From Laetmonice hystrix (lineage: Eukaryota), in the NCBI GenBank assembly GCA_965235115.1, contig OZ249436.1, positions 25,670,001 to 25,734,000 of the forward strand: 64,000 bases of DNA, written 5' to 3'. The translations under genes and the position numbers were made by a program. Shown here in pieces: positions 1 through 64,000 of this stretch (positions are counted from its first letter, which is position 1; the number at the start of each line of letters is the position of its first letter). The notes beneath the pieces were generated by a model. It saw only the letters and a program-made list of their open reading frames with translations. It was not told where the DNA came from and did not search any database.

Positions 1-417
1 TGTATATACTCTTTCAATTGGCATCAAGATTTATGACGTAGCATGTCGTATTACGACATTGGAATATAAGCCTGAAGGCATGCAAGATAGAGTCATGGTT
101 ACTATTGAACACGAATAGGAAATCATGCATGCTGTTTACATTGACACCAATATTTATGACATAGCCTGATGTATGACGTCACCAAGATTTATGACGTAAC
201 GTGACGTATGATGTCATGATGATGTCTAGGACAGGTTATGCATTAGCCTTAGCCTAGCCTAATAGAAACCTGATTGGCCATTATGCTATATCAATATCAC
301 CACACCACGGTCAAATCTCCTTCATTTTCATGATTTATCATCACATGTCACATGACATGTGACATGTAACACCAAGGGATGGGCTCCATCGTTGTCAAAA
401 CAACGACAGGTCTAGTT
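1..417 (+). mobile_element. 3' part of a Helentron/HINE-like element (family A variant), running off the window start
   Basis: Degenerate core-repeat motifs (gagtcatggttactattgaacacgaatagga), then GGGATGGG (376-383), hairpin TCGTTGT-caaa-ACAACGA (389-406) and CTAG-TT (412-417). Confidence 0.7.
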
Positions 418-603
418 ATCCCATCCCCCATCAAGGGGATGGGATTTTGAAATTGTGTGGTTTCATCTTCCGTATTATTATCCCATCCCCCATCAAGGGG
501 ATGGGATTTTGAAATTGTGTGGTTTCATCTTCTGTATTATTATCCCATCCCCCATCAAGGGGATGGGATTTTGAAATTGTGTGGTTTCATCTTCCGTATT
601 ATT
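418..603 (+). repeat. Three tandem 62-bp HINE-A 5' heads (palindromic subTIR/IR)
   Basis: atcccatcccccatcaaggggatgggattttgaaattgtgtggtttcatcttccgtattatt starts at 418, 480 and 542. Confidence 0.95.
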
Positions 604-3600
604 CCCGTAGGTGTAGTAGTTAAACTCATTCTCTTTAGCATCGTATCTCGCTCATTTTTCAAGATAGCAATACAAAACTTGGTAGGCGTATTAAGGACGC
701 CAGAGAGAATTTGCAGTTTGACGCTTGACGTCATATGACGTCACGTCATGACGTTAATCGTGTTTTACGCATTGAGGCCATTTTCTAAAGCTCATATTGA
801 GAATTTCAAAAACGTCTCATGCCAAGATAATCAGGCAAGGGTATTGCCTAAATCTGACCCTTGCTTTGACCTTTGACCTTTAAGCTGAGGGAGAACTGGG
901 TCAGAGGTCACAAATCGGTTAAATTGATTCTTCTTCCCCATTTTTTGGTGAAACTTGACAATATGTGGTAGAAGCATTCTCCAATGTAAGCTCCACAAAC
1001 TGGTGCATCGGGTAAACAATTTGACGTATTTTCACTAAACCACGTGACTTTGAAGTTTTGAACTCGGGTCATTTTGAAAGGTCCTTGCTGTAACTTTTGA
1101 AAGATTTAAGACAGAGCCTTAATTGTTCATTAACTTTATAAAAGTGAATGTCTTCGTTAATAAAGTACCATAATGTTTGTATCACGAGACATGTGACGTC
1201 ATCTATGACGTCATCTTTCTGATTTATGTAACCGAACTTCTACGGGCTGTATCTTGAAAGGTATTACACATAGCCATATGAAAGTACATCTGTTGTAAAG
1301 TACATAGAGTCAGGTATACCACTGATTGTTCAATTCTTGTTCTCGAAAGGCATTATAGCCACAATCATAAGTTGTCATGTGTATTAGTCTTCACATATTA
1401 TAATGTTTGGCACTAGGATGGTTGGGGTCTCTGTATACACAGATCGCCCACTGTGCGTTCGCCGTTCGGCTCCAGCCGGGTCGGCAGAGTGTTATGTAAG
1501 TGCTACTGATAAGGCCCGCTGGTGTCGACTGCCCCAGTCCTCACAGTCAGGGTGTTGTTGGAGGAATCTGTACCCAGAACAACCCCAACTGAATGAATTA
1601 GCGGTGCTTTAGAGCTGTATGTGTAACTGTCTAATACATATTTTTTTGAATCTTATATTGGAGGAGAGCAATAAAACAAAACTCTCATGAAGGTTGTCTT
1701 CTTGAAGTTACAAAACAACTCTTGGCCAGCCAGGTTTAGTGAGCCAGCAGATTGATGTGAATAGATGTCACATTTCGGGCCGGTCGTCGGTCGTGACTAC
1801 TCCTCCTTTCCTCCAGGGTCAGGGTAGGTTTGGAGCATTAGGCCTATGTCTATTCAGAACTGACATAACTGAATTAGCTGTGATTTTGAACTGTAGGTAT
1901 AACGGTCTAATACATACATGTATATGTTTTTGAATCTGTTTTGTTTTGAATAGGAGTAGAGTTGAACTAGATATGTTGTGGAGTACTATAATGATTTTCA
2001 GAGGCCTGCAAGTATAACTGCTAAACGGGCGCTAGATAGTCCCATAGTTACTATTAAACATGAATGGAAAGATTATGTTCTTTCAATTGATACCAATACT
2101 ATTTATGTAGGGTACCGTGATAAAACATTCCCACATTCAGATACAGGTCCTGACATCTCCATCTTCAGCCTAAAAGGAAAATATTCTCAGACTAGCAACA
2201 CATGATCACTGGCTACACACTGATCATCGTAACGCGCGTTACGCTGATCCAAGATGGAGGAAGGCAGGTCTCGCTTCAACTAAAACTAGGCGTATTTCAA
2301 GCAGTTCCGCGTCTCTGATTCATCTGTAAGACGTCAGAGTTGTTTATTGTAATGGTGGCATCATGTTTGGTGAGCCTCGGCGCCTGAGATTGCCTAGAAA
2401 TCTCAAAAATCGCTCCGAAAATTTTCGCTGTGATACCCGTAACGCGGACAAGCATGTTGACAAATGATACCCGTAACGCGAATTATTGATACCCGTAACG
2501 CGACTCATTGCTGGTTAGCCTGCCATTCACTCGTAAGCTGTACTGCCTTTATTCTTCGTCTTTCAAGTAGAAAAACCATTCTCACCAGTTTTCGTTTGAA
2601 GGGAATTTAATTGTTTGTGTTATTTGAAATCTTGTGCAGGTTGTGGCAGAGTTTTTAACTTCATGTAGAACGGAGTACGTTAGCGGTAGCCACGCTCGCA
2701 AACGCGAATAGGCCTACTTCCAGCCTGTGGCGAGTTCCACTGCCAAAATAAACCACCAAATTCGCCACGCCTGCAAATTCCAGCTGTCTCCAGTTTATAG
2801 CCCAGGTCCTCCCCCCCCCCCCCATGCGCGCCTGATCCACCACTGACTGTGGTTGGAGCACGTGTGTCGGTGTGACATGTGGGTGGTCAGAGACCAGGGT
2901 GACCGACCCACCCGACCCGGTCTCTCCGTCAGGCCAGGCCAGCCGCCCGTATGCGTCTGTTCCCCCTAGTCTACTACGGACTACCCCAGGTCAGGCCGGC
3001 CCTCAGTACTGGCCCGTCTCCCCTGGGTCCAGTCCATCTGGGGTGAGTTTATGACAGATGCCAGTCAGCCTGTAGGAGTAATATAGGCCTAGTTTAATCT
3101 ATCCCGATTACCTGGCAGGCTGAGTGTACCAGGAGAGCACAGGCGACACATAGCATGGCTGAGGTCACATGGCATGAAGGTGGGGAGGCAGCTCGGCCGC
3201 TCAGTACGGGGGTCGGGGGTGTGAGGGGTGGGGGCTGTCAGGGGGGGATCGCTGTGATGAGAGGGTATTATAGCCTAGGTACCCGTCAATTTGGGCCAGG
3301 CCTCCTCTGAGGTGTAGGTGTACTGTACTGGATCCCAATATTCTTGCTGCTCAAGAGGGCCACTTGTGTAGAGTTATCCTCGAGATATAGGACAGCTTAT
3401 TCCCCCAAATATGTTCACTAAGCCCGCGTTGCAGAAGAAAATCTTAATGAAAATCGTATCTTAAATTTACGAATTCTGTCGAAAGTGTTTCAGAACAAAA
3501 AATCGTAAATAATGTTGTCGTAATATTTATGAAAGTTTTACGATATTCGTAAATATTTAAGACGACCTCAGACCTGGGCGTAACTTATACGATGCCTGTA

Positions 3601-4547
3601 ACCGCACGGACAGGCATGCGTCGCGATATCCAAATGAACGTCCAGATCCCTTTAATATTTACACTGAGGATGGTTTTTGCTGTTAATATCGAGGATTTGG
3701 CACAGGAATTCGGAAATTCAGAGTTTGCTACCAAAGAGAAACGAAATGGCAAGGGTCTATCACACCGTGAGAGGGTATGTTGTAGATGATAAGAAAATCA
3801 CAATTAATTATAATTATATCCGATTTTTTACTGAGAAAATTGTGTAGCCTAGTGCAAACAGTAATCCTCTCAGCCTTCGTTGTGGTTCTGTAAAATAGAT
3901 ATAAATAATCATTATAATAAAAATGTATAACTGATTGTTCTTTTGTAATATTTGGTAGCACTAGTGTAAGTTTTCAGACGGGTCTCACACTCATCTGAAG
4001 TTCGCTTTGCAGCAGTCGCACATACCGTCTCTGTTGATATTAAGATACCAACATTAATAGGTTGTTACATTCAATGTCAATGTCTAATAAACTTTACTGT
4101 CACAGAGACATAGAAAATATACACAGTCTATGAGCTCATAAGCTCTAAATACAACTCTGTACCAAAGGGTAGTGAAACTTAAAAGTTACTTTTCCCCAGA
4201 TTAGTTAAATCCTATCATAAGTGGACATGAAGCAATGGTCAAATTTATGGGGAAAAACACCAAAAAATATAAAACCAACTTTCCACGAAATGTTTGGGCA
4301 TGGGTTAGGGTTAAGGTCAAGGATAGGGATAGGGATAGTATAGGAATATGTTTTTGGGAGGTGTAGGGACTGAGGGTAGGGGTTAGGGATAAGGTCAGGG
4401 CCATGGATCTTTACTTTCCACCAAATTTCGTGGGGTTTAAGTTATCATGGGCGATATACCCATTGTTTAGTTGACACTTCTAGCGGCCATAATATTTAAG
4501 ATTTTAATTTTGTGTTTAACCATAGCAAGATGATAGATTAGTATCTA

Positions 4548-7190
4548 TGTTACGTGCCATCGGTCGATCTGACCCATCGGCCGATGGGTCAGACCCATCG
4601 GTGGATCGGCCAACGGGTGGATGCGCGGCGCGCCAGAGTCGCGGCCCATCGGCCGATGGGTCTGACCCATCGGTGGATGGGTGCCGATGGGTCTGACCCA
4701 TCGGTAAACCAGGAGACATGAAATGACATGAAAACCTAGAGGAGACAACCCCACACCCACCTCCTGTCCAGACCCCACACCCAGCTCCTGTCCAGACTTC
4801 ACACCCACCTCCTGTCCAGACCCCACACCCACCTCCTGTCCAGACCTCACACCCACCTCCTGTCAAGGCCCCGCACCCACCTCCTGTCCAGTCCTCACAC
4901 CCAGCTCCTGTCCAGACCCCACACCCAGCTCCTGTCCAGACCCCACACCCACCTCATGTACAGACCCCACACCCACCTCCTGTACAGACCTCACATCCAC
5001 CTCCTGTACAGACCTCACACCCACCTCCTGTCCAGACCCCACACCCACCTCCTGTCCAGACCCCACATCCACCTCCTGTCCAGACCCCACACCCACCTCC
5101 TGTCCAGACCTCACACCCACCTCCTGTCCAGACCTCACACCCAGCTCCTATCCAGACCTCACACCGACCTCCTGTCCAGACCTCACACCCACCTCCTGTC
5201 CAGACCCCACACCCACCTCCTGTCCAGACCCCACACCCACCTCCTGTCCAGACCCCATACCCACCTCCTGTCCAAACCTCACACCCAGCTCCTATCCAGA
5301 CCTCACACCGACCTCCTGTCCAGGCCCCACACCCACCTCCTGTCCAGGCCCCACACCCAGCTCCTGTCCAGACCCCACACCCACCTCCTGTCCAGACCCC
5401 ACACCCACCTCCTGTCCAGACCTCACAACCACCTCCTGTCCAGACCCCACACCCACCTCCTGTCCAGACCCCACACCCACCTCCTGTCCAGACCTCACAC
5501 CCACCTCCTGTCCAGACCCCACACCCACCTCCTGTCCAGACCCCACACCCACCTCCTGTCCAGACCCCACACCCACCTCCTGTCCAGACCCCATACCCAC
5601 CTCCTGTCCAAACCTCACACCCAGCTCCTATCCAGACCTCACACAGACCTCCTGTCCAGGCCCCACACCCACCTCCTGTCCAGGCCCCACACCCAGCTCC
5701 TGTCCAGACCCCACACCCACCTCCTGTCCAGACCCCACACCCAGCTCCTGTCCAGACTTCACACCCACCTCCTGTCCAGACCCCACACCCACCTCCTGTC
5801 CAGACCTCACACCCACCTCCTGTCAAGGCCCCGCACCCACCTCCTGTCCAGTCCTCACACCCAGCTCCTGTCCAGACCCCACACCCAGCTCCTGTCCAGA
5901 CCCCACACCCACCTCATGTACAGACCCCACACCCACCTCCTGTACAGACCTCACATCCACCTCCTGTACAGACCTCACACCCACCTCCTGTCCAGACCCC
6001 ACACCCACCTCCTGTCCAGACCCCACATCCACCTCCTGTCCAGACCCCACACCCACCTCCTGTCCAGACCTCACACCCACCTCCTGTCCAGACCTCACAC
6101 CCAGCTCCTATCCAGACCTCACACCGACCTCCTGTCCAGACCTCACACCCACCTCCTGTCCAGACCCCACACCCACCTCCTGTCCAGACCCCACACCCAC
6201 CTCCTGTCCAGACCCCATACCCACCTCCTGTCCAAACCTCACACCCAGCTCCTATCCAGACCTCACACCGACCTCCTGTCCAGGCCCCACACCCACCTCC
6301 TGTCCAGGCCCCACACCCAGCTCCTGTCCAGACCCCACACCCACCTCCTGTCCAGACCCCACACCCACCTCCTGTCCAGACCTCACAACCACCTCCTGTC
6401 CAGACCCCACACCCACCTCCTGTCCAGACCCCACACCCACCTCCTGTCCAGACCTCACACCCACCTCCTGTCCAGACCCCACACCCACCTCCTGTCCAGA
6501 CCTCACACCGACCTCCTGTCCAGGCCCCACACCCACCTCCTGTCCAGACCCCACACCCACCTCCTGTCCAGGCCTCACACCCAGCTCCTGTCCAGACCCC
6601 ACACCCACCTCCTGCCCAGGCCTCACACCGACCTCCTGTCCAGACCCCACACCCACCTCCTGTCCAGACCTCACACCGACCTCCTGTCCAGACCTCACAC
6701 CCACCTCCTGTCCAGACCCCACACCCACCTCCTGTCCAGACCCCACACCCACCTCCTGTCCAGACCCCACACCCACCTCCTGTCCGGACCCCATACCCAC
6801 CTCCTGTCCAGACCTCACACCGACCTCCTGTCCAGGCCTCACACCCAGCTCCTGTCCAGACCCCACACCCAGCTCCTGTCCAGGCCTCACACCGAGCTCC
6901 TGTCCAGACCCCACACCCAGCTCCTGTCCAGATCGGTCACCATTGTTGTCATGTTTGATTACCCCCGGATTTACCCGCTGTTATCACTACTCAAATTTTT
7001 TACACACATTTCAAGTTCTGTTAAAGTCTTAAAAGTTAGGGTGCCTACGGCTAAACGTTTTTTTCTTCATGATAACTACAGTATAGTCCGTTTTATGTAT
7101 TGCATCCATGTGTTCCGTTTACCAACCACCCATCCATCGATGGGTCTGACCCATCGGCCGATGGGTCAGATCGACCGATGGCGCGTAACA
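4548..7190. mobile_element. TGT...ACA TIR element with 4-bp TSD (Ginger-like non-autonomous) carrying a minisatellite
   Basis: The ~59-bp TIR tgttacgtgccatcggtcgatctgacccatcggccgatggg... is inverted at 7132-7190. TCTA lies at 4544-4547 and 7191-7194. Confidence 0.8.
4748..6932. repeat. 24-bp minisatellite (~91 copies, CAGACCCCACACCCACCTCCTGTC) with higher-order duplications
   Basis: Direct reading. Variant-unit patterns recur at +960 bp (identical ORFs 4863-5138 and 5823-6098) and at +336 bp. Confidence 0.97.
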
Positions 7191-7457
7191 TCTAGATATG
7201 ATATATATTTGAATAAAAGATCTATAGAGAACTGCTATACCTAGGCCTATATACATTGCCGTCACATCTATAGTAGGCACTACCAGAATTTGCAACTTCA
7301 TAAATGAGAAACACCTCACAAATCCTTCATATTTAGCGAATAGCAGAGTCTAGATACAGTGACCAGATATCTCCTCCCAGGCTTCCCTTTTCACTTCTTC
7401 TGCAGTCCCGACATGCTTGGATGCAGATCGGTCGTCTTCCTTTGCTTCTGATGATGG

Positions 7458-8628
7458 CATGGGCGTCGAATACTTTGAAAATGTGGTGGGGGGACCAGGG
7501 GCGGATCCAGGATTTTTTGCAGGGGGGGGGGGGTCAGAAGGTTCCCGCGCCGGGGGGGGGGGGCTCCGACTGAAAATGTTTGGGAATATAAAAGGCCATA
7601 GATGCTATTTCCCGGCTTCTCTGCATCAAACCGAAGAGTTTTGGGTACCGACCTTTTGGTCAAAATTAATGTATTAATCAGTGGGGGATCCAGAGGAGCT
7701 CAGCCCCTTTAGATTTTCCTTTTTTGTATGAAGATGCCTTAGTACAGCTAACATGAAATCATGCCGAGCGTAGCGAGGATAATTTCTTTTTGTAGGTGGG
7801 CCCCACCCCAATATCAAAATCCTGGACACCCCACTGATTAATGCATGTTTATTAGAAATAGAGGGGGGAAATAACCGAGAGAAGGGGGGGTCACGACTCC
7901 CCCCCCCCCTCCGATTCCCTATCTAAAGCATGCAACATGCATGCGCAGATGGATCAGGGGGGCGCCTGCCACAAGCATTTGACAATTAATTAAAATTATG
8001 TGCACTACATAGGCGGCGAAAGATATTCACAGGTGGGGGGCAAAGACCAAATCATAGGTCCCAAGTTCCAAGATTCGAAATGCTGGTCATGCGAGCGGGG
8101 TCTGGGGGCCCTTCCCCCGAAAAAAATTAAAAATTAAAGTGCCAAATACGCGTTTTCCTGGCATCGGGGATCAAACTCCAAGGTCTTAGAGGTAGCTAAA
8201 AATAACATTTTTTTAATTAGCAAAAATCGCACATCTATCAGATATGGCTATAGATCTAGACAACTCGATGTGGTTAAGCAAAGAAAGTGCCTGACGCCTG
8301 ACATCTCCTGCCACCTTGAGCTAGGGGGGCAAAAATATGCTTTCCCCCCTCGCCCCCTCCCCCACAAACTCACTCATTTTTAGCCCTGGTTTGGCATTTT
8401 AATTAACGAAAGAGACGGACAACGTCATGCCAACATATCGGATCCAGTTCAACGCGCTTATAGTTATACTGCTTAGGGAATCAGACCTGCTGTCTGCTGA
8501 ACCCACCAAGGGTTGGCTTGTGGGGGTGGGGGGTGGGGGCATGTCAATTGATATGATGTCCCCCGCCCTGTATAAAAAGTGGGAGGGACATGTCCCCCCC
8601 CCCCCCCCCCCACCTTTCGACGCCCATG
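7458..8628. mobile_element. hAT-like MITE with further nested G/C-run MITE fragments
   Basis: TIR catgggcgtcgaa (7458-7470) pairs with ttcgacgcccatg (8616-8628). The 8-bp flanks GATGATGG and GAAAATGG match at 6/8. Confidence 0.5.
7679..7836. mobile_element. 158-bp MITE (CAGTGG termini) with 6-bp ATTAAT flanking duplication
   Basis: cagtgggggatccag pairs with ctggacaccccactg. ATTAAT lies at 7673-7678 and 7837-7842. Confidence 0.6.
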
Positions 8629-10576
8629 GAAAATGGTGGCCGCATCATCAAAACATAAACATCCGTTCCGCAAAAACAACAGATAAACCGGAGCACATGC
8701 CAAGACCTGTGCGTATTCAGGTGTCACGGCACAAGTTAACATTTCCTTAATCAATATACGAGAATTCTCGTAAAATATTTACGATTTTATTCGTAAATTT
8801 AAGATGTGCAATTTCAGATATACGAAAGCTGTTCTGAAACGCAATTTACGAATGTTCGCAAATTTTTTCGTATCTTAAAATTTACGAGGATTCTCTTATC
8901 GCAATTTAGGACAAAACTTCTGCAACGCGGGCTATAGGCCTACACACAGCTGGCAAATGAAAGTACATGTACTTTATATTATACAGAGAAATTAAGACTG
9001 TATAATACATGTATAATGAACTCTGGTTCTAAACCTAAATAAAAAACATTAAAACAACTGTGGCTAAAACTTTTTCCCTGTGGCTAGTTCTTTTCCTCAG
9101 TTGTTAGCCACTGTGGCTAATACCCAAAATTCACTAGCGTACTCCCTGTCGGAGGAGTCAGGGTGCTCTACCCCGGGGGACTGGGGAAGGACAAAGCATC
9201 TCGATCTCTCATGGTGCCTGCCAGGCAAGTCTTAGATTCGTGACCCCGCCCTGGGGTCCACACACACTCTGTATGGTAACACCTATAGTATAGTATAGTA
9301 TCACACACGCTGTTAATCCGGGCCCTATTATATACGTGTACCTCATGGTTTTACCTTCATACTGAAGTAGGTAATGCTCATTACAAAGTTGAGATTCATT
9401 ATCAGATCATGAGCCGATGTTGAAAGTCGTCTACTCGTCTACGTAAAAACCTTTAGGCCTAGGCTCAGTGAAAGGTTTAGGTGCCGCGTTACGCCTATCC
9501 TGTCACCAAATTAAACTTGCGTTACGGGGATCAGCGCTGCGCGTTGCGGGTATCATCGCCAAATCTTCTGCGTCCATTTTCTCTTAATCTACGCCCGTCT
9601 AGGACCCCAAACTGAGACAGACGGCAGGCACACATTGTTATCATGATATTCAGATGTTGTTTTATGTTGTTGATGCACCGTAGCCCTTGTAACTTGAACA
9701 AAAACACGCGAAGCGAGCATCGGGATCGTCCATCTTGGATCAGCGTAACACGCGTTACGATGATCAGTGTGTAGCCAGTGATGATGGCATTATCGTTAAA
9801 AGCTAGCTCGTGTACCATATTGACTGGGGGTGGGCCATATTGACCAACTACCTGGGCCATATCAACCAGGCCATTATCGGTCATGGGCCATATCGACCGG
9901 AGACCATAATGATCATATTATGGAGGCATTGGAATCCCTGGAAAAATTATCTTCCGATGACTATGATAATGACAGCATTGGAATCTCTTCGACAGGGTTC
10001 CCAGCCACTCTAAAAATCAGGGAAAACCTTTAAATCCAGTCAAGGAAAACTCGGGATTTGGGGAAAAACATATAAGATCAGGGAAAACTCAGGGAATTTG
10101 ACAGTGACCCAGATGGCAAAGGTATTCGTCAGTTAATTCCATTTGGCGGGCGCATCTTTAGTGTGTCCGAAGTTGTATCCATTGACTTATTTGTATCGTG
10201 GCTTTTTAATGTTGATAAGAGTGTGAAGAATACACCTGTCCGTACCGTTATAATCGGTTATGCTACCTATATTAAACACAAAATATATCTCATGGAATTT
10301 TGGAAATTTCTCAGGGAATTCTCAGGAAAAAAAAATTCAGGGAATTTGATGTTTACAAAAAGCGGGGAACCCTGGTTTCAATTGACGCCAAGATTCATGA
10401 TGTACAGCAGCGTGCTGTCTGACATCATAATGACATTATTGGCATCTATTAAGGAAAGGATTATAACTTGTGATAGGTGCAAGATGCAGCCATGTTTCAT
10501 GTTGAAATCGAGTAGAACGGGAACGCCGCAGGGGGATGGGATTCATAATGTGGCCATCGCCACATCCTATCTAGTT

Positions 10577-12068
10577 ATCCCATCGCCCATCAAGGGGATG
10601 GGATTTTGAAATTGTGTGGTTTCATCTTCCGTATTATTCCCGTAGGTTGTAGTAGTTAGACTCATTCCCTTATAGCATCATATCTCGCTCATTTTTCAAG
10701 ATATCAATACGAAACTTGGTAGGCATATTAAGGACACCAGAGAGAAATGCCAGTTTGAAGCATGACGTCATATGACGTCATGTCATGACGTTATGACGTA
10801 GATTTTCTTTTGTACATTTAGGCCCATTTTCTCAGCCCATATCGGGAATTTCAAAAATACCTCGTGCCACTATAATCAGGCAAGGGTGTTGCCTAAATAT
10901 GACCCTTAATTTGACCTTTGGCCTTTGACCTTAGGGAGAACTGGGTCAAACGTCACAAATCGGTTAAATCGTAAATGCTTCCCCATTTTGGGGTAAGATT
11001 TGATAATATAGGGTAAAAACATTCTCCAATGAAAGCTTCAAAAAATAGAGCAGCGGATAAGCAATTTGATCTATTTTCACAGAACCACGTGACCTTGAAG
11101 TTTTGAATGTGGGTCTTTTCGGAGAATAATCGCTGTAACGTTTGAAAGACTCCAGACAGAGGCATAATTGTTCATGAACCTGATACACTTTGGTGGCCTC
11201 TTTAATTACGTATCATAATTTTTGTGTCACGTGACTTCTTACGTCATCTACAACGTCATTTGTGTAATTTGCATTAGCGACGGAATGGTAAGCTCACACC
11301 CTTTAATATGTATAGGGTAGGGACTTTAAAGTGTCTGCTATTTTATATTATAAATTTCAATGAGCAAAATTTATAATTAACAAGACAGCAGTTCAATATA
11401 TACCAAAATAGTGAGGACAGGCGGCGAATTTCACGATTAATGGATGACCTACTTAGTGACATGTTCCCTCTCTTATGTGGGTCAGTCCTGCGTGGACACG
11501 GTCGCTATGGTAGACTAAAAGTAGAGCATGTGTATATATCCGACATTATCACATCCTTCGTCATGAAATTTTAGGAGTAGCTTGCTAACATGTTAAGCTT
11601 CGGGCCTCTAAAATATAAAGGCAATACTCATTATAGTTTGGGCAGGCGACGGTTGGAAAGAGATGGGGGATGTTGGCAGCAGACACCCTGCAATGAACGC
11701 CCGCCCGCCTGCCTGCCTGCCTCCCCTGCTCACACCAACGAGTATAGAATTCTATACTCCTTGCTCACACTGACCACAATTATGGCCGTATCGCCGTTGC
11801 GAGTTTTGTTACCTGGTATCAAACCTTTTGAGGAGACTTCTAATAATGAAAGGAAGTAGGCCTAATCATTCGTTACATGTAGGGGGTCTAAGTTTTTGAA
11901 ATGCTTGCACATGTTGTCTGACCGCACATGTCTCTCCCAACCCTATTAATAGATGGAGCGCAGACAGGCAGGCAGTGGCGGTCTGCACATAAATTAAGGG
12001 ATCAATTAGTGACCTGCAATTATCTTCTGCAACCCCCACCCTTGTTGCTGTTGGTTAACCCCCCCCCC

Positions 12069-12127
<59 letters not shown>

Positions 12128-14784
12128 GATCTTTCTCTCTCTCTGAAAGGCACACCACACCAAGCACACATGGACACAGATCTACTTCACATGTCGGGTG
12201 GCGCCCCCCCCCCCCCCCCTGTTGAGGGGGAGCTGGAGTATAAATAGGGCGGAACAGCCTTTGAACCAGTAGGGTGCTAATGATGTCAACCAGGAAAGAG
12301 CTCCGCCTGAATTTACTGAAATATCGCAGATATAAGTGGAACAAAGAAGGTTCTTTCGAAAATTTTATGTCACATTTGTTCATGAACATCTTAAGAAACG
12401 TCTGTATTAATATGAAAAAAATGGCCAGCTAAAAAAGGTACTACCAGAGATTTTTCCATCACTTTCATCAGTTAGATTCAAATGTTGTCGCTGTTCCCCC
12501 TGCGGCTTTACACCCCCTGGTTATGTAGCCATTACGGCCCACCCTCCAGCCGGTGACCGCTGGACTTGCTGGAAGGAGGCCCTGATGGGAGATTACCACC
12601 CAGGTTACTTGGGGAACTCGGGCACAGTCACTGAGTATGCATCACATAAAGGATTTACACAACCAAGGAGTGCCATTGGGAAGTGATGTATGTCTTCTAG
12701 GAAGCATAGGATCTAAGTTGATTTTTAAAACTTTTTCTGAGAATGCTCAGGGCCTAGGACAAATGTGTTTTCTCCCAACCAGAAACATACAGACGCATGT
12801 GTATGTGTATAGGCAGGGCTACCACAACATACAGTCTTGTCCCCACGCAGGGCCCCCCTTATGCTAGACAGTGGGGACCGTGCGGGCGGGCTCCTGCCAG
12901 TTACTACCGCACACTTGATGGTTATCTAATAGGTCTAATGGGAGACCCAGCAAGGCTCCAGTTGTTAGGGTCCTAACAAAAGTTACCCCTTTAACGATTT
13001 ATCAGTGCCGATTACAGGGGTAAATATATACTTGCATGGGGTGACTCTTTCTTGTTTTCAATATTGAATGTATATGGCTAGCCTTGCCACATTTTCTACT
13101 TGAAAAAGCTCCCCTTTTTTCACCACATCTTCATCAGTAAGACATTAAATAAGACCCACATTATTAAGACCACATTATTTGGAGAAGTACCAGAGTAGGC
13201 CTAATTAGTGCTTGGGTACATGGGGGTTAGGGTGACTGAGATATCAGTAACACATTGAATAAGACCCACATTATTATGGCCACATTATTTGGAACAGCAG
13301 TTAGTTAGTACTTGGTATATGGGGATCGGGGGTGACAGACGCCCTTCTCCTTAATCGGACTGAAGTCAGCGGGCTGGGGAGGGGGACTGGCGGTGGAAGG
13401 GACGTCCTGGCGGGAGGGAAGGTCGCCACCGCTACTGCTGCAAACCCTTCATCTAGGTATAGGTATGATTCCCTGACCAACAGTTCTCAGAACAGACGAA
13501 CCTGATTTTGGCCCAAAACCCACAAGATTTACTTTCTACTCACATACACACACCTGGACACTGCCCACTGCACTGCGTTCTGTTTCATTAAATATCCCCA
13601 TAAAAGACTGGCGGATGATCCAGGATTTTGCGTTGGGATGGGGGGGGGGGGGTGGTGGTGGTGAAGGTAATTATAGCGATATGATAACTGTGGTATATTC
13701 TTTCTTTCATACCGCATGTTAAGTAGGGTTGTATAAATAAAGGATATACACCGTTCAAAAGCACGGTTCCCTGGTTTATCGTAGATTTAACCATTTGGCC
13801 ACCATATCCCTGCTACTGGCAAAGAGGCGCCTTCGAAAACTATATTAAGAAGCATCATTCTGCAGAGGTTCATGGCGCTGCTCGGCAGGCGAAGGGCTGA
13901 GGACACGTGTGTTCCCATGCTTACCTGCCGCCCCCTGGTGGCCGCATATGCTACTATGTGAACATGGGTGCCGAAAAAGTGGTGTTTATTTTTCAAACTT
14001 TCAGCCTATATAAACTGTTGTACATTCTGTAAATAGCTGACTACACCATCTGAAAGGAAATTCTCTTTAGGGCCTATCTTGAAAATCATCCCGTTTTACA
14101 TGCAATTTAATACCTTTCTTTTGCTCCAAAATGGGCCAAAGCATTAAAATCTCAATATTTGCTGAGGCATGTCCTAGATCCCTTAGCGCTCGCCCATTGG
14201 TTCTACAAGGCCGGGATCGCAGCACCTACAGATGGAGCCACCAAATTGCAGACTGTATAAAGCACTGCTCTGTTTGGCTCAGAGCCTAATCACAAAAATA
14301 AAAGAGAAAATGCATAATACTCGCATAGTAACGTAAAATCACCTTCTAAAAGTATATATAAAAGTATGTTCATATTTTAGTATAATCCTGCTGTGTCGCT
14401 TAATGATTTACTTTGTCCTGTAAGTGTAACTGTTAAACGGTGCCAGAAAGGCCCATAGTCACTTTTAAACACGATGGAAAGATATGCTCTTTTAATATTT
14501 ATTATATAGCATATCGTATGACGTCATATTGACGTCATTGACATATTCTCAAAATTTCCACAGGCCTGCACATGCTAAACGGTGCTGAACCCTGTATCTT
14601 TGCCCCCCCCCCCCGGAAAATTATTTTTCGATGCCTATGATAATGATGGCATTGGAATTTCTTGTGAAAGGTACAAGATGGAGCAATGTTTCATGTTGAA
14701 AACGAATAGAATACAATAGGTCGGACGGGAACGCCCCAGGGGGATGGGATTCATAATGTGGCTATCGCCACATCCTATCTAGTT
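10577..14784 (+). mobile_element. HINE-A unit U2
   Basis: The head directly follows the CTAGTT of U1. The body is near-identical to 26260-36163 minus insertions. The 3' subTIR-hairpin-CTAGTT ends at 14784. Confidence 0.8.
12072..12145. repeat. (CT)n microsatellite in the HINE-A body (paralogs at ~20866-20925 and ~27754-27809)
   Basis: Direct reading. Confidence 0.9.
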
Positions 14785-14873
14785 ATCCCATCCCCCATCA
14801 AGGGGATGGGATTTTGAAATTGTGTGGTTTCATCTTCCGTATTATTCCCGTAGGTGTAGTAGTTAAACTCATT

Positions 14874-17800
14874 ATCCCATCCCCCATCAAGGGGATGGGA
14901 TTTTGAAATTGTGTGGTTTCATCTTCCGTATTATTATTCCCGTAGTAGATGTAGTAGTTAAACTCATTCTCGTTAGCATCGTATTCCGCTCATTTTTCAA
15001 GATAACAATACAAAACTTGGTAGGCATATTAAGGACGCCAGAAAGAATTGGCAGTTTGAAGCATGACGTCATATGACGTCACGTCATGACGTCATGACGT
15101 AAATTGTGTTTCGTGCATTGAGGCCCATTTTCTTAGCTCCTATTGGAAATTTCAAAAACGCCTCATGCCAATATAATCAGGCAAGGGTGTTGCCTAAAAC
15201 TGACCCTTGATTTGACCTTTGACCTTTAAGCTTAGGGAGAACTGGGTCAGAGGTCACAAATCGGTTAAATTGATTCTTCTTCCCCATTTTCTGGTGAAAT
15301 TTGACAATATCTGGTAGAAACATTTTCCAATGAAAGCTCCACAAACTGGTGCATCGGGTAAGCAATTTGACCTATTTTCACTGAACCACGTGACCTTGAA
15401 ATTTTGAAAAGTGGCCCATTGAACTATCTATGGCTTTAACTTGTAAAAGGTGCCACATAGGGCCCTGGTTACTATTGAGTACGAATAGGAAGTACCTCTT
15501 TCATCTGACACCATTATTTTGTAGGTCACGTGACCTATGACGTCATAATGATGTCATCCATATTTTCTCAGGGCTATAACTTGTAAATGGTTAAAGATAG
15601 AGCCAGAGTTACTATTATACACTAATAGGAAGTCCTATATGCTCTTTCATCTAGCACCATTTTTTTGTAGGTCACGAGACCTATGACGTCATAATGATGT
15701 CATCCATATTTTCTTGGGGCTATAACTTGTAAATGGTTGAAGATAGAGCCAGAGTTACTATTAAACACTAATAGGAAGTCCTATATGCTCTTTCATCTAG
15801 CACCATTATTTTGTAGGTCACGAGAGCTTTGACGTCATAATGATGTCATCCATATTTTCTCAGGGCTATAACTTGTAAATGGTTGAAGATAGAGTCAGAG
15901 TGACTATTAAACACTAATAGGAAGTCCTATATACTCTTTCACCTGGCACCATTATTTTGTAGGTCACGTGACCTATGGCGTCATAATGATGTCATCCATA
16001 TTTTCTCAGGGCTATAACTTGTAAAGGGTTGAAGATAGAGCCAGAGTGACTATTAAACACTAATAGGACGTCCTATATGCTCTTTCATCTGGCACCATTA
16101 TTTTGTAGGTCACGTGACCTATGACGTCATAATGATGTCATCCATATTTTCTCAGGGCTATAACTTGTAAATGGTTAAAGATAGAGCAAGAGTTACTATT
16201 ATACACTAATAGGAAGTCCTATATGCTCTTTCATCTGGGACTATTATTTTATAGGTCACCTGACCTATTACGTCATAATGATGTCATCCATATTTTTCCA
16301 GGGCTATAACTTGTAAAGGGTTCAAGATAGAGCCAGAGTTACTATTAAACACTAATAGGAAGTCCTATATGCTCTTTCATCTAGCACCATTATTTTGTAG
16401 GTCACGAGACCTATGACGTCATAATGATGTCATCCATATTTTCTTGGGGCTATAACTTGTAAATGGTTGAAGATAGAGCCAGAGTTACTATTAAACACTA
16501 ATAGGAAGTCCTATATGCTCTTTCATCTAGCACCATTATTTTGTAGATCACGTGACCTATGACGTCATAATGATGTCATCCATATTTTCTCAGGGCTATA
16601 ACTTGTAAAGGGTTCAAGATAGAGCCAGAGTTACTATTAAACACTAATAGGAAGTCCTATATGCTCTTTCATCTAGCACCATTATTTTGTAGGTCACGAG
16701 ACCTATGACGTCATAATGATGTCATCCATATTTTCTTGGGGCTATAACTTGTAAATGGTTGAAGATAGAGCCAGAGTTACTATTAAACACTAATAGGAAG
16801 TCCTATATGCTCTTTCATCTAGCACCATTATTTTGTAGGTCACGTGACCTATGACGTCATAATGATGTCATCCATATTTTCTCAGGGCTATAACTTGTAA
16901 ATGGTTAAAGATAGAGCCAGAGTTACTATTAAACACTAATAGGAAGTCTTATATGCTCTTTCATCTAGCACCATTATTTTGTAGGTCACGTGACCTATGA
17001 CGTCATAATGATGTCATCCATATTTTCTCAGGGCTATAACTTGTAAATGGTTAAAGATAGAGCCAGAGTTACTATTATACACTAATAGGAAGTCCTATAT
17101 GCTCTTTCATCTGGGACTATTATTTTATAGGTCACCTGACCTATTACTTCATAATGATGTCATCCATATTTTTCCAGGGCTATAACTTGTAAAGGGTTCA
17201 AGATAGAGCCAGAGTTACTATTAAACACTAATAGGAAGTCCTATATGCTCTTTCATCTAGCACCATTATTTTGTAGGTCACGAGACCTATGACGTCATAA
17301 TGATGTCATCCATATTTTCTTGGGGCTATAACTTGTAAATGGTTGAAGATAGAGCCAGAGTTACTAGTAAACACTAATAGGAAGTCCTATATGCTCTTTC
17401 ATCTAGCACCATTATTTTGTAGATCACGTGACCTATGACGTCATAATGATGTCATCCATATTTTCTCAGGGCTATAACTTGTAAAGGGTTCAAGATAGAG
17501 CCAGAGTTACTATTAAACACTAATAGGAAGTCCTATATGCTTTCATCTAGCACCATTATTTTGTAGGTCACGAGACCTATGACGTCATAATGATGTCATC
17601 CATATTTTCTTGGGGCTATAACTTGTAAATGGTTGAAGATAGAGCCAGAGTTACTATTAAACACTAATAGGAAGTCCTATATGCTCTTTCATCTAGCACC
17701 ATTATTTTGTAGGTCACGTGACCTATGACGTCATAATGATGTCATCCATATTTTCTCAGGGCTATAACTTGTAAATGGTTAAAGATAGAGCCAGAGTTAC

Positions 17801-18676
17801 TATTAAACACTAATAGGAAGTCTTATATGCTCTTTCATCTAGCACCATTATTTTGTAGGTCACGTGACCTATGACGTCATAATGATGTCATCCATATATT
17901 CTCAGGGCTATAACTTGTAAACGGTTGAAGTTAGAGTCAGAGTTACTATTAAACGCAAATAAGAAGTCATATGCTCTTTTATTTGGCACCATTATTTTTA
18001 GGTCACGTGCTGTATGACATCATAATGATCATGATGTCATTGATATTTTGTCAGGGCTCTAATTTGTAAATGGTTGAAGTTAGAGCCAGAGTTACAATTA
18101 AACACTAATAGGAAGTCATATATGCCCTTTCATTTGGCACCACTATTTATTAGGTGACGTGACATGTGACGTCATCAGGATATCTTCTATTGTTTTCCCA
18201 GGGCCAGAACTTATAACTGGTAGAAGTTATAGGCATAGTTACTTTGAACATGAATAGGAAGTCACATATGCTCTTTCAGTAGACACCAAGATTTATGACG
18301 TAGCATAATGTATGATGTCATAATGACGTAACTGATATCTTCAAAGGATTTCCAAAGGGTTTCTTTTTGGCCTTACTTTTACCGTCTATACTTGCTATAA
18401 GCATGTTATAATCACATCATTGGCAACTTCTAAGGATTATAACTCGCAAACAGGACAAGATGGGGTCATGCTTACTATTGAACATCAATAAAAAGCCATT
18501 CATACTCTTTTGATAGACACCAAGATTTATGACATAGCAAGATGTGATATATTCATGACGTAATTGCCATTTCTAGGGCTTGTCAGGTGAAAACTGTGCA
18601 AGATAGAACGGGTCGGACGGGAACGCCCCAGGGGGATGGGATTCACAATGTGGCTATCGCCACATCCTATCTAGTT
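14874..18676 (+). mobile_element. Complete HINE-A copy inserted at a TT inside another HINE-A copy
   Basis: The filled site aaactcatt[atcccatccccc...ctatctagtt]ctctttagc compares with the empty site aaactcattctctttagc at 622-639. Confidence 0.9.
15430..18200. repeat. 146-bp tandem satellite (HINE core repeat), ~18 copies, with an 876-bp (6-mer) higher-order duplication
   Basis: gggctataacttg recurs at 15571, 15717, 15863 and onward. The variant tcatctgggactatt occurs at 16231 and 17107. Confidence 0.95.
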
Positions 18677-20034
18677 CTCTTTAGCATCGTATCTCGCTCA
18701 TTTTTCAAGATAGCAATACAAAACTTGGTAGGCGTATTAAGGACGCCAGAGAGAATTTGCAGTTTGAAGCTTGACGTCATATGACGTCACGTCATGACGT
18801 CATGACGTTAATCGTGTTTTACGCATTGAGGCCATTTTCTAAAGCTCATATTGAGAATTTCAAAAACGTCTCATGCCAAGATAATCAGGCAAGGGTATTG
18901 CCTAAATCTGACCCTTGCTTTGACCTTTGACCCTTTAAGCTGAGGGAGAACTGGGTCAGAGGTCACAAATCGGTTAAATTGATTGTTCTTCCCCATTTTT
19001 GGGTGAAACTTGACAATATGTGGTAGAAGCATTCTCCAATGTAAGCTCCACAAACTGGTGCATCGGGTAAACAATTTGACGTATTTTCACTAAACCACGT
19101 GACTTTGAAGTTTTGAACTCGGGTCATTTTGAAAGGTCCTTGCTGTAACTTTTGAAAGATTTAAGACAGAGCCTTAATTGTTCATTAACTTTATAAAAGT
19201 GAATGTCTTCGTTAATAAAGTACCATAATGTTTGTATCACGAGACATGTGACGTCATCTATGACGTCATCTTTCTGATTTATGTAACCGAACTTCTACGG
19301 GCTGTATCTTGAAAGGTATTACACATAGCCATATGAAAGTACATCTGTTGTAAAGTACATAGAGTCAGGTATACCACTGATTGTTCAATTCTTGTTCTCG
19401 AAAGGCATTATAGCCACAATCATAAGTTGTCATGTGTATTAGTCTTCACATATTATAATGTTTGGCACTAGGGTGGTTGGGGTCTCTGTATACACAGATC
19501 GCCCACTGTGCGTTCGCCGTTCGGCTCCGGCCGGGTCGGCAGAGTGTTATGTAAGTGCTACTGATAAGGCCCGCTGGTGTCGACTGCCCCAGTCCTCACA
19601 GTCAGGGTGTTGTTGGAGGAATCTGTACCCAGAACAACCCCAACTGAATGAATTAGCGGTGCTTTAGAGCTGTATGTGTAACTGTCTAATACATATTTTT
19701 TTGAATCTTATATTGGAGGAGAGCAATAAAACAAAACTCTCATGAAGGTTGTTTTCTTGAAGTAACAAAACAACTCTTGGCCAGCCAGGTTTAGTGAGCC
19801 AGCAGATTGATGTGGATAGATGTCACATTTCGGGCCGGTCGTCTTGAAGTAACAAAACAACTCTTGGCCAGCCAGGTTTAGTGAGCCAGCAGATTGATGT
19901 GGATAGATGTCACATTTCGGGCCGGTCGTCGGTCGTGACTACTCTGGAGCATTAGGTCTATGTCTATTCAGAACTGACATAACTGAATTAGCTGTGATTT
20001 TGAACTGTAGGTATAACGGTCTAATACATACATG

Positions 20035-20419
20035 CAGGGGCGTAGGAAAAGGGGGGGCCAGGGGGGCCAGGGGGGCCATGGCCCCCCCACTTTGAAATGA
20101 GGGGGGCCAGGGTATCTTTTGGCCCCCCCACTTTTTCCCTCCCCTTGACTTTTGCCATTGGAAGTGTATGGAAGTCTATGGGGGGAGGGTATTTTCTCAT
20201 ATTTCAGACCTTATTTTGTGCTCTAAGATGCACCAAATGTCACCAAATTACACTATAAATTTCAAAAATTTTCGGGGGGGGGGCATGCTCCGGACCCCCT
20301 AGCATGGCTTCGCGCCTTCGGCGCTCGCCCAGTCCCCCCGCCAAACTGTAATCCCCCTCGAAAAGTCCTGTGCATGGCCCTGTTGGCCCCCCACTTTTAA
20401 AGTGCTTCCTACGCCCCTG
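20035..20419. mobile_element. 385-bp MITE with CAGGGG termini and 5-bp TSD (hAT5-like)
   Basis: caggggcgtaggaa pairs with ttcctacgcccctg. ACATG lies at 20030-20034 and 20420-20424, and there is a single ACATG at the empty site ~1916. Confidence 0.85.
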
Positions 20420-20860
20420 ACATGTATATGTTTTTGAATCTGTTTTGGTTTGAATAGGAGTAGAGTTGAACTAGATATGTTGTGGAGTACTATAATGATT
20501 TTCAGCCCGCCTGCCTGCCTGCCTCCCCTGCTCACACCAACGAGTATAGAATTCTATACTCCTTGCTCACACTGACCACAATTATGGCCGTATCGCCGTT
20601 GCGAGTTTTGTTACCTGGTATCAAACCTTTTGAGGAGACTTCTAATAATGAAAGGAAGTAGGCCTAATCATTCGTTACATGTAGGGGGTCTAAGTTTTTG
20701 AAATGCTTGCACATGTTGTCTGACCGCACATGTCTCTCCCAACCCTATTAATAGATGGAGCGCAGACAGGCAGGCAGTGGCGGTCTGCACATAAATTAAG
20801 GGATCAATTAGTGACCTGCAATTATCTTCTGCAACCCCCACCCTTGTTGCTGTTGGTTAA

Positions 20861-20906
<46 letters not shown>

Positions 20907-22788
20907 GATCTTTCTCTCTCTCTCTGAAAGGCACACCACACCAAGCACACATGGACACAGATCTACTTCACATGTCGGGTGGCGCCCCCCCCCCCCCATG
21001 TTGACTTAACGATTTATCAGTGCCGATTACAGGGGTAAATATATACTTGCATGGGGTGACTCTTTCTTGTTTTCAATATTGAATGTATATGGCTAGCCTT
21101 GCCACATTTTCTACTTGAAAAAGCTCCCCTTTTTTCACCACATCTTCATCAGTAAGACATTAAATAAGACCCACATTATTAAGACCACATTATTTGGAGA
21201 AGTACCAGAGTAGGCCTAATTAGTGCTTGGGTACATGGGGGTTAGGGTGACTGAGATATCAGTAACACATTGAATAAGACCCACATTATTATGGCCACAT
21301 TATTTGAAACAGCAGTTAGTTAGTACTTGGTATATGGGGATCGGGGGTGACAGACGCCCTTCTCCTTAATCGGACTGAAGTCAGCGGGCTGGGGAGGGGG
21401 ACTGGCGGTGGAAGGGACGTCCTGGCGGGAGGGAAGGTCGCCACCGCTACTGCTGCAAACCCTTCATCTAGGTATAGGTATGATTCCCTGACCAACAGTT
21501 CTCAGAACAGACGAACCCGATTTTGGCCCAAAACCCACAAGATTTACTTTCTACTCACATACACACACCTGGACACTGCCCACTGCACTGCGTTCTGTTT
21601 CATTAAATATCCCCATAAAAGACTGGCGGATGATCCAGGATTTTGCGTTGGGATGGGGGGGGGGTGGTGGTGGTGGTGAAGGTAATTATAGCGACATGAT
21701 AACTGTGGTATATTCTTTCTTTCATACCGCATGTTAAGTAGGGTTGTATAAATAAAGGATATACACCGTTCAAAAGCACGGTTCCCTGGTTTATCGTAGA
21801 TTTAACCATTTGGCCACCATATCCCTGCTACTGGCAAAGAGGCGCCTTCGAAAACTATATTAAAAAGCATCATTCTGCAGAAGTTCATGGCGCTGCTCGG
21901 CAGGCGAAGGGCTGAGGACACGTGTTCCCACGCTTACCTGCCGCCCCCTGGTGGCCGCATATACTTTGTGAACATGGGTGCCGAAAAAGTGGTGTTTATT
22001 TTTCAAACTTTCAGCCTATATGAACTGTTGTACATTCTGTAAATAGCTGACTACACCATCTGAAAGGAAATTCTCTTTAGGGCCTATCTTGAAAATCATC
22101 CCGTTTTACATGCAATTTAATACCTTTCTTTTGCTCCAAAATGGGCCAAAGCATTCAAATCTCAATATTTGCTGAGGCATGTCCTATCCCTTAGCGCTCG
22201 CCCATTGGTTCTACAAGGCCGGGATCGCAGCACCTACAGATGGAGCCACCAAATTGCAGACTGTATAAAGCACTGCTCTGTTTGGCTCAGAGCCTAATCA
22301 CAAAAATAAAAGATAAAATGCATAATACTCGCATAGTAACGTAAAATCACCTTATAAAAGTATAAGTATGTTCATATTTTAGTATAATCCTGCTGTGTCG
22401 CTTAATGATTTACTTTGTCCTGTAAGTGTAACTGCTAAACGGTGCCAGAAAGGCCCATAGTCACTCTTAAACACGATGGAAAGATATGCTCTTTTAATAT
22501 TTATTATATAGCATATCGTATGACGTCATATTGACGTCATTGACATATTCTCAAAATTTCCACAGGCCTGCACATGCTAAACGGTGCTGAACCCTGTATC
22601 TTTGCCCCCCCCCCCACTGGAAAATTATTTTCCGATGCCTATGATAATGATGGCATTGGAATTTCTTGTGAAAGGTACAAGATGGAGCAATGTTTCATGT
22701 TGAAAACGAATAGAATACAATGGGTCGGACGGGAACGCCCCAGGGGGATGGGATTCATAATGTGGCCATCGCCACATCCTATCTAGTT

Positions 22789-25700
22789 ATTCCCGTAGTA
22801 GTAGTAGTAGTTGTAGTAGTTGCTTTTGTGCATACAGCTCAGTCATTGATAAAGATATCCAACTGAAACTTGGCATGGACATTCACAATGGTAGGGAGAA
22901 TCGATCCCTATAATTATTACGTCATACGACGTCACGTCATGACGTCATGACGTATTTTGCATTTCAAACTTATAGGCATTTCTTGAAGTCATAATTCATA
23001 GTTTCCCAAAACTTTTCATAGTCTAATAATCGGGCATAGACCCTTTTTACTAATCTTCATTATTTTGACCTTTGACCTTTGACGTCATGGAAAAGTAGGT
23101 CATATGTCCGAAAGTGGTCAAATCGCTACTCCTCTGCCATTTTTTGAGAAAATATAATAATTTTTGGTAGACAGGTCTTCTGTAGTGAGGTTTATTTGTT
23201 CGAGTGGGGAATAAGCAATTTGACCTATTTTCGCTGTACCACGTGACCTTAAAGTTGGCAAAATTGACCATTTGAGATGTACATTGCTATAACTCTCAAA
23301 TGAAGCGAGATAGAGCCATGGTTACTATTGAGGTCATATAGGAAGTCATACATGCTCTTTCTATTGACACCAATACCGATGACATAGGGTGACGTATTAC
23401 GTCGTAATGACGTTATTGATATATCAGCAATATTGTTTAAAGAGCTATAACTCCTAAACGGGGCCAGATAGAGCCATGGTTACTATTGCAGCCATATAGG
23501 AAGTCATATATGAGCTTTCGAAAGACACTATTATCGATGACGTAGGATGACGTATTACGTCATAATGACATCATTGACCTATAACCAATATTGCTTAAAG
23601 AGCTATAACTCTTAAACGAGGCCAGATAGAGCTATGGTTACTATTGCAGCCATATATTAAGTCATACATGCTCTTTCAAAAGACACCAATACTGATGACA
23701 TAGGGTGACGTTTTACGTCATAATGACGTCATTGATATATCACCAATTGGCATTTGTGCATCTATCTCAGTCATTTATAAAGATATCCGAATGAAACTTG
23801 ACAGGGACATTCACCATGGCAGAGAGAATGGACACATGTAACTATTACGTCATATGACGTCACATCATGACGTCATGACGTAATTTGTATTTTAGACTTA
23901 TTGGCATTTCTTGAAGCCATATACTATACTTTCCCAAGACTTTTCATAGCTGAATAATCGGGCATATACTCTTTTTACTACTCTCCATTATTTTGACCTT
24001 TGACCTTTGAGGTCATGGAAAAGTAGGTCATATGTCCGAAAGTGGTCAAATCCCTACTCCTCTGCCATTTTTTGAGAAAATATGACAATTTTTGGTGGAC
24101 AGGCCTTCTGTAGTGAGCTTTGTTTGAAACCGCATGGAATATGACATTTGACCTATTTTCGCTGTACCACGTGACTTTGAAGTTTGACACTTTTTACATT
24201 TTTTTCGAAAACTGCTTCAGTCATTTAGGAATCGTGTATTTGGGCATTAGATATGTGCTGCTGTTGACGATTGATCACTGTGCATAATTCTTTTAATAAA
24301 TTTACCAATAATTTTTAATTTATGATGAAATATCTGTAATCTGGCTTTGACAGGCTCTACCTTGAAACGTGTTTAAGATAGTGACATACAAATACAAAAA
24401 TTACAAAGTCTATAGATTCAGGTATACCACTGACTGTTTAGTTCTTTTTTTGGAAAGGTAGTCTGGCCAGAATTCTAAGTTTTAATGGATAAGAATAATA
24501 TGTTTACACTGACGGTTGGCATCTCTCAATACACAAACCACCCGCTGTGCATGGCCGGCCGCCTCTCCCTGCCCTGCCCGGTGTTGGCAGTTGGCATTAC
24601 GTAACTGCTGCTGATAAGGTCGGGCGGTGACTCCCAGTCAGGATGGGTTGATGTTGATGGACCCTTGTGCTGGGAACAGACTTAATTGAATAGCTGGGCA
24701 TTTGTATTTATATAAAACTGTAGGTATTACTGTCTAATATATTATATTCTTGAATCTTATATTGGAGGAGAGCGGAATAAAAAAAAACACTGATGATATT
24801 AAGCCGTCTTCTTGAAGTTAAGAGAGAACTATTGTCCAGCTGCGACCTATATTTTCCTCCCAGTCAGGGAGGGGTTGGAGGAATGTGATTGTGTATCCAG
24901 AATACACAAAGTGACAATTTGCCATAGGCCTAGAGCTAAACCCTTCCCAGTCGGGAAGTGAGCTAATGCTGAGATCACAGTGAGGTCACTTTTTCCTCAC
25001 AGTTGTGAAGACGCAATCATTATGATGTCAGTATGATCTTATGAGGTCAGAATGAGATATAATTCCGACATCACCCTGATATCACATAAATGTCAGCTGG
25101 TGAGATCACACATTGATCTCACAGCAATCCCATAATGGTATCATTATGCGAGAACAAATAGTGAGATCTTTCTGATGTCAGAATGTTATAAAATTCCAAC
25201 ATCACCTTGATGTAAATCTCAGCTGGTGAGGTCACACATTGGACTCACAGCAATCTCATAATGACTTCACTATGTGAGAACAAATATTGAGATCTTTCTG
25301 ATGTCAGAATGTTATAAAATTGCATCACCTTGACATCATGTAAATCTCAGCTGGTGGCGCTGTTATCATTGAGATTGACTAGACTGTCCGAAACACAATG
25401 GTTAGAACTGCCTAAGCCAGGATTTTTTCTAGAATGTCTCTGTGGGAACCCAGGAAGGTGGTGCGACAACGTCATTTCAAAAATATATTGGTACTGTTAT
25501 GTCAGAGAGATATCAAAATGATCTCACAGTGAGAGATCAAATGGTGAGATCACAGTGAGAATATAGCTGTAGGAAAGAAGAAATAGCTATAGGAAAGAAA
25601 AAATTGATTGTCGGGCGGTAGTCTTGCGCTAGCACTGAAGGGCCTGCCTGGCGCCGCCTGGCGTGGGCACCTCCCTTCACATATCCCCACTCTTTCTTTT

Positions 25701-26133
25701 TGAAGAATTAACAAAAATTATTGTTAGGCTAACTCAAAATACAGCCACGTGCCCAGGATTTTCGGCAGAGAGGTCTCCAAAATCGAAATGAAAATGAAAA
25801 TCGATGTTGATAGATCACCAATATTATTGAAACAGCTATAACTCTGAAAGGGGGCCCGGTAGAGCTATGGTTACTATTGAAGCTATAATAGGAACATGTT
25901 CTTTCAAAAGATACCAAAATCTATTATGTAGGGTGACGTATTACGTGACAATGACGTCATTGATAGATGACCAATATTAATTATTGAGGTCATATAGGAA
26001 GTAATAATAATGCTCTTTCGATCTACGGGCCTATCGACGACGTGGAGGTAGTCTAACATGATAATGTATCTATGATTTTCATTGCCAGGGGATGGGATAC
26101 AAGATGTTGGCCCAAGCCACATCGGCGCTAGTT
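22789..26133 (+). mobile_element. HINE-A unit U4 (no 62-bp head; starts attcccgtag(tag)n; 5' region duplicated internally from ~23750)
   Basis: Follows CTAGTT. The body is similar to 38307-43396. The variant 3' end is ggggatgggatacaagatgttggcccaagccacatcggcgCTAGTT. Confidence 0.75.
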
Positions 26134-26321
26134 ATCCCATCCCCCCCATGGGGGATGGGATTTTATAGTTGTATGGTTTCGTCTTCCGTATTATTATCCC
26201 ATCCCCCCATGGGGGATGGGATTTTATAGTTGTATGGTTTCGTCTTCCGTATTATTATTATCCCATCCCCCATCAAGGGGATGGGATTTTGAAATTGTGT
26301 GGTTTCATCTTCCGTATTATT
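26134..26321 (+). repeat. Three stacked HINE-A heads (two 'gttgtatgg' type, one 'attgtgtgg' type)
   Basis: Heads start at 26134, 26196 and 26260. Confidence 0.9.
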
Positions 26322-27743
26322 CCCGTAGGTTGTAGTAGTTAGACTCATTCCCTTATAGCATCATATCTCACTCATTTTTCAAGATATCAATACGAAACTT
26401 GGTAGGCATATTAAGGACACCAGAGAGAAATGCCAGTTTGAAGCATGACGTCATATGACGTCATGTCATGACGTTATGACGTAGATTTTCTTTTGTACAT
26501 TTAGGCCCATTTTCTCAGCCCATATCGGGAATTTCAAAAATACCTCGTGCCACTATAATCAGGCAAGGGTGTTGCCTAAATATGACCCTTAATTTGACCT
26601 TTGGCCTTTGACCTTAGGGAGAACTGGGTCAAACGTCACAAATCTGTTAAATCGTAAATGCTTCCCCATTTTGGGGTAAAATTTGATAATATAGGGTAAA
26701 AACATTCTCCAATGAAAGCTTCAAAAAATAGAGCAGCGGATAAGCAATTTGATCTATTTTCACAGAACCACGTGACCTTGAAGTTTTGAATGTGGGTCTT
26801 TTCGGAGAATAATCGCTGTAACGTTTGAAAGACTCCAGACAGAGGCATAATTGTTCATGAACCTGATACACTTTGGTGGCCTCTTTAATTAGGTATCATA
26901 ATTTTTGTGTCACGTGACTTCTTACGTCATCTACAACGTCATTTGTGTAATTTGCATTAGCGACGGAATGGTAAGCTCACACCCTTTAATATGTATAGGG
27001 TAGGGACTTTAAAGTGTCTGCTATTTTATATTATAAATTTCAATGAGCAAAATTTATAATTAACAAGACAGCAGTTCAATATATACCAAAATAGTGAGGA
27101 CAGGCGGCGAATTTCACGATTAATGGATGACCTACTTAGTGACATGTTCCCTCTCTTATGTGGGTCAGTCCTGCGTGGACACGGTCGCTATGGTAGACTA
27201 AAAGTAGAGCATGTGTATATATCCGACATTATCACATCCTTCGTCATGAAATTTTAGGAGTAGCTTGCTAACATGTTAAGCTTCGGGCCTCTAAAATATA
27301 AAGGCAATACTCATTATAGTTTGGGCAGGCGACGGTTGGAAAGAGATGGGGGATGTTGGCAGCAGACACCCTGCAATGAACGCCCGCCCGCCTGCCTGCC
27401 TGCCTCCCCTGCTCACACCAACGAGTATAGAATTCTATACTCCTTGCTCACACTGACCACAATTATGGCCGTATCGCCGTTGCGAGTTTTGTTACCTGGT
27501 ATCAAACCTTTTGAGGAGACTTCTAATAATGAAAGGAAGTAGGCCTAATCATTCGTTACATGTAGGGGGTCTAAGTTTTTGAAATGCTTGCACATGTTGT
27601 CTGACCGCACATGTCTCTCCCAACCCTATTAATAGATGGAGCGCAGACAGGCAGGCAGTGGCGGTCTGCACATAAATTAAGGGATCAATTAGTGACCTGC
27701 AATTATCTTCTGCAACCCCCACCCTTGTTGCTGTTGGTTAACC

Positions 27744-27790
<47 letters not shown>

Positions 27791-28258
27791 GATCTTTCTC
27801 TCTCTCTCTGAAAGGCACACCACACCAAGCACACATGGACACAGATCTACTTCACATGTCGGGTGGCGCCCCCCCCCCCCCCATGTTGACTTAACGATTT
27901 ATCAGTGCCGATTACAGGGGTAAATATATACTTGCATGGGGTGACTCTTTCTTGTTTTCAATATTGAATGTATATGGCTAGCCTTGCCACATTTTCTACT
28001 TGAAAAAGCTCCCCTTTTTTCACCACATCTTCATCAGTAAGACATTAAATAAGACCCACATTATTAAGACCACATTATTTGGAGAAGTACCAGAGTAGGC
28101 CTAATTAGTGCTTGGGTACATGGGGGTTAGGGTGACTGAGATATCAGTAACACATTGAATAAGACCCACATTATTATGGCCACATTATTTGGAACAGCAG
28201 TTATTACGTCTCCCCCCAGCTGGGGGAGACGTTTTGTTTTGCACGCTGTTTCTGACCG

Positions 28259-28309
<51 letters not shown>

Positions 28310-29288
28310 TGTTTCTTTTATTTTCTTCTTTTTGGAATAACTCGGCCACTGTTAGAGAGGGAGTTATCAAATTTGAAATGGCCCGACAGAACCTTCTGAA
28401 AAATCTTTGTTTCTACTTATAGTGCCATTTGACCTTTGACCTCTTCTGTGGCACGAATGTGCCAACTTGTGCTGTGATCACGATAACGCGAGAAAAATAG
28501 CCTGAATCGATCCAAAATTGGTATGTCGGCCTTCTTTCATCCGGGGCTTGGACAAGTTCGAAAACCAGTTTGGTTGACCCAGAACTTTCAAGATGGCGGC
28601 TGATCTAAAAAAAATGGCACGTGCCATTTTTTTGCCAAAGCCATAACTCGGAAAATACTGGCTGGAATAACATCAAATTTGGTCAGCAGGGTCATCTATG
28701 TGCCAAATTTAGATTTCCCGGAGGACACGTTCCTGTGACCCCAGATGACCTCTGTGTGACCTTCAACATTTTCGAAGTGGTTGGGCGCTTACTTGACGTC
28801 AGCTCAAAAACTACCGGGGCTAGAAAGTCCTAATTTGGGGAAAAGACAACTGTGGATATTTTCTCGGGATTTTGCTATTTTTAGCACTTCATGACCTTTG
28901 ACCTCAGTACCGTGACAACCTTAGAGAAGCCTTTTATATATCCCAAACCCCTGACCGTATCTTTATGAAACTTGGTGGAGAAGAATCTCCAGGTCTTTGC
29001 CTACACCCGCTACATTAAGTGTTTTTCTCTACAGTTAATAGTTTCCGACTTATGCGGCTTACACAGCGCGTAAACAACTTGTTTCTGATTGGCTGTATGC
29101 TAATGAGTATCCAGAACTAGCGTGGGAAAAAAAATTCGCCAGCGGGCCCGCTCCCAGTCACTGGCCTGTGCGCCTGTTCTCAGCCGTTGTCCCTGGCAAC
29201 TCCCGCCAATCCCCAGTCAGGCGTCCTTCTCAGCCGTGGTAACTCCCCCTCAAACCCCTACACGGGCCGGCCGCCCGTCCCCCACCTA

Positions 29289-29690
29289 TGGAATACCGGC
29301 GACGACATGCGAGATGCGAGACAGTATTTTTCTTTTGAAATGCACGGGCATCAGGGGTAACCCAATTACTTTGACAATGTCCCTAAAGAGAAAAGTTGTA
29401 TAGTCCTCTACAGGAATCGAACCCAGGCCCTAAGATTACTGCACCCATTCGCATAGCATAAGGTGTCGACATCCATGCCCACTAGGCCACCGCGTGTTTG
29501 GGTTAGGGTAAAGGTTAGGCCTACGGTTAGTGTTAGTTTTCACTTTAGCCCCAAAATTATTGTTAAATAGGCACTAATTGAGCAGTGGATCGTGATGTCG
29601 GTGTCAATAAGAAACATTCTATGTGCTAAATTGACACTGTTCGGTTCCATGTCGCTTCTCGCATCTCGCATGTCGTCGCCGGTATTTCCA
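29289..29690. mobile_element. TA-flanked MITE containing a tRNA-like (Pol III A/B box) segment and TTAGG-like repeats
   Basis: TIR tggaataccggcgacgacatgcgagatgcgaga pairs with tctcgcatctcgcatgtcgtcgccggtatttcca, with TA on both sides. Minus-strand GGTGGCCTAGTGG lies at 29491-29479 and GGTTCGATTCC at 29423-29413. Confidence 0.7.
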
Positions 29691-29820
29691 TACCCCACCA
29701 CCGCAGATCCCACAACTGAGTTACATAACACTTCCACGCTCCACCAACAACCACCAACTCCTTTACCACAGCCAGCACATCGCACACACACACCCACACC
29801 CCTACCCACATACATATGTG

Positions 29821-29990
29821 GCGGTGACCTAGTGGGCATGGATGTCGACACCTTATGCTATGCGAATGGGTGCAGTAATCTTAGGGCCTGGGTTCGATTC
29901 CTGTAGAGGACTATACAACTTTTCTCTTTAGGGACATTGTCAAAGTAATTGGGTTACCCCTGATGCCCGTGCATTTCAAAAGAAAAATAC
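29821..29990 (+). repeat. Inverted ~170-bp copy of 29324-29492 with Pol III-type A/B boxes
   Basis: A-box-like GGTGACCTAGTGG at 29823-29835 and B-box GGTTCGATTCC at 29891-29901. It is a near-perfect reverse complement of 29324-29492. Confidence 0.8.
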
Positions 29991-30009
29991 ATACCTTATC
30001 GTCATCGGT

Positions 30010-31270
30010 ATTTTCAGCTAGCAGTAACTTGGCAATAGAGCCAGATAGGCCCATAGTTACTATTGAAGACAGATAGGAGTCATATATGGCCTTTAAAATG
30101 ACACCATTTTTATTTAGGTCACGTGACCCTACGTGACTCTATGACGTCATCAGTATTTTCAATTAGCAGTAACTTGGAAATAGAGCCAGATAGGCCCATA
30201 GTTACTATTGAAGACAGATAGAAAGTCATTATGGCCTTAAAAATGACACAATTTTTAATTAGGTCACGTGACCCTACGTGACTCTATGACATCATCGGTA
30301 TTTTCAATTAGCAATAACTTGGAAACAGAGCCAGATAGGCCCATAGTTACTATTGTAGACAGATAGGAAGTCATATATGGCCTTTAAAATGACACCATTT
30401 TTAATTAGGTCACGTGACCCTACGTGACTCTATGACATCATCGGTATTTTCAATTAGCAATAACTTGGAAACAGAGCCAGATAGGCCCATAGTTACTATT
30501 GTAGACAGATAGGAAGCACAGATTACCATACACAAACAGATTGGAAACGGCCATAGTAATGACGTGAAACAAAGATGGCGTCACAATTCAGTGATTTGTC
30601 AGTGGCGACACCATGCGTCGGAGGAGATAAACTAAACGCCCTCCATAGGAAAAGCATAGCGTGACAGGTTTAGGACAACATATCTGACAAATGACCTGCA
30701 TTTGGTGGCAGGTGTAAAAAAAAATATAGTACTCGGATACCCAGGGTAGCCATATTTTCCCGCTAGGCTACCAACCTATGTCCAAAATGGGACTGAGGAC
30801 GTTCCCAGCCGGGCTCATGCATAACTTGCCATAGGCGCATTGTAGTTTATCTCACCATTCGCCAGGTGTCACTAGTGGCCACGGGCGAAAACCGGAAGTT
30901 TCAAATCGGCCTATCTCGTTTCCAATCTGTTTGTGTATGCTAATCTGTGGTCATATATGGCCTTTCAAATGACACCATTTTTAATTAGGTCATGTGACCA
31001 TATAGCTGTATGACGTCATCAGTGTTTTCAGCTGGCAGTAACTTGGAAAAAGAGCCAGATAGGCCCATACGTACTAGTGATACCCATAGGAAGTCATATA
31101 TGGCCTTTCAAATGACACCACTTTTAGTTAGGTCACATGACCCTACGTTGCCCTATGACGTCATTGGTATTTTAAGATGGCTGTAACTTAGAAACAGAGC
31201 CAGATGGGTCCATGGTTCCTATTAAACTCATATGGAAAATCATATATGAGTTTTCAATTTACGTCAATTT
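30010..31270. repeat. 145-146-bp core repeats of HINE-B (related to the HINE-A 146-bp monomer), interrupted by a MITE
   Basis: gagccagataggcccatagttactattg occurs at 30038, 30183, 30328 and 30474, with further copies after 30950. Confidence 0.85.
30517..30949. mobile_element. 433-bp CACAG...CTGTG MITE (CACTA/EnSpm-like) with an apparent 1-bp TSD
   Basis: TIR cacagattaccatacacaaacagattggaaacg pairs with cgtttccaatctgtttgtgtatgctaatctgtg. The filled site is ggaag[..]gtcata and the empty site is ggaagtcata in neighbouring monomers. Confidence 0.85.
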
Positions 31271-31319
31271 AAATGCTGTCACGTGACCCCATCTGGCTTA
31301 ATGACCCTTTTTAGGTAAT

Positions 31320-32000
31320 TTTCAACCAAAGATCAGTGATATCTCGAAAACGGTTAAAGATATCAATGTCTGGGTTTCACCTTTGGGTTTAGCATAAAAA
31401 ACTTGACCCATCCTCAGCGAATTTGAAAAATCCAAGATGGCGGCCAAGTTGACCTAATTTCCAATTTCAGCACCATTGGATTGGGTAATAGGTCCACTAT
31501 CTCTGACACCGAGATGGCTCCCCTAAATTCGATAGTTTCCATCTTATGGCCCCTCAAAGTTGGCCCTTTTAGGTTATTTTCAACCAAACATCAGTGATAC
31601 CTCGAAAACGGTTAAAGATATCAATGTCTGGTTTTGACCATTGGGTTTGGGATGAAAACCTTGAGCCATTTTCCCTGAATTTGAAAAATCCAAGATGGCG
31701 GCCAAGTTGACCTAATTTCCGATGTTAACACCATTGTATTGGGTAATAGGTCAGCTGTCTCTGACACCGAGATGGCTCCCCTAAAATCAATAGTTTCCAA
31801 GTTATGGCTCTTCAAAGTTGGCCCTTTTAGGTCATTTTCAACCAAAAATCAGTGATATCTCTAAAACGGTTAAAGATATCAACGTCTGGTTTTCACCATT
31901 GGGGTTAGGATGGAAAACTTGACCCATTTAAACAGAATTTAAAAAATCCAAGATGGCGGCCAAGTTGACCTAATTTCCGATTTTAACACCATTGACTGGT
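31320..32000. repeat. 258-bp tandem repeat (~2.7 copies) within HINE-B
   Basis: ttcaaccaaa..tcagtgata occurs at 31321, 31579 and 31837. Confidence 0.85.
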
Positions 32001-32080
32001 GAATGGGATACCTGTGCCCTGGGCACCTCGCAACTAGTTAATCTTTTCTTTCGCATAGAAAATCTGCCATAGCTATATCA

Positions 32081-32135
32081 TTACGTCTCCCCCCAGCTGG
32101 GGGAGACGTTTTGTTTTGCACGCTGTTTCTGACCG

Positions 32136-32178
<43 letters not shown>

Positions 32179-33754
32179 TGTTTCTTTTATTTCCTTCTTT
32201 TTGGAATAACTCGGCCACTGTTAGAGAGGGAGTTATCAAATTTGAAATGCCCTGACAGAACCTTCTGAAAAATCTTTGTTTCTAATTATAGTGCCATTTG
32301 ACCTTTGACCTCTTCCGTGGCACGAATGTGCCAACTTGTGCTGTGATCACGATAACGCGAGAAAAATAGCCTGAATCGATCCAAAATTGGTATGTCGGCC
32401 TTCTTTTATCCGGGGCTTGGACAAGTTCGATAACCAGTTTGGTTGACCTAGAACTTTCAAGATGGCGGCTGATCTAAAAATAATGGCACGTGCCATTTTT
32501 TTGCCAAAGCCATAACTCGGAAAATACTGGCTGGAATAACATCAAATTTGGTCAGCAGGGTCATCTATGTGCCAAATTTAGATTTCCCGGAGGACACGTT
32601 CGTGTGACCCCAGATGACCTCTATGTGACCTTCAACATTTTCGAAGTGGTTGGGCGCTTACTTGACATCAGCCCAAAAACTACCGGGGCTAGAAAGTCCT
32701 AATTTGGGGAAAAGACAACTGTGGATATTTTCTCGGGATTTTGCTATTTTTAGCACTTCATGACCTTTGACCTCAGTACCGTGCCAACCTTAGAGAAGCC
32801 TTTCATATCTTCCGAACCCATTACCGTATCTTTATGAAACTTGGTGGAGAAGAATCTCCAGGTCTTTGCCTACATCGCTACACTAAGTGTTATTCTCTAC
32901 AGTTAATAGTTTCCGACTTATGTGGCCGTCTTTCCGACACACAGCCACACAGCGTAAAACGCTCGCGTGTCGCGTAAACAAGGGTCCACCACCACTAGGT
33001 CAGGGGTCGTTGCCCGGCAACAAGGTGCCTGACCTCGCCACGCCTGCATCTATTTACAGGAGGTCAGATCCTAAGCTGGTTCTCGGCTCACTCGCTCTGG
33101 GGTCGACGCGAGTAGGAGCCGGTAACACCTACTGAGAGCTTGGCTGTCATTGGTCACACTCCCGTCTTTGATAGCTCGCTTATTATTGGCTTATCTAAAA
33201 ATACATTAAGGATGTGCCTCTGTGATGGCCGCGCTGCCCATATTTTATCTTCTTCTTATGCCGGCCAACGACACCACCTTCTTCCTTTCCTGGCACATTC
33301 TGACGCGTCAGGCAGTATCAAGCAGTCGGTATAGCTTAGTCGAAGACGCACTACCATTATCACAACCCTTTCATTCACCCAAAACTGCTTTGGACTACCG
33401 CATATTACCCCGGCCCAAGGGTGTAGCTAGGGGGGTTTCCGGGTTGTCTGGAACCCCTCCCCTCCCCCAAAAAGATAATTAATAGATAATTAAGTAACTA
33501 AATAGATCTATATGAATGACTAATATTATGGTTGCCCCCCCCCCCCCGCATCTCAGTTGGACCCCCCCCCCGCATCTCAGTTCTGCCTACACCTCTGGCC
33601 GCGCTACTAATATTATTATATCGGGGTTTTTTTGCATAGAAAATCTGCCATAGCTCGCAACACACTTCTTTCAGACTAGTTAGGTCAAACAATATATAAT
33701 GTGATTGATTTAAAAAAGGGGAGACGTCCTGTTCGGACTGAACAATTTCTAGTT
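32081..33754 (+). mobile_element. HINE family B inner copy nested near the 3' end of the outer copy
   Basis: A second identical 5' palindrome starts at 32083. The first CTAGTT end is at 33749-33754, after which the outer 3' end resumes (gcaacacac...ggggagacgt...CTAGTT, 33859-33864). Confidence 0.85.
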
Positions 33755-35006
33755 GCTTTTGCAACACACTACTTTCATACTAATTAGTCCTCTCTCAAAA
33801 ATTATATGATGTCATTACTTTAAAAAAGGGGAGACGTCCTGTTCGGACTGAACAATTTCTAGTTAGTACTTGGTATATGGGGATCGGGGGTGACAGACGC
33901 CCTTCTCCTTAATCGGACTGAAGTCAGCGGGCTGGGGAGGGGGACTGGCGGTGGAAGGGACGTCCTGGCGGGAGGGAAGGTCGCCACCGCTACTGCTGCA
34001 AACCCTTCATCTAGGTATAGGTATGATTCCCTGACCAACAGTTCTCAGAACAGACGAACCCGATTTTGGCCCAAAACCCACAAGATTTACTTTCTACTCA
34101 CATACACACACCTGGACACTGCCCACTGCACTGCGTTCCGTTTCATTAAATATCCCCATAAAAGACTGGCGGATGATCCAGGATTTTGCGTTGGGATGGG
34201 GGGGGGGTGGTGGTGGTGAAGGTAATTTTAGCGACATGATAACTGTGGTATATTCTTTCTTTCATACCGCATGTTAAGTAGGGTTGTATAAATAAAGGAT
34301 ATACACCGTTCAAAAGCACGGTTCCCTGGTTTATCGTAGATTTAACCATTTGGCCACCATATCCCTGCTACTGGCAAAGAGGCGCCTTCGAAAACTATAT
34401 TAAAAAGCATCATTCTGCAGAAGTTCATGGCGCTGCTCGGCAGGCGAAGGGCTGAGGACACGTGTTCCCACGCTTACCTGCCGCCCCCTGGTGGCCGCAT
34501 ATACTTTGTGAACATGGGTGCCGAAAAAGTGGTGTTTATTTTTCAAACTTTCAGCCTATATGAACTGTTGTACATTCTGTAAATAGCTGACTACACCATC
34601 TGAAAGGAAATTCTCTTTAGGGCCTATCTTGAAAATCATCCCGTTTTACATGCAATTTAATACCTTTCTTTTGCTCCAAAATGGGCCAAAGCATTCAAAT
34701 CTCAATATTTGCTGAGGCATGTCCTATCCCTTAGCGCTCGCCCATTGGTTCTACAAGGCCGGGATCGCAGCACCTACAGATGGAGCCACCAAATTGCAGA
34801 CTGTATAAAGCACTGCTCTGTTTGGCTCAGAGCCTAATCACAAAAATAAAAGATAAAATGCATAATACTCGCATAGTAACGTAAAATCACCTTATAAAAG
34901 TATAAGTATGTTCATATTTTAGTATAATCCTGCTGTGTCGCTTAATGATTTACTTTGTCCTGTAAGTGTAACTGCTAAACGGTGCCAGAAAGGCCCATAG
35001 TCACTC

Positions 35007-35300
35007 CAATCTAATTAAAATTAGATCTTAGTTATTTCGCATGCGCTACATACTAGGATCTAACGGCATCCCGTATGGGGTCACCTCAGGCTGACCTTTG
35101 ACCCAGATTCAAGTGTGCCGTTGAAAATGCCTACGAGCGCACACCGAAGATTTCGTAGGCGGCTCGCTGATTGGCTGAATCCCGAGGTCAACCTGAGGTG
35201 ACCCCTAATGGGATGTCCTTAGATCTAGGTATGGAGCGCAGCCAGCACCGACACAGCCGAGAGAGACGCGGAATACCAAGATCTAATTTTAATTAGATTG
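35007..35300. mobile_element. 294-bp MITE with 10-bp TSD (Mutator-like)
   Basis: TIR caatctaattaaaattagatctt pairs with aagatctaattttaattagattg. ATAGTCACTC lies at 34997-35006 and 35301-35310, with a single copy at the empty site ~22457. Confidence 0.85.
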
Positions 35301-35314
35301 ATAGTCACTCTTAA

Positions 35315-35841
35315 AGGGAGTCGTAAAATTCATTTTTTTCGATTTATGGCAGTCTTAGAAACATATGATTCGCATACCTTGGACTCCCAGTAACATCATG
35401 TGAGACTGTTATGGCCCAGCGACCAGTATTTAGTAAGGAAAATATGCCAAATCTCTCGCAAATACGTAGCTCAGAATTAGCGAGCGGCCCACACGATATT
35501 TGAGTTGGCCGCGGTCGGGCGATGATGACGCGTGATCACGTGACTTCCGGGTGTGGAAGGGAATCTCCCTCTAGTCTAATGTTGACCTAAATACCGCATG
35601 TACACCCGGAAGTCACGTGATCACGCGTCATCATCGCCCGACCGCGGCCAACTCAAATATCCTGTGGGCCACTCGCTAATTCTGAGCTACGTATTTGCGA
35701 GAGATTTGGCATATTTTCCTTACTAAATACTGGTCGCTGGGCCATAACAGTCTCACATGATGTTACTGGGAGTCCAAGGTATGCGAATCATATGTTTCTA
35801 AGACTGCCATAAATCGAAAAAAATGAATTTTACGACTCCCT
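35315..35841. mobile_element. 527-bp foldback MITE with TTAA TSD and AG...CT termini (Kolobok-like)
   Basis: Near-perfect 240-bp arms at 35315-35554 and 35602-35841. TTAA lies at 35311-35314 and 35842-35845, with a single TTAA at the empty site ~22467. Confidence 0.9.
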
Positions 35842-36163
35842 TTAAACACGATGGAAAGATATGCTCTTTTAATATTTATTATATAGCATATCGTATGACG
35901 TCATATTGACGTCATTGACATATTCTCAAAATTTCCACAGGCCTGCACATGCTAAACGGTGCTGAACCCTGTATCTTTGCCCCCCCCCCCCCTGGAAAAT
36001 TATCTTCCGATGCCTATGATAATGATGGCATTGGAATTTCTTGTGAAAGGTACAAGATGGAACAATGTTTCATGTTGAAAACGAATAGAATACAATGGGT
36101 CGGACGGGAACGCCCCAGGGGGATGGGATTCATAATGTGGCTATCGCCACATCCTATCTAGTT

Positions 36164-38306
36164 ATTCCCGTAGTAGTTAGACTATTCACTAAATATATCC
36201 ATATCTCGCTCATTTTTCATGATATCAAAGCAAAACTTGGTAGGCATATTGAGGACGCCAAAGAGTATTGCCAGTTTGAAGCATGACGTCATATGACGTC
36301 ACGTCATGACGTCATGACGTAAATTGTGTTTTGTGCATTGAGGCCCATTTTCTAAGCTCATATTGGGAATTTCAAAAACGCCTCATAGCAATATAATCAG
36401 GCATGGGTGTTGCCTAAATCTGACACTTGATTTGACCTTTGACCTTTAAGCTTAGAGAGAACTGGGTCAGAGGTCACAAATCGGTTAAATCGATTCTTCT
36501 TCCCCATTTTTTGGTGAAATTTGACAATATCTAGTAGAATCATTCTCCACTGAAAGCTCCAAAAACTGGTGCATCGGGTAAGCAATTTGACCTATTTTCA
36601 CTGAACCACGTGACCTTGAAATTTTGAACTTCGGTCATTTTGAAAGGTCCTTGCTGTAACTTTTGAAAGATTTAAGACAGAGCCTTAATTGTTCATTAAC
36701 TTTATAAAGGTTTATGTCCTCTTTAATTACGTACCATAATTTTTGTATCACGAGACTTGTGATGTCATCTATGACGTCATCTTTCTGATTTATGTAACCG
36801 AACTTCTACGGGCTGTATCTTGAAAGGTATTGAACATAGCCATATGCAAGTACGTCTGTTATAAAGTGCATAGAGTCAGGTATACCACTGATTGTTTAAT
36901 TCTTTTTCTCGAAAGGCAATATAGCCAAAATCATAAGTTTTCATGGGTATAGTCTTCACAAATTATTATGTTTGGCACTAGGATTGTTGCAGTCTCTGTA
37001 TACACAGACCGCCCGCAGTGTGAGCTGGTGCCGCCCGGCGCTGGCCGGGGCTGAGAGTTATGTAATTGCTGCTGATAAGGCCGGCTGGTGTCGACTACCC
37101 GGTCGTCCCAGTCAGGGTGGGGTTGGAGGAATCTGCATGTCCAGAACAGCCCCAACTGAATTAGCTGTGCTTTAGAGCTGTATGTGTAACTGTCTAATAC
37201 ATATTTTTTTAATCTTATATTGGAGGAAAGCAATAAAACAAAACTCTCATGAAGGCTGTCTTCTTAAAGTTACAAAACAACTCTTGGCCAGCTGTCCTTG
37301 GTTTAGTGAGCCAGCAGATTGATGTGGATAGATTTCACAGTTTGGGCCGGTGGGTCATGAGTCACTATACTCCCCCTTTCCTCCCAATCAGGGCAGGGTT
37401 GGAGGATTAGGCCTATGTGTATTCAGAACAGACATAACTGAATTAACTGTGGTTCTGAACTGTAGGTATAACTGTCTAATACATAGATGTTTTTGAATCT
37501 TACATAGGAGGAGAGTTGCACTAGATATGTTGTGGAGTACTATAACGATTTTCAGAGGCCTGTAAGTAAAACTGCTAAACGGTGCGAGATACTCTCATAG
37601 TTACTATTAAACATGAATGGAAAGATTATGCTCTTTCAATCGATACCAATATTATTTATGCAGCGTGCCGTCAAAAGCTTTCTCACACTCAGGTACAGGT
37701 GCTGACATCTCCACCTTCAGCCTCAAAGGGAAATATTCCCAGACTAGCAACTCATGATGGCATTACCGTGAAAAGCTAGCTAGCGAACCATATTGACCGG
37801 GGGTGGGCCATATTGACCAACTACCTGGGCCATATCAACCAGGCCATATCGGTCATGGGCCATATCGACCGGAGACCATAATGATCATATTATGACGGTA
37901 TTGGAATCCCTGAAAAAATGACTTATTTATATCGTGGCTTTGTAATGTTGATAGAGTGTGAAGAATGCACCTCTCCGGACCGTTATAATCGGTTATGCTA
38001 CCTATAAAACCCAAATATATATCACATGGAATTTTGGAAATTTCTCAGGGAATTCTCAGGAAAAACTCAGGGAATTGGATGTTCACAAAAAGCAGGGAAC
38101 CCTGCTTTCATTTGACGCCAAGATTCATGATGTACAGCAGCGTACTGTCTGACATCATAATGACATTATTGGCATCTATTAAGGCAAGGATTATAACTTG
38201 TGATAGGTGCAAGACGGAGCCATGTTTCATGTTGAAAATTAGTAGAACGGGAACGCCCCAGGGGGATGGGATTCATAATGTGGCCATCACCACATCCTAT
38301 CTAGTT
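36164..38306 (+). mobile_element. HINE-A unit U6 (headless, U1-type body, uninterrupted, ~2.1 kb)
   Basis: Starts attcccgtag after CTAGTT. It is a diverged paralog of 604-2206 joined to 9781-10576. CTAG lies at 38301-38304. Confidence 0.8.
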
Positions 38307-38887
38307 ATCCCATCCCCCCGATAGGGGGATGGGATCTTAAAGTTGTATGGTTTCGTCTTCCGTATTATTATTCCCGTCAGTAGTAGTAGTAGTAGTAGTT
38401 GTAGTAGTTGCATTTGTGCATGTAGCTCAGTCATTGATAAAGATATCCAAATGAAACTTGGCAGGGACATTCACCATGGTAGGGAGAATCGATCCATATA
38501 ACCATTACGTCATATGACGTCACATCATGACGTCATGACGTAAATTGTATTTTAGACTTATAGGCATTTCTTGAAGCCATATTCTATACTTTCCCAAGAC
38601 TTTTTATAGCTGAATAATCGGACATATACTCTTTTTACTACTCTCCATTATTTTGACCTTTGACCTTTGAGGTCATGGAAAAGTAGGTCATATGTCCGAA
38701 AGTGGTCAAATCCCTACTCCTCTGCCATTTTTTGAGAAAATATGACAATTTTTGGTGGACAGGCCTTTTGTAGTGAGCTTTGTTTGAAACCGCATGGAAT
38801 ATGACATTTGACCTATTTTCGCTGTACCACGTGACTTTGAAGTTTGACACTTTTTACATTTTTTTCGAAAACTGCTTCAGTCATCTA

Positions 38888-39636
38888 TGGCCGTATGCAA
38901 GAACGTATTTAACCTCGAGGTTAACCCAGTCTGTGGGTTAACTCGTTAACCCGGTATGCAAGAACGTAAAAATTGTCAGGGTTAACTCGTTCTCTGGGTT
39001 AAAGTTAACCCTGCTACCTTAGTAGGGTTAACCCACAGAAACATGGAGGCCGTGAGTGTCGATTGCCTCTGAATACTTGCCTATCACCAAGCCTACGAGT
39101 CATCTACACGTTTCAAGTTCCGTTTCTAACTTGCTGAGATACCGTTCCTACAGCCTGACCCATTTTGCCATCTCTTTGCTGACTAAACAAGAGGCCACAA
39201 TGACGTGAATCGAGACATGTCTGTGACATAGCAGTCCAACGTCACAGTCAGCTTGGGCGATTTATTGTGACGTCACAGTAAAGATCACGTCAGAATTGAC
39301 ATCTCTGTACGTTACCGCAAGATGCCGCTTGACTGTGACTGGCGAGTTTATCCTAAACAGCCAAATGCAGCACCATTTTTATTGCAAGATGGTTGCATTT
39401 GAACTATTTTTTTGTTACTGATTTAAATATGTCAGGTAAAGCAAGTTTCCTTCTATTTTAAAGGTCAAAACCACCATTAGGCTGTATGGAAAATACAGAT
39501 TACGATGGAGTGATACGGAACGAAATTGACTGACTTAACCCGGTGATTTTGAGTTAACCCAGAGACAAGGTTAAACCAAAGTGTGGGTTAAGCCGTTCTC
39601 CGGGTTAACTCTCGCCACTGTTCTTGCATACGGCCA
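38888..39636. mobile_element. 749-bp PIF/Harbinger-like MITE, 3-bp TSD
   Basis: TIR tggccgtatgcaagaac pairs with gttcttgcatacggcca. CTA lies at 38885-38887 and 39637-39639. There are many TTAACCC/GGGTTAA subterminal motifs. The empty site is at ~24221. Confidence 0.85.
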
Positions 39637-40249
39637 CTAGAAATCGTGTATTTGGTCATTAGACATGTGCTGGTATTGACGATTGATCACTTTGCATAAT
39701 TCTTTTCATAAATTTACCAATAATTTTTAATTTATGATAAAATATCTGTAATCTAACTTTGACAGGCTCTACCTGAAACGTGTTTAAGATAGCCACATGC
39801 AAATACAAAAATTACAAAGTCTATAGATTCAGGTATACCACTGGTTCTTTAGTTCTTTTTTTGGAAAGGTAATCTGGCCAGAAATGCAAGTTTTAATGGA
39901 TAACAAAATATTTTTACACTGACGGTTGGCATCTCTCAATATACAGAACGCCCGCTGTGTGGGTTACGTAAGTGCTGGTGATAAGGGCCGGCCGCCCGGC
40001 CGGTCGGTTGACTACTCCCTCCTCCCTCCCAGTCAGGCTGGGGTTGGAGGAATGTGATTGTGTATTCAAAATACACAAAGTGACAATGGACTGGGACGGG
40101 GAAAACCGTGAATGAAGGGATATATAGGGGCACCAATAGAGAGTCTAGGGAAGAAGGAGGAGAGAAAGGATACTATAGTTGACGATGAGGAACAAATAGA
40201 CACTGCCCGCGTGGCCCATATATATTAGATGGGTCAAAGAAGACGTGTG

Positions 40250-41340
40250 TTGAGTTTGAGTTTGAGTTTGAGTTTGGTTATTTCAGGAGCAGGCTTGTTT
40301 GAGATACATTAAGGGATGAGGAAGTTCTAAAATGAACTTATGTACATCCTTATTAAATTACAACATAATATATAACTTAAATGGTGACACAAGCAGAGAT
40401 ACATTAATAAGTAATTAAATGACACATCTATAGGGTATAAATGACAGGGTATACAAGCGGCAATACATTGCTAAATAGATAGATACAAAACTATCACAAT
40501 GGTGTATTATAAGTGATGTGCATTGCTAGAGAAAGATAGAATATATATGTAAAAAATTATAAATAAAACAGGGGTGATGATGATGAGGAAAGGAGATGAG
40601 AATGAATTAACTGGCTTCAAGTTTAACAAACAAGTATTGTTTTGTTTTCCGTTTGAAACAATGGATCGAAATATTAAGGTCAATGTTACCCTCTTTCATA
40701 AAAATATTTTCGGACCTTGGAAAAAGAGAGATCGTTCGAGAATTTGTCCTCCTATTGCCGGTAAAATGTAGTGATCAGACTGCCGAGTGTTTCTGGTATT
40801 TAATTGATATCTTTTATTAATTAAAAAAATTACATAAGACGCCATGTAGGAGCTAAATTATGATGTATTTTAAACAAATAACCGGCAACTGAAAGGTGGT
40901 AAATTTGTTCAAGTGGAAGTATTTTAGCCTCCTTATATAGTGGTAATGAATTAGTTCTTTGTGGTTTATTAAAGACTAGTCTGATGGCTTTCTTTTGAAG
41001 AACAAATAATTTGGAAAGAAGGGTTTTATTTGCCCTACCCCAGACCGTAATACCCGTATGAAAGTATGGGTAAAGAAAAGAGTAATATAACCTTATAAGA
41101 ATATATTGGTCAAGGGTTGATCGAGACTTATGAATTATTCCAATTGATTTTGAGACTTTGTTGCAGATATATTTTATATGGGATTGCCATGTCAAGTTAG
41201 ATTCGATTATATACCCTAAGAATTCAGTTTGCGTTACCTCTTCGATTGGTTGGCCATTTATTTTTAGTGCTAAGCTCTAGTGAGATAATTTACTGAGATG
41301 ACATGGAAAGATAATATAATTCGTTTTTTTCTATATTAAG
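40250..41340 (-). mobile_element. 5'-truncated non-LTR retrotransposon (CR1/L2/Crack-group LINE): ORF2 C-terminus, 3' UTR and (AACTCA)n tail
   Basis: The peptide FLGYIIESNLTWQSHIKYICNKVSKSIGII..LYYSFLYPY..GITVWG..LQKKAIR (ORF 40830-41195 plus its upstream frame) is the typical post-RT region. The (TTGAGT)n tail lies at 40250-40276. Confidence 0.85.
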
Positions 41341-43396
41341 TTATAAGTTATAATCGGTATAGTCTTCACAATAAAATGTTTATCACTCTGGACGGTCGGC
41401 TGTCTGCGTATACAGACCACCGGCTGTGGACAGCCACCCGAGGGCGGTAGCGTTACGTAACTGCTGCTGATAAGGTCCGGGCCGGCCCAGATCTCCTACT
41501 GTGACGCGGCCGCCAGTCAGGATGTGGTTGGAGGAATAGCCTATGTGTATTCCAAACTGACATTACTGAATTAGCTGTGCCTCTAAACTGTAGGTTCTGT
41601 CTAATACATGTTTTTGGATACTTCCCCTTGCCTCATAGTCAGGGTGGGGGTTGGAGGAATATGTGTATTCAGAACTGACATAATTGAATTAACTGTGGTT
41701 TTGAACTGGGGGTGTAGGCTAACTGTCTAATATATATATATGTTTTTGAATCTTACATGGGAGGAGAGCTGAATAACAGAATACTTTGATTGTTGGCTGT
41801 GGAATTAAGGTGACATGCTAAACTTTTGGTCAGTTGCACTTCGTTTCAGCCTGGGTCAAAAGCCTGGTGTGGATGACATTCACACTCATTGGACTTGTGT
41901 GACACTGACATGGCAGGGCGCTTTTTGATAGGCCCCCTAGGCCTATCCGTGTCAATTGTTCATGATGCCGATAATTTTGCATAAATTTACCAATATGTTT
42001 TTATTTATGATGAAATTTGTAATTCAGGATTCAGGTATACCACTGATTGTTTAGTTCTTTTCTTGGATAGGTAATGTGGCCAGAATTGTAAGTTTTAATG
42101 GGTATAGTCTCCACAATAATATTTTTACCCTCTGACGGTTAGCATCTCTGAATACACAAACCGCAAGTGAGGCCGGCCTTTGAACTGTAGGGGTAACTGT
42201 CTAATGCATTTGTTTTTTAATCTTACATAGGAGAGCTGGAAAAAAAACCAATACAATTGATTGTTGGCTGTGGAATTCAAGTGACACGACAAACTTTTGG
42301 TCAGCTGCACTTGGTTTCAGCCTGAGCCAACAGTCTAGTGTGGATGACATTCGTATTTCTACCATAAGTGAGACTCCTCCCTGGGCCTCAAATATTATTA
42401 GGGAGCGTGCTATGAGGCTGATAACATATCATTTGGTATTTTATCCATTTAACCTGTTGTGGGGTATGCACCACTGAACAAGCGCATATAACACATCATG
42501 ACATGGCAGCCGGGCGGTATACTAGCTGTTAATCATAGAAGCCGGGCAGAGCATGGCCAGCTAATTAGCCATGGGCAACGCGCCAATGATGGCCCGCCCG
42601 CCAGTGACCATTGTCCATCCTTATAGACTCGGAGAAAACCGTGAAGGAAGGGATTATATAGGGGCACCAATACTCGTTGGTCTAGGGAAGAAGGAGGAGA
42701 GAAAGGATAGTATGATTGACGATGAGGAAGATAAAGGCATTGACCGTGTGGTGCATATATTAGATAGGTCGAAGAAGACATGTGTTCTTCAGGAATAATT
42801 GTTTCAAAACTCAAGAAACGACTCTACTAACTTATTCTCCCAACTACCAAAAACAAAATAAGAACTGAATATAGCTGTAGGAAAGAAAAAATAGCTATAG
42901 GAAAGAAAAAAATAATTGCCGGACGGCGTGGGCACATCCCTCTATATATCCCCACTCTTTCTTTTTGAAGAATTGACAAAAATTATTGTTAGGCTAACTC
43001 AAAACACAGCCACGGGCCCAGGATTTTAGCAGAGGGGTCTCGGAAATCGAAATGAAAATGAAAATTGATGTTGATAGATCACTAATATTATTGAAACAGC
43101 TGTAACTCGGAAAGGGGGCCAGGTAGAGCTATGGTTACTATTGAAGCCATAATAGGAATGTTCTTTCAAAAGATACCAAAATCTATGATGTAGGGTGACG
43201 TGTTACATGACAATGACGTCATTGATAGATGACCAATAATAATTATTGAGGTCATATAGGAAGTAATAATATATGCTCTTTCGATCTACGGGCCTATCGA
43301 TGACGTGGAGGTAGTCTAACATGATAATGGATCTATGATTTTCATTGCCAGGGGATGGGATACAAGATGTTGGCCCAAGCCACATCGGCGCTAGTT

Positions 43397-44268
43397 ATTC
43401 CCGTAGGGTGTAGTAGTAGTAGTTAACTTTTTCTCTTTTTAGCATCATATCTCGCTCATTTTTCAAGATATCAATACGACACTTGGTAGGCATATTAAGG
43501 ACACCAGAGAGAAATGCTAGTTTGAAGCGTGACGTCATATGACGTTATGACGTAAATTATCTTTTGTACATTGAGGCCCATTTTCTCAGCTCATATCGGG
43601 AATTTCAAAAATACCTCCTACCACTATAATCAGGCAAGAGTGTTGCCTAAATAGGACCCTTAATTTGACCTTTGACCTAAGGGAGAACTGGGTCAAACGT
43701 CACAAATCGGTTAAATCGTAACTCCTTTCCCATTTTGGGGCAAAGTTTGACAATTTAGGGTAAAAACATTCTCCAATGAAAGCTTCACAAAATAGAGCAG
43801 AGGATAAGCAATTTGACCCATTTTCACTGAACCACGTGACCTTGAAGTTTTGAATGTGGGCCATTTCGGAGAGTAATCGCTGTAACGTTTGAAAGACTTA
43901 AGACAGAGGCATACTTGTTCATGAATCTGATACATCTTGGTGGCCTCTTTAATTAGGTATCATAATTTTCGTGTCACGTGACTTCGTACGTCAGCTATAA
44001 CGTCATTTGTGTAATTTGCACTAGGGACGGAACGGTAAGCTCACACCCTTTAATATTTATAGGGTAGGGACTTCAAAGTGTCTGCTCTTTTATATTATAA
44101 ATTTCAATAAGCACAATTTATAATTAACAAGACAGCAGTTCAGTATATACCAAAATAGTGAGGACAGGCGATGAATTTCACGATTAATGGATGACCTACT
44201 TAGTGACATGTTCCCTCTCTTATGTGGGTCAGTCCTGCGTGGACACGGTCGCTATGGTAGACTAAAAG
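43397..44268 (+). mobile_element. HINE-A unit U8 (headless, U2-type, 3'-truncated at the inversion junction)
   Basis: Matches ~10634-11521, then breaks at tagactaaaag. Confidence 0.75.
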
Positions 44269-46002
44269 ATTTTTACATAATAGATTTTGGTATCTTTTGA
44301 AAGGACATGTTCCTATTATAGCTTCAATAGTAACCATAGCTCTACCGGGCCCCCTTTCAGAGTTATAGCTGTTTCAATAATATTGGTGATCTATCAACAT
44401 CGATTTTCATTTTCATTTCGATTTTGGAGACCCCTCTGCCGAAAATCCTGGGCCCGTGGCTGTATTTTGAGTTAGCCTAACAATAATTTTTGTCAATTCT
44501 TCAAAAAGAAAGAGTGGGGATTATAGAGGGACGTGCCCACGCCAGGCGGCGCCAGGCAGGCCCTTCAGTGCTAGCGCAAGACTACCGCCCGACAATCAAA
44601 TTTTTCTTTCCTATAGCTATTTCTTCTTTCCTACAGCTATATTCTCACTGTGATCTCACCATTTGATCTCTCACTGTGAGATCATTTTGATATCTCTCTG
44701 ACATAAAACAGTACCAATATATTAGGCTTTCGCCCACGCCGGGCGGCGCCGGGGGATCCTTCGGTGCTAGCACAAGACTACCGCCTGGCAATCAATTTTT
44801 TCTTTCCTATAACTATTTTTCTTTCCTACAGCTATACTCAGTTCACATTTGTTTTTGGTAGTTGGGAGAATAAGTTAGTAGAGTCGTTTCTTGAGTTTTG
44901 AAACAATAATTCCTGAGGCACACATGTCTTTTTCGACCCATCTAATATGCATGTATCATGCGGTCAATGTCTATATGTTCCTCATCGTCAACTATAGTAT
45001 CCTTTCTCTCCTCCTTCTTCCCTAGACTCTCTATTGGTGCCCCTATATATCCCCTCCTTCACGGTTTCCCCGTCCCAGTCTATAAGGATGGACAATGGTC
45101 ACTGGCGGGCGGGCCGTCATTGGCGCGTTGCCCACGGCCAATTATCTGGCCATCCTCTGACCGGCTTCTATGATTAACAGCTATACTGCCCCGGCTGGCA
45201 TGTTATGATGTGTTATATGCGCTTGTTCAGTGGTGCATAGTGGTCGAAGTCGAGACAAACATACAATAGATAGTATACCACAAGAAACCTAAATCTCTGC
45301 ATACCCTACAACAGGTTAAATGGATAAAATACCAAATGATATCTTATCGCCCTCATAGCATGCTCCCTAATAATATTTGAGGCCCAGGGAGGAGTCTCAC
45401 TTATGGCAGATCCGCAGGATACTGCAAGGACAATAGATGCGAATGTCATCCACACTAGACTGTTGGCTCAGGCTGAAACCAAGTGCAGCTGACCAAAAGT
45501 TTGTCGTGTCACTTGAACTCCACAGCCAACAATCAATTGTATTAGCAGCAGTTACGTAACGCTGCCAACACCGGGCAGGGAGAGGCGGCCGGCCATGCCC
45601 AGCAGCGGGTGGTTTGTGTATTCAGAGATGCCACTAAACAATCAGTGGTATACCTGAATCTATAGACTTTGTAATTGTGTATTTGTATGTGGCTATTTTA
45701 AACACGTTTCAAGGTAGAGCCTGTCAAAAGTCAGATTACATCATAAATATTACAATTATACGAGACTTACCTTGGTAAAGGTTGAAGTAGAATTAGGATT
45801 TTACCGAGGACAACACATAGTGTTGTAGGGAATAGATGAGAAGGTGAGCGCCGGTAGCTCGACACGTCAGACTTTAGCGGGAGCGATAAGGAAGCCTTAT
45901 TCCTAACCCTAACAGTTACTCAAGAACTTAATCCTATTGAGACATGTGTATCAATTTACCTTTAAACCTCCGCCAGTGTTTAAATAGGGCGGGAAGGGTG
46001 GG

Positions 46003-46136
46003 CATCTATTCCCTACAACACTATGTGTTGTCCTCGGTAAAATCCTAATTCTACTTCAACCTTTACCAAGGTAAGTCTCGTATAATTGTAATATTTTCCC
46101 GAGGACAACACTACGTGTTTCCGGAAATAGATGAGA
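46003..46136. repeat. DIRS internal complementary region (ICR)
   Basis: 46003-46096 is the reverse complement of 45745-45838, and 46093-46136 is the reverse complement of ~50834-50877. Confidence 0.92.
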
Positions 46137-46220
46137 TGTTTAGAGCAGACCGGTAAGGTCAAAGGCTTCCTTCATCGCTCAATAAATAACAAACTCCTTC
46201 AATTCATTTTATTATTTTAT

Positions 46221-47333
46221 TTAGACCATGCCCAACACTGCTTCCGCTACTGAGCCAGAGTCTTTATCTAAATCCTTATTATAATAAGTTGCGAAGGATT
46301 GTGCATTTTTCCATCCTGCCTGTTTAAGGATCTGGTTAACCGAGACCCCCATCCTATTAGCTGCCGAAGCAGAGGCTCCCCTGGTGGAATGACTTTTGTA
46401 TTTAGACGTATCAATCCCAGCCTGGGTGAAAACTTGTAGTGTCCATCTGGCCAACGTATCTCTCGAGATCGGTTTGTGAGGTGGCCGAAAACTTAACAAT
46501 AAATGCGTTTCTCCCTTTCTCAGTTTTTCTGTCCTTTGCACATACTCTTTCAATGTTCTCACGACACATAATCTGCGACATTTGCCATACGGCCTTAATA
46601 ATAAGGAATCTAGTGGATCCCCCAGTCTGTTGTGTTTTAGCAAAGTTTTCATTTTAAACACAACCACATCAGCTATATCCATATTTCCCAGATCCAAGTT
46701 CACTATGGTTTGCCCTCTCTGTGACGTTACCAGTAATAACAACACAGTCAGTTTATGTGTCAACAACTTTAAAGATAATGTCGAACTATGTCCCCAACTC
46801 TTGAAAAGCCTTAAGACTTTATCCACGTCCCAAAAGGCTGAATATTTTGCGGACGGTGGATTCCTCTCATAAACTCCTTTCAATAACCTACAAACCAGCG
46901 GATGCTTTCCCAGCTGATATCCTTCATACTGTGGTAATATTATAGATAACGCCGATCGTGCCGTATTGATGGCCCCATAGCCGAGGCCCTGCTCAGACAA
47001 CAGCACAAAAAACTTACATACCTCCTGTAGTGTTGGTTCTAATAATCTTATTTTTCGTTCTACACAGAACGTCGCCCACTTCTTCAAATAGGTAGTATAC
47101 ACCTTTTTTGTACTAGGTCTCCAAAAGTCCAAAACTAGTTTAACTGTCTTTAAATCAAACCCTTTCTTCATAAGGTGTTTGGCCAAAAAAGGAAGGCCAC
47201 CAACGGGCACTTGCTCATGAAGTCTACGTTGTTTGGGTTTCCTCGAGGTATGAGATTCCCCTTCCGAGTCCTGAAGAGTAGCCTCCTTTTTGCTACCTTT
47301 GACACAGTGGCATACCAGGCCTGTGACGGCCAC
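46221..47333 (-). CDS. DIRS tyrosine recombinase (likely true start ATG at 47171)
   Basis: SAM-like N-domain WRPSTKKVYTTYLKKW. Catalytic R (SQRG), H-x-x-R (SHSTR), W (AGW) and Y (FATYY). Confidence 0.93.
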   Translation of the reverse strand: MAVTGLVCHCVKGSKKEATLQDSEGESHTSRKPKQRRLHEQVPVGGLPFLAKHLMKKGFDLKTVKLVLDFWRPSTKKVYTTYLKKWATFCVERKIRLLEPTLQEVCKFFVLLSEQGLGYGAINTARSALSIILPQYEGYQLGKHPLVCRLLKGVYERNPPSAKYSAFWDVDKVLRLFKSWGHSSTLSLKLLTHKLTVLLLLVTSQRGQTIVNLDLGNMDIADVVVFKMKTLLKHNRLGDPLDSLLLRPYGKCRRLCVVRTLKEYVQRTEKLRKGETHLLLSFRPPHKPISRDTLARWTLQVFTQAGIDTSKYKSHSTRGASASAANRMGVSVNQILKQAGWKNAQSFATYYNKDLDKDSGSVAEAVLGMV

Positions 47334-49132
47334 AACGGGGCCACCAGTATTGCCCTGCTGTTTTCCATCCGGAGTTTGCTGACTACTCTCCCCATCAAAC
47401 TGAAAGGAGGAAAAACATACAAGAAGTTATGACTCCAATCCAGCGAAAAAGCATCAAATTTCCATGCTCCTGGATCTGGTCTTAAAGACACGTATTTTGG
47501 TATCTTTTTATTTAACCTGGACGCCAAGAGGTCCACGTCAGGCATACCGAAAATCCTACATATCTTTTTGAAAATTGCATCATTCAATTCCCATTCAGAC
47601 TCGTCATTAAACTTCCTTGAATTCAAGTCAGCTCGAACATTACTTACTCCAGGAATGTGTGTGATCGTAATCCAGTTTTCCTGAGCCTCAGCCCAGTCCC
47701 AAATATTCTGAGCTACCTGATTACATTGCTCAGATTTCACTCCTCCCATATTCTTAACATAAGCTAACGCTGTCGTACTGTCAGTCATAACCTTTATATG
47801 TATTCCTGGTTCTCGACATAGACTTTGAAGGCCAAAAAAGATTCCAGTCAATTCCAATACATTGATATGTTTAGTCTGTTCAAATGGAAACCATCTGCCT
47901 CCAGTTTTTAGGGGGCCTCTAAGAGCCCCCCAGCCAAGCTCAGACGCATCCGTTTCGATCTCTACATGTGGAGCTGGGAATCTTATTTTCCTGACTGTCG
48001 ACAAATGACGCAGCCACCACGTTATATCTTGTTTAGCCCTTTCTGACACTACCATAAGTCCATCAAAATCTCCTCTATTCTCTGCCAACGCCTTATTCTT
48101 GTCTATCTCTAACCACTTAATGTGAGCTCCCCCATATTGAACAGCTGGGGCATAAGCTACCATTAAACCAATTAAACCCGAAACCTCTCGGATACTAAGT
48201 TTATCTTTGTCCAGAACTTCTGTGGCAGCACGTGCAAATTTTTCTCTTATTTCTGATGTAAGTGAGACTGTCATATCTACAGAATTCAATTGAAAACCTA
48301 AAAACACGATGTCTTGTCTCGGTTCAAAAACGGACTTCCGAGGGTGAATATGAAACCCTAGATCCTGTAACATCTCACATAATTCCTTAATTGATCCACT
48401 ACATTCATCAAAAGAATCTGCTACAACAAAAGAATCATCTATGTACGGAAAACATTCATGTCCGTTTTCCCGTAAAACCGAGAAAGGTGGCACTAACAAT
48501 TTTGTGAATAGTCTGGGTGCACAAGACAACCCGTTTGGCATACCCACATATTCATACAAGTCCCCTTCAAAACAAAAGCGTAAAAATTTTCTGTGCTTTT
48601 CTTTTACGAGTACGCTGTAATAAGCATGAGTCAGATCAACTGACCCCATCCAGACTCCCGGTCTCATTAAGTCCAAAGCAGCCTGAAGCGAAGTCATTTT
48701 AAAATGTTCGTACTGAACAAACGTATTTAATAAGGTCAAGTCCAGAATTACCCTGTGCCCTACCGGTTTGGGTCTAAGGAACACGTTAGAAATAAACTGA
48801 CCCGGTTCTGGTACTGCTGACTGTATGACACCCAAGTCTAGTAATGTCTTAAGCTCCTCTCTCATAAAAACCATTTCCTCTGCCCTTAACCTGTAAGGAG
48901 GAGGTACTTTAACTTGCAGAGGTTCTCCATCCTTAAATGGTATAGTCAATCCTTGAACTACATCTATTATCCAGGGATCACTTGTCAAGCGCCCCCGCAG
49001 CTGCTGAAGCCTGTGGTCTTGGCCGAGCTCCATCACTATTCCTGTACCCCTTAAATGGTAGCCCTCTACGTCCGTGCCTATAATTGTCATATGGAGTGTA
49101 ACCCAACTGGGGACGATAACCTCCATATCCAT
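47168..49132 (-). CDS. pol: DIRS reverse transcriptase - RNase H - DNA N6-adenine methyltransferase-like ORF
   Basis: RT motifs VDLTHAYY, MPNGLSCAPRLFTK and YIDD. RNase H motifs ETDAS, INVLEL and TDS. MTase-like motifs DLLAS..N, DAF..W and YVFPPF. Confidence 0.95.
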   Translation of the reverse strand: MDMEVIVPSWVTLHMTIIGTDVEGYHLRGTGIVMELGQDHRLQQLRGRLTSDPWIIDVVQGLTIPFKDGEPLQVKVPPPYRLRAEEMVFMREELKTLLDLGVIQSAVPEPGQFISNVFLRPKPVGHRVILDLTLLNTFVQYEHFKMTSLQAALDLMRPGVWMGSVDLTHAYYSVLVKEKHRKFLRFCFEGDLYEYVGMPNGLSCAPRLFTKLLVPPFSVLRENGHECFPYIDDSFVVADSFDECSGSIKELCEMLQDLGFHIHPRKSVFEPRQDIVFLGFQLNSVDMTVSLTSEIREKFARAATEVLDKDKLSIREVSGLIGLMVAYAPAVQYGGAHIKWLEIDKNKALAENRGDFDGLMVVSERAKQDITWWLRHLSTVRKIRFPAPHVEIETDASELGWGALRGPLKTGGRWFPFEQTKHINVLELTGIFFGLQSLCREPGIHIKVMTDSTTALAYVKNMGGVKSEQCNQVAQNIWDWAEAQENWITITHIPGVSNVRADLNSRKFNDESEWELNDAIFKKICRIFGMPDVDLLASRLNKKIPKYVSLRPDPGAWKFDAFSLDWSHNFLYVFPPFSLMGRVVSKLRMENSRAILVAPLWPSQAWYATVSKVAKRRLLFRTRKGNLIPRGNPNNVDFMSKCPLVAFLFWPNTL

Positions 49133-50381
49133 ATGGATAATGGTATGGCGTCATCCTGTACGGTGGCATTCCTGTTCTGCCTTTCTTCCCTCTCATCTGG
49201 AATTGCTTGCCAACCTTTTGTCGTTGTCCCTTCATAATCTTTTCTGACAGATTTTGAGTTGTTTCACATTGCTTTGCTGACTCCGACACATTTCCCCCAA
49301 ACAGCCAGCTAGGGGAACCACCTTTAATTTTAGGTAGAGACTTTGCATAAATGCTTTGCATCCCTGATTTGATGCTGTCCTTCCTTTTAGCTTTAATTCC
49401 ATTACTCACTAGAGCCATTGCTTTCATTGAATCCAAAGCATTCCCTGCCAGTTTGTCCAGTTCAGAATCGGACTGCCCCCTGGCCAACATCAATGACGCT
49501 ATAGGTGCAAAAGCGGCGATTGACGCCACTACCTCTTTTTGCATCTGTTTTAAACCTGCATCAACGATCTTTGTCGCCGCATCCATTCCGGCAAACACTT
49601 CCTCATCCACCCGTGGCACTACCAAGTGAGGGACATTTCCAGGTGGGGGATATTCCTCCATGATGCGGTCGATTTCCGAGGAAATAGGCGCCGGGTCTTC
49701 GAAAAAACATTCAATCTGTTCCGCCAAACTGGCATGAATATCTTCTCCTTTCCTATCTGCCTCCGTCCATTTATCCTTATTTTGCTTTAAAAGTCTCACC
49801 AACTTCCCCTCCGCCACCGTAACTGGATCATGAGGCTGAACACTAGCAGCCTGAGTTGCCCCCTGAACATCTGTAGACGAATCCTGTCTCACCAACATAG
49901 GCGGTTGTCCACCCTCCTCGTCCTCAGATATGTCAGAGTACCCCGTACTCGGGGGTCGGCTACTCGATCTGGAGTCTATTGTACTCCAATCCTCCCATTC
50001 GGGGAAATACCCCGCTATATGTGGTTGAGGGGCAAATGGATAACCATATGGCATGTATGGCGGAAACATGGGAGGTAACGTGCAGTGTTGTCCCATAACG
50101 TCGGCGCGTTGGGTAGGTCTAGGTGCCGTCTCAACCTTCCTGGTCATCGGTGCCTGGTCAACACGCTGCACCGTCACGGGTAACTGGTCACCCTGCTGTA
50201 CCGAATGCTCATACCGTTGCGAATCGACACCTTCCATATCCACTGCCTGTGGTATGGACACGGTCTCTTCCACTGCAGTACACGCAGTCTTTTTTGTTTT
50301 TGGCTTATTTGCGGCTTTTATTTCACTTTTCGATAGGGCTTCTGCAGTTCCCCTCGTTTTTCGTGTCTCTTTATCCGACAT
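48978..50381 (-). CDS. gag: DIRS gag-like ORF1
   Basis: First ORF of the element, 467 aa, overlapping RT. It contains YPPPGNVPHLVVPRVD and WLFGG motifs and a Y/G/R-rich C-terminus. Confidence 0.8.
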   Translation of the reverse strand: MSDKETRKTRGTAEALSKSEIKAANKPKTKKTACTAVEETVSIPQAVDMEGVDSQRYEHSVQQGDQLPVTVQRVDQAPMTRKVETAPRPTQRADVMGQHCTLPPMFPPYMPYGYPFAPQPHIAGYFPEWEDWSTIDSRSSSRPPSTGYSDISEDEEGGQPPMLVRQDSSTDVQGATQAASVQPHDPVTVAEGKLVRLLKQNKDKWTEADRKGEDIHASLAEQIECFFEDPAPISSEIDRIMEEYPPPGNVPHLVVPRVDEEVFAGMDAATKIVDAGLKQMQKEVVASIAAFAPIASLMLARGQSDSELDKLAGNALDSMKAMALVSNGIKAKRKDSIKSGMQSIYAKSLPKIKGGSPSWLFGGNVSESAKQCETTQNLSEKIMKGQRQKVGKQFQMRGKKGRTGMPPYRMTPYHYPYGYGGYRPQLGYTPYDNYRHGRRGLPFKGYRNSDGARPRPQASAAAGALDK

Positions 50382-53035
50382 AACCAGTCTGAAAAAGTCA
50401 GATAAAATAAATTCAATAATAAGCCTCTGGTAACTACAGCACCAGCGCTCTATATCAGCTCACAGGCTCCCCCGCAGGACCAGCCCGGCTACTAGTATAA
50501 CATGGTCTAAATGTAGTACCACTAAAATCTTAGACTGTCCCGCGGTCCAGTCTGGCTGCCCCGTCAATTATGGTGCTCTACATTGGTTGTCCCGCAGTTC
50601 AACCAAAGGCAGCTAAATTATCTTTAATCTACAATAAAAAAGGCTAAACCTCCTACAATGTAGATGGTTTGCCTGTAGAGCACCCGTTTTTATTTTTTAA
50701 AACCAAAAATGAAGAACTCACCTGTAAAAACACACGTAATCCAAATCACAAACCGCGCGAGCTGGTGTCCAGACGTGTGATCACTTCAAACGCTACACTC
50801 AAAACTGACGTGTCGAGCTACCGGCGCTCACCTTCTCATCTATTTCCGGAAACACGTAGTGTTGTCCTCGGGAAAATTAAAAATTATTGGTAAATTTATG
50901 AAAAGAATTATGCAAAGTGATCAATCGTGAATATTAGCACTTATCTAATGACCAAATACACGATTCCTAAATGCCTCAAGTGACATTAGCTTAACTGTTA
51001 ACAGTGCAGACCTATGCGGCTATGAATGGCCATAACCCAGTCAAGAATATGATCTCACAGTGATTTCATAACGATCTCACAGATGATATCACCGTATGAG
51101 ATGTTTCTCATATCGCTATGATATCAACTTGAAATCACATATTGATCTCACTGTGATCTCACCATCTGATCTCTCACTATGAGATCATTTTGACATCTCT
51201 CTGACATAACAGTACCAATATATTGGGCTTCGCTTAGAAGAATACGATCTCACAGCAATCTCATAGCGATCTAACCATGATCTCAATTTCTTCTCACACT
51301 GTGAGATCATTTTGACATCTCTCTGACATAACAGTACCAATATATTTTTGAAATGACGTTGTTGCACCACCTTCCTGGGTTCCCACAGGGACACTCTGGA
51401 AAAAATCCTGGCTTAGGCAGTTCTAACCATTGCGTCGGCATGCTATAGTATCTCCTGTGCCAGTTAAGCACTGACGCTTAACACCCATACCCCCCGTCCT
51501 CACTATTGATCTTTCCCGCCGGAAATTCAAATTGGTGTTTTTTAAAAACAAAATATCATCTCTACGTCCCTATATCATGTTCTTTTCACAATCAACGAAA
51601 AAATAAAGCGTAATTTACACAATGAATAGCTGTTTTTGGATAACGTGTGAATTATTTGAAGTCGCTAGAAGTTCACCTATAGACTGTGTTTCGGACAGTC
51701 TAGTCAATCTCGATGATAACAGCGCCACCACCTGAGATTTACATGATATCAAGGTGATGTCGGAATTTTATAACATGCTGACATCAGAAAGATCTCAATA
51801 TTTGTTCTCCCATAGTGATATCATTATGGGATTGCTGTGATCTCACCAGCTCACATGTATGTGATATCAGGGTGATGTCGGAATTATATCTAATTCTGAC
51901 CTCATGAGATCATACTGACATCATAATGATCTCAGGTCTGTGAGGTCACAGCTCTGATGTCAATATGAGCTCACCAACTGTGAGGAGAAAGTGACCTTAC
52001 TGTGATCTAAGCGTTCACTTCCTGACTGGGAAGGGTTTAACTCTAGGCCTATGGCAAATTGTCACTTTGTGTATTCTGAATACACAATCGCATTCCTCTA
52101 ACCCGACCATGACTGGGAGGGAGGGGGGAGTAGTCACAACCCACTGGGCGGACGGCCGCCCTTATCACCAGCACTTACGTAACCCTCTGCCGACCCTGAG
52201 CTTGCCGTCACAGCGGGCATTCTGTATATTCAGAGATGCCAACCATGAGTGTAAAAATATTGTCTTTATCCATTAAAACTTACAATTCTGGCCAGATTAC
52301 CTTTCCCAAAAAAGAACTAAACAATCAGTGGTATACTTGAATCTATAGACTTTGTAATTGTTGTATTTGTATGTGACTATCTTAAACACGTTTCAAGGTA
52401 GAGCCTGTCAAAGCCAGATTACAGATATTTCATCATAAATTAAAAATTATTGGTAAATTTATGAAAAGAATTATGCAAAGTGATCAGTCGTCAATAGCAG
52501 CACATATCTAATGACCAAATACACGATTTCTAAATGACTGAAGCAGTTTTCGAAAAAAATGTAAAAAGTGTCAAACTTCAAAGTCACGTGGTACAGCGAA
52601 AATAGGTCAAATGTCATATTCCATGCGCTTTCAAACAAAGCTCACTACAGAAGGCCTGTCCACCAAAAATTGTCATATTTTCTACAAAAATGGCAGAGGA
52701 GTAGGGATTTGACCACTTTCTGACATATGACCTACTTTTCCATGACCTCAAAGGTCAAAGGTCAAAATAATGGAAAGTAGTAAAAAGAGTATATGCCCGA
52801 TTATTCAGCTATGAAAAGTCTTGGGAAAGTATAGAATATGGCTTCAAGAAATGCCTATAAGTCTAAAATACAATTTACGTCATGACGTCATGATGTGACG
52901 TCATATGACGTAATGGTTATATGGGTCGATTCTCCCTACCATGGTGAATGTCCCTGCCAAGTTTCATTTGGATATCTTTATCAATGACTGAGCTGCATGC
53001 ACAAATGCAACTACTACAACTACTACTACTACTAC

Positions 53036-53536
53036 TGTTATGTTGTGAACATGGAAGGGAAGACAGACTTGTTGTGTGCTGAGGTTTTATTCGTCACGAT
53101 AGACAGTCGCGTCGTGCGTTCTCGTCTCTGTCTATCTCTCTCTCTCTTTCTATTACATTGTTGTACTATATATACTAAAATGCTTATCATTAGTCAGGTG
53201 ATTACAAATGGGTCCTCTCTGTAGTGGAGGAGGGTGCATGATACTTATTTGTTTGCATAAGGAAACGTATGTGGTCATGAAAGATTGGAGCTGACATGGT
53301 GTGCTTACATTACTGCGGGAGGTGTTCTATCTTTCCTTAGATGTAATGATTATGCTTCATTACACAAGAGCTCGATTACATGACAGTGGTATGTGTGTTT
53401 GGACTTGTTCCTTTGATAGTGTGGTTATCTCTAACCATGACTGAGAACAAAGGTCTGATAACAGTGTCCAGGCATGTCCATGTTATCTGGTTGGTAAGTA
53501 TAGTCTGTTGTGTAAAGTTCAGATAAATATACCACA
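53036..53536 (-). repeat. 3' LTR (501 bp)
   Basis: tgttatgttg...tataccaca, with no difference from 62804-63304 seen by eye. Confidence 0.97.
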
Positions 53537-54753
53537 TGCTCTTGGTTTCAAGAAAAATTTATGATAGTGAATTATTTCCTAAAAGGAATTTGTGAACTCT
53601 TAAATTTTTATCATCAGTCCATCGGTTGAATAAATATACCACATGCTCTTGGTTTAGCATTATGATCGTAAATATAATTGAGCATAAATCCGAACTCTAA
53701 TTGATAAAGTCACTTAAAATGTGATTGCGATAATTGGCAAAACGTCTGCTGGCAAGAGTCACTCAAGGTTTGGAGTTTATGAGTCACTTATAGTTCGGGT
53801 TTGAGGTCCACCGTTTTACATCACTCTGTCATCCATCTATGGACGATCCCTGGTGACTGGACTTGATCGTGAAACAGTCTCTGAGAGTGGTCGTTATTAT
53901 CGAGAAGTGTTACTTGCGACCTCTACCACGGGATGACTTTTCATCCATTCGCACTGATTATTTTGGTGCATCTTAATAAAATGTTGACTGCGATGTCCGC
54001 AAAGTAAAGACGTTTCACACACTTGCAGCACCCTCTTTATCGTTGATGGCACGTTTGGAGGGTGTTATTAACCTCGGTACTTGCTGTAGTTTTACGGCTT
54101 GCGTTGCTGCGCCCTCAACTGTGGCCTTCTTGGTCGGTGTTTCTGGTAGGTGCGTTTGGTGTTTCCGACATACACCAAGGGATGCATCTGGGGATGGCGT
54201 TTGGTGTATGTTTATGCTGATGGACTTGGCCTTCGTTGCTGTCTGTCGTTAGCCAGGAAGTCCATCAGGTTGCGCTTGATCTTCGATGATGGTTTTTGTT
54301 TCCACCGTTGCGTTCGTTACAGCGTTACAAACTTCTTGTGGGTTTGCGCTGAACTGCTGCTTTGGTGAGCGGTTCTGCGGTGTCATTCTCAGCTTGTTTA
54401 ATTTTCATTTCTGTCTTCTCCTTCCGGCTTCAGGATCTTTTGTTCAGTGACTGTCTTCTGCTTCTGTTTTTCGCTTGTCTCTGCATTTAGACTCAGACCA
54501 CAAAGCATTGATACATGCAAACAATATGAACACCAGATGGCTGAGAGCGGTCATGCCTGCAGAAACAACTTAACTGTGTGGAACATTTAGAGGTTATATA
54601 TATATATATATATATATATGTATCTATAATTACCTTAAAATTTGCTAAGTATAGTTCTATCTACGGTGTTGCTCGGCTCACAAACAGTTTTGAATCTACG
54701 AACTAGGGTACTCCTGCATTTTTAGTTTTACTTTGCCATACTTTATATGTTGC

Positions 54754-55587
54754 CTAATAAATATCCTGCCTTTCCATTGCAGTGTGGCAACTCTCACTTC
54801 CTGAATCTTCTATCGGACTGCTGGGTCCACTTAGTGCTATCTGGATTGTCTCCCCTGTGTTCTGTTTGGGTTTGAATCTCTGAGTTCGGGGAACCGGTTG
54901 GAAAATCCCGCTGGTATCGGTAAATTCCGAGTGACTCGAGACTTCGACCCAGTTCTCCCCTGATACTAGAATGACTTTCACCACTTTCGTTCGTCGGATC
55001 AATCTTTTGAACTTCCCGTACGAGCATAGTGGCAGTCTGACATAACTAGGAAACGTAAGTCTCCCTATTTCGTCTGCTGATATCGTGATCGGGGTCCAAT
55101 CGACCTTCACACATGGGGTCACGATTCGTCTTTTGAAGCTTACTGAGCGTATTTCAGTGATTTTCTCTGTTTTGATACTATTTAATGCTGCTGGAATAAT
55201 TGTGACTCTGATGTGGGCATACTCATGTACTCCGTAAAGGCACAGGTATACCTCTGTTTTCAGTTGCTCCAGTACGGCTTGTGCGCGTGTGGCACATTTG
55301 TCTAATTGCCTGCATTGAGTAACCCACTGCTGAATGATGGAATATGACGCGAGCATTAATGATAGTATGATTAGTACAGTTCTCCACAGGTCCGTTGTCT
55401 GGGACACGACCGTTGTGGTGGTTGGTATTTGGGTTGCCGGGAGTGTGACCTCCAGTGCCTTGACTTTGTTCAGCATCAATAAGACATATGCAACATTTCT
55501 TTGTACTGCGTTAAGTTTTACCGCTAGTGTTATTATTATACCTATTTCGATTATGTTGATACAGATCGTGGTGGTCAAATACGCCAT
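54754..55587 (-). CDS. env-like membrane protein ORF3 (frame open upstream to 55770)
   Basis: Lies after pol. Hydrophobic segments TICINIIEIGIIITLAV, VAYVLLML and VLIILSLMLASYSII, plus a Thr-rich linker. The in-frame upstream extension carries NFT/NLS/NHS sequons. Confidence 0.55.
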   Translation of the reverse strand: MAYLTTTICINIIEIGIIITLAVKLNAVQRNVAYVLLMLNKVKALEVTLPATQIPTTTTVVSQTTDLWRTVLIILSLMLASYSIIQQWVTQCRQLDKCATRAQAVLEQLKTEVYLCLYGVHEYAHIRVTIIPAALNSIKTEKITEIRSVSFKRRIVTPCVKVDWTPITISADEIGRLTFPSYVRLPLCSYGKFKRLIRRTKVVKVILVSGENWVEVSSHSEFTDTSGIFQPVPRTQRFKPKQNTGETIQIALSGPSSPIEDSGSESCHTAMERQDIY

Positions 55588-55770
55588 CGAGTGGTCGTCC
55601 CGGGTTGTTAACCACGGAATGGAATACCAGTTTTCCTCAGTTGTCGGTGGCCCCTGAAGCGAATGGTTCAGTGCCTGCTCAATGTCATTAATTTCGTAGG
55701 CTTGAGCATTCTCAATCTTGGTATATTTTGATAGGTTTCGTGTGACCCTTGTGAAGTTTGGGAATTCTGT

Positions 55771-56550
55771 TTATTGTGCCTGGTCGATGGTGTTTGACGT
55801 CCTTCCCCTTTGTTTCGTTGTCGATACAAGCGTGGTTGTCTACTTCTATAGTATGTACACTAAACTAACTGATAAATTGTTCTGCACATGACATATACTA
55901 TCATTTAGTTGGGTAATCAACCATCAGGGTGTTACCTGACGCTACTTAACGTCCATTGTGCGTCTGTGGCATAGGTGTGCGCCATCGGACATGTGATGTC
56001 GATAACGCTGGCGGCTTTAAGTGTTGCCGATATGGCAACGTTTTGGCAGTGTGTGTCCTGCGTATTCGTGCGTTTTATCTCGGATATGGTTACCTCATAC
56101 CCACGATGCGAATCTCTGTAAATATGACTCGGTTCAACATGAAAAGCATTAGCCAGCTTTGTTACATTGCATTGTGCAGCGATTCTCGATAGTTTGATAA
56201 CCCTGGGGTGCACTGAAGTGTTGTTCAGTGAGGCACAATAGTCTTACCCACTTGATGGTTATACATAATAATGAAGTTACGCACAATCCCACAGCAACTG
56301 AGACTTATCATTTTGAAGTCTAGACGGGTTGATAGCTGCTGTGTAATTAAGCGTGTGTACGCCAAATGTGCTCCCACCACGGAGCGCGAGTGATCGAAGT
56401 AATGAGTTTGAGAATCGTGCATAGGTATTCTTGAGATGACGTCGTGAAACTGATATCACGTTAACTGTGTTATTGTCATCCCGGCCTAGTAGTGGCTGGC
56501 TGCGTTAGTGGTTGTGGTACCTACTACGCAATACATGTGTTATCATCATT
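55771..56550 (-). pseudogene. Possible disrupted ectodomain of the env-like gene
   Basis: Short Cys- and sequon-containing ORF fragments in different frames (55932-56213, 56225-56422, 56277-56459) between the pol stop and ORF3. Confidence 0.35.
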
Positions 56551-56609
56551 AAACTAACTCCGCATATGCATTAGCTACTTTATATCCTAGAAACATTTAT
56601 ACATAACGC

Positions 56610-59600
56610 CTAAAATGCGTAAAACCGATGAGCAAACCTTTTCCTAGATCCGGTTATCCTCAGATCTGGGTCGTTATCCAACGCTTTTGCCCATGGCAGT
56701 ACATAAGGATGGTCCGCTGTGCGCATCCAAAAGTTGTGATATTCCTCACTTGGCGACCTCAACAGTAGTTGTAGGGCTCCGTCTTTATACCTTGCTTTCT
56801 TGATCTCCAGTTCCATAGATTCCTTTGATATTTGTTCTGTCATTCTGAAAATCGTTGCCTTCGTCCTGTCCTTAAGTTTGGTAGGTGCTGCCAATCTGCC
56901 ATTGGCTTCTGCGTGTTGTACCTGTAAGTTGATGTTCACTGGCTCCCCTTGAATTGTAAAGTTTAAGGCGTTTTGTGGCATGTTGGTGACCTTTTCCCCT
57001 TGCTCGTTAGTTACCTGTATGGTGGGTTTCTTTAGAATGGGTTTCAATTCGTTGACATGGTTGACTGTTCCAGTTTCTGTTCTGATCCACGCGACTTTCA
57101 GTCTGGCCACATGAAATACTCCATTTATCTGTTGGCCCTCGAGTGTTTGCAGAATAGCGTGGTTGCGGTCAAGCATGGATTTGATTGATAGTGGTCCAAT
57201 GAAATCCATTCGGATTTTCTTAGAGTTTGTCTGTAAGGCGCTATGCGACGGTGACAGCAGATAGATAAGCATACCTTCTGTGAAGATTGGTGGGTTTTTC
57301 ACTTTCTTCAATTGCGTTTGCGCTTGTTTTGTTTGGTTCCTGGCATGTAAGTCCAAAACTGTCTTTGAAACCTTCTGCAGTCTCTCCTTCATTGACTCCA
57401 CATAGTCTACGTAATTTCTGCTGATCGCATCTGCTGGTCCGCATTCGAACGCAGATGGTGGGTTCCTTAGATAAACCAAGTAATAGGGACTGTATCCACT
57501 TAATGATGGGCTGGCGAAAGAGTTCATAGCAAATGCTACGGCATTGCAGAACAAGTGCCAGTTCTTCCCGTTTCCAGTAAGACAGGAGGTCAAGAAGCTT
57601 GATACTGTTCCCACATAACGTTCAGACTTGTTTGACTTGTGGTTTCCCACAGACACAAATCTTTGGTCAACCTTTAGAGCGTTGAACACGTATGCGATGA
57701 CTTGGTTGTTGAACTCTCTTCCCTCGTCGCAAATGAACCTCTTGAACGGCCCATGTATAAGAATGCATTTTTGTAGGATCGCTTCAGCGACTGATGGCGC
57801 GTCCTTGCTTTGTAGTGGTACTAGAATTGTATATCGGGTGACCGCGCATACTAGGACTAATATGTAGCGGTGTCTGCTATGTGATTCCGGCATTACTTTC
57901 AGGTCACAGTAAACTGTTTCCATTGGTGCGTATTCCGTTGGGATGTTCACCTCGAACGGTCTGTCGGCGTTTATGGGGTGTTTTCTTGTTTGACAGGTGT
58001 GACAAGCTTTGACGTAGTCAGTGATTCTTTGATACAGCAATGGGAAGTAGTACTTTTTCTTGATGGTCAGTGCTACTCGGTTGATACCTTGATGGCACGC
58101 TAGCAGTGAGTCATGGTGCATTGAGATGATCTCGCTCACCATTGATCTTGGAACAGCTAGATTTACTCTGATTTCTTCTGTGTTCGGTTTCTGCGTGAAT
58201 CTGAACAAGACTCTATCTATTAACACATAGTTTTCTGCTTCTAGTAGCACTTTCTTTGCTGCTTTCTTCGTGTTTGGTAATAGGCCCTCATCTAGGTATA
58301 AGTGAATGTCTTTAAAGTCTGGACAGCTTGCCTGTTCCTTTGCAATCTCCCTTTTGGTTTGTGGCAGATGATAGTCTCTTAATACCTTTTGTTTGATTCT
58401 CTTTAGTAGTTGGTTTATACTTGCTTGTTTTGGGGTCCGGCCAATCTTGATGTTTTGATCCGAAAGATTAGAAATGAGCTGAGTTGGCTGGCGGTAGAAA
58501 TGGTCTGGTGGTGACGTATGGGTTTCGAAGATTTCTGTCTCACTTGTTTCAGGTGTTTGTGCTTCAATCGGGATGTGTTTTAATGGTGTTTGTGTGTCTA
58601 CTAGTCGGTGTGTTTGAGCTTGCTCTCTTGTGTTGTATCTTGGGAATAACAGAGTCATATCGTTATTTACTATTGGCTCTTGTTGTTGCGTAACACGTTC
58701 GGTTGTAGCTTTGTTTGCCGTTGGTGTTGGGGTGTTATTTCTCACGCTTTTCCTGGCTTTATTTTCGGGTGATATGTCTGCTGGAGGTATTGGTGGCATA
58801 GCGATGTTGTTTCTTCGCGCCATGGACCTCGTGATTGGGAATGCAATCGTGTCTTCCTGGTTTGTGTCGTCTACTGGCGGTGGGTTTCGCGACAAGTAGT
58901 CTGCGATAACTAGACTCGATCCCTTTTTGTAACCCACTTTTATGCAGTATCCACTCAACTTCTCAAGCAGCCTTTTTATCCTGTCCGACGTGGGCTCTGC
59001 CTTGGATTTCATTATCCTTGGGATGGCGGCGTGATCTGTGTAACACTCAAAATGAGTGCCTTTTACCAGGTGTCTGAATGCTGTTACTGCTATCGTAAGA
59101 CCTGTTAGCTCTAATTCTGTGATTCCATAGTTCGATGCAGCTTTAGGAAGAGCTTTAGAGTAGTAGGCTATAAGCCTTTCTGATCCGCCCTGGACTTGCC
59201 ACAGGCTCGCTCCTACTCCGATTTTTGAAGTGTCAGTGTACAGTCTGAAGAGTCCCTGGCTGCGTGGCATGGTGAGAATGGGTGATTCTTGTAAGAGTTT
59301 TATAATCTTGTCGTAGTTATCCTGTGCTATTTGGTCCCATACAAAGTCGGCCTTCTTTGTTGCAATGGAGTGCAGCGGTTGAAGTAGAATTTGGAGATGA
59401 GGCAAGTACATGCTGAGATACGATACTTTGCCTATGAATCCCTTCAACTTCCGTTTTGTTGTTGGAATCGGCAACTTCTGTATTGCTTCCGTTCTCTCCA
59501 TGAGAGCTCGGATACATGGTTGTTTGTTATGTATGATAATCTCATGGCCCATGTATGTGACTCGTTCTCTAAACAACTTGGCTTTTGCAGGTGAAATTTT

Positions 59601-61379
59601 GAGTCCGTATTTCTGTAGAACTGCAAGGATCGTTTCAACGTGTTGGTAGTGATCTTTGGTCCCTTTTGAGTAGATTATCAAATCATCCATGATTCCTATG
59701 CAAAACTGGTTGCCCTCTTGAATTTCGTCTAAGATTCGGTTGATTCTGGTTTGGAACTCTGCTGGACTTATGTTAAGGCCCATTGGTAGTTTCTTGTAGA
59801 AGTATGTTTTTCCACCAAAGTATGAAGCAATTCCTGTGTATTGGCGGCATCTTTCTGATAGATTCAAACAATGATAGGCTTCTTTAAGATCTAGTACTGA
59901 CAGTATTTGAGCTTGGGAGTGTCCTATTATCTGTAGCGTGTCTTTGATAAGAGGAAATGGCAGATTCCTCTTCACGATACGCTGGTTGAGATGTCGGAAA
60001 TCGGTGACTAGTCGGTATGTCTTTGTGTCTTTCTTCCTGAGAAGCATAACTGGACTCGAGTACTGGGAGTGTCCTTCCTGCAGAATTCCCATCTTGACTA
60101 GTTTGTTAAGTTCTTTGTCAATGATTGGTTTTTCCGTCGCCGGAACGGTAAATGGCCTGATGTAGAACGGTTTTGTGTCGTTTAACTGAAAGTCGACTGT
60201 CATGTCGGTTTGGCCTACCTCTGAGTGTAAACTAAGCGCGTTTTTGTATTTATTTAACATTGTTCTGACTTTCATTTTTCCCTCCATGTCAAGTACACAG
60301 TGCTCAAATTTAATGTCTCTGTTTATAATTTCTTCGTCAAACATTTTAAGTCGGTCGTCTGTGTCTTCTAGAAAAGGGTATTTCTGTTTCTTATATTCGT
60401 ACAGAGTGTCTCGCTCTAGTGGTTCTCCGTCTTGTCCGGTCTTATCTTTTATCGGTTCTGGTGTTGGTCTCTCCGAGCGCGCAGTGCATGCATAGTAGTG
60501 TACAGTGGTGCTTGCTGATGTTATCTCAGCGTGTGATACTGCCGTATACATGTTGGTCATTGCTCTTGGTTCCACAGTTGCCACGGGTTTATCTCGTCTA
60601 ATCTTGATTGGCGTGTTTGATGGATTCCGTACGACAATTGCGGCTGTTGAATTTCTGAACTGTACCAACATTAGCTTGGATGATAGGTTTTCGAGGAATT
60701 TTGTGGCTTTGATAAGAATGTTGGAATTCCTTAAAAAGTGTGGTAGTTTCCCCTGTATCGTGATGCTCCTTGTCTGATGGGGTTGTAGGATGGTATCACA
60801 AGATGGTTTTAGGAGAATGGAACTCGATTTAAATTTCAGTCTGTGTGTCCTGAACTCAAGTTTGGCGTCGATTTCTCCCATCGACGGGCTTCCTAATACC
60901 ATTGATATTCCCCCTAGGGTATTGACAACTAGTGCGGTCACTAGAAACTTGTGGTCTTGTATGTTAATAGTTACGTCAATAGCATGGTCCGTTGTTAGAT
61001 ATTCTCCGTTCCCTACCTTGAATCTCATCTGTTTGCATTGGCGTTTTGGTAGTTCTGACAAGTATCTCGACTCATTTATGGTATTAGCACAGATTAATGT
61101 GTGTGATGCTCCTGAATCAAAAAGTATTGTGATGGTTTCGCGATTCGGTAGTTTTGCTGATGTCATGTTTCTGGGATTAAGTTCGAGGCATATTGTTTCA
61201 TTGTTGTTCTGGTTTTGTGCGCTGTTAACATGTACTAATGATGCGTCTTCATTGGGATCAAATGTAGTCGACTGTTCGTGAACTTTAAGTACCGTCGTGG
61301 TTTCGTCGTCGGTTAACGTGTTGGTTCTAACCTCTAAACTATGTGCGTTATCCGTTTCTGAATTTGAGTTGGTTGGCAA
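56610..61379 (-). CDS. pol: Gypsy pol polyprotein (protease, RT, RNase H, integrase); frame open up to the slippery site at ~61490
   Basis: LFDSGAS (PR); DFRHLN, LDLKEAY, LPMGL, IMDD (RT); YTDTS, TDH, ADYLSR (RH); H..H..CHTC, CDL, CDEGREF, SERY (IN). Confidence 0.97.
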   Translation of the reverse strand: MPTNSNSETDNAHSLEVRTNTLTDDETTTVLKVHEQSTTFDPNEDASLVHVNSAQNQNNNETICLELNPRNMTSAKLPNRETITILFDSGASHTLICANTINESRYLSELPKRQCKQMRFKVGNGEYLTTDHAIDVTINIQDHKFLVTALVVNTLGGISMVLGSPSMGEIDAKLEFRTHRLKFKSSSILLKPSCDTILQPHQTRSITIQGKLPHFLRNSNILIKATKFLENLSSKLMLVQFRNSTAAIVVRNPSNTPIKIRRDKPVATVEPRAMTNMYTAVSHAEITSASTTVHYYACTARSERPTPEPIKDKTGQDGEPLERDTLYEYKKQKYPFLEDTDDRLKMFDEEIINRDIKFEHCVLDMEGKMKVRTMLNKYKNALSLHSEVGQTDMTVDFQLNDTKPFYIRPFTVPATEKPIIDKELNKLVKMGILQEGHSQYSSPVMLLRKKDTKTYRLVTDFRHLNQRIVKRNLPFPLIKDTLQIIGHSQAQILSVLDLKEAYHCLNLSERCRQYTGIASYFGGKTYFYKKLPMGLNISPAEFQTRINRILDEIQEGNQFCIGIMDDLIIYSKGTKDHYQHVETILAVLQKYGLKISPAKAKLFRERVTYMGHEIIIHNKQPCIRALMERTEAIQKLPIPTTKRKLKGFIGKVSYLSMYLPHLQILLQPLHSIATKKADFVWDQIAQDNYDKIIKLLQESPILTMPRSQGLFRLYTDTSKIGVGASLWQVQGGSERLIAYYSKALPKAASNYGITELELTGLTIAVTAFRHLVKGTHFECYTDHAAIPRIMKSKAEPTSDRIKRLLEKLSGYCIKVGYKKGSSLVIADYLSRNPPPVDDTNQEDTIAFPITRSMARRNNIAMPPIPPADISPENKARKSVRNNTPTPTANKATTERVTQQQEPIVNNDMTLLFPRYNTREQAQTHRLVDTQTPLKHIPIEAQTPETSETEIFETHTSPPDHFYRQPTQLISNLSDQNIKIGRTPKQASINQLLKRIKQKVLRDYHLPQTKREIAKEQASCPDFKDIHLYLDEGLLPNTKKAAKKVLLEAENYVLIDRVLFRFTQKPNTEEIRVNLAVPRSMVSEIISMHHDSLLACHQGINRVALTIKKKYYFPLLYQRITDYVKACHTCQTRKHPINADRPFEVNIPTEYAPMETVYCDLKVMPESHSRHRYILVLVCAVTRYTILVPLQSKDAPSVAEAILQKCILIHGPFKRFICDEGREFNNQVIAYVFNALKVDQRFVSVGNHKSNKSERYVGTVSSFLTSCLTGNGKNWHLFCNAVAFAMNSFASPSLSGYSPYYLVYLRNPPSAFECGPADAISRNYVDYVESMKERLQKVSKTVLDLHARNQTKQAQTQLKKVKNPPIFTEGMLIYLLSPSHSALQTNSKKIRMDFIGPLSIKSMLDRNHAILQTLEGQQINGVFHVARLKVAWIRTETGTVNHVNELKPILKKPTIQVTNEQGEKVTNMPQNALNFTIQGEPVNINLQVQHAEANGRLAAPTKLKDRTKATIFRMTEQISKESMELEIKKARYKDGALQLLLRSPSEEYHNFWMRTADHPYVLPWAKALDNDPDLRITGSRKRFAHRFYAF

Positions 61380-61448
61380 TCTAGTGGGTGTGGTTTTTTG
61401 TAATGGATGTGGTGAATTATGTGTTGTGGTGGATTTGATTGTGTCTTT

Positions 61449-61496
61449 GGAAACAGACAGACTGGCGTCCTCTGGCTGTCTCCCCTCTAAAAATCC
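61449..61496 (-). promoter_or_regulatory. Predicted -1 ribosomal frameshift signal G_GAT_TTT plus downstream stem-loop
   Basis: The heptamer at 61496-61490 sits immediately before the gag TAG. Pol is in the -1 frame and stop-free from there. GGAGACAG can pair with CTGTTTCC downstream. Confidence 0.75.
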
Positions 61497-62551
61497 TGTT
61501 CCTGGCCGTGTTGTAGGTTATCTAGTTTGTTTGCTAACATATAACATTGTCTCCACGCATGTCCTTGTTTGTGACAGAAGTTACATATGATGTCCTGCCT
61601 ATGGTTCCTATCGGCGTGTGGTGTTGCGTCTCTCTGTCTTGTTACCTTCTCAGTAGGCCTTTCTCGGCTCTTCGACTTATCTCGGCCGTCATATCGACCT
61701 CTGGACTCGTATCGCTCCCTTGATTGATATCTACCTCGCGACTCGTGTTGGCCTCGGCCTTCGTGTCGGCCCCTACTCTCATGTCGGCCTCGGCTACGGC
61801 TGTCATACCGACTCCGGCTATCATAGCGGTTTCTACCCTCATGTTTATTTGTGTTCCTGTAACGCCCTCTAGATTGGTCTCTGCTCCTATCTACCTGTTG
61901 TTGGTTCCCTACCATAGCCATCAATCTGTCCTGTCCTAGCGTTAGTTCCCTTACACAGTGTGTGAGGTGGTCTATTTCTGTCTTTTGGTTTGTTCTCTCC
62001 CCTTGTGTGCATAATATGTTTCCTGCTACCATCGGCTTTTCCCTCTGTAGATCAGCATAGCGCTGTGCCCTCGCTGTTAGATCGTTCAGTTGTACTGCCC
62101 CGCTCATTACCACGAATGTTTTCATCTCAAACGGTAACCCGTTCAGGAACTGTTCCCTGACTAGTTCTGGCCCCAGGTTCAGCCTCTCTGCTAACCTTCT
62201 TAGCTTGTTCGAATATCGCTCCACGCTATCTGGTGGTGTCCACCTGAGCGACCTAAAAGCTTCCAAAGACGCTTCTCTTGACGTTAGTCCTGAGAAATAT
62301 AGTGTGAAAGCATCCCTTAAGTTTGCAGGGTTATTAAACTGCTTATTCGCGATCCATTCTCTGGCTTCACCACTGAGTGATAGTTTGAACTGGTTAACCT
62401 TGTTGTTATCGTCGTATTGATGCGCTATACAATAGTCCTCCCATTTCAACCAATGACTGTACGGGTTTGAATCACCTTCCCCTGTAAAAAGTCTGGGAAA
62501 CAAATCGTGTAACCTTGGGAGATACCCATGTTGTTGATTCGGGTTGGCCAT
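61487..62551 (-). CDS. gag: Gypsy gag (capsid + CCHC zinc knuckle)
   Basis: FTGEGD..HW, LSGEAREW, QFLNGLP, SRGR(H/Y)E repeats and CNFCHKQGHAWRQC. Confidence 0.95.
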   Translation of the reverse strand: MANPNQQHGYLPRLHDLFPRLFTGEGDSNPYSHWLKWEDYCIAHQYDDNNKVNQFKLSLSGEAREWIANKQFNNPANLRDAFTLYFSGLTSREASLEAFRSLRWTPPDSVERYSNKLRRLAERLNLGPELVREQFLNGLPFEMKTFVVMSGAVQLNDLTARAQRYADLQREKPMVAGNILCTQGERTNQKTEIDHLTHCVRELTLGQDRLMAMVGNQQQVDRSRDQSRGRYRNTNKHEGRNRYDSRSRYDSRSRGRHESRGRHEGRGQHESRGRYQSRERYESRGRYDGRDKSKSRERPTEKVTRQRDATPHADRNHRQDIICNFCHKQGHAWRQCYMLANKLDNLQHGQEQDF

Positions 62552-62785
62552 TGCCTTTCTTTGTTTTGTGAGCTTTGCACCGTCTATCGAACTACCTGTA
62601 CGTTACAACTGTTAAACTTGTTTTGACTACTTGTTTTGTTTTGTTTTTCACCTTGCTTTTCGTCCACACGGTTATTGCTTACTGACATGAACCTCCGATG
62701 CCCTGGTTGAACATAAAGCTAGCACATATCAAAGAATGGGTCTTACCATTTTGTTGTCGTGCAGCTCATTGTCGTTCGAAGCAGA

Positions 62786-62803
62786 TCCGGTTGTTCTCCA
62801 CCA
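62786..62803 (-). promoter_or_regulatory. Primer-binding site, tRNA-Ala-like
   Basis: TGGTGGAGAA immediately after the 5' LTR is complementary to a tRNA 3' end ..TTCTCCACCA. Confidence 0.7.
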
Positions 62804-63304
62804 TGTTATGTTGTGAACATGGAAGGGAAGACAGACTTGTTGTGTGCTGAGGTTTTATTCGTCACGATAGACAGTCGCGTCGTGCGTTCTCGTCTCTGTC
62901 TATCTCTCTCTCTCTTTCTATTACATTGTTGTACTATATATACTAAAATGCTTATCATTAGTCAGGTGATTACAAATGGGTCCTCTCTGTAGTGGAGGAG
63001 GGTGCATGATACTTATTTGTTTGCATAAGGAAACGTATGTGGTCATGAAAGATTGGAGCTGACATGGTGTGCTTACATTACTGCGGGAGGTGTTCTATCT
63101 TTCCTTAGATGTAATGATTATGCTTCATTACACAAGAGCTCGATTACATGACAGTGGTATGTGTGTTTGGACTTGTTCCTTTGATAGTGTGGTTATCTCT
63201 AACCATGACTGAGAACAAAGGTCTGATAACAGTGTCCAGGCATGTCCATGTTATCTGGTTGGTAAGTATAGTCTGTTGTGTAAAGTTCAGATAAATATAC
63301 CACA
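62804..63304 (-). repeat. 5' LTR (501 bp)
   Basis: Direct repeat of 53036-53536. Confidence 0.97.
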
Positions 63305-63318
63305 CTACTGACGGGAAT

Positions 63319-64000
63319 AACTAGACACGTTGTGGCGATACCACAATTGATCCCATCCCCGGGGAGTCACGTGATATATGACTTCCTATTCCTGTTCAAT
63401 AGTAACCATGGCTCAATCTTTCACCGTTTACGAGTTGGAGGCTTAGGAAAATAATTTTAATATCATTATAATCTCATACGTCATGATCCTGCTTTCATGC
63501 AGGCTCAGATCCAGTACCGCAAGAAAGGAGGGGCACCAAAGGTGCAAGGCGAACATGGGCGCGGGGGGGGGGGGACTTGAATTTAGAAAGTCAAAGAACG
63601 TTACTTCTGGAGCTAGATGTGAAGTTTTTCAAAGTATTTCAGGCGCATGTAGGGGTCCGGGGGTTGGACCCCCTCTCCTGCTCCCCCAGAGCATAGATTC
63701 ATTTTTCCTTAGATTCAGCGGGACACCATCGAACGAAGAGGTGCAAAGCATTCTGCCTATTTTAAACTGGTTGAGTGATGAATAGGCCTACACAAAATAT
63801 AGTGCACTAAATGGGTCCATAAAAGGCTTCTAATTTAAAAAAAAAACATTTCGGCGACCACCCTGCTGAAAATCCTAGATACGTGGCTGTATTTAGACCT
63901 AGCCTAACAATAATGTCAATTCTTCAAAAAGAAAGAGTGCAGATACGCCCCTGACATGTCGAAAGGGATCATAGAGATCTACTGCATGGTATATCTACCT
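63319..64000 (-). mobile_element. 3' end of another inverted HINE-A-like unit
   Basis: The minus strand reads ggggatgggatc + hairpin ttgtgg-N5-ccacaa + cgtgtCTAGTT (CTAG 63321-63324). A core-repeat motif lies at 63375-63415. The right boundary is uncertain. Confidence 0.6.

Follow-up and report, generated by a model that had tools for sequence, protein, structure and literature searches.

The window analysed here, a stretch of 64,000 nt from Laetmonice hystrix (GCA_965235115.1, contig OZ249436.1, positions 25,670,001-25,734,000 of the forward strand), is laid out as a nest of HINE elements and not as a tail-to-head chain. Self-insertion is directly demonstrated once, by the copy at 14872-18674, which lies within an A1 copy and has its empty site at 600-650. 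An earlier note on this DNA had proposed that divergent subfamilies insert into their own termini at 3' CTAG-TT. The self-insertion stands (A3 in A1), and the target is better read as the 5' end of the host copy (TNA/TT at +60 or +89; the slash marks the insertion point) than as 3' CTAG-TT. Taken as a whole, a self-nesting model with a reusable +60 site, block moves and later infill by other transposable elements is probably correct.

Composition of the window

Other elements lying within family copies (Gypsy, DIRS-like, TIR and other inserts) account for 33,072 of the 64,000 bases (52%). The nest proper runs from 412 to 44268 on the plus strand and measures 43.9 kb, of which 17.1 kb is foreign, and a separate minus-strand arm at 44274-63945 is foreign over 16.0 of its 19.7 kb. 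To call the whole window a family chain, as had been done, was thus an overstatement, and the ">60-kb domain of one TE family" was wrong, since half of it is other TEs and the nest covers 44 kb. The non-family mobile elements, about half of the window, arrived later and inside family copies. The features are as follows.

376..415, plus: 3' end (type X subTIR, hairpin and CTAG) of an element starting left of the window
416..477, plus: alpha head H1 (5' subTIR ATCCCATCCCC and IR hairpin, 62-bp unit); proposed host, its rest probably 43395-44268
478..539, plus: alpha head H2; proposed host, its rest probably 36162-38304
540..10574, plus: HINE A1 with head, (AGT)n, core and tail, and a 7.6-kb TIR element inside; uninterrupted paralog at 36162-38304
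2207..9780, no strand given: foreign non-coding TIR element, CACTG...CAGTG, 5-bp duplication ATGAT, empty site near 37753; within it another TIR element, which has a 24-bp minisatellite
10575..14782, plus: HINE A2 copy 1, interrupted at 12226-12990 by a foreign insert of 765 bp
14783..22786, plus: host H5, an A1 5' part that passes into an A2 3' part at the fusion point 20504/20505; A3 splits this host at +89
14872..18674, plus: HINE A3, 19 x 146-bp central repeats, at ACTCA/TT of the A1 host with TT on both sides
22787..26257, plus: headless beta body, beta tail and two beta heads; candidate circularly permuted element
26258..36161, plus: HINE A2 copy 3, interrupted by a family-B complex and two MITEs
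28203..33861, plus: second HINE family (family B; subTIR GGGGAGACGT, (TCTT)n), self-nested near its 3' end; within it a divergent family-A-like piece with a tail at 32034
36162..38304, plus: headless alpha body A4 and tail, remainder of a split host
38305..43394, plus: HINE beta B2 with head H10, body and tail; a 750-bp MITE and a 1.1-kb LINE-like fragment inside
43395..44268, plus: headless alpha body A5, ending at the fusion with the minus arm
44274..63945, minus: minus arm with a tail of type D at 63321, a headless beta body and more beta pieces; mostly two retroelements
45748..50885, minus: DIRS-like tyrosine-recombinase retroelement in a beta body (Pfam RVT_1, Phage_integrase, weak Dam; inverted terminal repeats)
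53036..63304, minus: Gypsy-type LTR retroelement lying within the (AGT)n tract of the minus-strand beta copy (its two LTRs of 501 bp identical, target duplication CTAC of 4 bp)

The unfused A1 and A2 forms at the H5 fusion are seen in contig joints at a depth over 2000. Contigs of A1 and A2 with 0-1 differences occur at depths of ~1,700-4,900, which are not calibrated to copy number. These depths come from contigs of one sample (four sequencing-run rows), perhaps the window's own source, compared over 18300-27350. A1 and A2 are young multi-copy subfamilies, and look-alike copies therefore need not be local duplications. It is conceivable that reads of a high-copy family were stitched together through their common ends, and among the contig pieces listed none spans 18300-27350. 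Such an assembly artefact is nevertheless extremely unlikely, given that every copy has its own substitutions and inserts, that target duplications and in-window empty sites are present, and that the joints are base-precise at TT.

Element identity, heads and tails

The elements have the anatomy of HINEs (HINE/HLE2), as had been proposed: subTIRs in the 11-15-bp range, IR, microsatellite, core repeats, stem-loop and TT insertion. Ten heads carry the 5' subTIR ATCCCATCCCC, and in all ten the IR pairs with it (hairpins of -9.8 to -14.5 kcal/mol). The microsatellite that follows the 5' end is (AGT)n, and the central tandem arrays are of 146 bp (x19) or 158 bp (x2.9), with long arrays absent in A1, A2 and A4. 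The bodies fall into an alpha (A1-A5) and a beta clade that are ~61-66% alike over their first 450 nt, and several body subtypes are indeed interleaved. For family A, one empty/filled pair gives TT insertion without target duplication beyond the Ts; for family B there is likewise one pair, with a one-base difference.

The tail motif GGGATGGG-(22-36 nt)-CTAGTT occurs ten times in the window, with CTAG at 412, 10571, 14779, 18671, 22783, 26128, 36158, 38301 and 43391 on the plus strand and at 63321 on the minus strand, precisely where the earlier note had placed it; 200 order-3 Markov simulations gave none. The 3' subTIR GGGGATGGGAT or a near variant is found at every tail, as is a stem-loop between it and the 3' end (DNA hairpin of -6.3 to -8.9 kcal/mol). 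There are four tail types (six tails with 94-100% likeness in their last 50 nt, an identical pair and two singletons), in agreement with the claim of at least three hairpin subtypes. A divergent eleventh tail at 32034 (subTIR GAATGGGAT) was overlooked in the earlier reading. The 145-bp repeats before it have 68-81% likeness to the family core; the flank after it is not family A but the 3' region of the second HINE family. Contig X2 record 9 (depth 97) seems to continue ~1.4 kb beyond an A3-type tail into sequence without a 90% match to the stretch, and some tails therefore probably have other flanks.

A canonical Helitron (HLE1) was rejected because the elements start with TT-ATCCC and not 5' TC, target TT and not A/T, and possess subTIRs; the sole common feature is the hairpin and CTAG end. 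Among 73 frames of at least 75 aa outside the retroelements and the minisatellite, Pfam gave three weak sub-cut-off matches and no RepHel. Rfam gave no matches, and the tail pattern none in the metagenome, genome and viral contig collections. The only head-pattern match (L001, metagenome contigs) is an isolated hairpin flanked by gene-like sequences; it resembles the window in nothing else and was attributed to chance. The copies are non-autonomous HLE2/Helentron-type elements, which would be mobilised in trans by a putative Rep-helicase.

The same 5' subTIR and IR, microsatellite, central repeats, 3' subTIR, stem-loop and TT insertion without other target change are reported in the available portions of the work on HINE/DINE-1-like Helentrons (Thomas, Vadnagara & Pritham 2014, PMC4067079; Yang & Barbash 2008, PMC2374699), which also treat clusters and end bypass. 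A fixed landing site in the element's own 5' end and multi-level nests were not found described in those portions, and the window further differs in that its tails end in CTAG and the autonomous partner of its family is putative. As far as the available text goes, Cg_HINE of Crassostrea gigas (PMC7492417) and DTC84/Pearl of bivalves (PMC3879986) share the modules, with 11-12-bp subTIRs, TT sites and satellite-like central repeats of ~145-160 bp. Some of their copies insert in other repeats; unlike the family studied here, they are reported as dispersed, and self-nesting was not found described in that text.

Sites of insertion within the family

All ten heads are co-oriented and lie either directly at a family end or no more than 100 bp away. 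They are preceded by a family tail in five cases, by the +60 tract in four and by +89 in one. Each of the ten tails abuts family-A sequence, as the earlier note had claimed: a 5' head in five cases, the body start TTATTCCCGT in four and the body at +89 in one. Joints are thus of three types (head-head, tail-head and tail-body), and the five headless remainders that follow tails belong to hosts split at +60 (four) or +89 (one). All five non-tail head sites are TNA/TT, as are those of both family-B heads. TT sites in the elements' first 100 bp make up ~2.7% of 4,640 (family DNA, plus arm), which gives p ~1e-8 for five independent events at 5' ends, although the events are not independent if blocks moved. 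Of 407 TNATT sites, 385 lie away from 5' ends, and a family-A head is found at none of these.

Insertion would proceed by single-strand transfer at TNA/TT, with the common TT as the only change. The landing site on a resident copy would be a short (TTA)n tract some 60 bp past the 5' hairpin of that copy (at +89 in one case), and insertion at the +60 tract would split the host, leaving an orphan head on one side and a headless body on the other. Since nothing to the left of the cut is lost, the site could be used again, and repeated use would stack whole elements tail-to-head within one host, producing the three joint types. The preference, we infer, most likely arises when a transposase bound to the neighbouring subTIR hairpin nicks whichever T-rich site lies closest on the strand of that hairpin. 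The joint arithmetic requires three or more TTA of the hosts, and these occur in only two of six single intact heads. Later deletions may then have fused copies while other TEs filled half of the region.

Five of the tails are merely the right edges of nested insertions. The tail-head joints are the expected outcome of repeated use of one host site; they fit equally well with new copies targeting a resident 3' CTAG/TT and forming a tail-to-head chain, which was the earlier note's version. In favour of that version, a head directly follows five of ten tails, four of these five being of another subtype, and precise end-junction cleavage by a Helitron transposase is described in the accessible part of PMC5876387. 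We consider it quite unlikely, because it leaves unexplained the headless remainders after five of ten tails and the host 5' sequence before five of ten heads, because the non-tail sites are all TNA/TT whereas a tail offers TAG/TT, and because reuse of one host site yields the same tail-head joints. Tail-to-head dimers through reuse of a preserved target are known from double insertion at one target site (McGurk & Barbash, bioRxiv 10.1101/158386). That case concerns TSD-making elements of one family in host DNA, whereas in the window the element brings its own target and the neighbours are different subfamilies.

A rolling-circle concatemer of one element was rejected, as one of five tail-head joints is of the same type (26128) and four differ. 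The earlier case against single-element read-through, that neighbours differ in subtype, is borne out by these four joints. More broadly, the arrangement might have arisen with no targeting beyond TT, through rolling-circle read-through, through slippage of the 62-bp head from one TTAT repeat to another, and through unequal crossing-over in an insertion-tolerant, repeat-rich region. Local rearrangement is evident in the fusions at 20504, 23749 and 44268, the region took at least 11 foreign inserts, and tandem Helitron clusters via end bypass are on record in the available text of PMC4067079. This reading is very unlikely in view of the mixed tail-head joints, of the A3 insertion as a clean new event at +89, and of the foreign inserts, which are scattered all along the bodies whereas family heads sit at 5' ends only.

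Headless bodies, multiple heads and the block at 22787-26257

Self-insertion could also have produced units with several heads without any permutation, the three headless bodies then pairing with alpha, alpha and beta heads left of the window. Heads H1-H3 are 98-100% alike and H7-H8 98%, and elements with multiple 5' termini transpose in Fusarium, according to the available part of Chellapan et al. (2016; PMC5148889). There, the repeated short 5' termini (31-85 nt) of FoHeli1/2 (Helitron2) of Fusarium oxysporum are attributed to self-insertion; composite elements, circles and a TNAT preference are reported as well, and three tandem copies in Metarhizium are interpreted as insertion into a 5' end. 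As described in that part, the fungal elements have few termini per locus, at varied positions; the window differs in having one dominant +60 site, ten heads within 44 kb, hosts present together with their remainders, and one apparently permuted copy. Multi-headed units are an unlikely explanation, since three unseen heads in set order and four orphan heads would be needed, whereas a single block move balances everything with matching types.

Strict bracket pairing leaves head and body types mismatched in three of four pairs, and the plain bracket test does not reach significance, since 42 of 126 random orders also never underflow. With 22787-26257 left out, three of three pairs are type-matched and the stack is balanced. 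The A2 copies flanking this block differ at 6 of 2,102 columns, copy 1 having 15 private differences. It is possible that 22787-26257 is one circularly permuted element, the footprint of a circle. Block moves would then also have altered the nest, placing a beta element opened at the +60 site (body-tail-head-head) between near-identical A2 copies, and the block may have come from a composite circle copied from an inner A2 origin or have been recombined in via A2. We tentatively advance, as a possibility, the fuller proposal that the family carries its own preferred pad beside the transposase-binding hairpin, with insertion directed by its own end, and that a composite circle has reintegrated and survives in the window, as a beta element opened at the pad and copied fully round from the inner A2 origin.

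Earlier publications already cover the element type, its TT insertion, its clustering and self-insertion at the 5' end. A literature search, with most subscription papers outside its scope, returned nothing on animal HINEs that carry a fixed target of their own, nor on Helitron circles reintegrated in permuted form. The available portions of the literature examined gave no biochemical answer on Helentron/HLE2 target choice beyond "TT", and a fixed self-carried site with base-precise joints is a defined substrate for testing it. Annotation tools that pair the nearest ends break on nests of such layout. Such a self-carried site would also explain how copies pile up at low host cost into large gene-free domains. 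The permuted block, if real, would be a fossil of the circle intermediate. The fuller proposal, if true, would be evidence at the genome level for nested Helentron circles that start replication at inner origins and reinsert in permuted form, so moving blocks of several kb between nests.

Anatomy and clades of family A

The elements of family A carry subTIRs, an IR, an (AGT)n microsatellite, central repeats of 146 and 158 bp, a 3′ stem-loop and a TT target, and no coding frame was found in those of the window. These modules, the target and the absence of a coding frame agree with the HINE (DINE-1-like) anatomy proposed in an earlier note. Read from non-autonomous copies, with an autonomous partner presumed, the family matches HINE/DINE-1 and HLE2 as defined in passages of PMC4067079, PMC2374699 and PMC7492417 (HINE/DINE-1) and of PMC11417382 (HLE2).

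The tail pattern GGGATGGG-(22-36)-CTAGTT occurs ten times in the window vs 0 in 200 order-3 Markov simulations of it, and the count places all ten 3′ ends exactly where they had been claimed (412, 10571, 14779, 18671, 22783, 26128, 36158, 38301 and 43391, and 63321 on the minus strand). Every tail can form a short stem-loop. Across their final 50 nt, six tails are 94–100% alike, a further two are mutually identical and the remaining two are singletons. A divergent eleventh tail at 32034 is followed by sequence of a second HINE family (family B). The 5′ heads, also ten, lie on the + strand only. Seven are of an alpha type (96–100% alike) and three of a beta type (93–98% alike, 82–84% to alpha), and bodies recover the same split with full support. 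An inner pair, TTCCCGT ... ACGGGAA, is seen just inside a head (599–610) and type-A tails; older subTIRs, enclosed by newer ends, may have left it behind.

Heads and inner-pair sites of family A
418, 480, 542, 10577, 14785, 14874, 26134, 26196, 26260, 38307 (+): 5′ heads, each subTIR folded back on its own IR
10521, 14727, 18619, 22731, 36106, 38249 (approximate): tail sites of the inner pair

Extent of the nest and foreign inserts

The window is repeat-rich eukaryotic DNA. The earlier note had assigned all of it to one family; other elements, delimited by self-comparison and empty sites, make up 33,072 of its 64,000 bases (52%) in eleven blocks inside family copies, which leaves about half of the extent claimed. 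The nest proper is the + arm (412–44268), where family DNA and its cargo amount to 26.8 kb. The minus-strand arm, 81% foreign, is joined to it at 44268/44274, where a + strand copy of subtype A5 and a minus-strand beta copy, both truncated, are fused tail to tail; the fusion is the trace of an inversion or deletion that took place between two nests.

Foreign elements in the window
2207–9780: 7.6-kb non-coding TIR element, CACTG ends, 5-bp duplication
4542–7198: TIR element inside the 7.6-kb element, 91 copies of a 24-bp repeat
28203–33861: family B, subTIR GGGGAGACGT
35007–35840: two adjacent MITEs, one with a 10-bp duplication, the other a 530-bp near-perfect palindrome in TTAA
40252–41342 (−): presumed LINE-like 3′ fragment, 148-aa frame, (TTGAGT)n tail
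45748–50885 (−): DIRS-like element, open gag-like, RT/RNaseH and tyrosine-recombinase frames
53036–63304 (−): LTR element of Gypsy type in HINE microsatellite, both 501-bp LTRs identical

Superfamily names of the small inserts follow TIR and duplication rules; by such a rule the 7.6-kb element would be Transib-like. The fragment at 40252–41342, presumably LINE-like, has no Pfam match for its 148-aa frame. The 24-bp repeat array is open in all three + frames. In the Gypsy-type element, whose insertion is very recent, the gag and pol frames are open, and a third frame of 338 aa (54754–55770) with hydrophobic stretches, for which Pfam gave no match, is possibly env-like. The DIRS-like RT/RNaseH frame has a weak methyltransferase-like match, and the left end of that element holds a 94-bp perfect inverted repeat and matches to the right end. 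Family B is self-nested in the same orientation: the landing spot, ATCA|TT, lies about 107 bp from its own 3′ end, and 35 bp from that spot a third, divergent tail of its complex is seen.

Joints and landing sites

Family DNA lies directly 3′ of all ten family-A tails, as the earlier note had held. The arrangement is a nest and not the chain it described: five tails meet a head, four others run into TTATTCCCGT, which in intact copies comes directly after the head, and the tail at 18671 runs into position +89 of its host copy. Insertion of subtype A3 at +89 is direct, since the empty site ACTCA-TT-CTCTTT is present at 600–650 and is filled by 14872–18674 with TT on both sides. Heads that do not follow a tail are preceded by another head's TTA tract in four cases and by +89 in one. 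The sequence at all five of these sites is TNA|TT, as it is at both family-B heads, and resembles the TNAT preferred by FoHeli1/2 (PMC5148889). Of the 4,640 TT sites in + arm family DNA, about 2.7% fall within the first 100 bp of an element, and 385 of 407 TNATT sites lie away from element 5′ ends, none with a head, so the motif alone is insufficient for the clustering of heads at 5′ ends (p about 1e-8 for five events, a guide only because these are in part interdependent). What lies left of the cut is preserved, so that repeated insertion at one host site is possible and tail-head joints can arise without 3′-end targeting. Different subfamilies are linked at four of the five tail-head joints, which are therefore not concatemers of one element; the earlier argument against single-element read-through is borne out at these four. 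The nest is real and base-precise.

In a bracket count, each split head opens a pair and each headless body closes one. The running count stays at or above zero in the observed order, and does so in 42 of 126 random orders too; strict pairing mismatches head and body type in three of four pairs. With block 22787–26257 lifted out, the remaining pairs are type-matched (3/3) and none is left open. The block holds a beta body, a beta tail, two beta heads and the sole same-type tail-head joint; it is a candidate beta element cut open at the +60 site that it carries, a short (TTA)n tract. Such a pattern is expected from a composite circle, a beta element with subtype A2 within it, if the circle was copied starting at the A2 origin or entered by recombination through A2. 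Circles are described as an intermediate for Helraiser in part of PMC5876387, and amplified FoHeli1 circles in part of PMC5148889. The A2 copies flanking the block differ at 6 of 2,102 columns and a third copy has 15 private differences with microsatellite columns dropped (8 and 28 of 2,276 with them); this closeness supports the circle weakly, because near-identical contigs are abundant. A less probable rival reading is that multi-headed elements moved as units and that three further heads lie outside the window, to its left.

Outside sequence data (four runs of one sample that contain the stretch, as assembled contigs only) gave A1 and A2 segments with 0–1 differences at depths of about 1,700–4,900 and the A3 3′ part at 97–318. 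At contig joints the MITE-free and unfused forms prevail, which makes the fusion at 20504 look local. A 1.9-kb contig seems to run about 1.4 kb beyond an A3-type tail, on sequence outside the compared stretch, a hint that some genomic tails are without adjoining family DNA. No relative turned up when three public collections were scanned for the end patterns.

A proposed self-carried target and its precedents

The single-stranded element is most likely joined at TNA|TT by a Rep-helicase that a putative partner would supply in trans. The resident subTIR hairpin, to which the enzyme is presumably tethered, adjoins the (TTA)n tract and would most likely explain why the enzyme is drawn there, and the one-sided motif would set the orientation of the insert. 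Blocks would have moved afterwards by end bypass, circles or unequal exchange, copies would have been fused by deletions (20504, 23749, 44268), and the nest would then have been filled by other TEs.

Parts of PMC5148889 describe fungal Helitron2 elements whose short 5′ termini are repeated through self-insertion, and a case of three insertions into a 5′ end; clusters and end bypass of HINEs appear in sections of PMC4067079, and double insertion at one site by other TEs in a portion of bioRxiv 10.1101/158386. Passages of PMC13085455, PMC12001565 and PMC3879986 held no closer parallel to the nest. Our literature search returned no description of animal HINEs that carry a fixed target for their own insertion, and none of a circle reinserted in permuted form. 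Established from one window, the nest is a variant of an already described kind of self-insertion.

Follow-up and report, generated by a model that had tools for sequence, protein, structure and literature searches.

Probable self-insertion of non-autonomous Helentrons at a fixed point behind their own 5′ ends in a repeat array of Laetmonice hystrix

Apart from "TT in T-rich DNA", little is known of how Helentrons choose their targets, as set out by Thomas et al. (2014, PMC4067079), where the side-by-side position of unrelated rolling-circle elements is also posed as a standing question. The closest described elements are HINE/DINE-1 (PMC4067079; oyster Cg_HINE, PMC7492417). Features that these accounts share with the array described below are a 5′ subterminal repeat with a nearby inverted copy, a microsatellite, central tandem repeats, a 3′ subterminal repeat with a stem-loop, a TT target without duplication, and clustering. 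FoHeli Helitron2 elements (Chellapan et al. 2016, PMC5148889; PMC13342296) also carry stacks of two to five short 5′ ends (31-85 bp), explained there by self-insertion and subsequent joint mobilisation starting at the outermost 5′ end; stacked 5′ ends arising by self-insertion are already known from this work in Fusarium (PMC5148889). HelenXT233 of Xenopus tropicalis (HELIANO, PMC11417382), likewise an animal HLE2 element, is described in that report's account of it as having two non-identical direct-repeat left ends, each marking a subfamily. For Helraiser (Helitron1), the in vitro experiments reported in PMC5876387 indicate that the transposase forms and precisely cleaves right-left junctions, and that circles serve as donors.

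We analysed a 64,000-nt stretch of contig OZ249436.1 (the window). A first-pass annotation had described heads and bodies, which were found as described, and had left the element class unnamed; the units of the array are non-autonomous Helentrons (HINEs) with ends TATCCC...CTAGT, inserted at T^T (Table 1). The 62-bp heads (TATCCCATCCCC...) lie at the left end of the units. The 5′ subterminal repeat and its adjacent inverted copy formed 11-12-bp stems from nt 2 in all three heads folded (z −3.4 to −4.7), and the microsatellite behind the left end consists of (TAT)n followed by (GTA)n. The 3′ subterminal repeat GGGGATGGGAT starts 44-45 nt ahead of the cut in the eight + strand right ends within the array, inside the range of ~38-60 bp expected of HINEs; the right end at 416 has a variant of it. 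Between this repeat and the element end is a stem-loop with 5-8-bp stems in 5/5 right ends folded (four of the family itself, one related), weak on energy alone (z only −0.4 to −2.1). Every right end aligned showed the stem-loop, then CTAG, then T. The 3′ hairpin and CTRR of canonical Helitrons are therefore present; however, assignment to canonical Helitrons (HLE1: 5′ TC, insertion between A and T) was rejected because the left end is TATCCC and the target T^T. Central tandem repeats occur in copy E and in the c body (158-bp × 2.9 and 126-bp × 2.1). All ten left ends on the + strand share one orientation. The sole stop-to-stop frame of at least 150 aa overlapping family DNA proper (10076-10609) gave no Pfam hits, and a coding function was rejected. 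Of the 14 long frames in the window, seven were scanned and showed no Rep or helicase domain, the other seven being minisatellite frames or antisense of pol, and no autonomous partner was found within the window.

Table 1. Features of the array, in positions of the window.
Feature	Position	Strand	Remarks
Right end of upstream related HINE	372..416	+	degenerate subterminal repeat, 7-bp stem-loop, CTAGT
Surplus head 1, a-type	417..478	+	ends GTATTAT, 35 nt behind GGATGGG
Surplus head 2, a-type	479..540	+	one private C>T; 35-nt spacing
Complete copy A1 (~2.5 kb)	541..10575	+	broken by foreign 7.5-kb insertion ~2206-9772
Complete copy B1 (~3.4 kb)	10576..14783	+	plus foreign insertion ~12226-12990
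Copy A2, host of E	14784..22787	+	A-type 5′ part fused ~20505 to B-type 3′ part (Bx)
Complete copy E	14873..18675	+	146-bp × 19 repeats; in A2 at ACTCAT^TCTC, no duplication; TAT × 3 tract intact
Headless body, c lineage	22788..26132	+	c/C chimera at ~23750; C-type right end
Surplus head 3, x-type	26133..26194	+	4 differences vs head of C, 9 vs a-type; 35-nt spacing
Surplus head 4, x-type	26195..26258	+	one additional TAT; 38-nt spacing
Complete copy B2 (~3.4 kb)	26259..36162	+	foreign insertions 28202-33863, ~35006-35841
Headless body e, a/b/e lineage	36163..38305	+	complete through right end; 88% to both A1 and E
Complete copy C	38306..43395	+	y-type head, TAT × 3 tract intact
Headless body b′	43396..44268	+	91% to B; truncated at meeting with minus-strand copy
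Headless C-type body	44274..63319	−	97% to C; LTR retrotransposon 53036-63304 and other insertions; lacks last ~200 bp
Right end of another related HINE, ahead of minus-strand headless body	63320..63361	−	32-nt spacing

Heads on the + strand begin at 417, 479, 541, 10576, 14784, 14873, 26133, 26195, 26259 and 38306, one base before the starts given for them in the first-pass annotation. They include two stacks of three heads each and one 89-bp stub. The four surplus 62-bp heads reported earlier (417, 479, 26133 and 26195) are all present, each directly abutting the next head. The three headless bodies on the + strand were also recovered, with CTAGTTATTCCCGTAG at 22783, 36158 and 43391 leading into the body start ATTCCCGTAG at 22789, 36164 and 43397. 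The fourth, at 63318 on the minus strand, exists but begins CTAGTTATTCCCGTCAG, with ...GTCAG in place of the ...GTAG attributed to it; ATTCCCGTAG had no minus-strand match in the window. A complete family right end (subterminal repeat, stem-loop, CTAGT) directly precedes all four headless bodies, and all four start with TATTCCC. Within the window, no headless body lay in unique DNA, and neither a lone head in unique DNA nor a head followed by flank was found. An assembly artefact was considered unlikely, judging from the private differences among copies and from the adjoining heads of two lineages.

Nested insertion was shown directly once: copy E splits its host A2, and the host halves rejoin exactly to the empty site in A1. 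Insertion at TT without target duplication was thus found in one empty-site pair; the junctions seen at the head tract are also compatible with a TAT × 2 host and a 3-nt duplication. E's insertion point lies 27 nt further in than the head TAT tract. Nine of the ten left ends follow either a right end (five) or a head tract (four), so that of the five left ends without an adjoining right end, four lie in a head TAT tract. The probability of this by chance was ~5e-9, with a generous 40 head-tract sites out of 7,250 T^T positions and events that are possibly not independent.

Public contigs came from three runs of one sample, possibly the window's own source, and their summed depths are not copy numbers. 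In run X3, at least 15 contigs diverge at the base directly after the head, and one X2 contig joins this base to another family's left end. The mixed-family head joint had a depth of 148, vs 18-41 for most X2 joints (one sample; depths are not copy numbers), a hint that it may be present in several copies. Among the joints listed from these contigs there was no same-family head-to-head joint and no head-skipping joint. Searches of metagenome contigs with the head-end pattern and of viral contigs with the hairpin pattern gave no matches; two metagenome-contig matches to the hairpin pattern were rejected as chance, only the ~30-bp hairpin having matched.

The proposal that new copies enter the TAT tract between head and body of an older copy is supported by the near-site nested copy E, by adjoining heads of mixed lineage (the x/a join at 26258, with nine differences), and by the head joined to another family's left end. 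We infer that new copies prefer this tract, which lies 62 nt into an older copy, as their insertion point. A RepHel transposase would move HINEs in trans, piling up the array; a new copy entering the tract would leave a surplus head and a headless body, and entry into the junctions so made would give the head-to-tail right-left joins. Overall, we consider it likely that HINEs moved in trans insert preferentially at the head TAT tract, a junction-like target, and that their order was later scrambled by composites and recombination.

Untargeted gain of heads by slippage or unequal exchange, with loss of heads by deletion between TTAT microhomologies, would fit several observations. Adjacent heads within a stack differ by only 0-1 bases (at most one among 417, 479 and 541), a 59-bp deletion in a right-left join with a TAT × 2 tract gives exactly CTAGT/TATTCCCG, and other deletions and fusions are present in the array. 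Slippage cannot, however, account for all stacked heads, because neither the x/a join nor the join to the other family's left end is a duplication. In addition, the same breakpoint would have to arise by chance in four bodies of four subtypes, the reciprocal product GTAT/TATCCC is absent, and E is a nested insertion. We regard this explanation as unlikely.

The tract itself may be chosen for its context. The distance from GGATGGG to the cut is 35 nt in 3/4 surplus heads (38 in the other) and in 6 of 10 true right ends (32, 33, 36 and 36 in the others), and the hotspot cut precedes TATTCCC, a near-copy of the left end, in every case (4/4). By this spacing and this sequence after the cut, the hotspot resembles the right-left circle junction. 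The subterminal repeat + 35 nt + T^TATTCCC would thus mimic that junction and be chosen for it, and each insertion would leave two further such sites; we place the probability of this choice by likeness a little short of even. In its favour, the half-junctions predicted from a TAT × 2 host (GTAT/TATCCC and CTAGT/TCCCG) did not occur. Against it, E's insertion site has no GGATGGG upstream. Intact tracts comprised four TAT × 2 and two TAT × 3, vs none and four among split tracts, and a preference for TAT × 3 was not significant (Fisher p = 0.076). Beyond the repeat, head and right end are identical at only 13/33 bases (shuffle p = 0.08), which does not support a right-end origin of the head's 3′ half.

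The same self-insertion could instead be aimed merely at a TAT microsatellite, through T-rich preference and local hopping, the 35-nt match being coincidental. HINEs favour T-rich TT sites in the accounts cited above (PMC4067079, PMC7492417), and FoHeli1/2 insert after TNAT according to the corresponding part of PMC5148889, a rule that E's site ACTCAT^T fits. Among the loose-end consensuses listed ahead of variant heads, the sequence is likewise ...TATTAT or a T run, and just one TATTATTAT lies outside heads in the array, so that a requirement for three units is possible. However, 52/69 TATTAT sites lie outside heads and none of these was used (P = 0.004 for 4/4 in heads). On its 3′ side the register is the same in all four cases, on its 5′ side in three of four, and a plain TAT target leaves the five right-left joins (site CTAGT^T) unexplained. 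We consider this reading a serious competitor, albeit one with clearly less than an even chance.

A head might also act as a cryptic terminator or origin, the transposase either ending at the 35-nt site, so that the 62-bp head alone moves, or opening the circle there, which would yield a permuted body-right end-head order such as that at 22788-26258. The c body's right end does directly precede x heads of its own lineage, the head spacing equals that of true right ends, and 2/10 deletion or loop joints listed from the public contigs, both deletions, begin at the base after the head. The head's 3′ half, however, has no strong stem-loop such as the right end has, heads of matching lineage are missing behind bodies e and b′, and the window shows neither a lone head in unique DNA nor a head running into flank. 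A composite tandem copy would yield the identical order without a new reaction. Terminator or origin activity therefore seems improbable to us.

The first-pass annotation had likened heads and bodies to nested parentheses, with bodies pushed up to ~20 kb downstream. Strict last-in-first-out pairing gives 479 with 22788, 26195 with 36163 and 26133 with 43396, and all three pairs cross two body lineages that are 59-62% identical. The mismatch of head and body subtypes noted earlier as a caveat is thus real and stronger than stated, and the ~20-kb pair (479 with 22788) is probably wrong. Such pairing could be rescued by later swapping or conversion of heads between lineages: the strict parse leaves head 417 alone without a partner, the array is cut off at 44268, and heads are short and very abundant, making conversion possible. 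It would nevertheless need three independent lineage swaps, head and body lineages match in 6/6 intact copies, and an A/B fusion is visible at 20505, between 479 and 22788. We consider strict pairing with swapped heads very improbable.

Because strict nesting fails in 3/3 pairs, preferential self-insertion at the head tract needs extra events. Lineage-consistent pairs are 479 with 36163 (35.7 kb) and 417 with 43396 (43.0 kb), and these would form the most economical history. Heads 26133 and 26195 and body 22788 remain outside such pairs, and the + strand tally of four surplus heads vs three headless bodies leaves one x head unpaired. We ascribe these two heads and this body to co-copying and recombination, the link of x/y heads to the c lineage coming from one intact copy. 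Bracket order would be scrambled when composite units are copied, starting at a first left end and stopping at a right end further on, and also by deletions and exchanges between copies. Bx-c-x-x-B2 may have arisen as a tandem copy, 1.x units long, of the composite "x x B c", its first part lost in the A/B fusion. Fusions were seen directly only as A/B and c/C. Bx and B2 form a sister pair (99.6% over 1,150 bp, vs 97.5% for B1-B2). B1 and B2 differ at 5/1,128 positions at the 5′ end vs 18/1,162 further 3′ (p = 0.01), a pattern of substitutions that hints at mosaicism, in which three copies cannot place the crossover.

More tentatively, and with a probability well below even, we propose that the Helentrons in this genome use their own end junction as a homing signal. 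On a target, the transposase would recognise "subterminal repeat + 35 nt + T^TAT(T)CCC", as it would on its circle junction, with the 5′ hairpin arm and TAT × 3 in each copy acting as a decoy, and one site would become two with each insertion. If true, junction homing would be a self-amplifying, sequence-encoded safe harbour common to subfamilies only 60% identical and to a second family, and would account for mixed arrays of single orientation. The fixed-register hotspot offers a concrete test substrate for Helentron target choice, and self-insertion is a way in which dispersed elements could grow into long repeat blocks of one orientation. The relative ages of subfamilies can be read from nested stacks; the window cautions that bracket order is an unsafe clock where composites have been copied and recombination has joined different copies.

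Several features set this array apart from the described systems. The HINE/DINE-1 accounts (PMC4067079, PMC7492417) treat clusters, and tandem arrays produced by missed termination; in these passages neither headless bodies nor self-insertion at one fixed site behind the 5′ hairpin is described. The element of this array also differs in ending CTAGT. HelenXT233, in the account of it cited above (PMC11417382), is a single autonomous element with two left ends, and no nested array or hotspot is described there. A search of titles and abstract openings, conducted without Repbase, Dfam and most subscription journals, found no fixed-register Helentron hotspot. Helraiser's junction chemistry, as reported in the pertinent experiments (PMC5876387), is what the proposed mimicry would borrow by analogy; Helraiser differs in being a canonical Helitron (TC...CTAG, A^T target) whose junctions are shown there as donor sites, not targets. 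In the FoHeli stacks, the length of the duplicated part differs from strain to strain, and the relevant sections (PMC5148889) offer no analysis of the bodies left behind, whereas in this array subfamilies with only 60% identity reuse the same register and the headless bodies stay in place. What is new here is the hotspot's fixed register, at a site that looks like the joint made by the transposase itself, which suggests how the target is picked.

The 64,000-nt sequence is repetitive, animal-type DNA with a GC content of ~43%, and its + strand carries, from 417 to 44268, an array of related non-coding elements broken by foreign insertions. Every copy opens with a subterminal repeat that folds with an inverted version of itself into an 11-12-bp hairpin (z -3.4 to -4.7), behind which lie a (TAT)n and then a (GTA)n tract. 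At each 3′ end, the reverse repeat GGGGATGGGAT is followed by a short stem-loop and then by CTAGT. The units are non-autonomous Helentrons with HINE/DINE-1 anatomy, matching that described in the available parts of PMC4067079 and PMC7492417. No autonomous partner was found in the window, in which long frames with Pfam matches were those of retroelements. Central repeats occur in some copies; those at 15496-18278, 23286-23747 and 30002-30516 (146, 158 and 145 bp) lie in different copies and are 65-70% alike, indicating related satellite-like units carried by different HINE lineages.

Features of the array and other elements in the window
Feature	Position	Strand	Description
Left ends (heads), n=10	417, 479, 541, 10576, 14784, 14873, 26133, 26195, 26259, 38306	+	TATCCCATCCCC...
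Headless bodies, n=3	22789, 36164, 43397	+	start ATTCCCGTAG directly after CTAGTT
Gypsy-type LTR retrotransposon	53036-63304	-	501-bp LTRs, 100% identical
Its gag frame	61487-62602	-	
Its pol frame		-	1,635 aa
Its third frame	54754-55770	-	338 aa
DIRS-like retroelement	46221-50459	-	gag-like frame, RT with Dam-like domain, tyrosine recombinase
Second Helentron-like family	28202-33863	+	hairpin ACGTCTCCCCC...GGGGGAGACG, end CTAGT; inserted in copy B2
Right end of third related family	31998-32038	+	GGTGAATGGGAT
7.5-kb insertion	2206-9772		61-bp inverted ends, starting CACTG
Small inverted-repeat insertion in copy A2	20035-20419		14-bp ends starting CAGGGGCG
170-bp inverted repeat	29324-29990		99% identity; inside second family

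The first-pass annotation had reported surplus 62-bp heads and bodies lacking a head. Both are real: another left end lies directly behind four of the 10 + strand left ends, and each of the four headless bodies comes after a full right end rather than an isolated CTAGTT. The reported body start, ATTCCCGTAG after CTAGTT, was right for the three + strand bodies; the minus-strand body starts ATTCCCGTCAG, a small error.

The annotation had also proposed that new copies insert at the head/body junction of older ones. A nested insertion that it had missed, copy E (14873-18675), interrupts copy A2 at ACTCAT^TCTC; with E taken out, the flanking sequences match the empty site of copy A1 exactly. This single event fixes the unit limits as TATCCC...CTAGT and demonstrates that nesting is real and that insertion occurs at T^T without duplication. 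Among the 10 + strand left ends, a right end precedes five and a head precedes four; the remaining one, that of E, is 27 nt past a head tract. Four of the five non-tandem left ends are in head tracts (P ~5e-9 against 7,250 T^T sites; P = 0.004 against TATTAT sites only, 17/69 of which are in heads), both values assuming independent events, which co-copying would violate. Public contigs from three runs of one sample were compared with 10400-11500. At 10638, the base after a head, 15 X3 contigs diverge from the reference, and one X2 contig joins 10638 to a left end belonging to a different family. Deletions starting at 10638 accounted for 2/10 joints listed; no same-family head-to-head joint or head-skipping joint was among the joints listed, a listing that omits 333 loose ends and thus does not provide counts. 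Head slippage cannot produce this foreign join, nor the join at 26258 of an x-type to an a-type head (nine differences). The self-insertion mechanism is evidently largely right.

The site may be used because it resembles a right-left junction. The end of GGATGGG is 35 nt from the cut in 6/10 right ends (32, 33, 36 and 36 nt in the others), and 35, 35, 35 and 38 nt from it in the four surplus heads. The second hairpin arm of the head equals the 3′ subterminal repeat in sequence and orientation. Each of the four headless bodies begins with TATTCCC, which has one base more than TATCCC of the left end, and rejoining head and body gives at least three TAT units, as in intact copies E and C. A three-unit head ("repeat, 35 nt, T^TATTCCC") therefore resembles a true junction ("repeat, 35 nt, T^TATCCC"). 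Insertion there would leave head|left and right|body products, both again junction-like, so that sites would multiply. Helraiser transposase precisely forms and cleaves right-left junctions in vitro, according to the available text of PMC5876387; by analogy, the transposase would take a right-left-like junction as target. Searches for the half-junctions predicted for the commoner two-unit tract without duplication gave 0 of each. However, a 3-nt duplication on two-unit hosts accounts equally well for the same junctions. Also against junction mimicry, the bias towards three units falls short of significance (p = 0.076), with age as a confounder, TAT x3 made up only ~1-3% of the summed contig depth there (unreliable, as contigs end nearby), and the insertion site of E lacks the GGATGGG/spacing signal.

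The annotation had suggested that heads and bodies may pair like nested parentheses. The bodies form two lineages; identity within a lineage is 81-99% for a/b/e and 84-97% for c, against 59-62% between the two. All five intact a/b/e copies have heads of a-type; the single intact c copy has a y head, with four differences from x heads and nine from a. Strict last-in-first-out pairing joins the head at 479 to the c body and each of the x heads to an a/b/e body, a lineage mismatch in 3/3 pairs. The strict rule was therefore not borne out, as the annotation's caveat about mismatched head and body subtypes had anticipated. When lineage is taken into account, two properly nested pairs result, 479-36163 and 417-43396; the c body then has no head upstream of it, and neither x head has a body downstream. 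Rearrangements are visible in the array: A2 changes from A-type to B-type at ~20505, the c body changes to C-type at ~23750, and the headless body b′ shows a fusion with a truncated minus-strand copy at 44268/44274. The interval 44268-44274 is where two arrays of opposite orientation meet, with both copies truncated, which suggests a deletion or inversion break. The 3′ part of A2 (Bx) is 99.6% identical to B2, vs 97.5% for B1-B2 over the same stretch. By parsimony within this one window, a composite "x x B c-body" may have entered the site behind 479 as a tandem copy of 1.x units, its first part then being removed by the A/B fusion. One x head would thereby keep its partner, the c body of the neighbouring unit; the other would have left its body behind at the donor locus, in line with the FoHeli model.

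Among the other elements, the Gypsy-type element interrupts the minus-strand headless copy within its GTA microsatellite and made a 4-bp duplication there; the 338-aa frame of this element had no Pfam match. The DIRS-like element, with all frames open, lies inside the minus-strand HINE. The second family occupies a site in B2, AGTTAGTTAG, that resembles its own end; relative to the empty site, one TAGT unit has been lost. This insertion has right ends at both 33749 and 33859 and an internal 850-bp duplication. No left end matching the right end of the third family was found in the window; one was seen in the public X2 contig, joined to a head. The 7.5-kb insertion contains a 24-bp x91 minisatellite (4748-6932), open in all three + frames. 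Similar ATCCCATCCCC hairpins in unrelated contigs L001 (248-273, 412-437) and L002 (3001-3028) were taken as chance; that in L002 follows a stop codon and is terminator-like.

Full-text literature searches, with supplements and repeat databases outside their scope, revealed no account of a hotspot with a fixed register, of headless bodies being retained or of junction mimicry. The stacked heads resemble the multiple short 5′ ends of Fusarium Helitron2, attributed to self-insertion and co-mobilisation in the accessible portions of PMC5148889 and PMC13342296. A Xenopus HLE2 likewise has left ends in tandem, there two different ones, in the part of PMC11417382 available. Self-insertion with stacked 5′ ends is known behaviour in a known element class; the window shows a variation on it, whose interest rests on a testable targeting rule.
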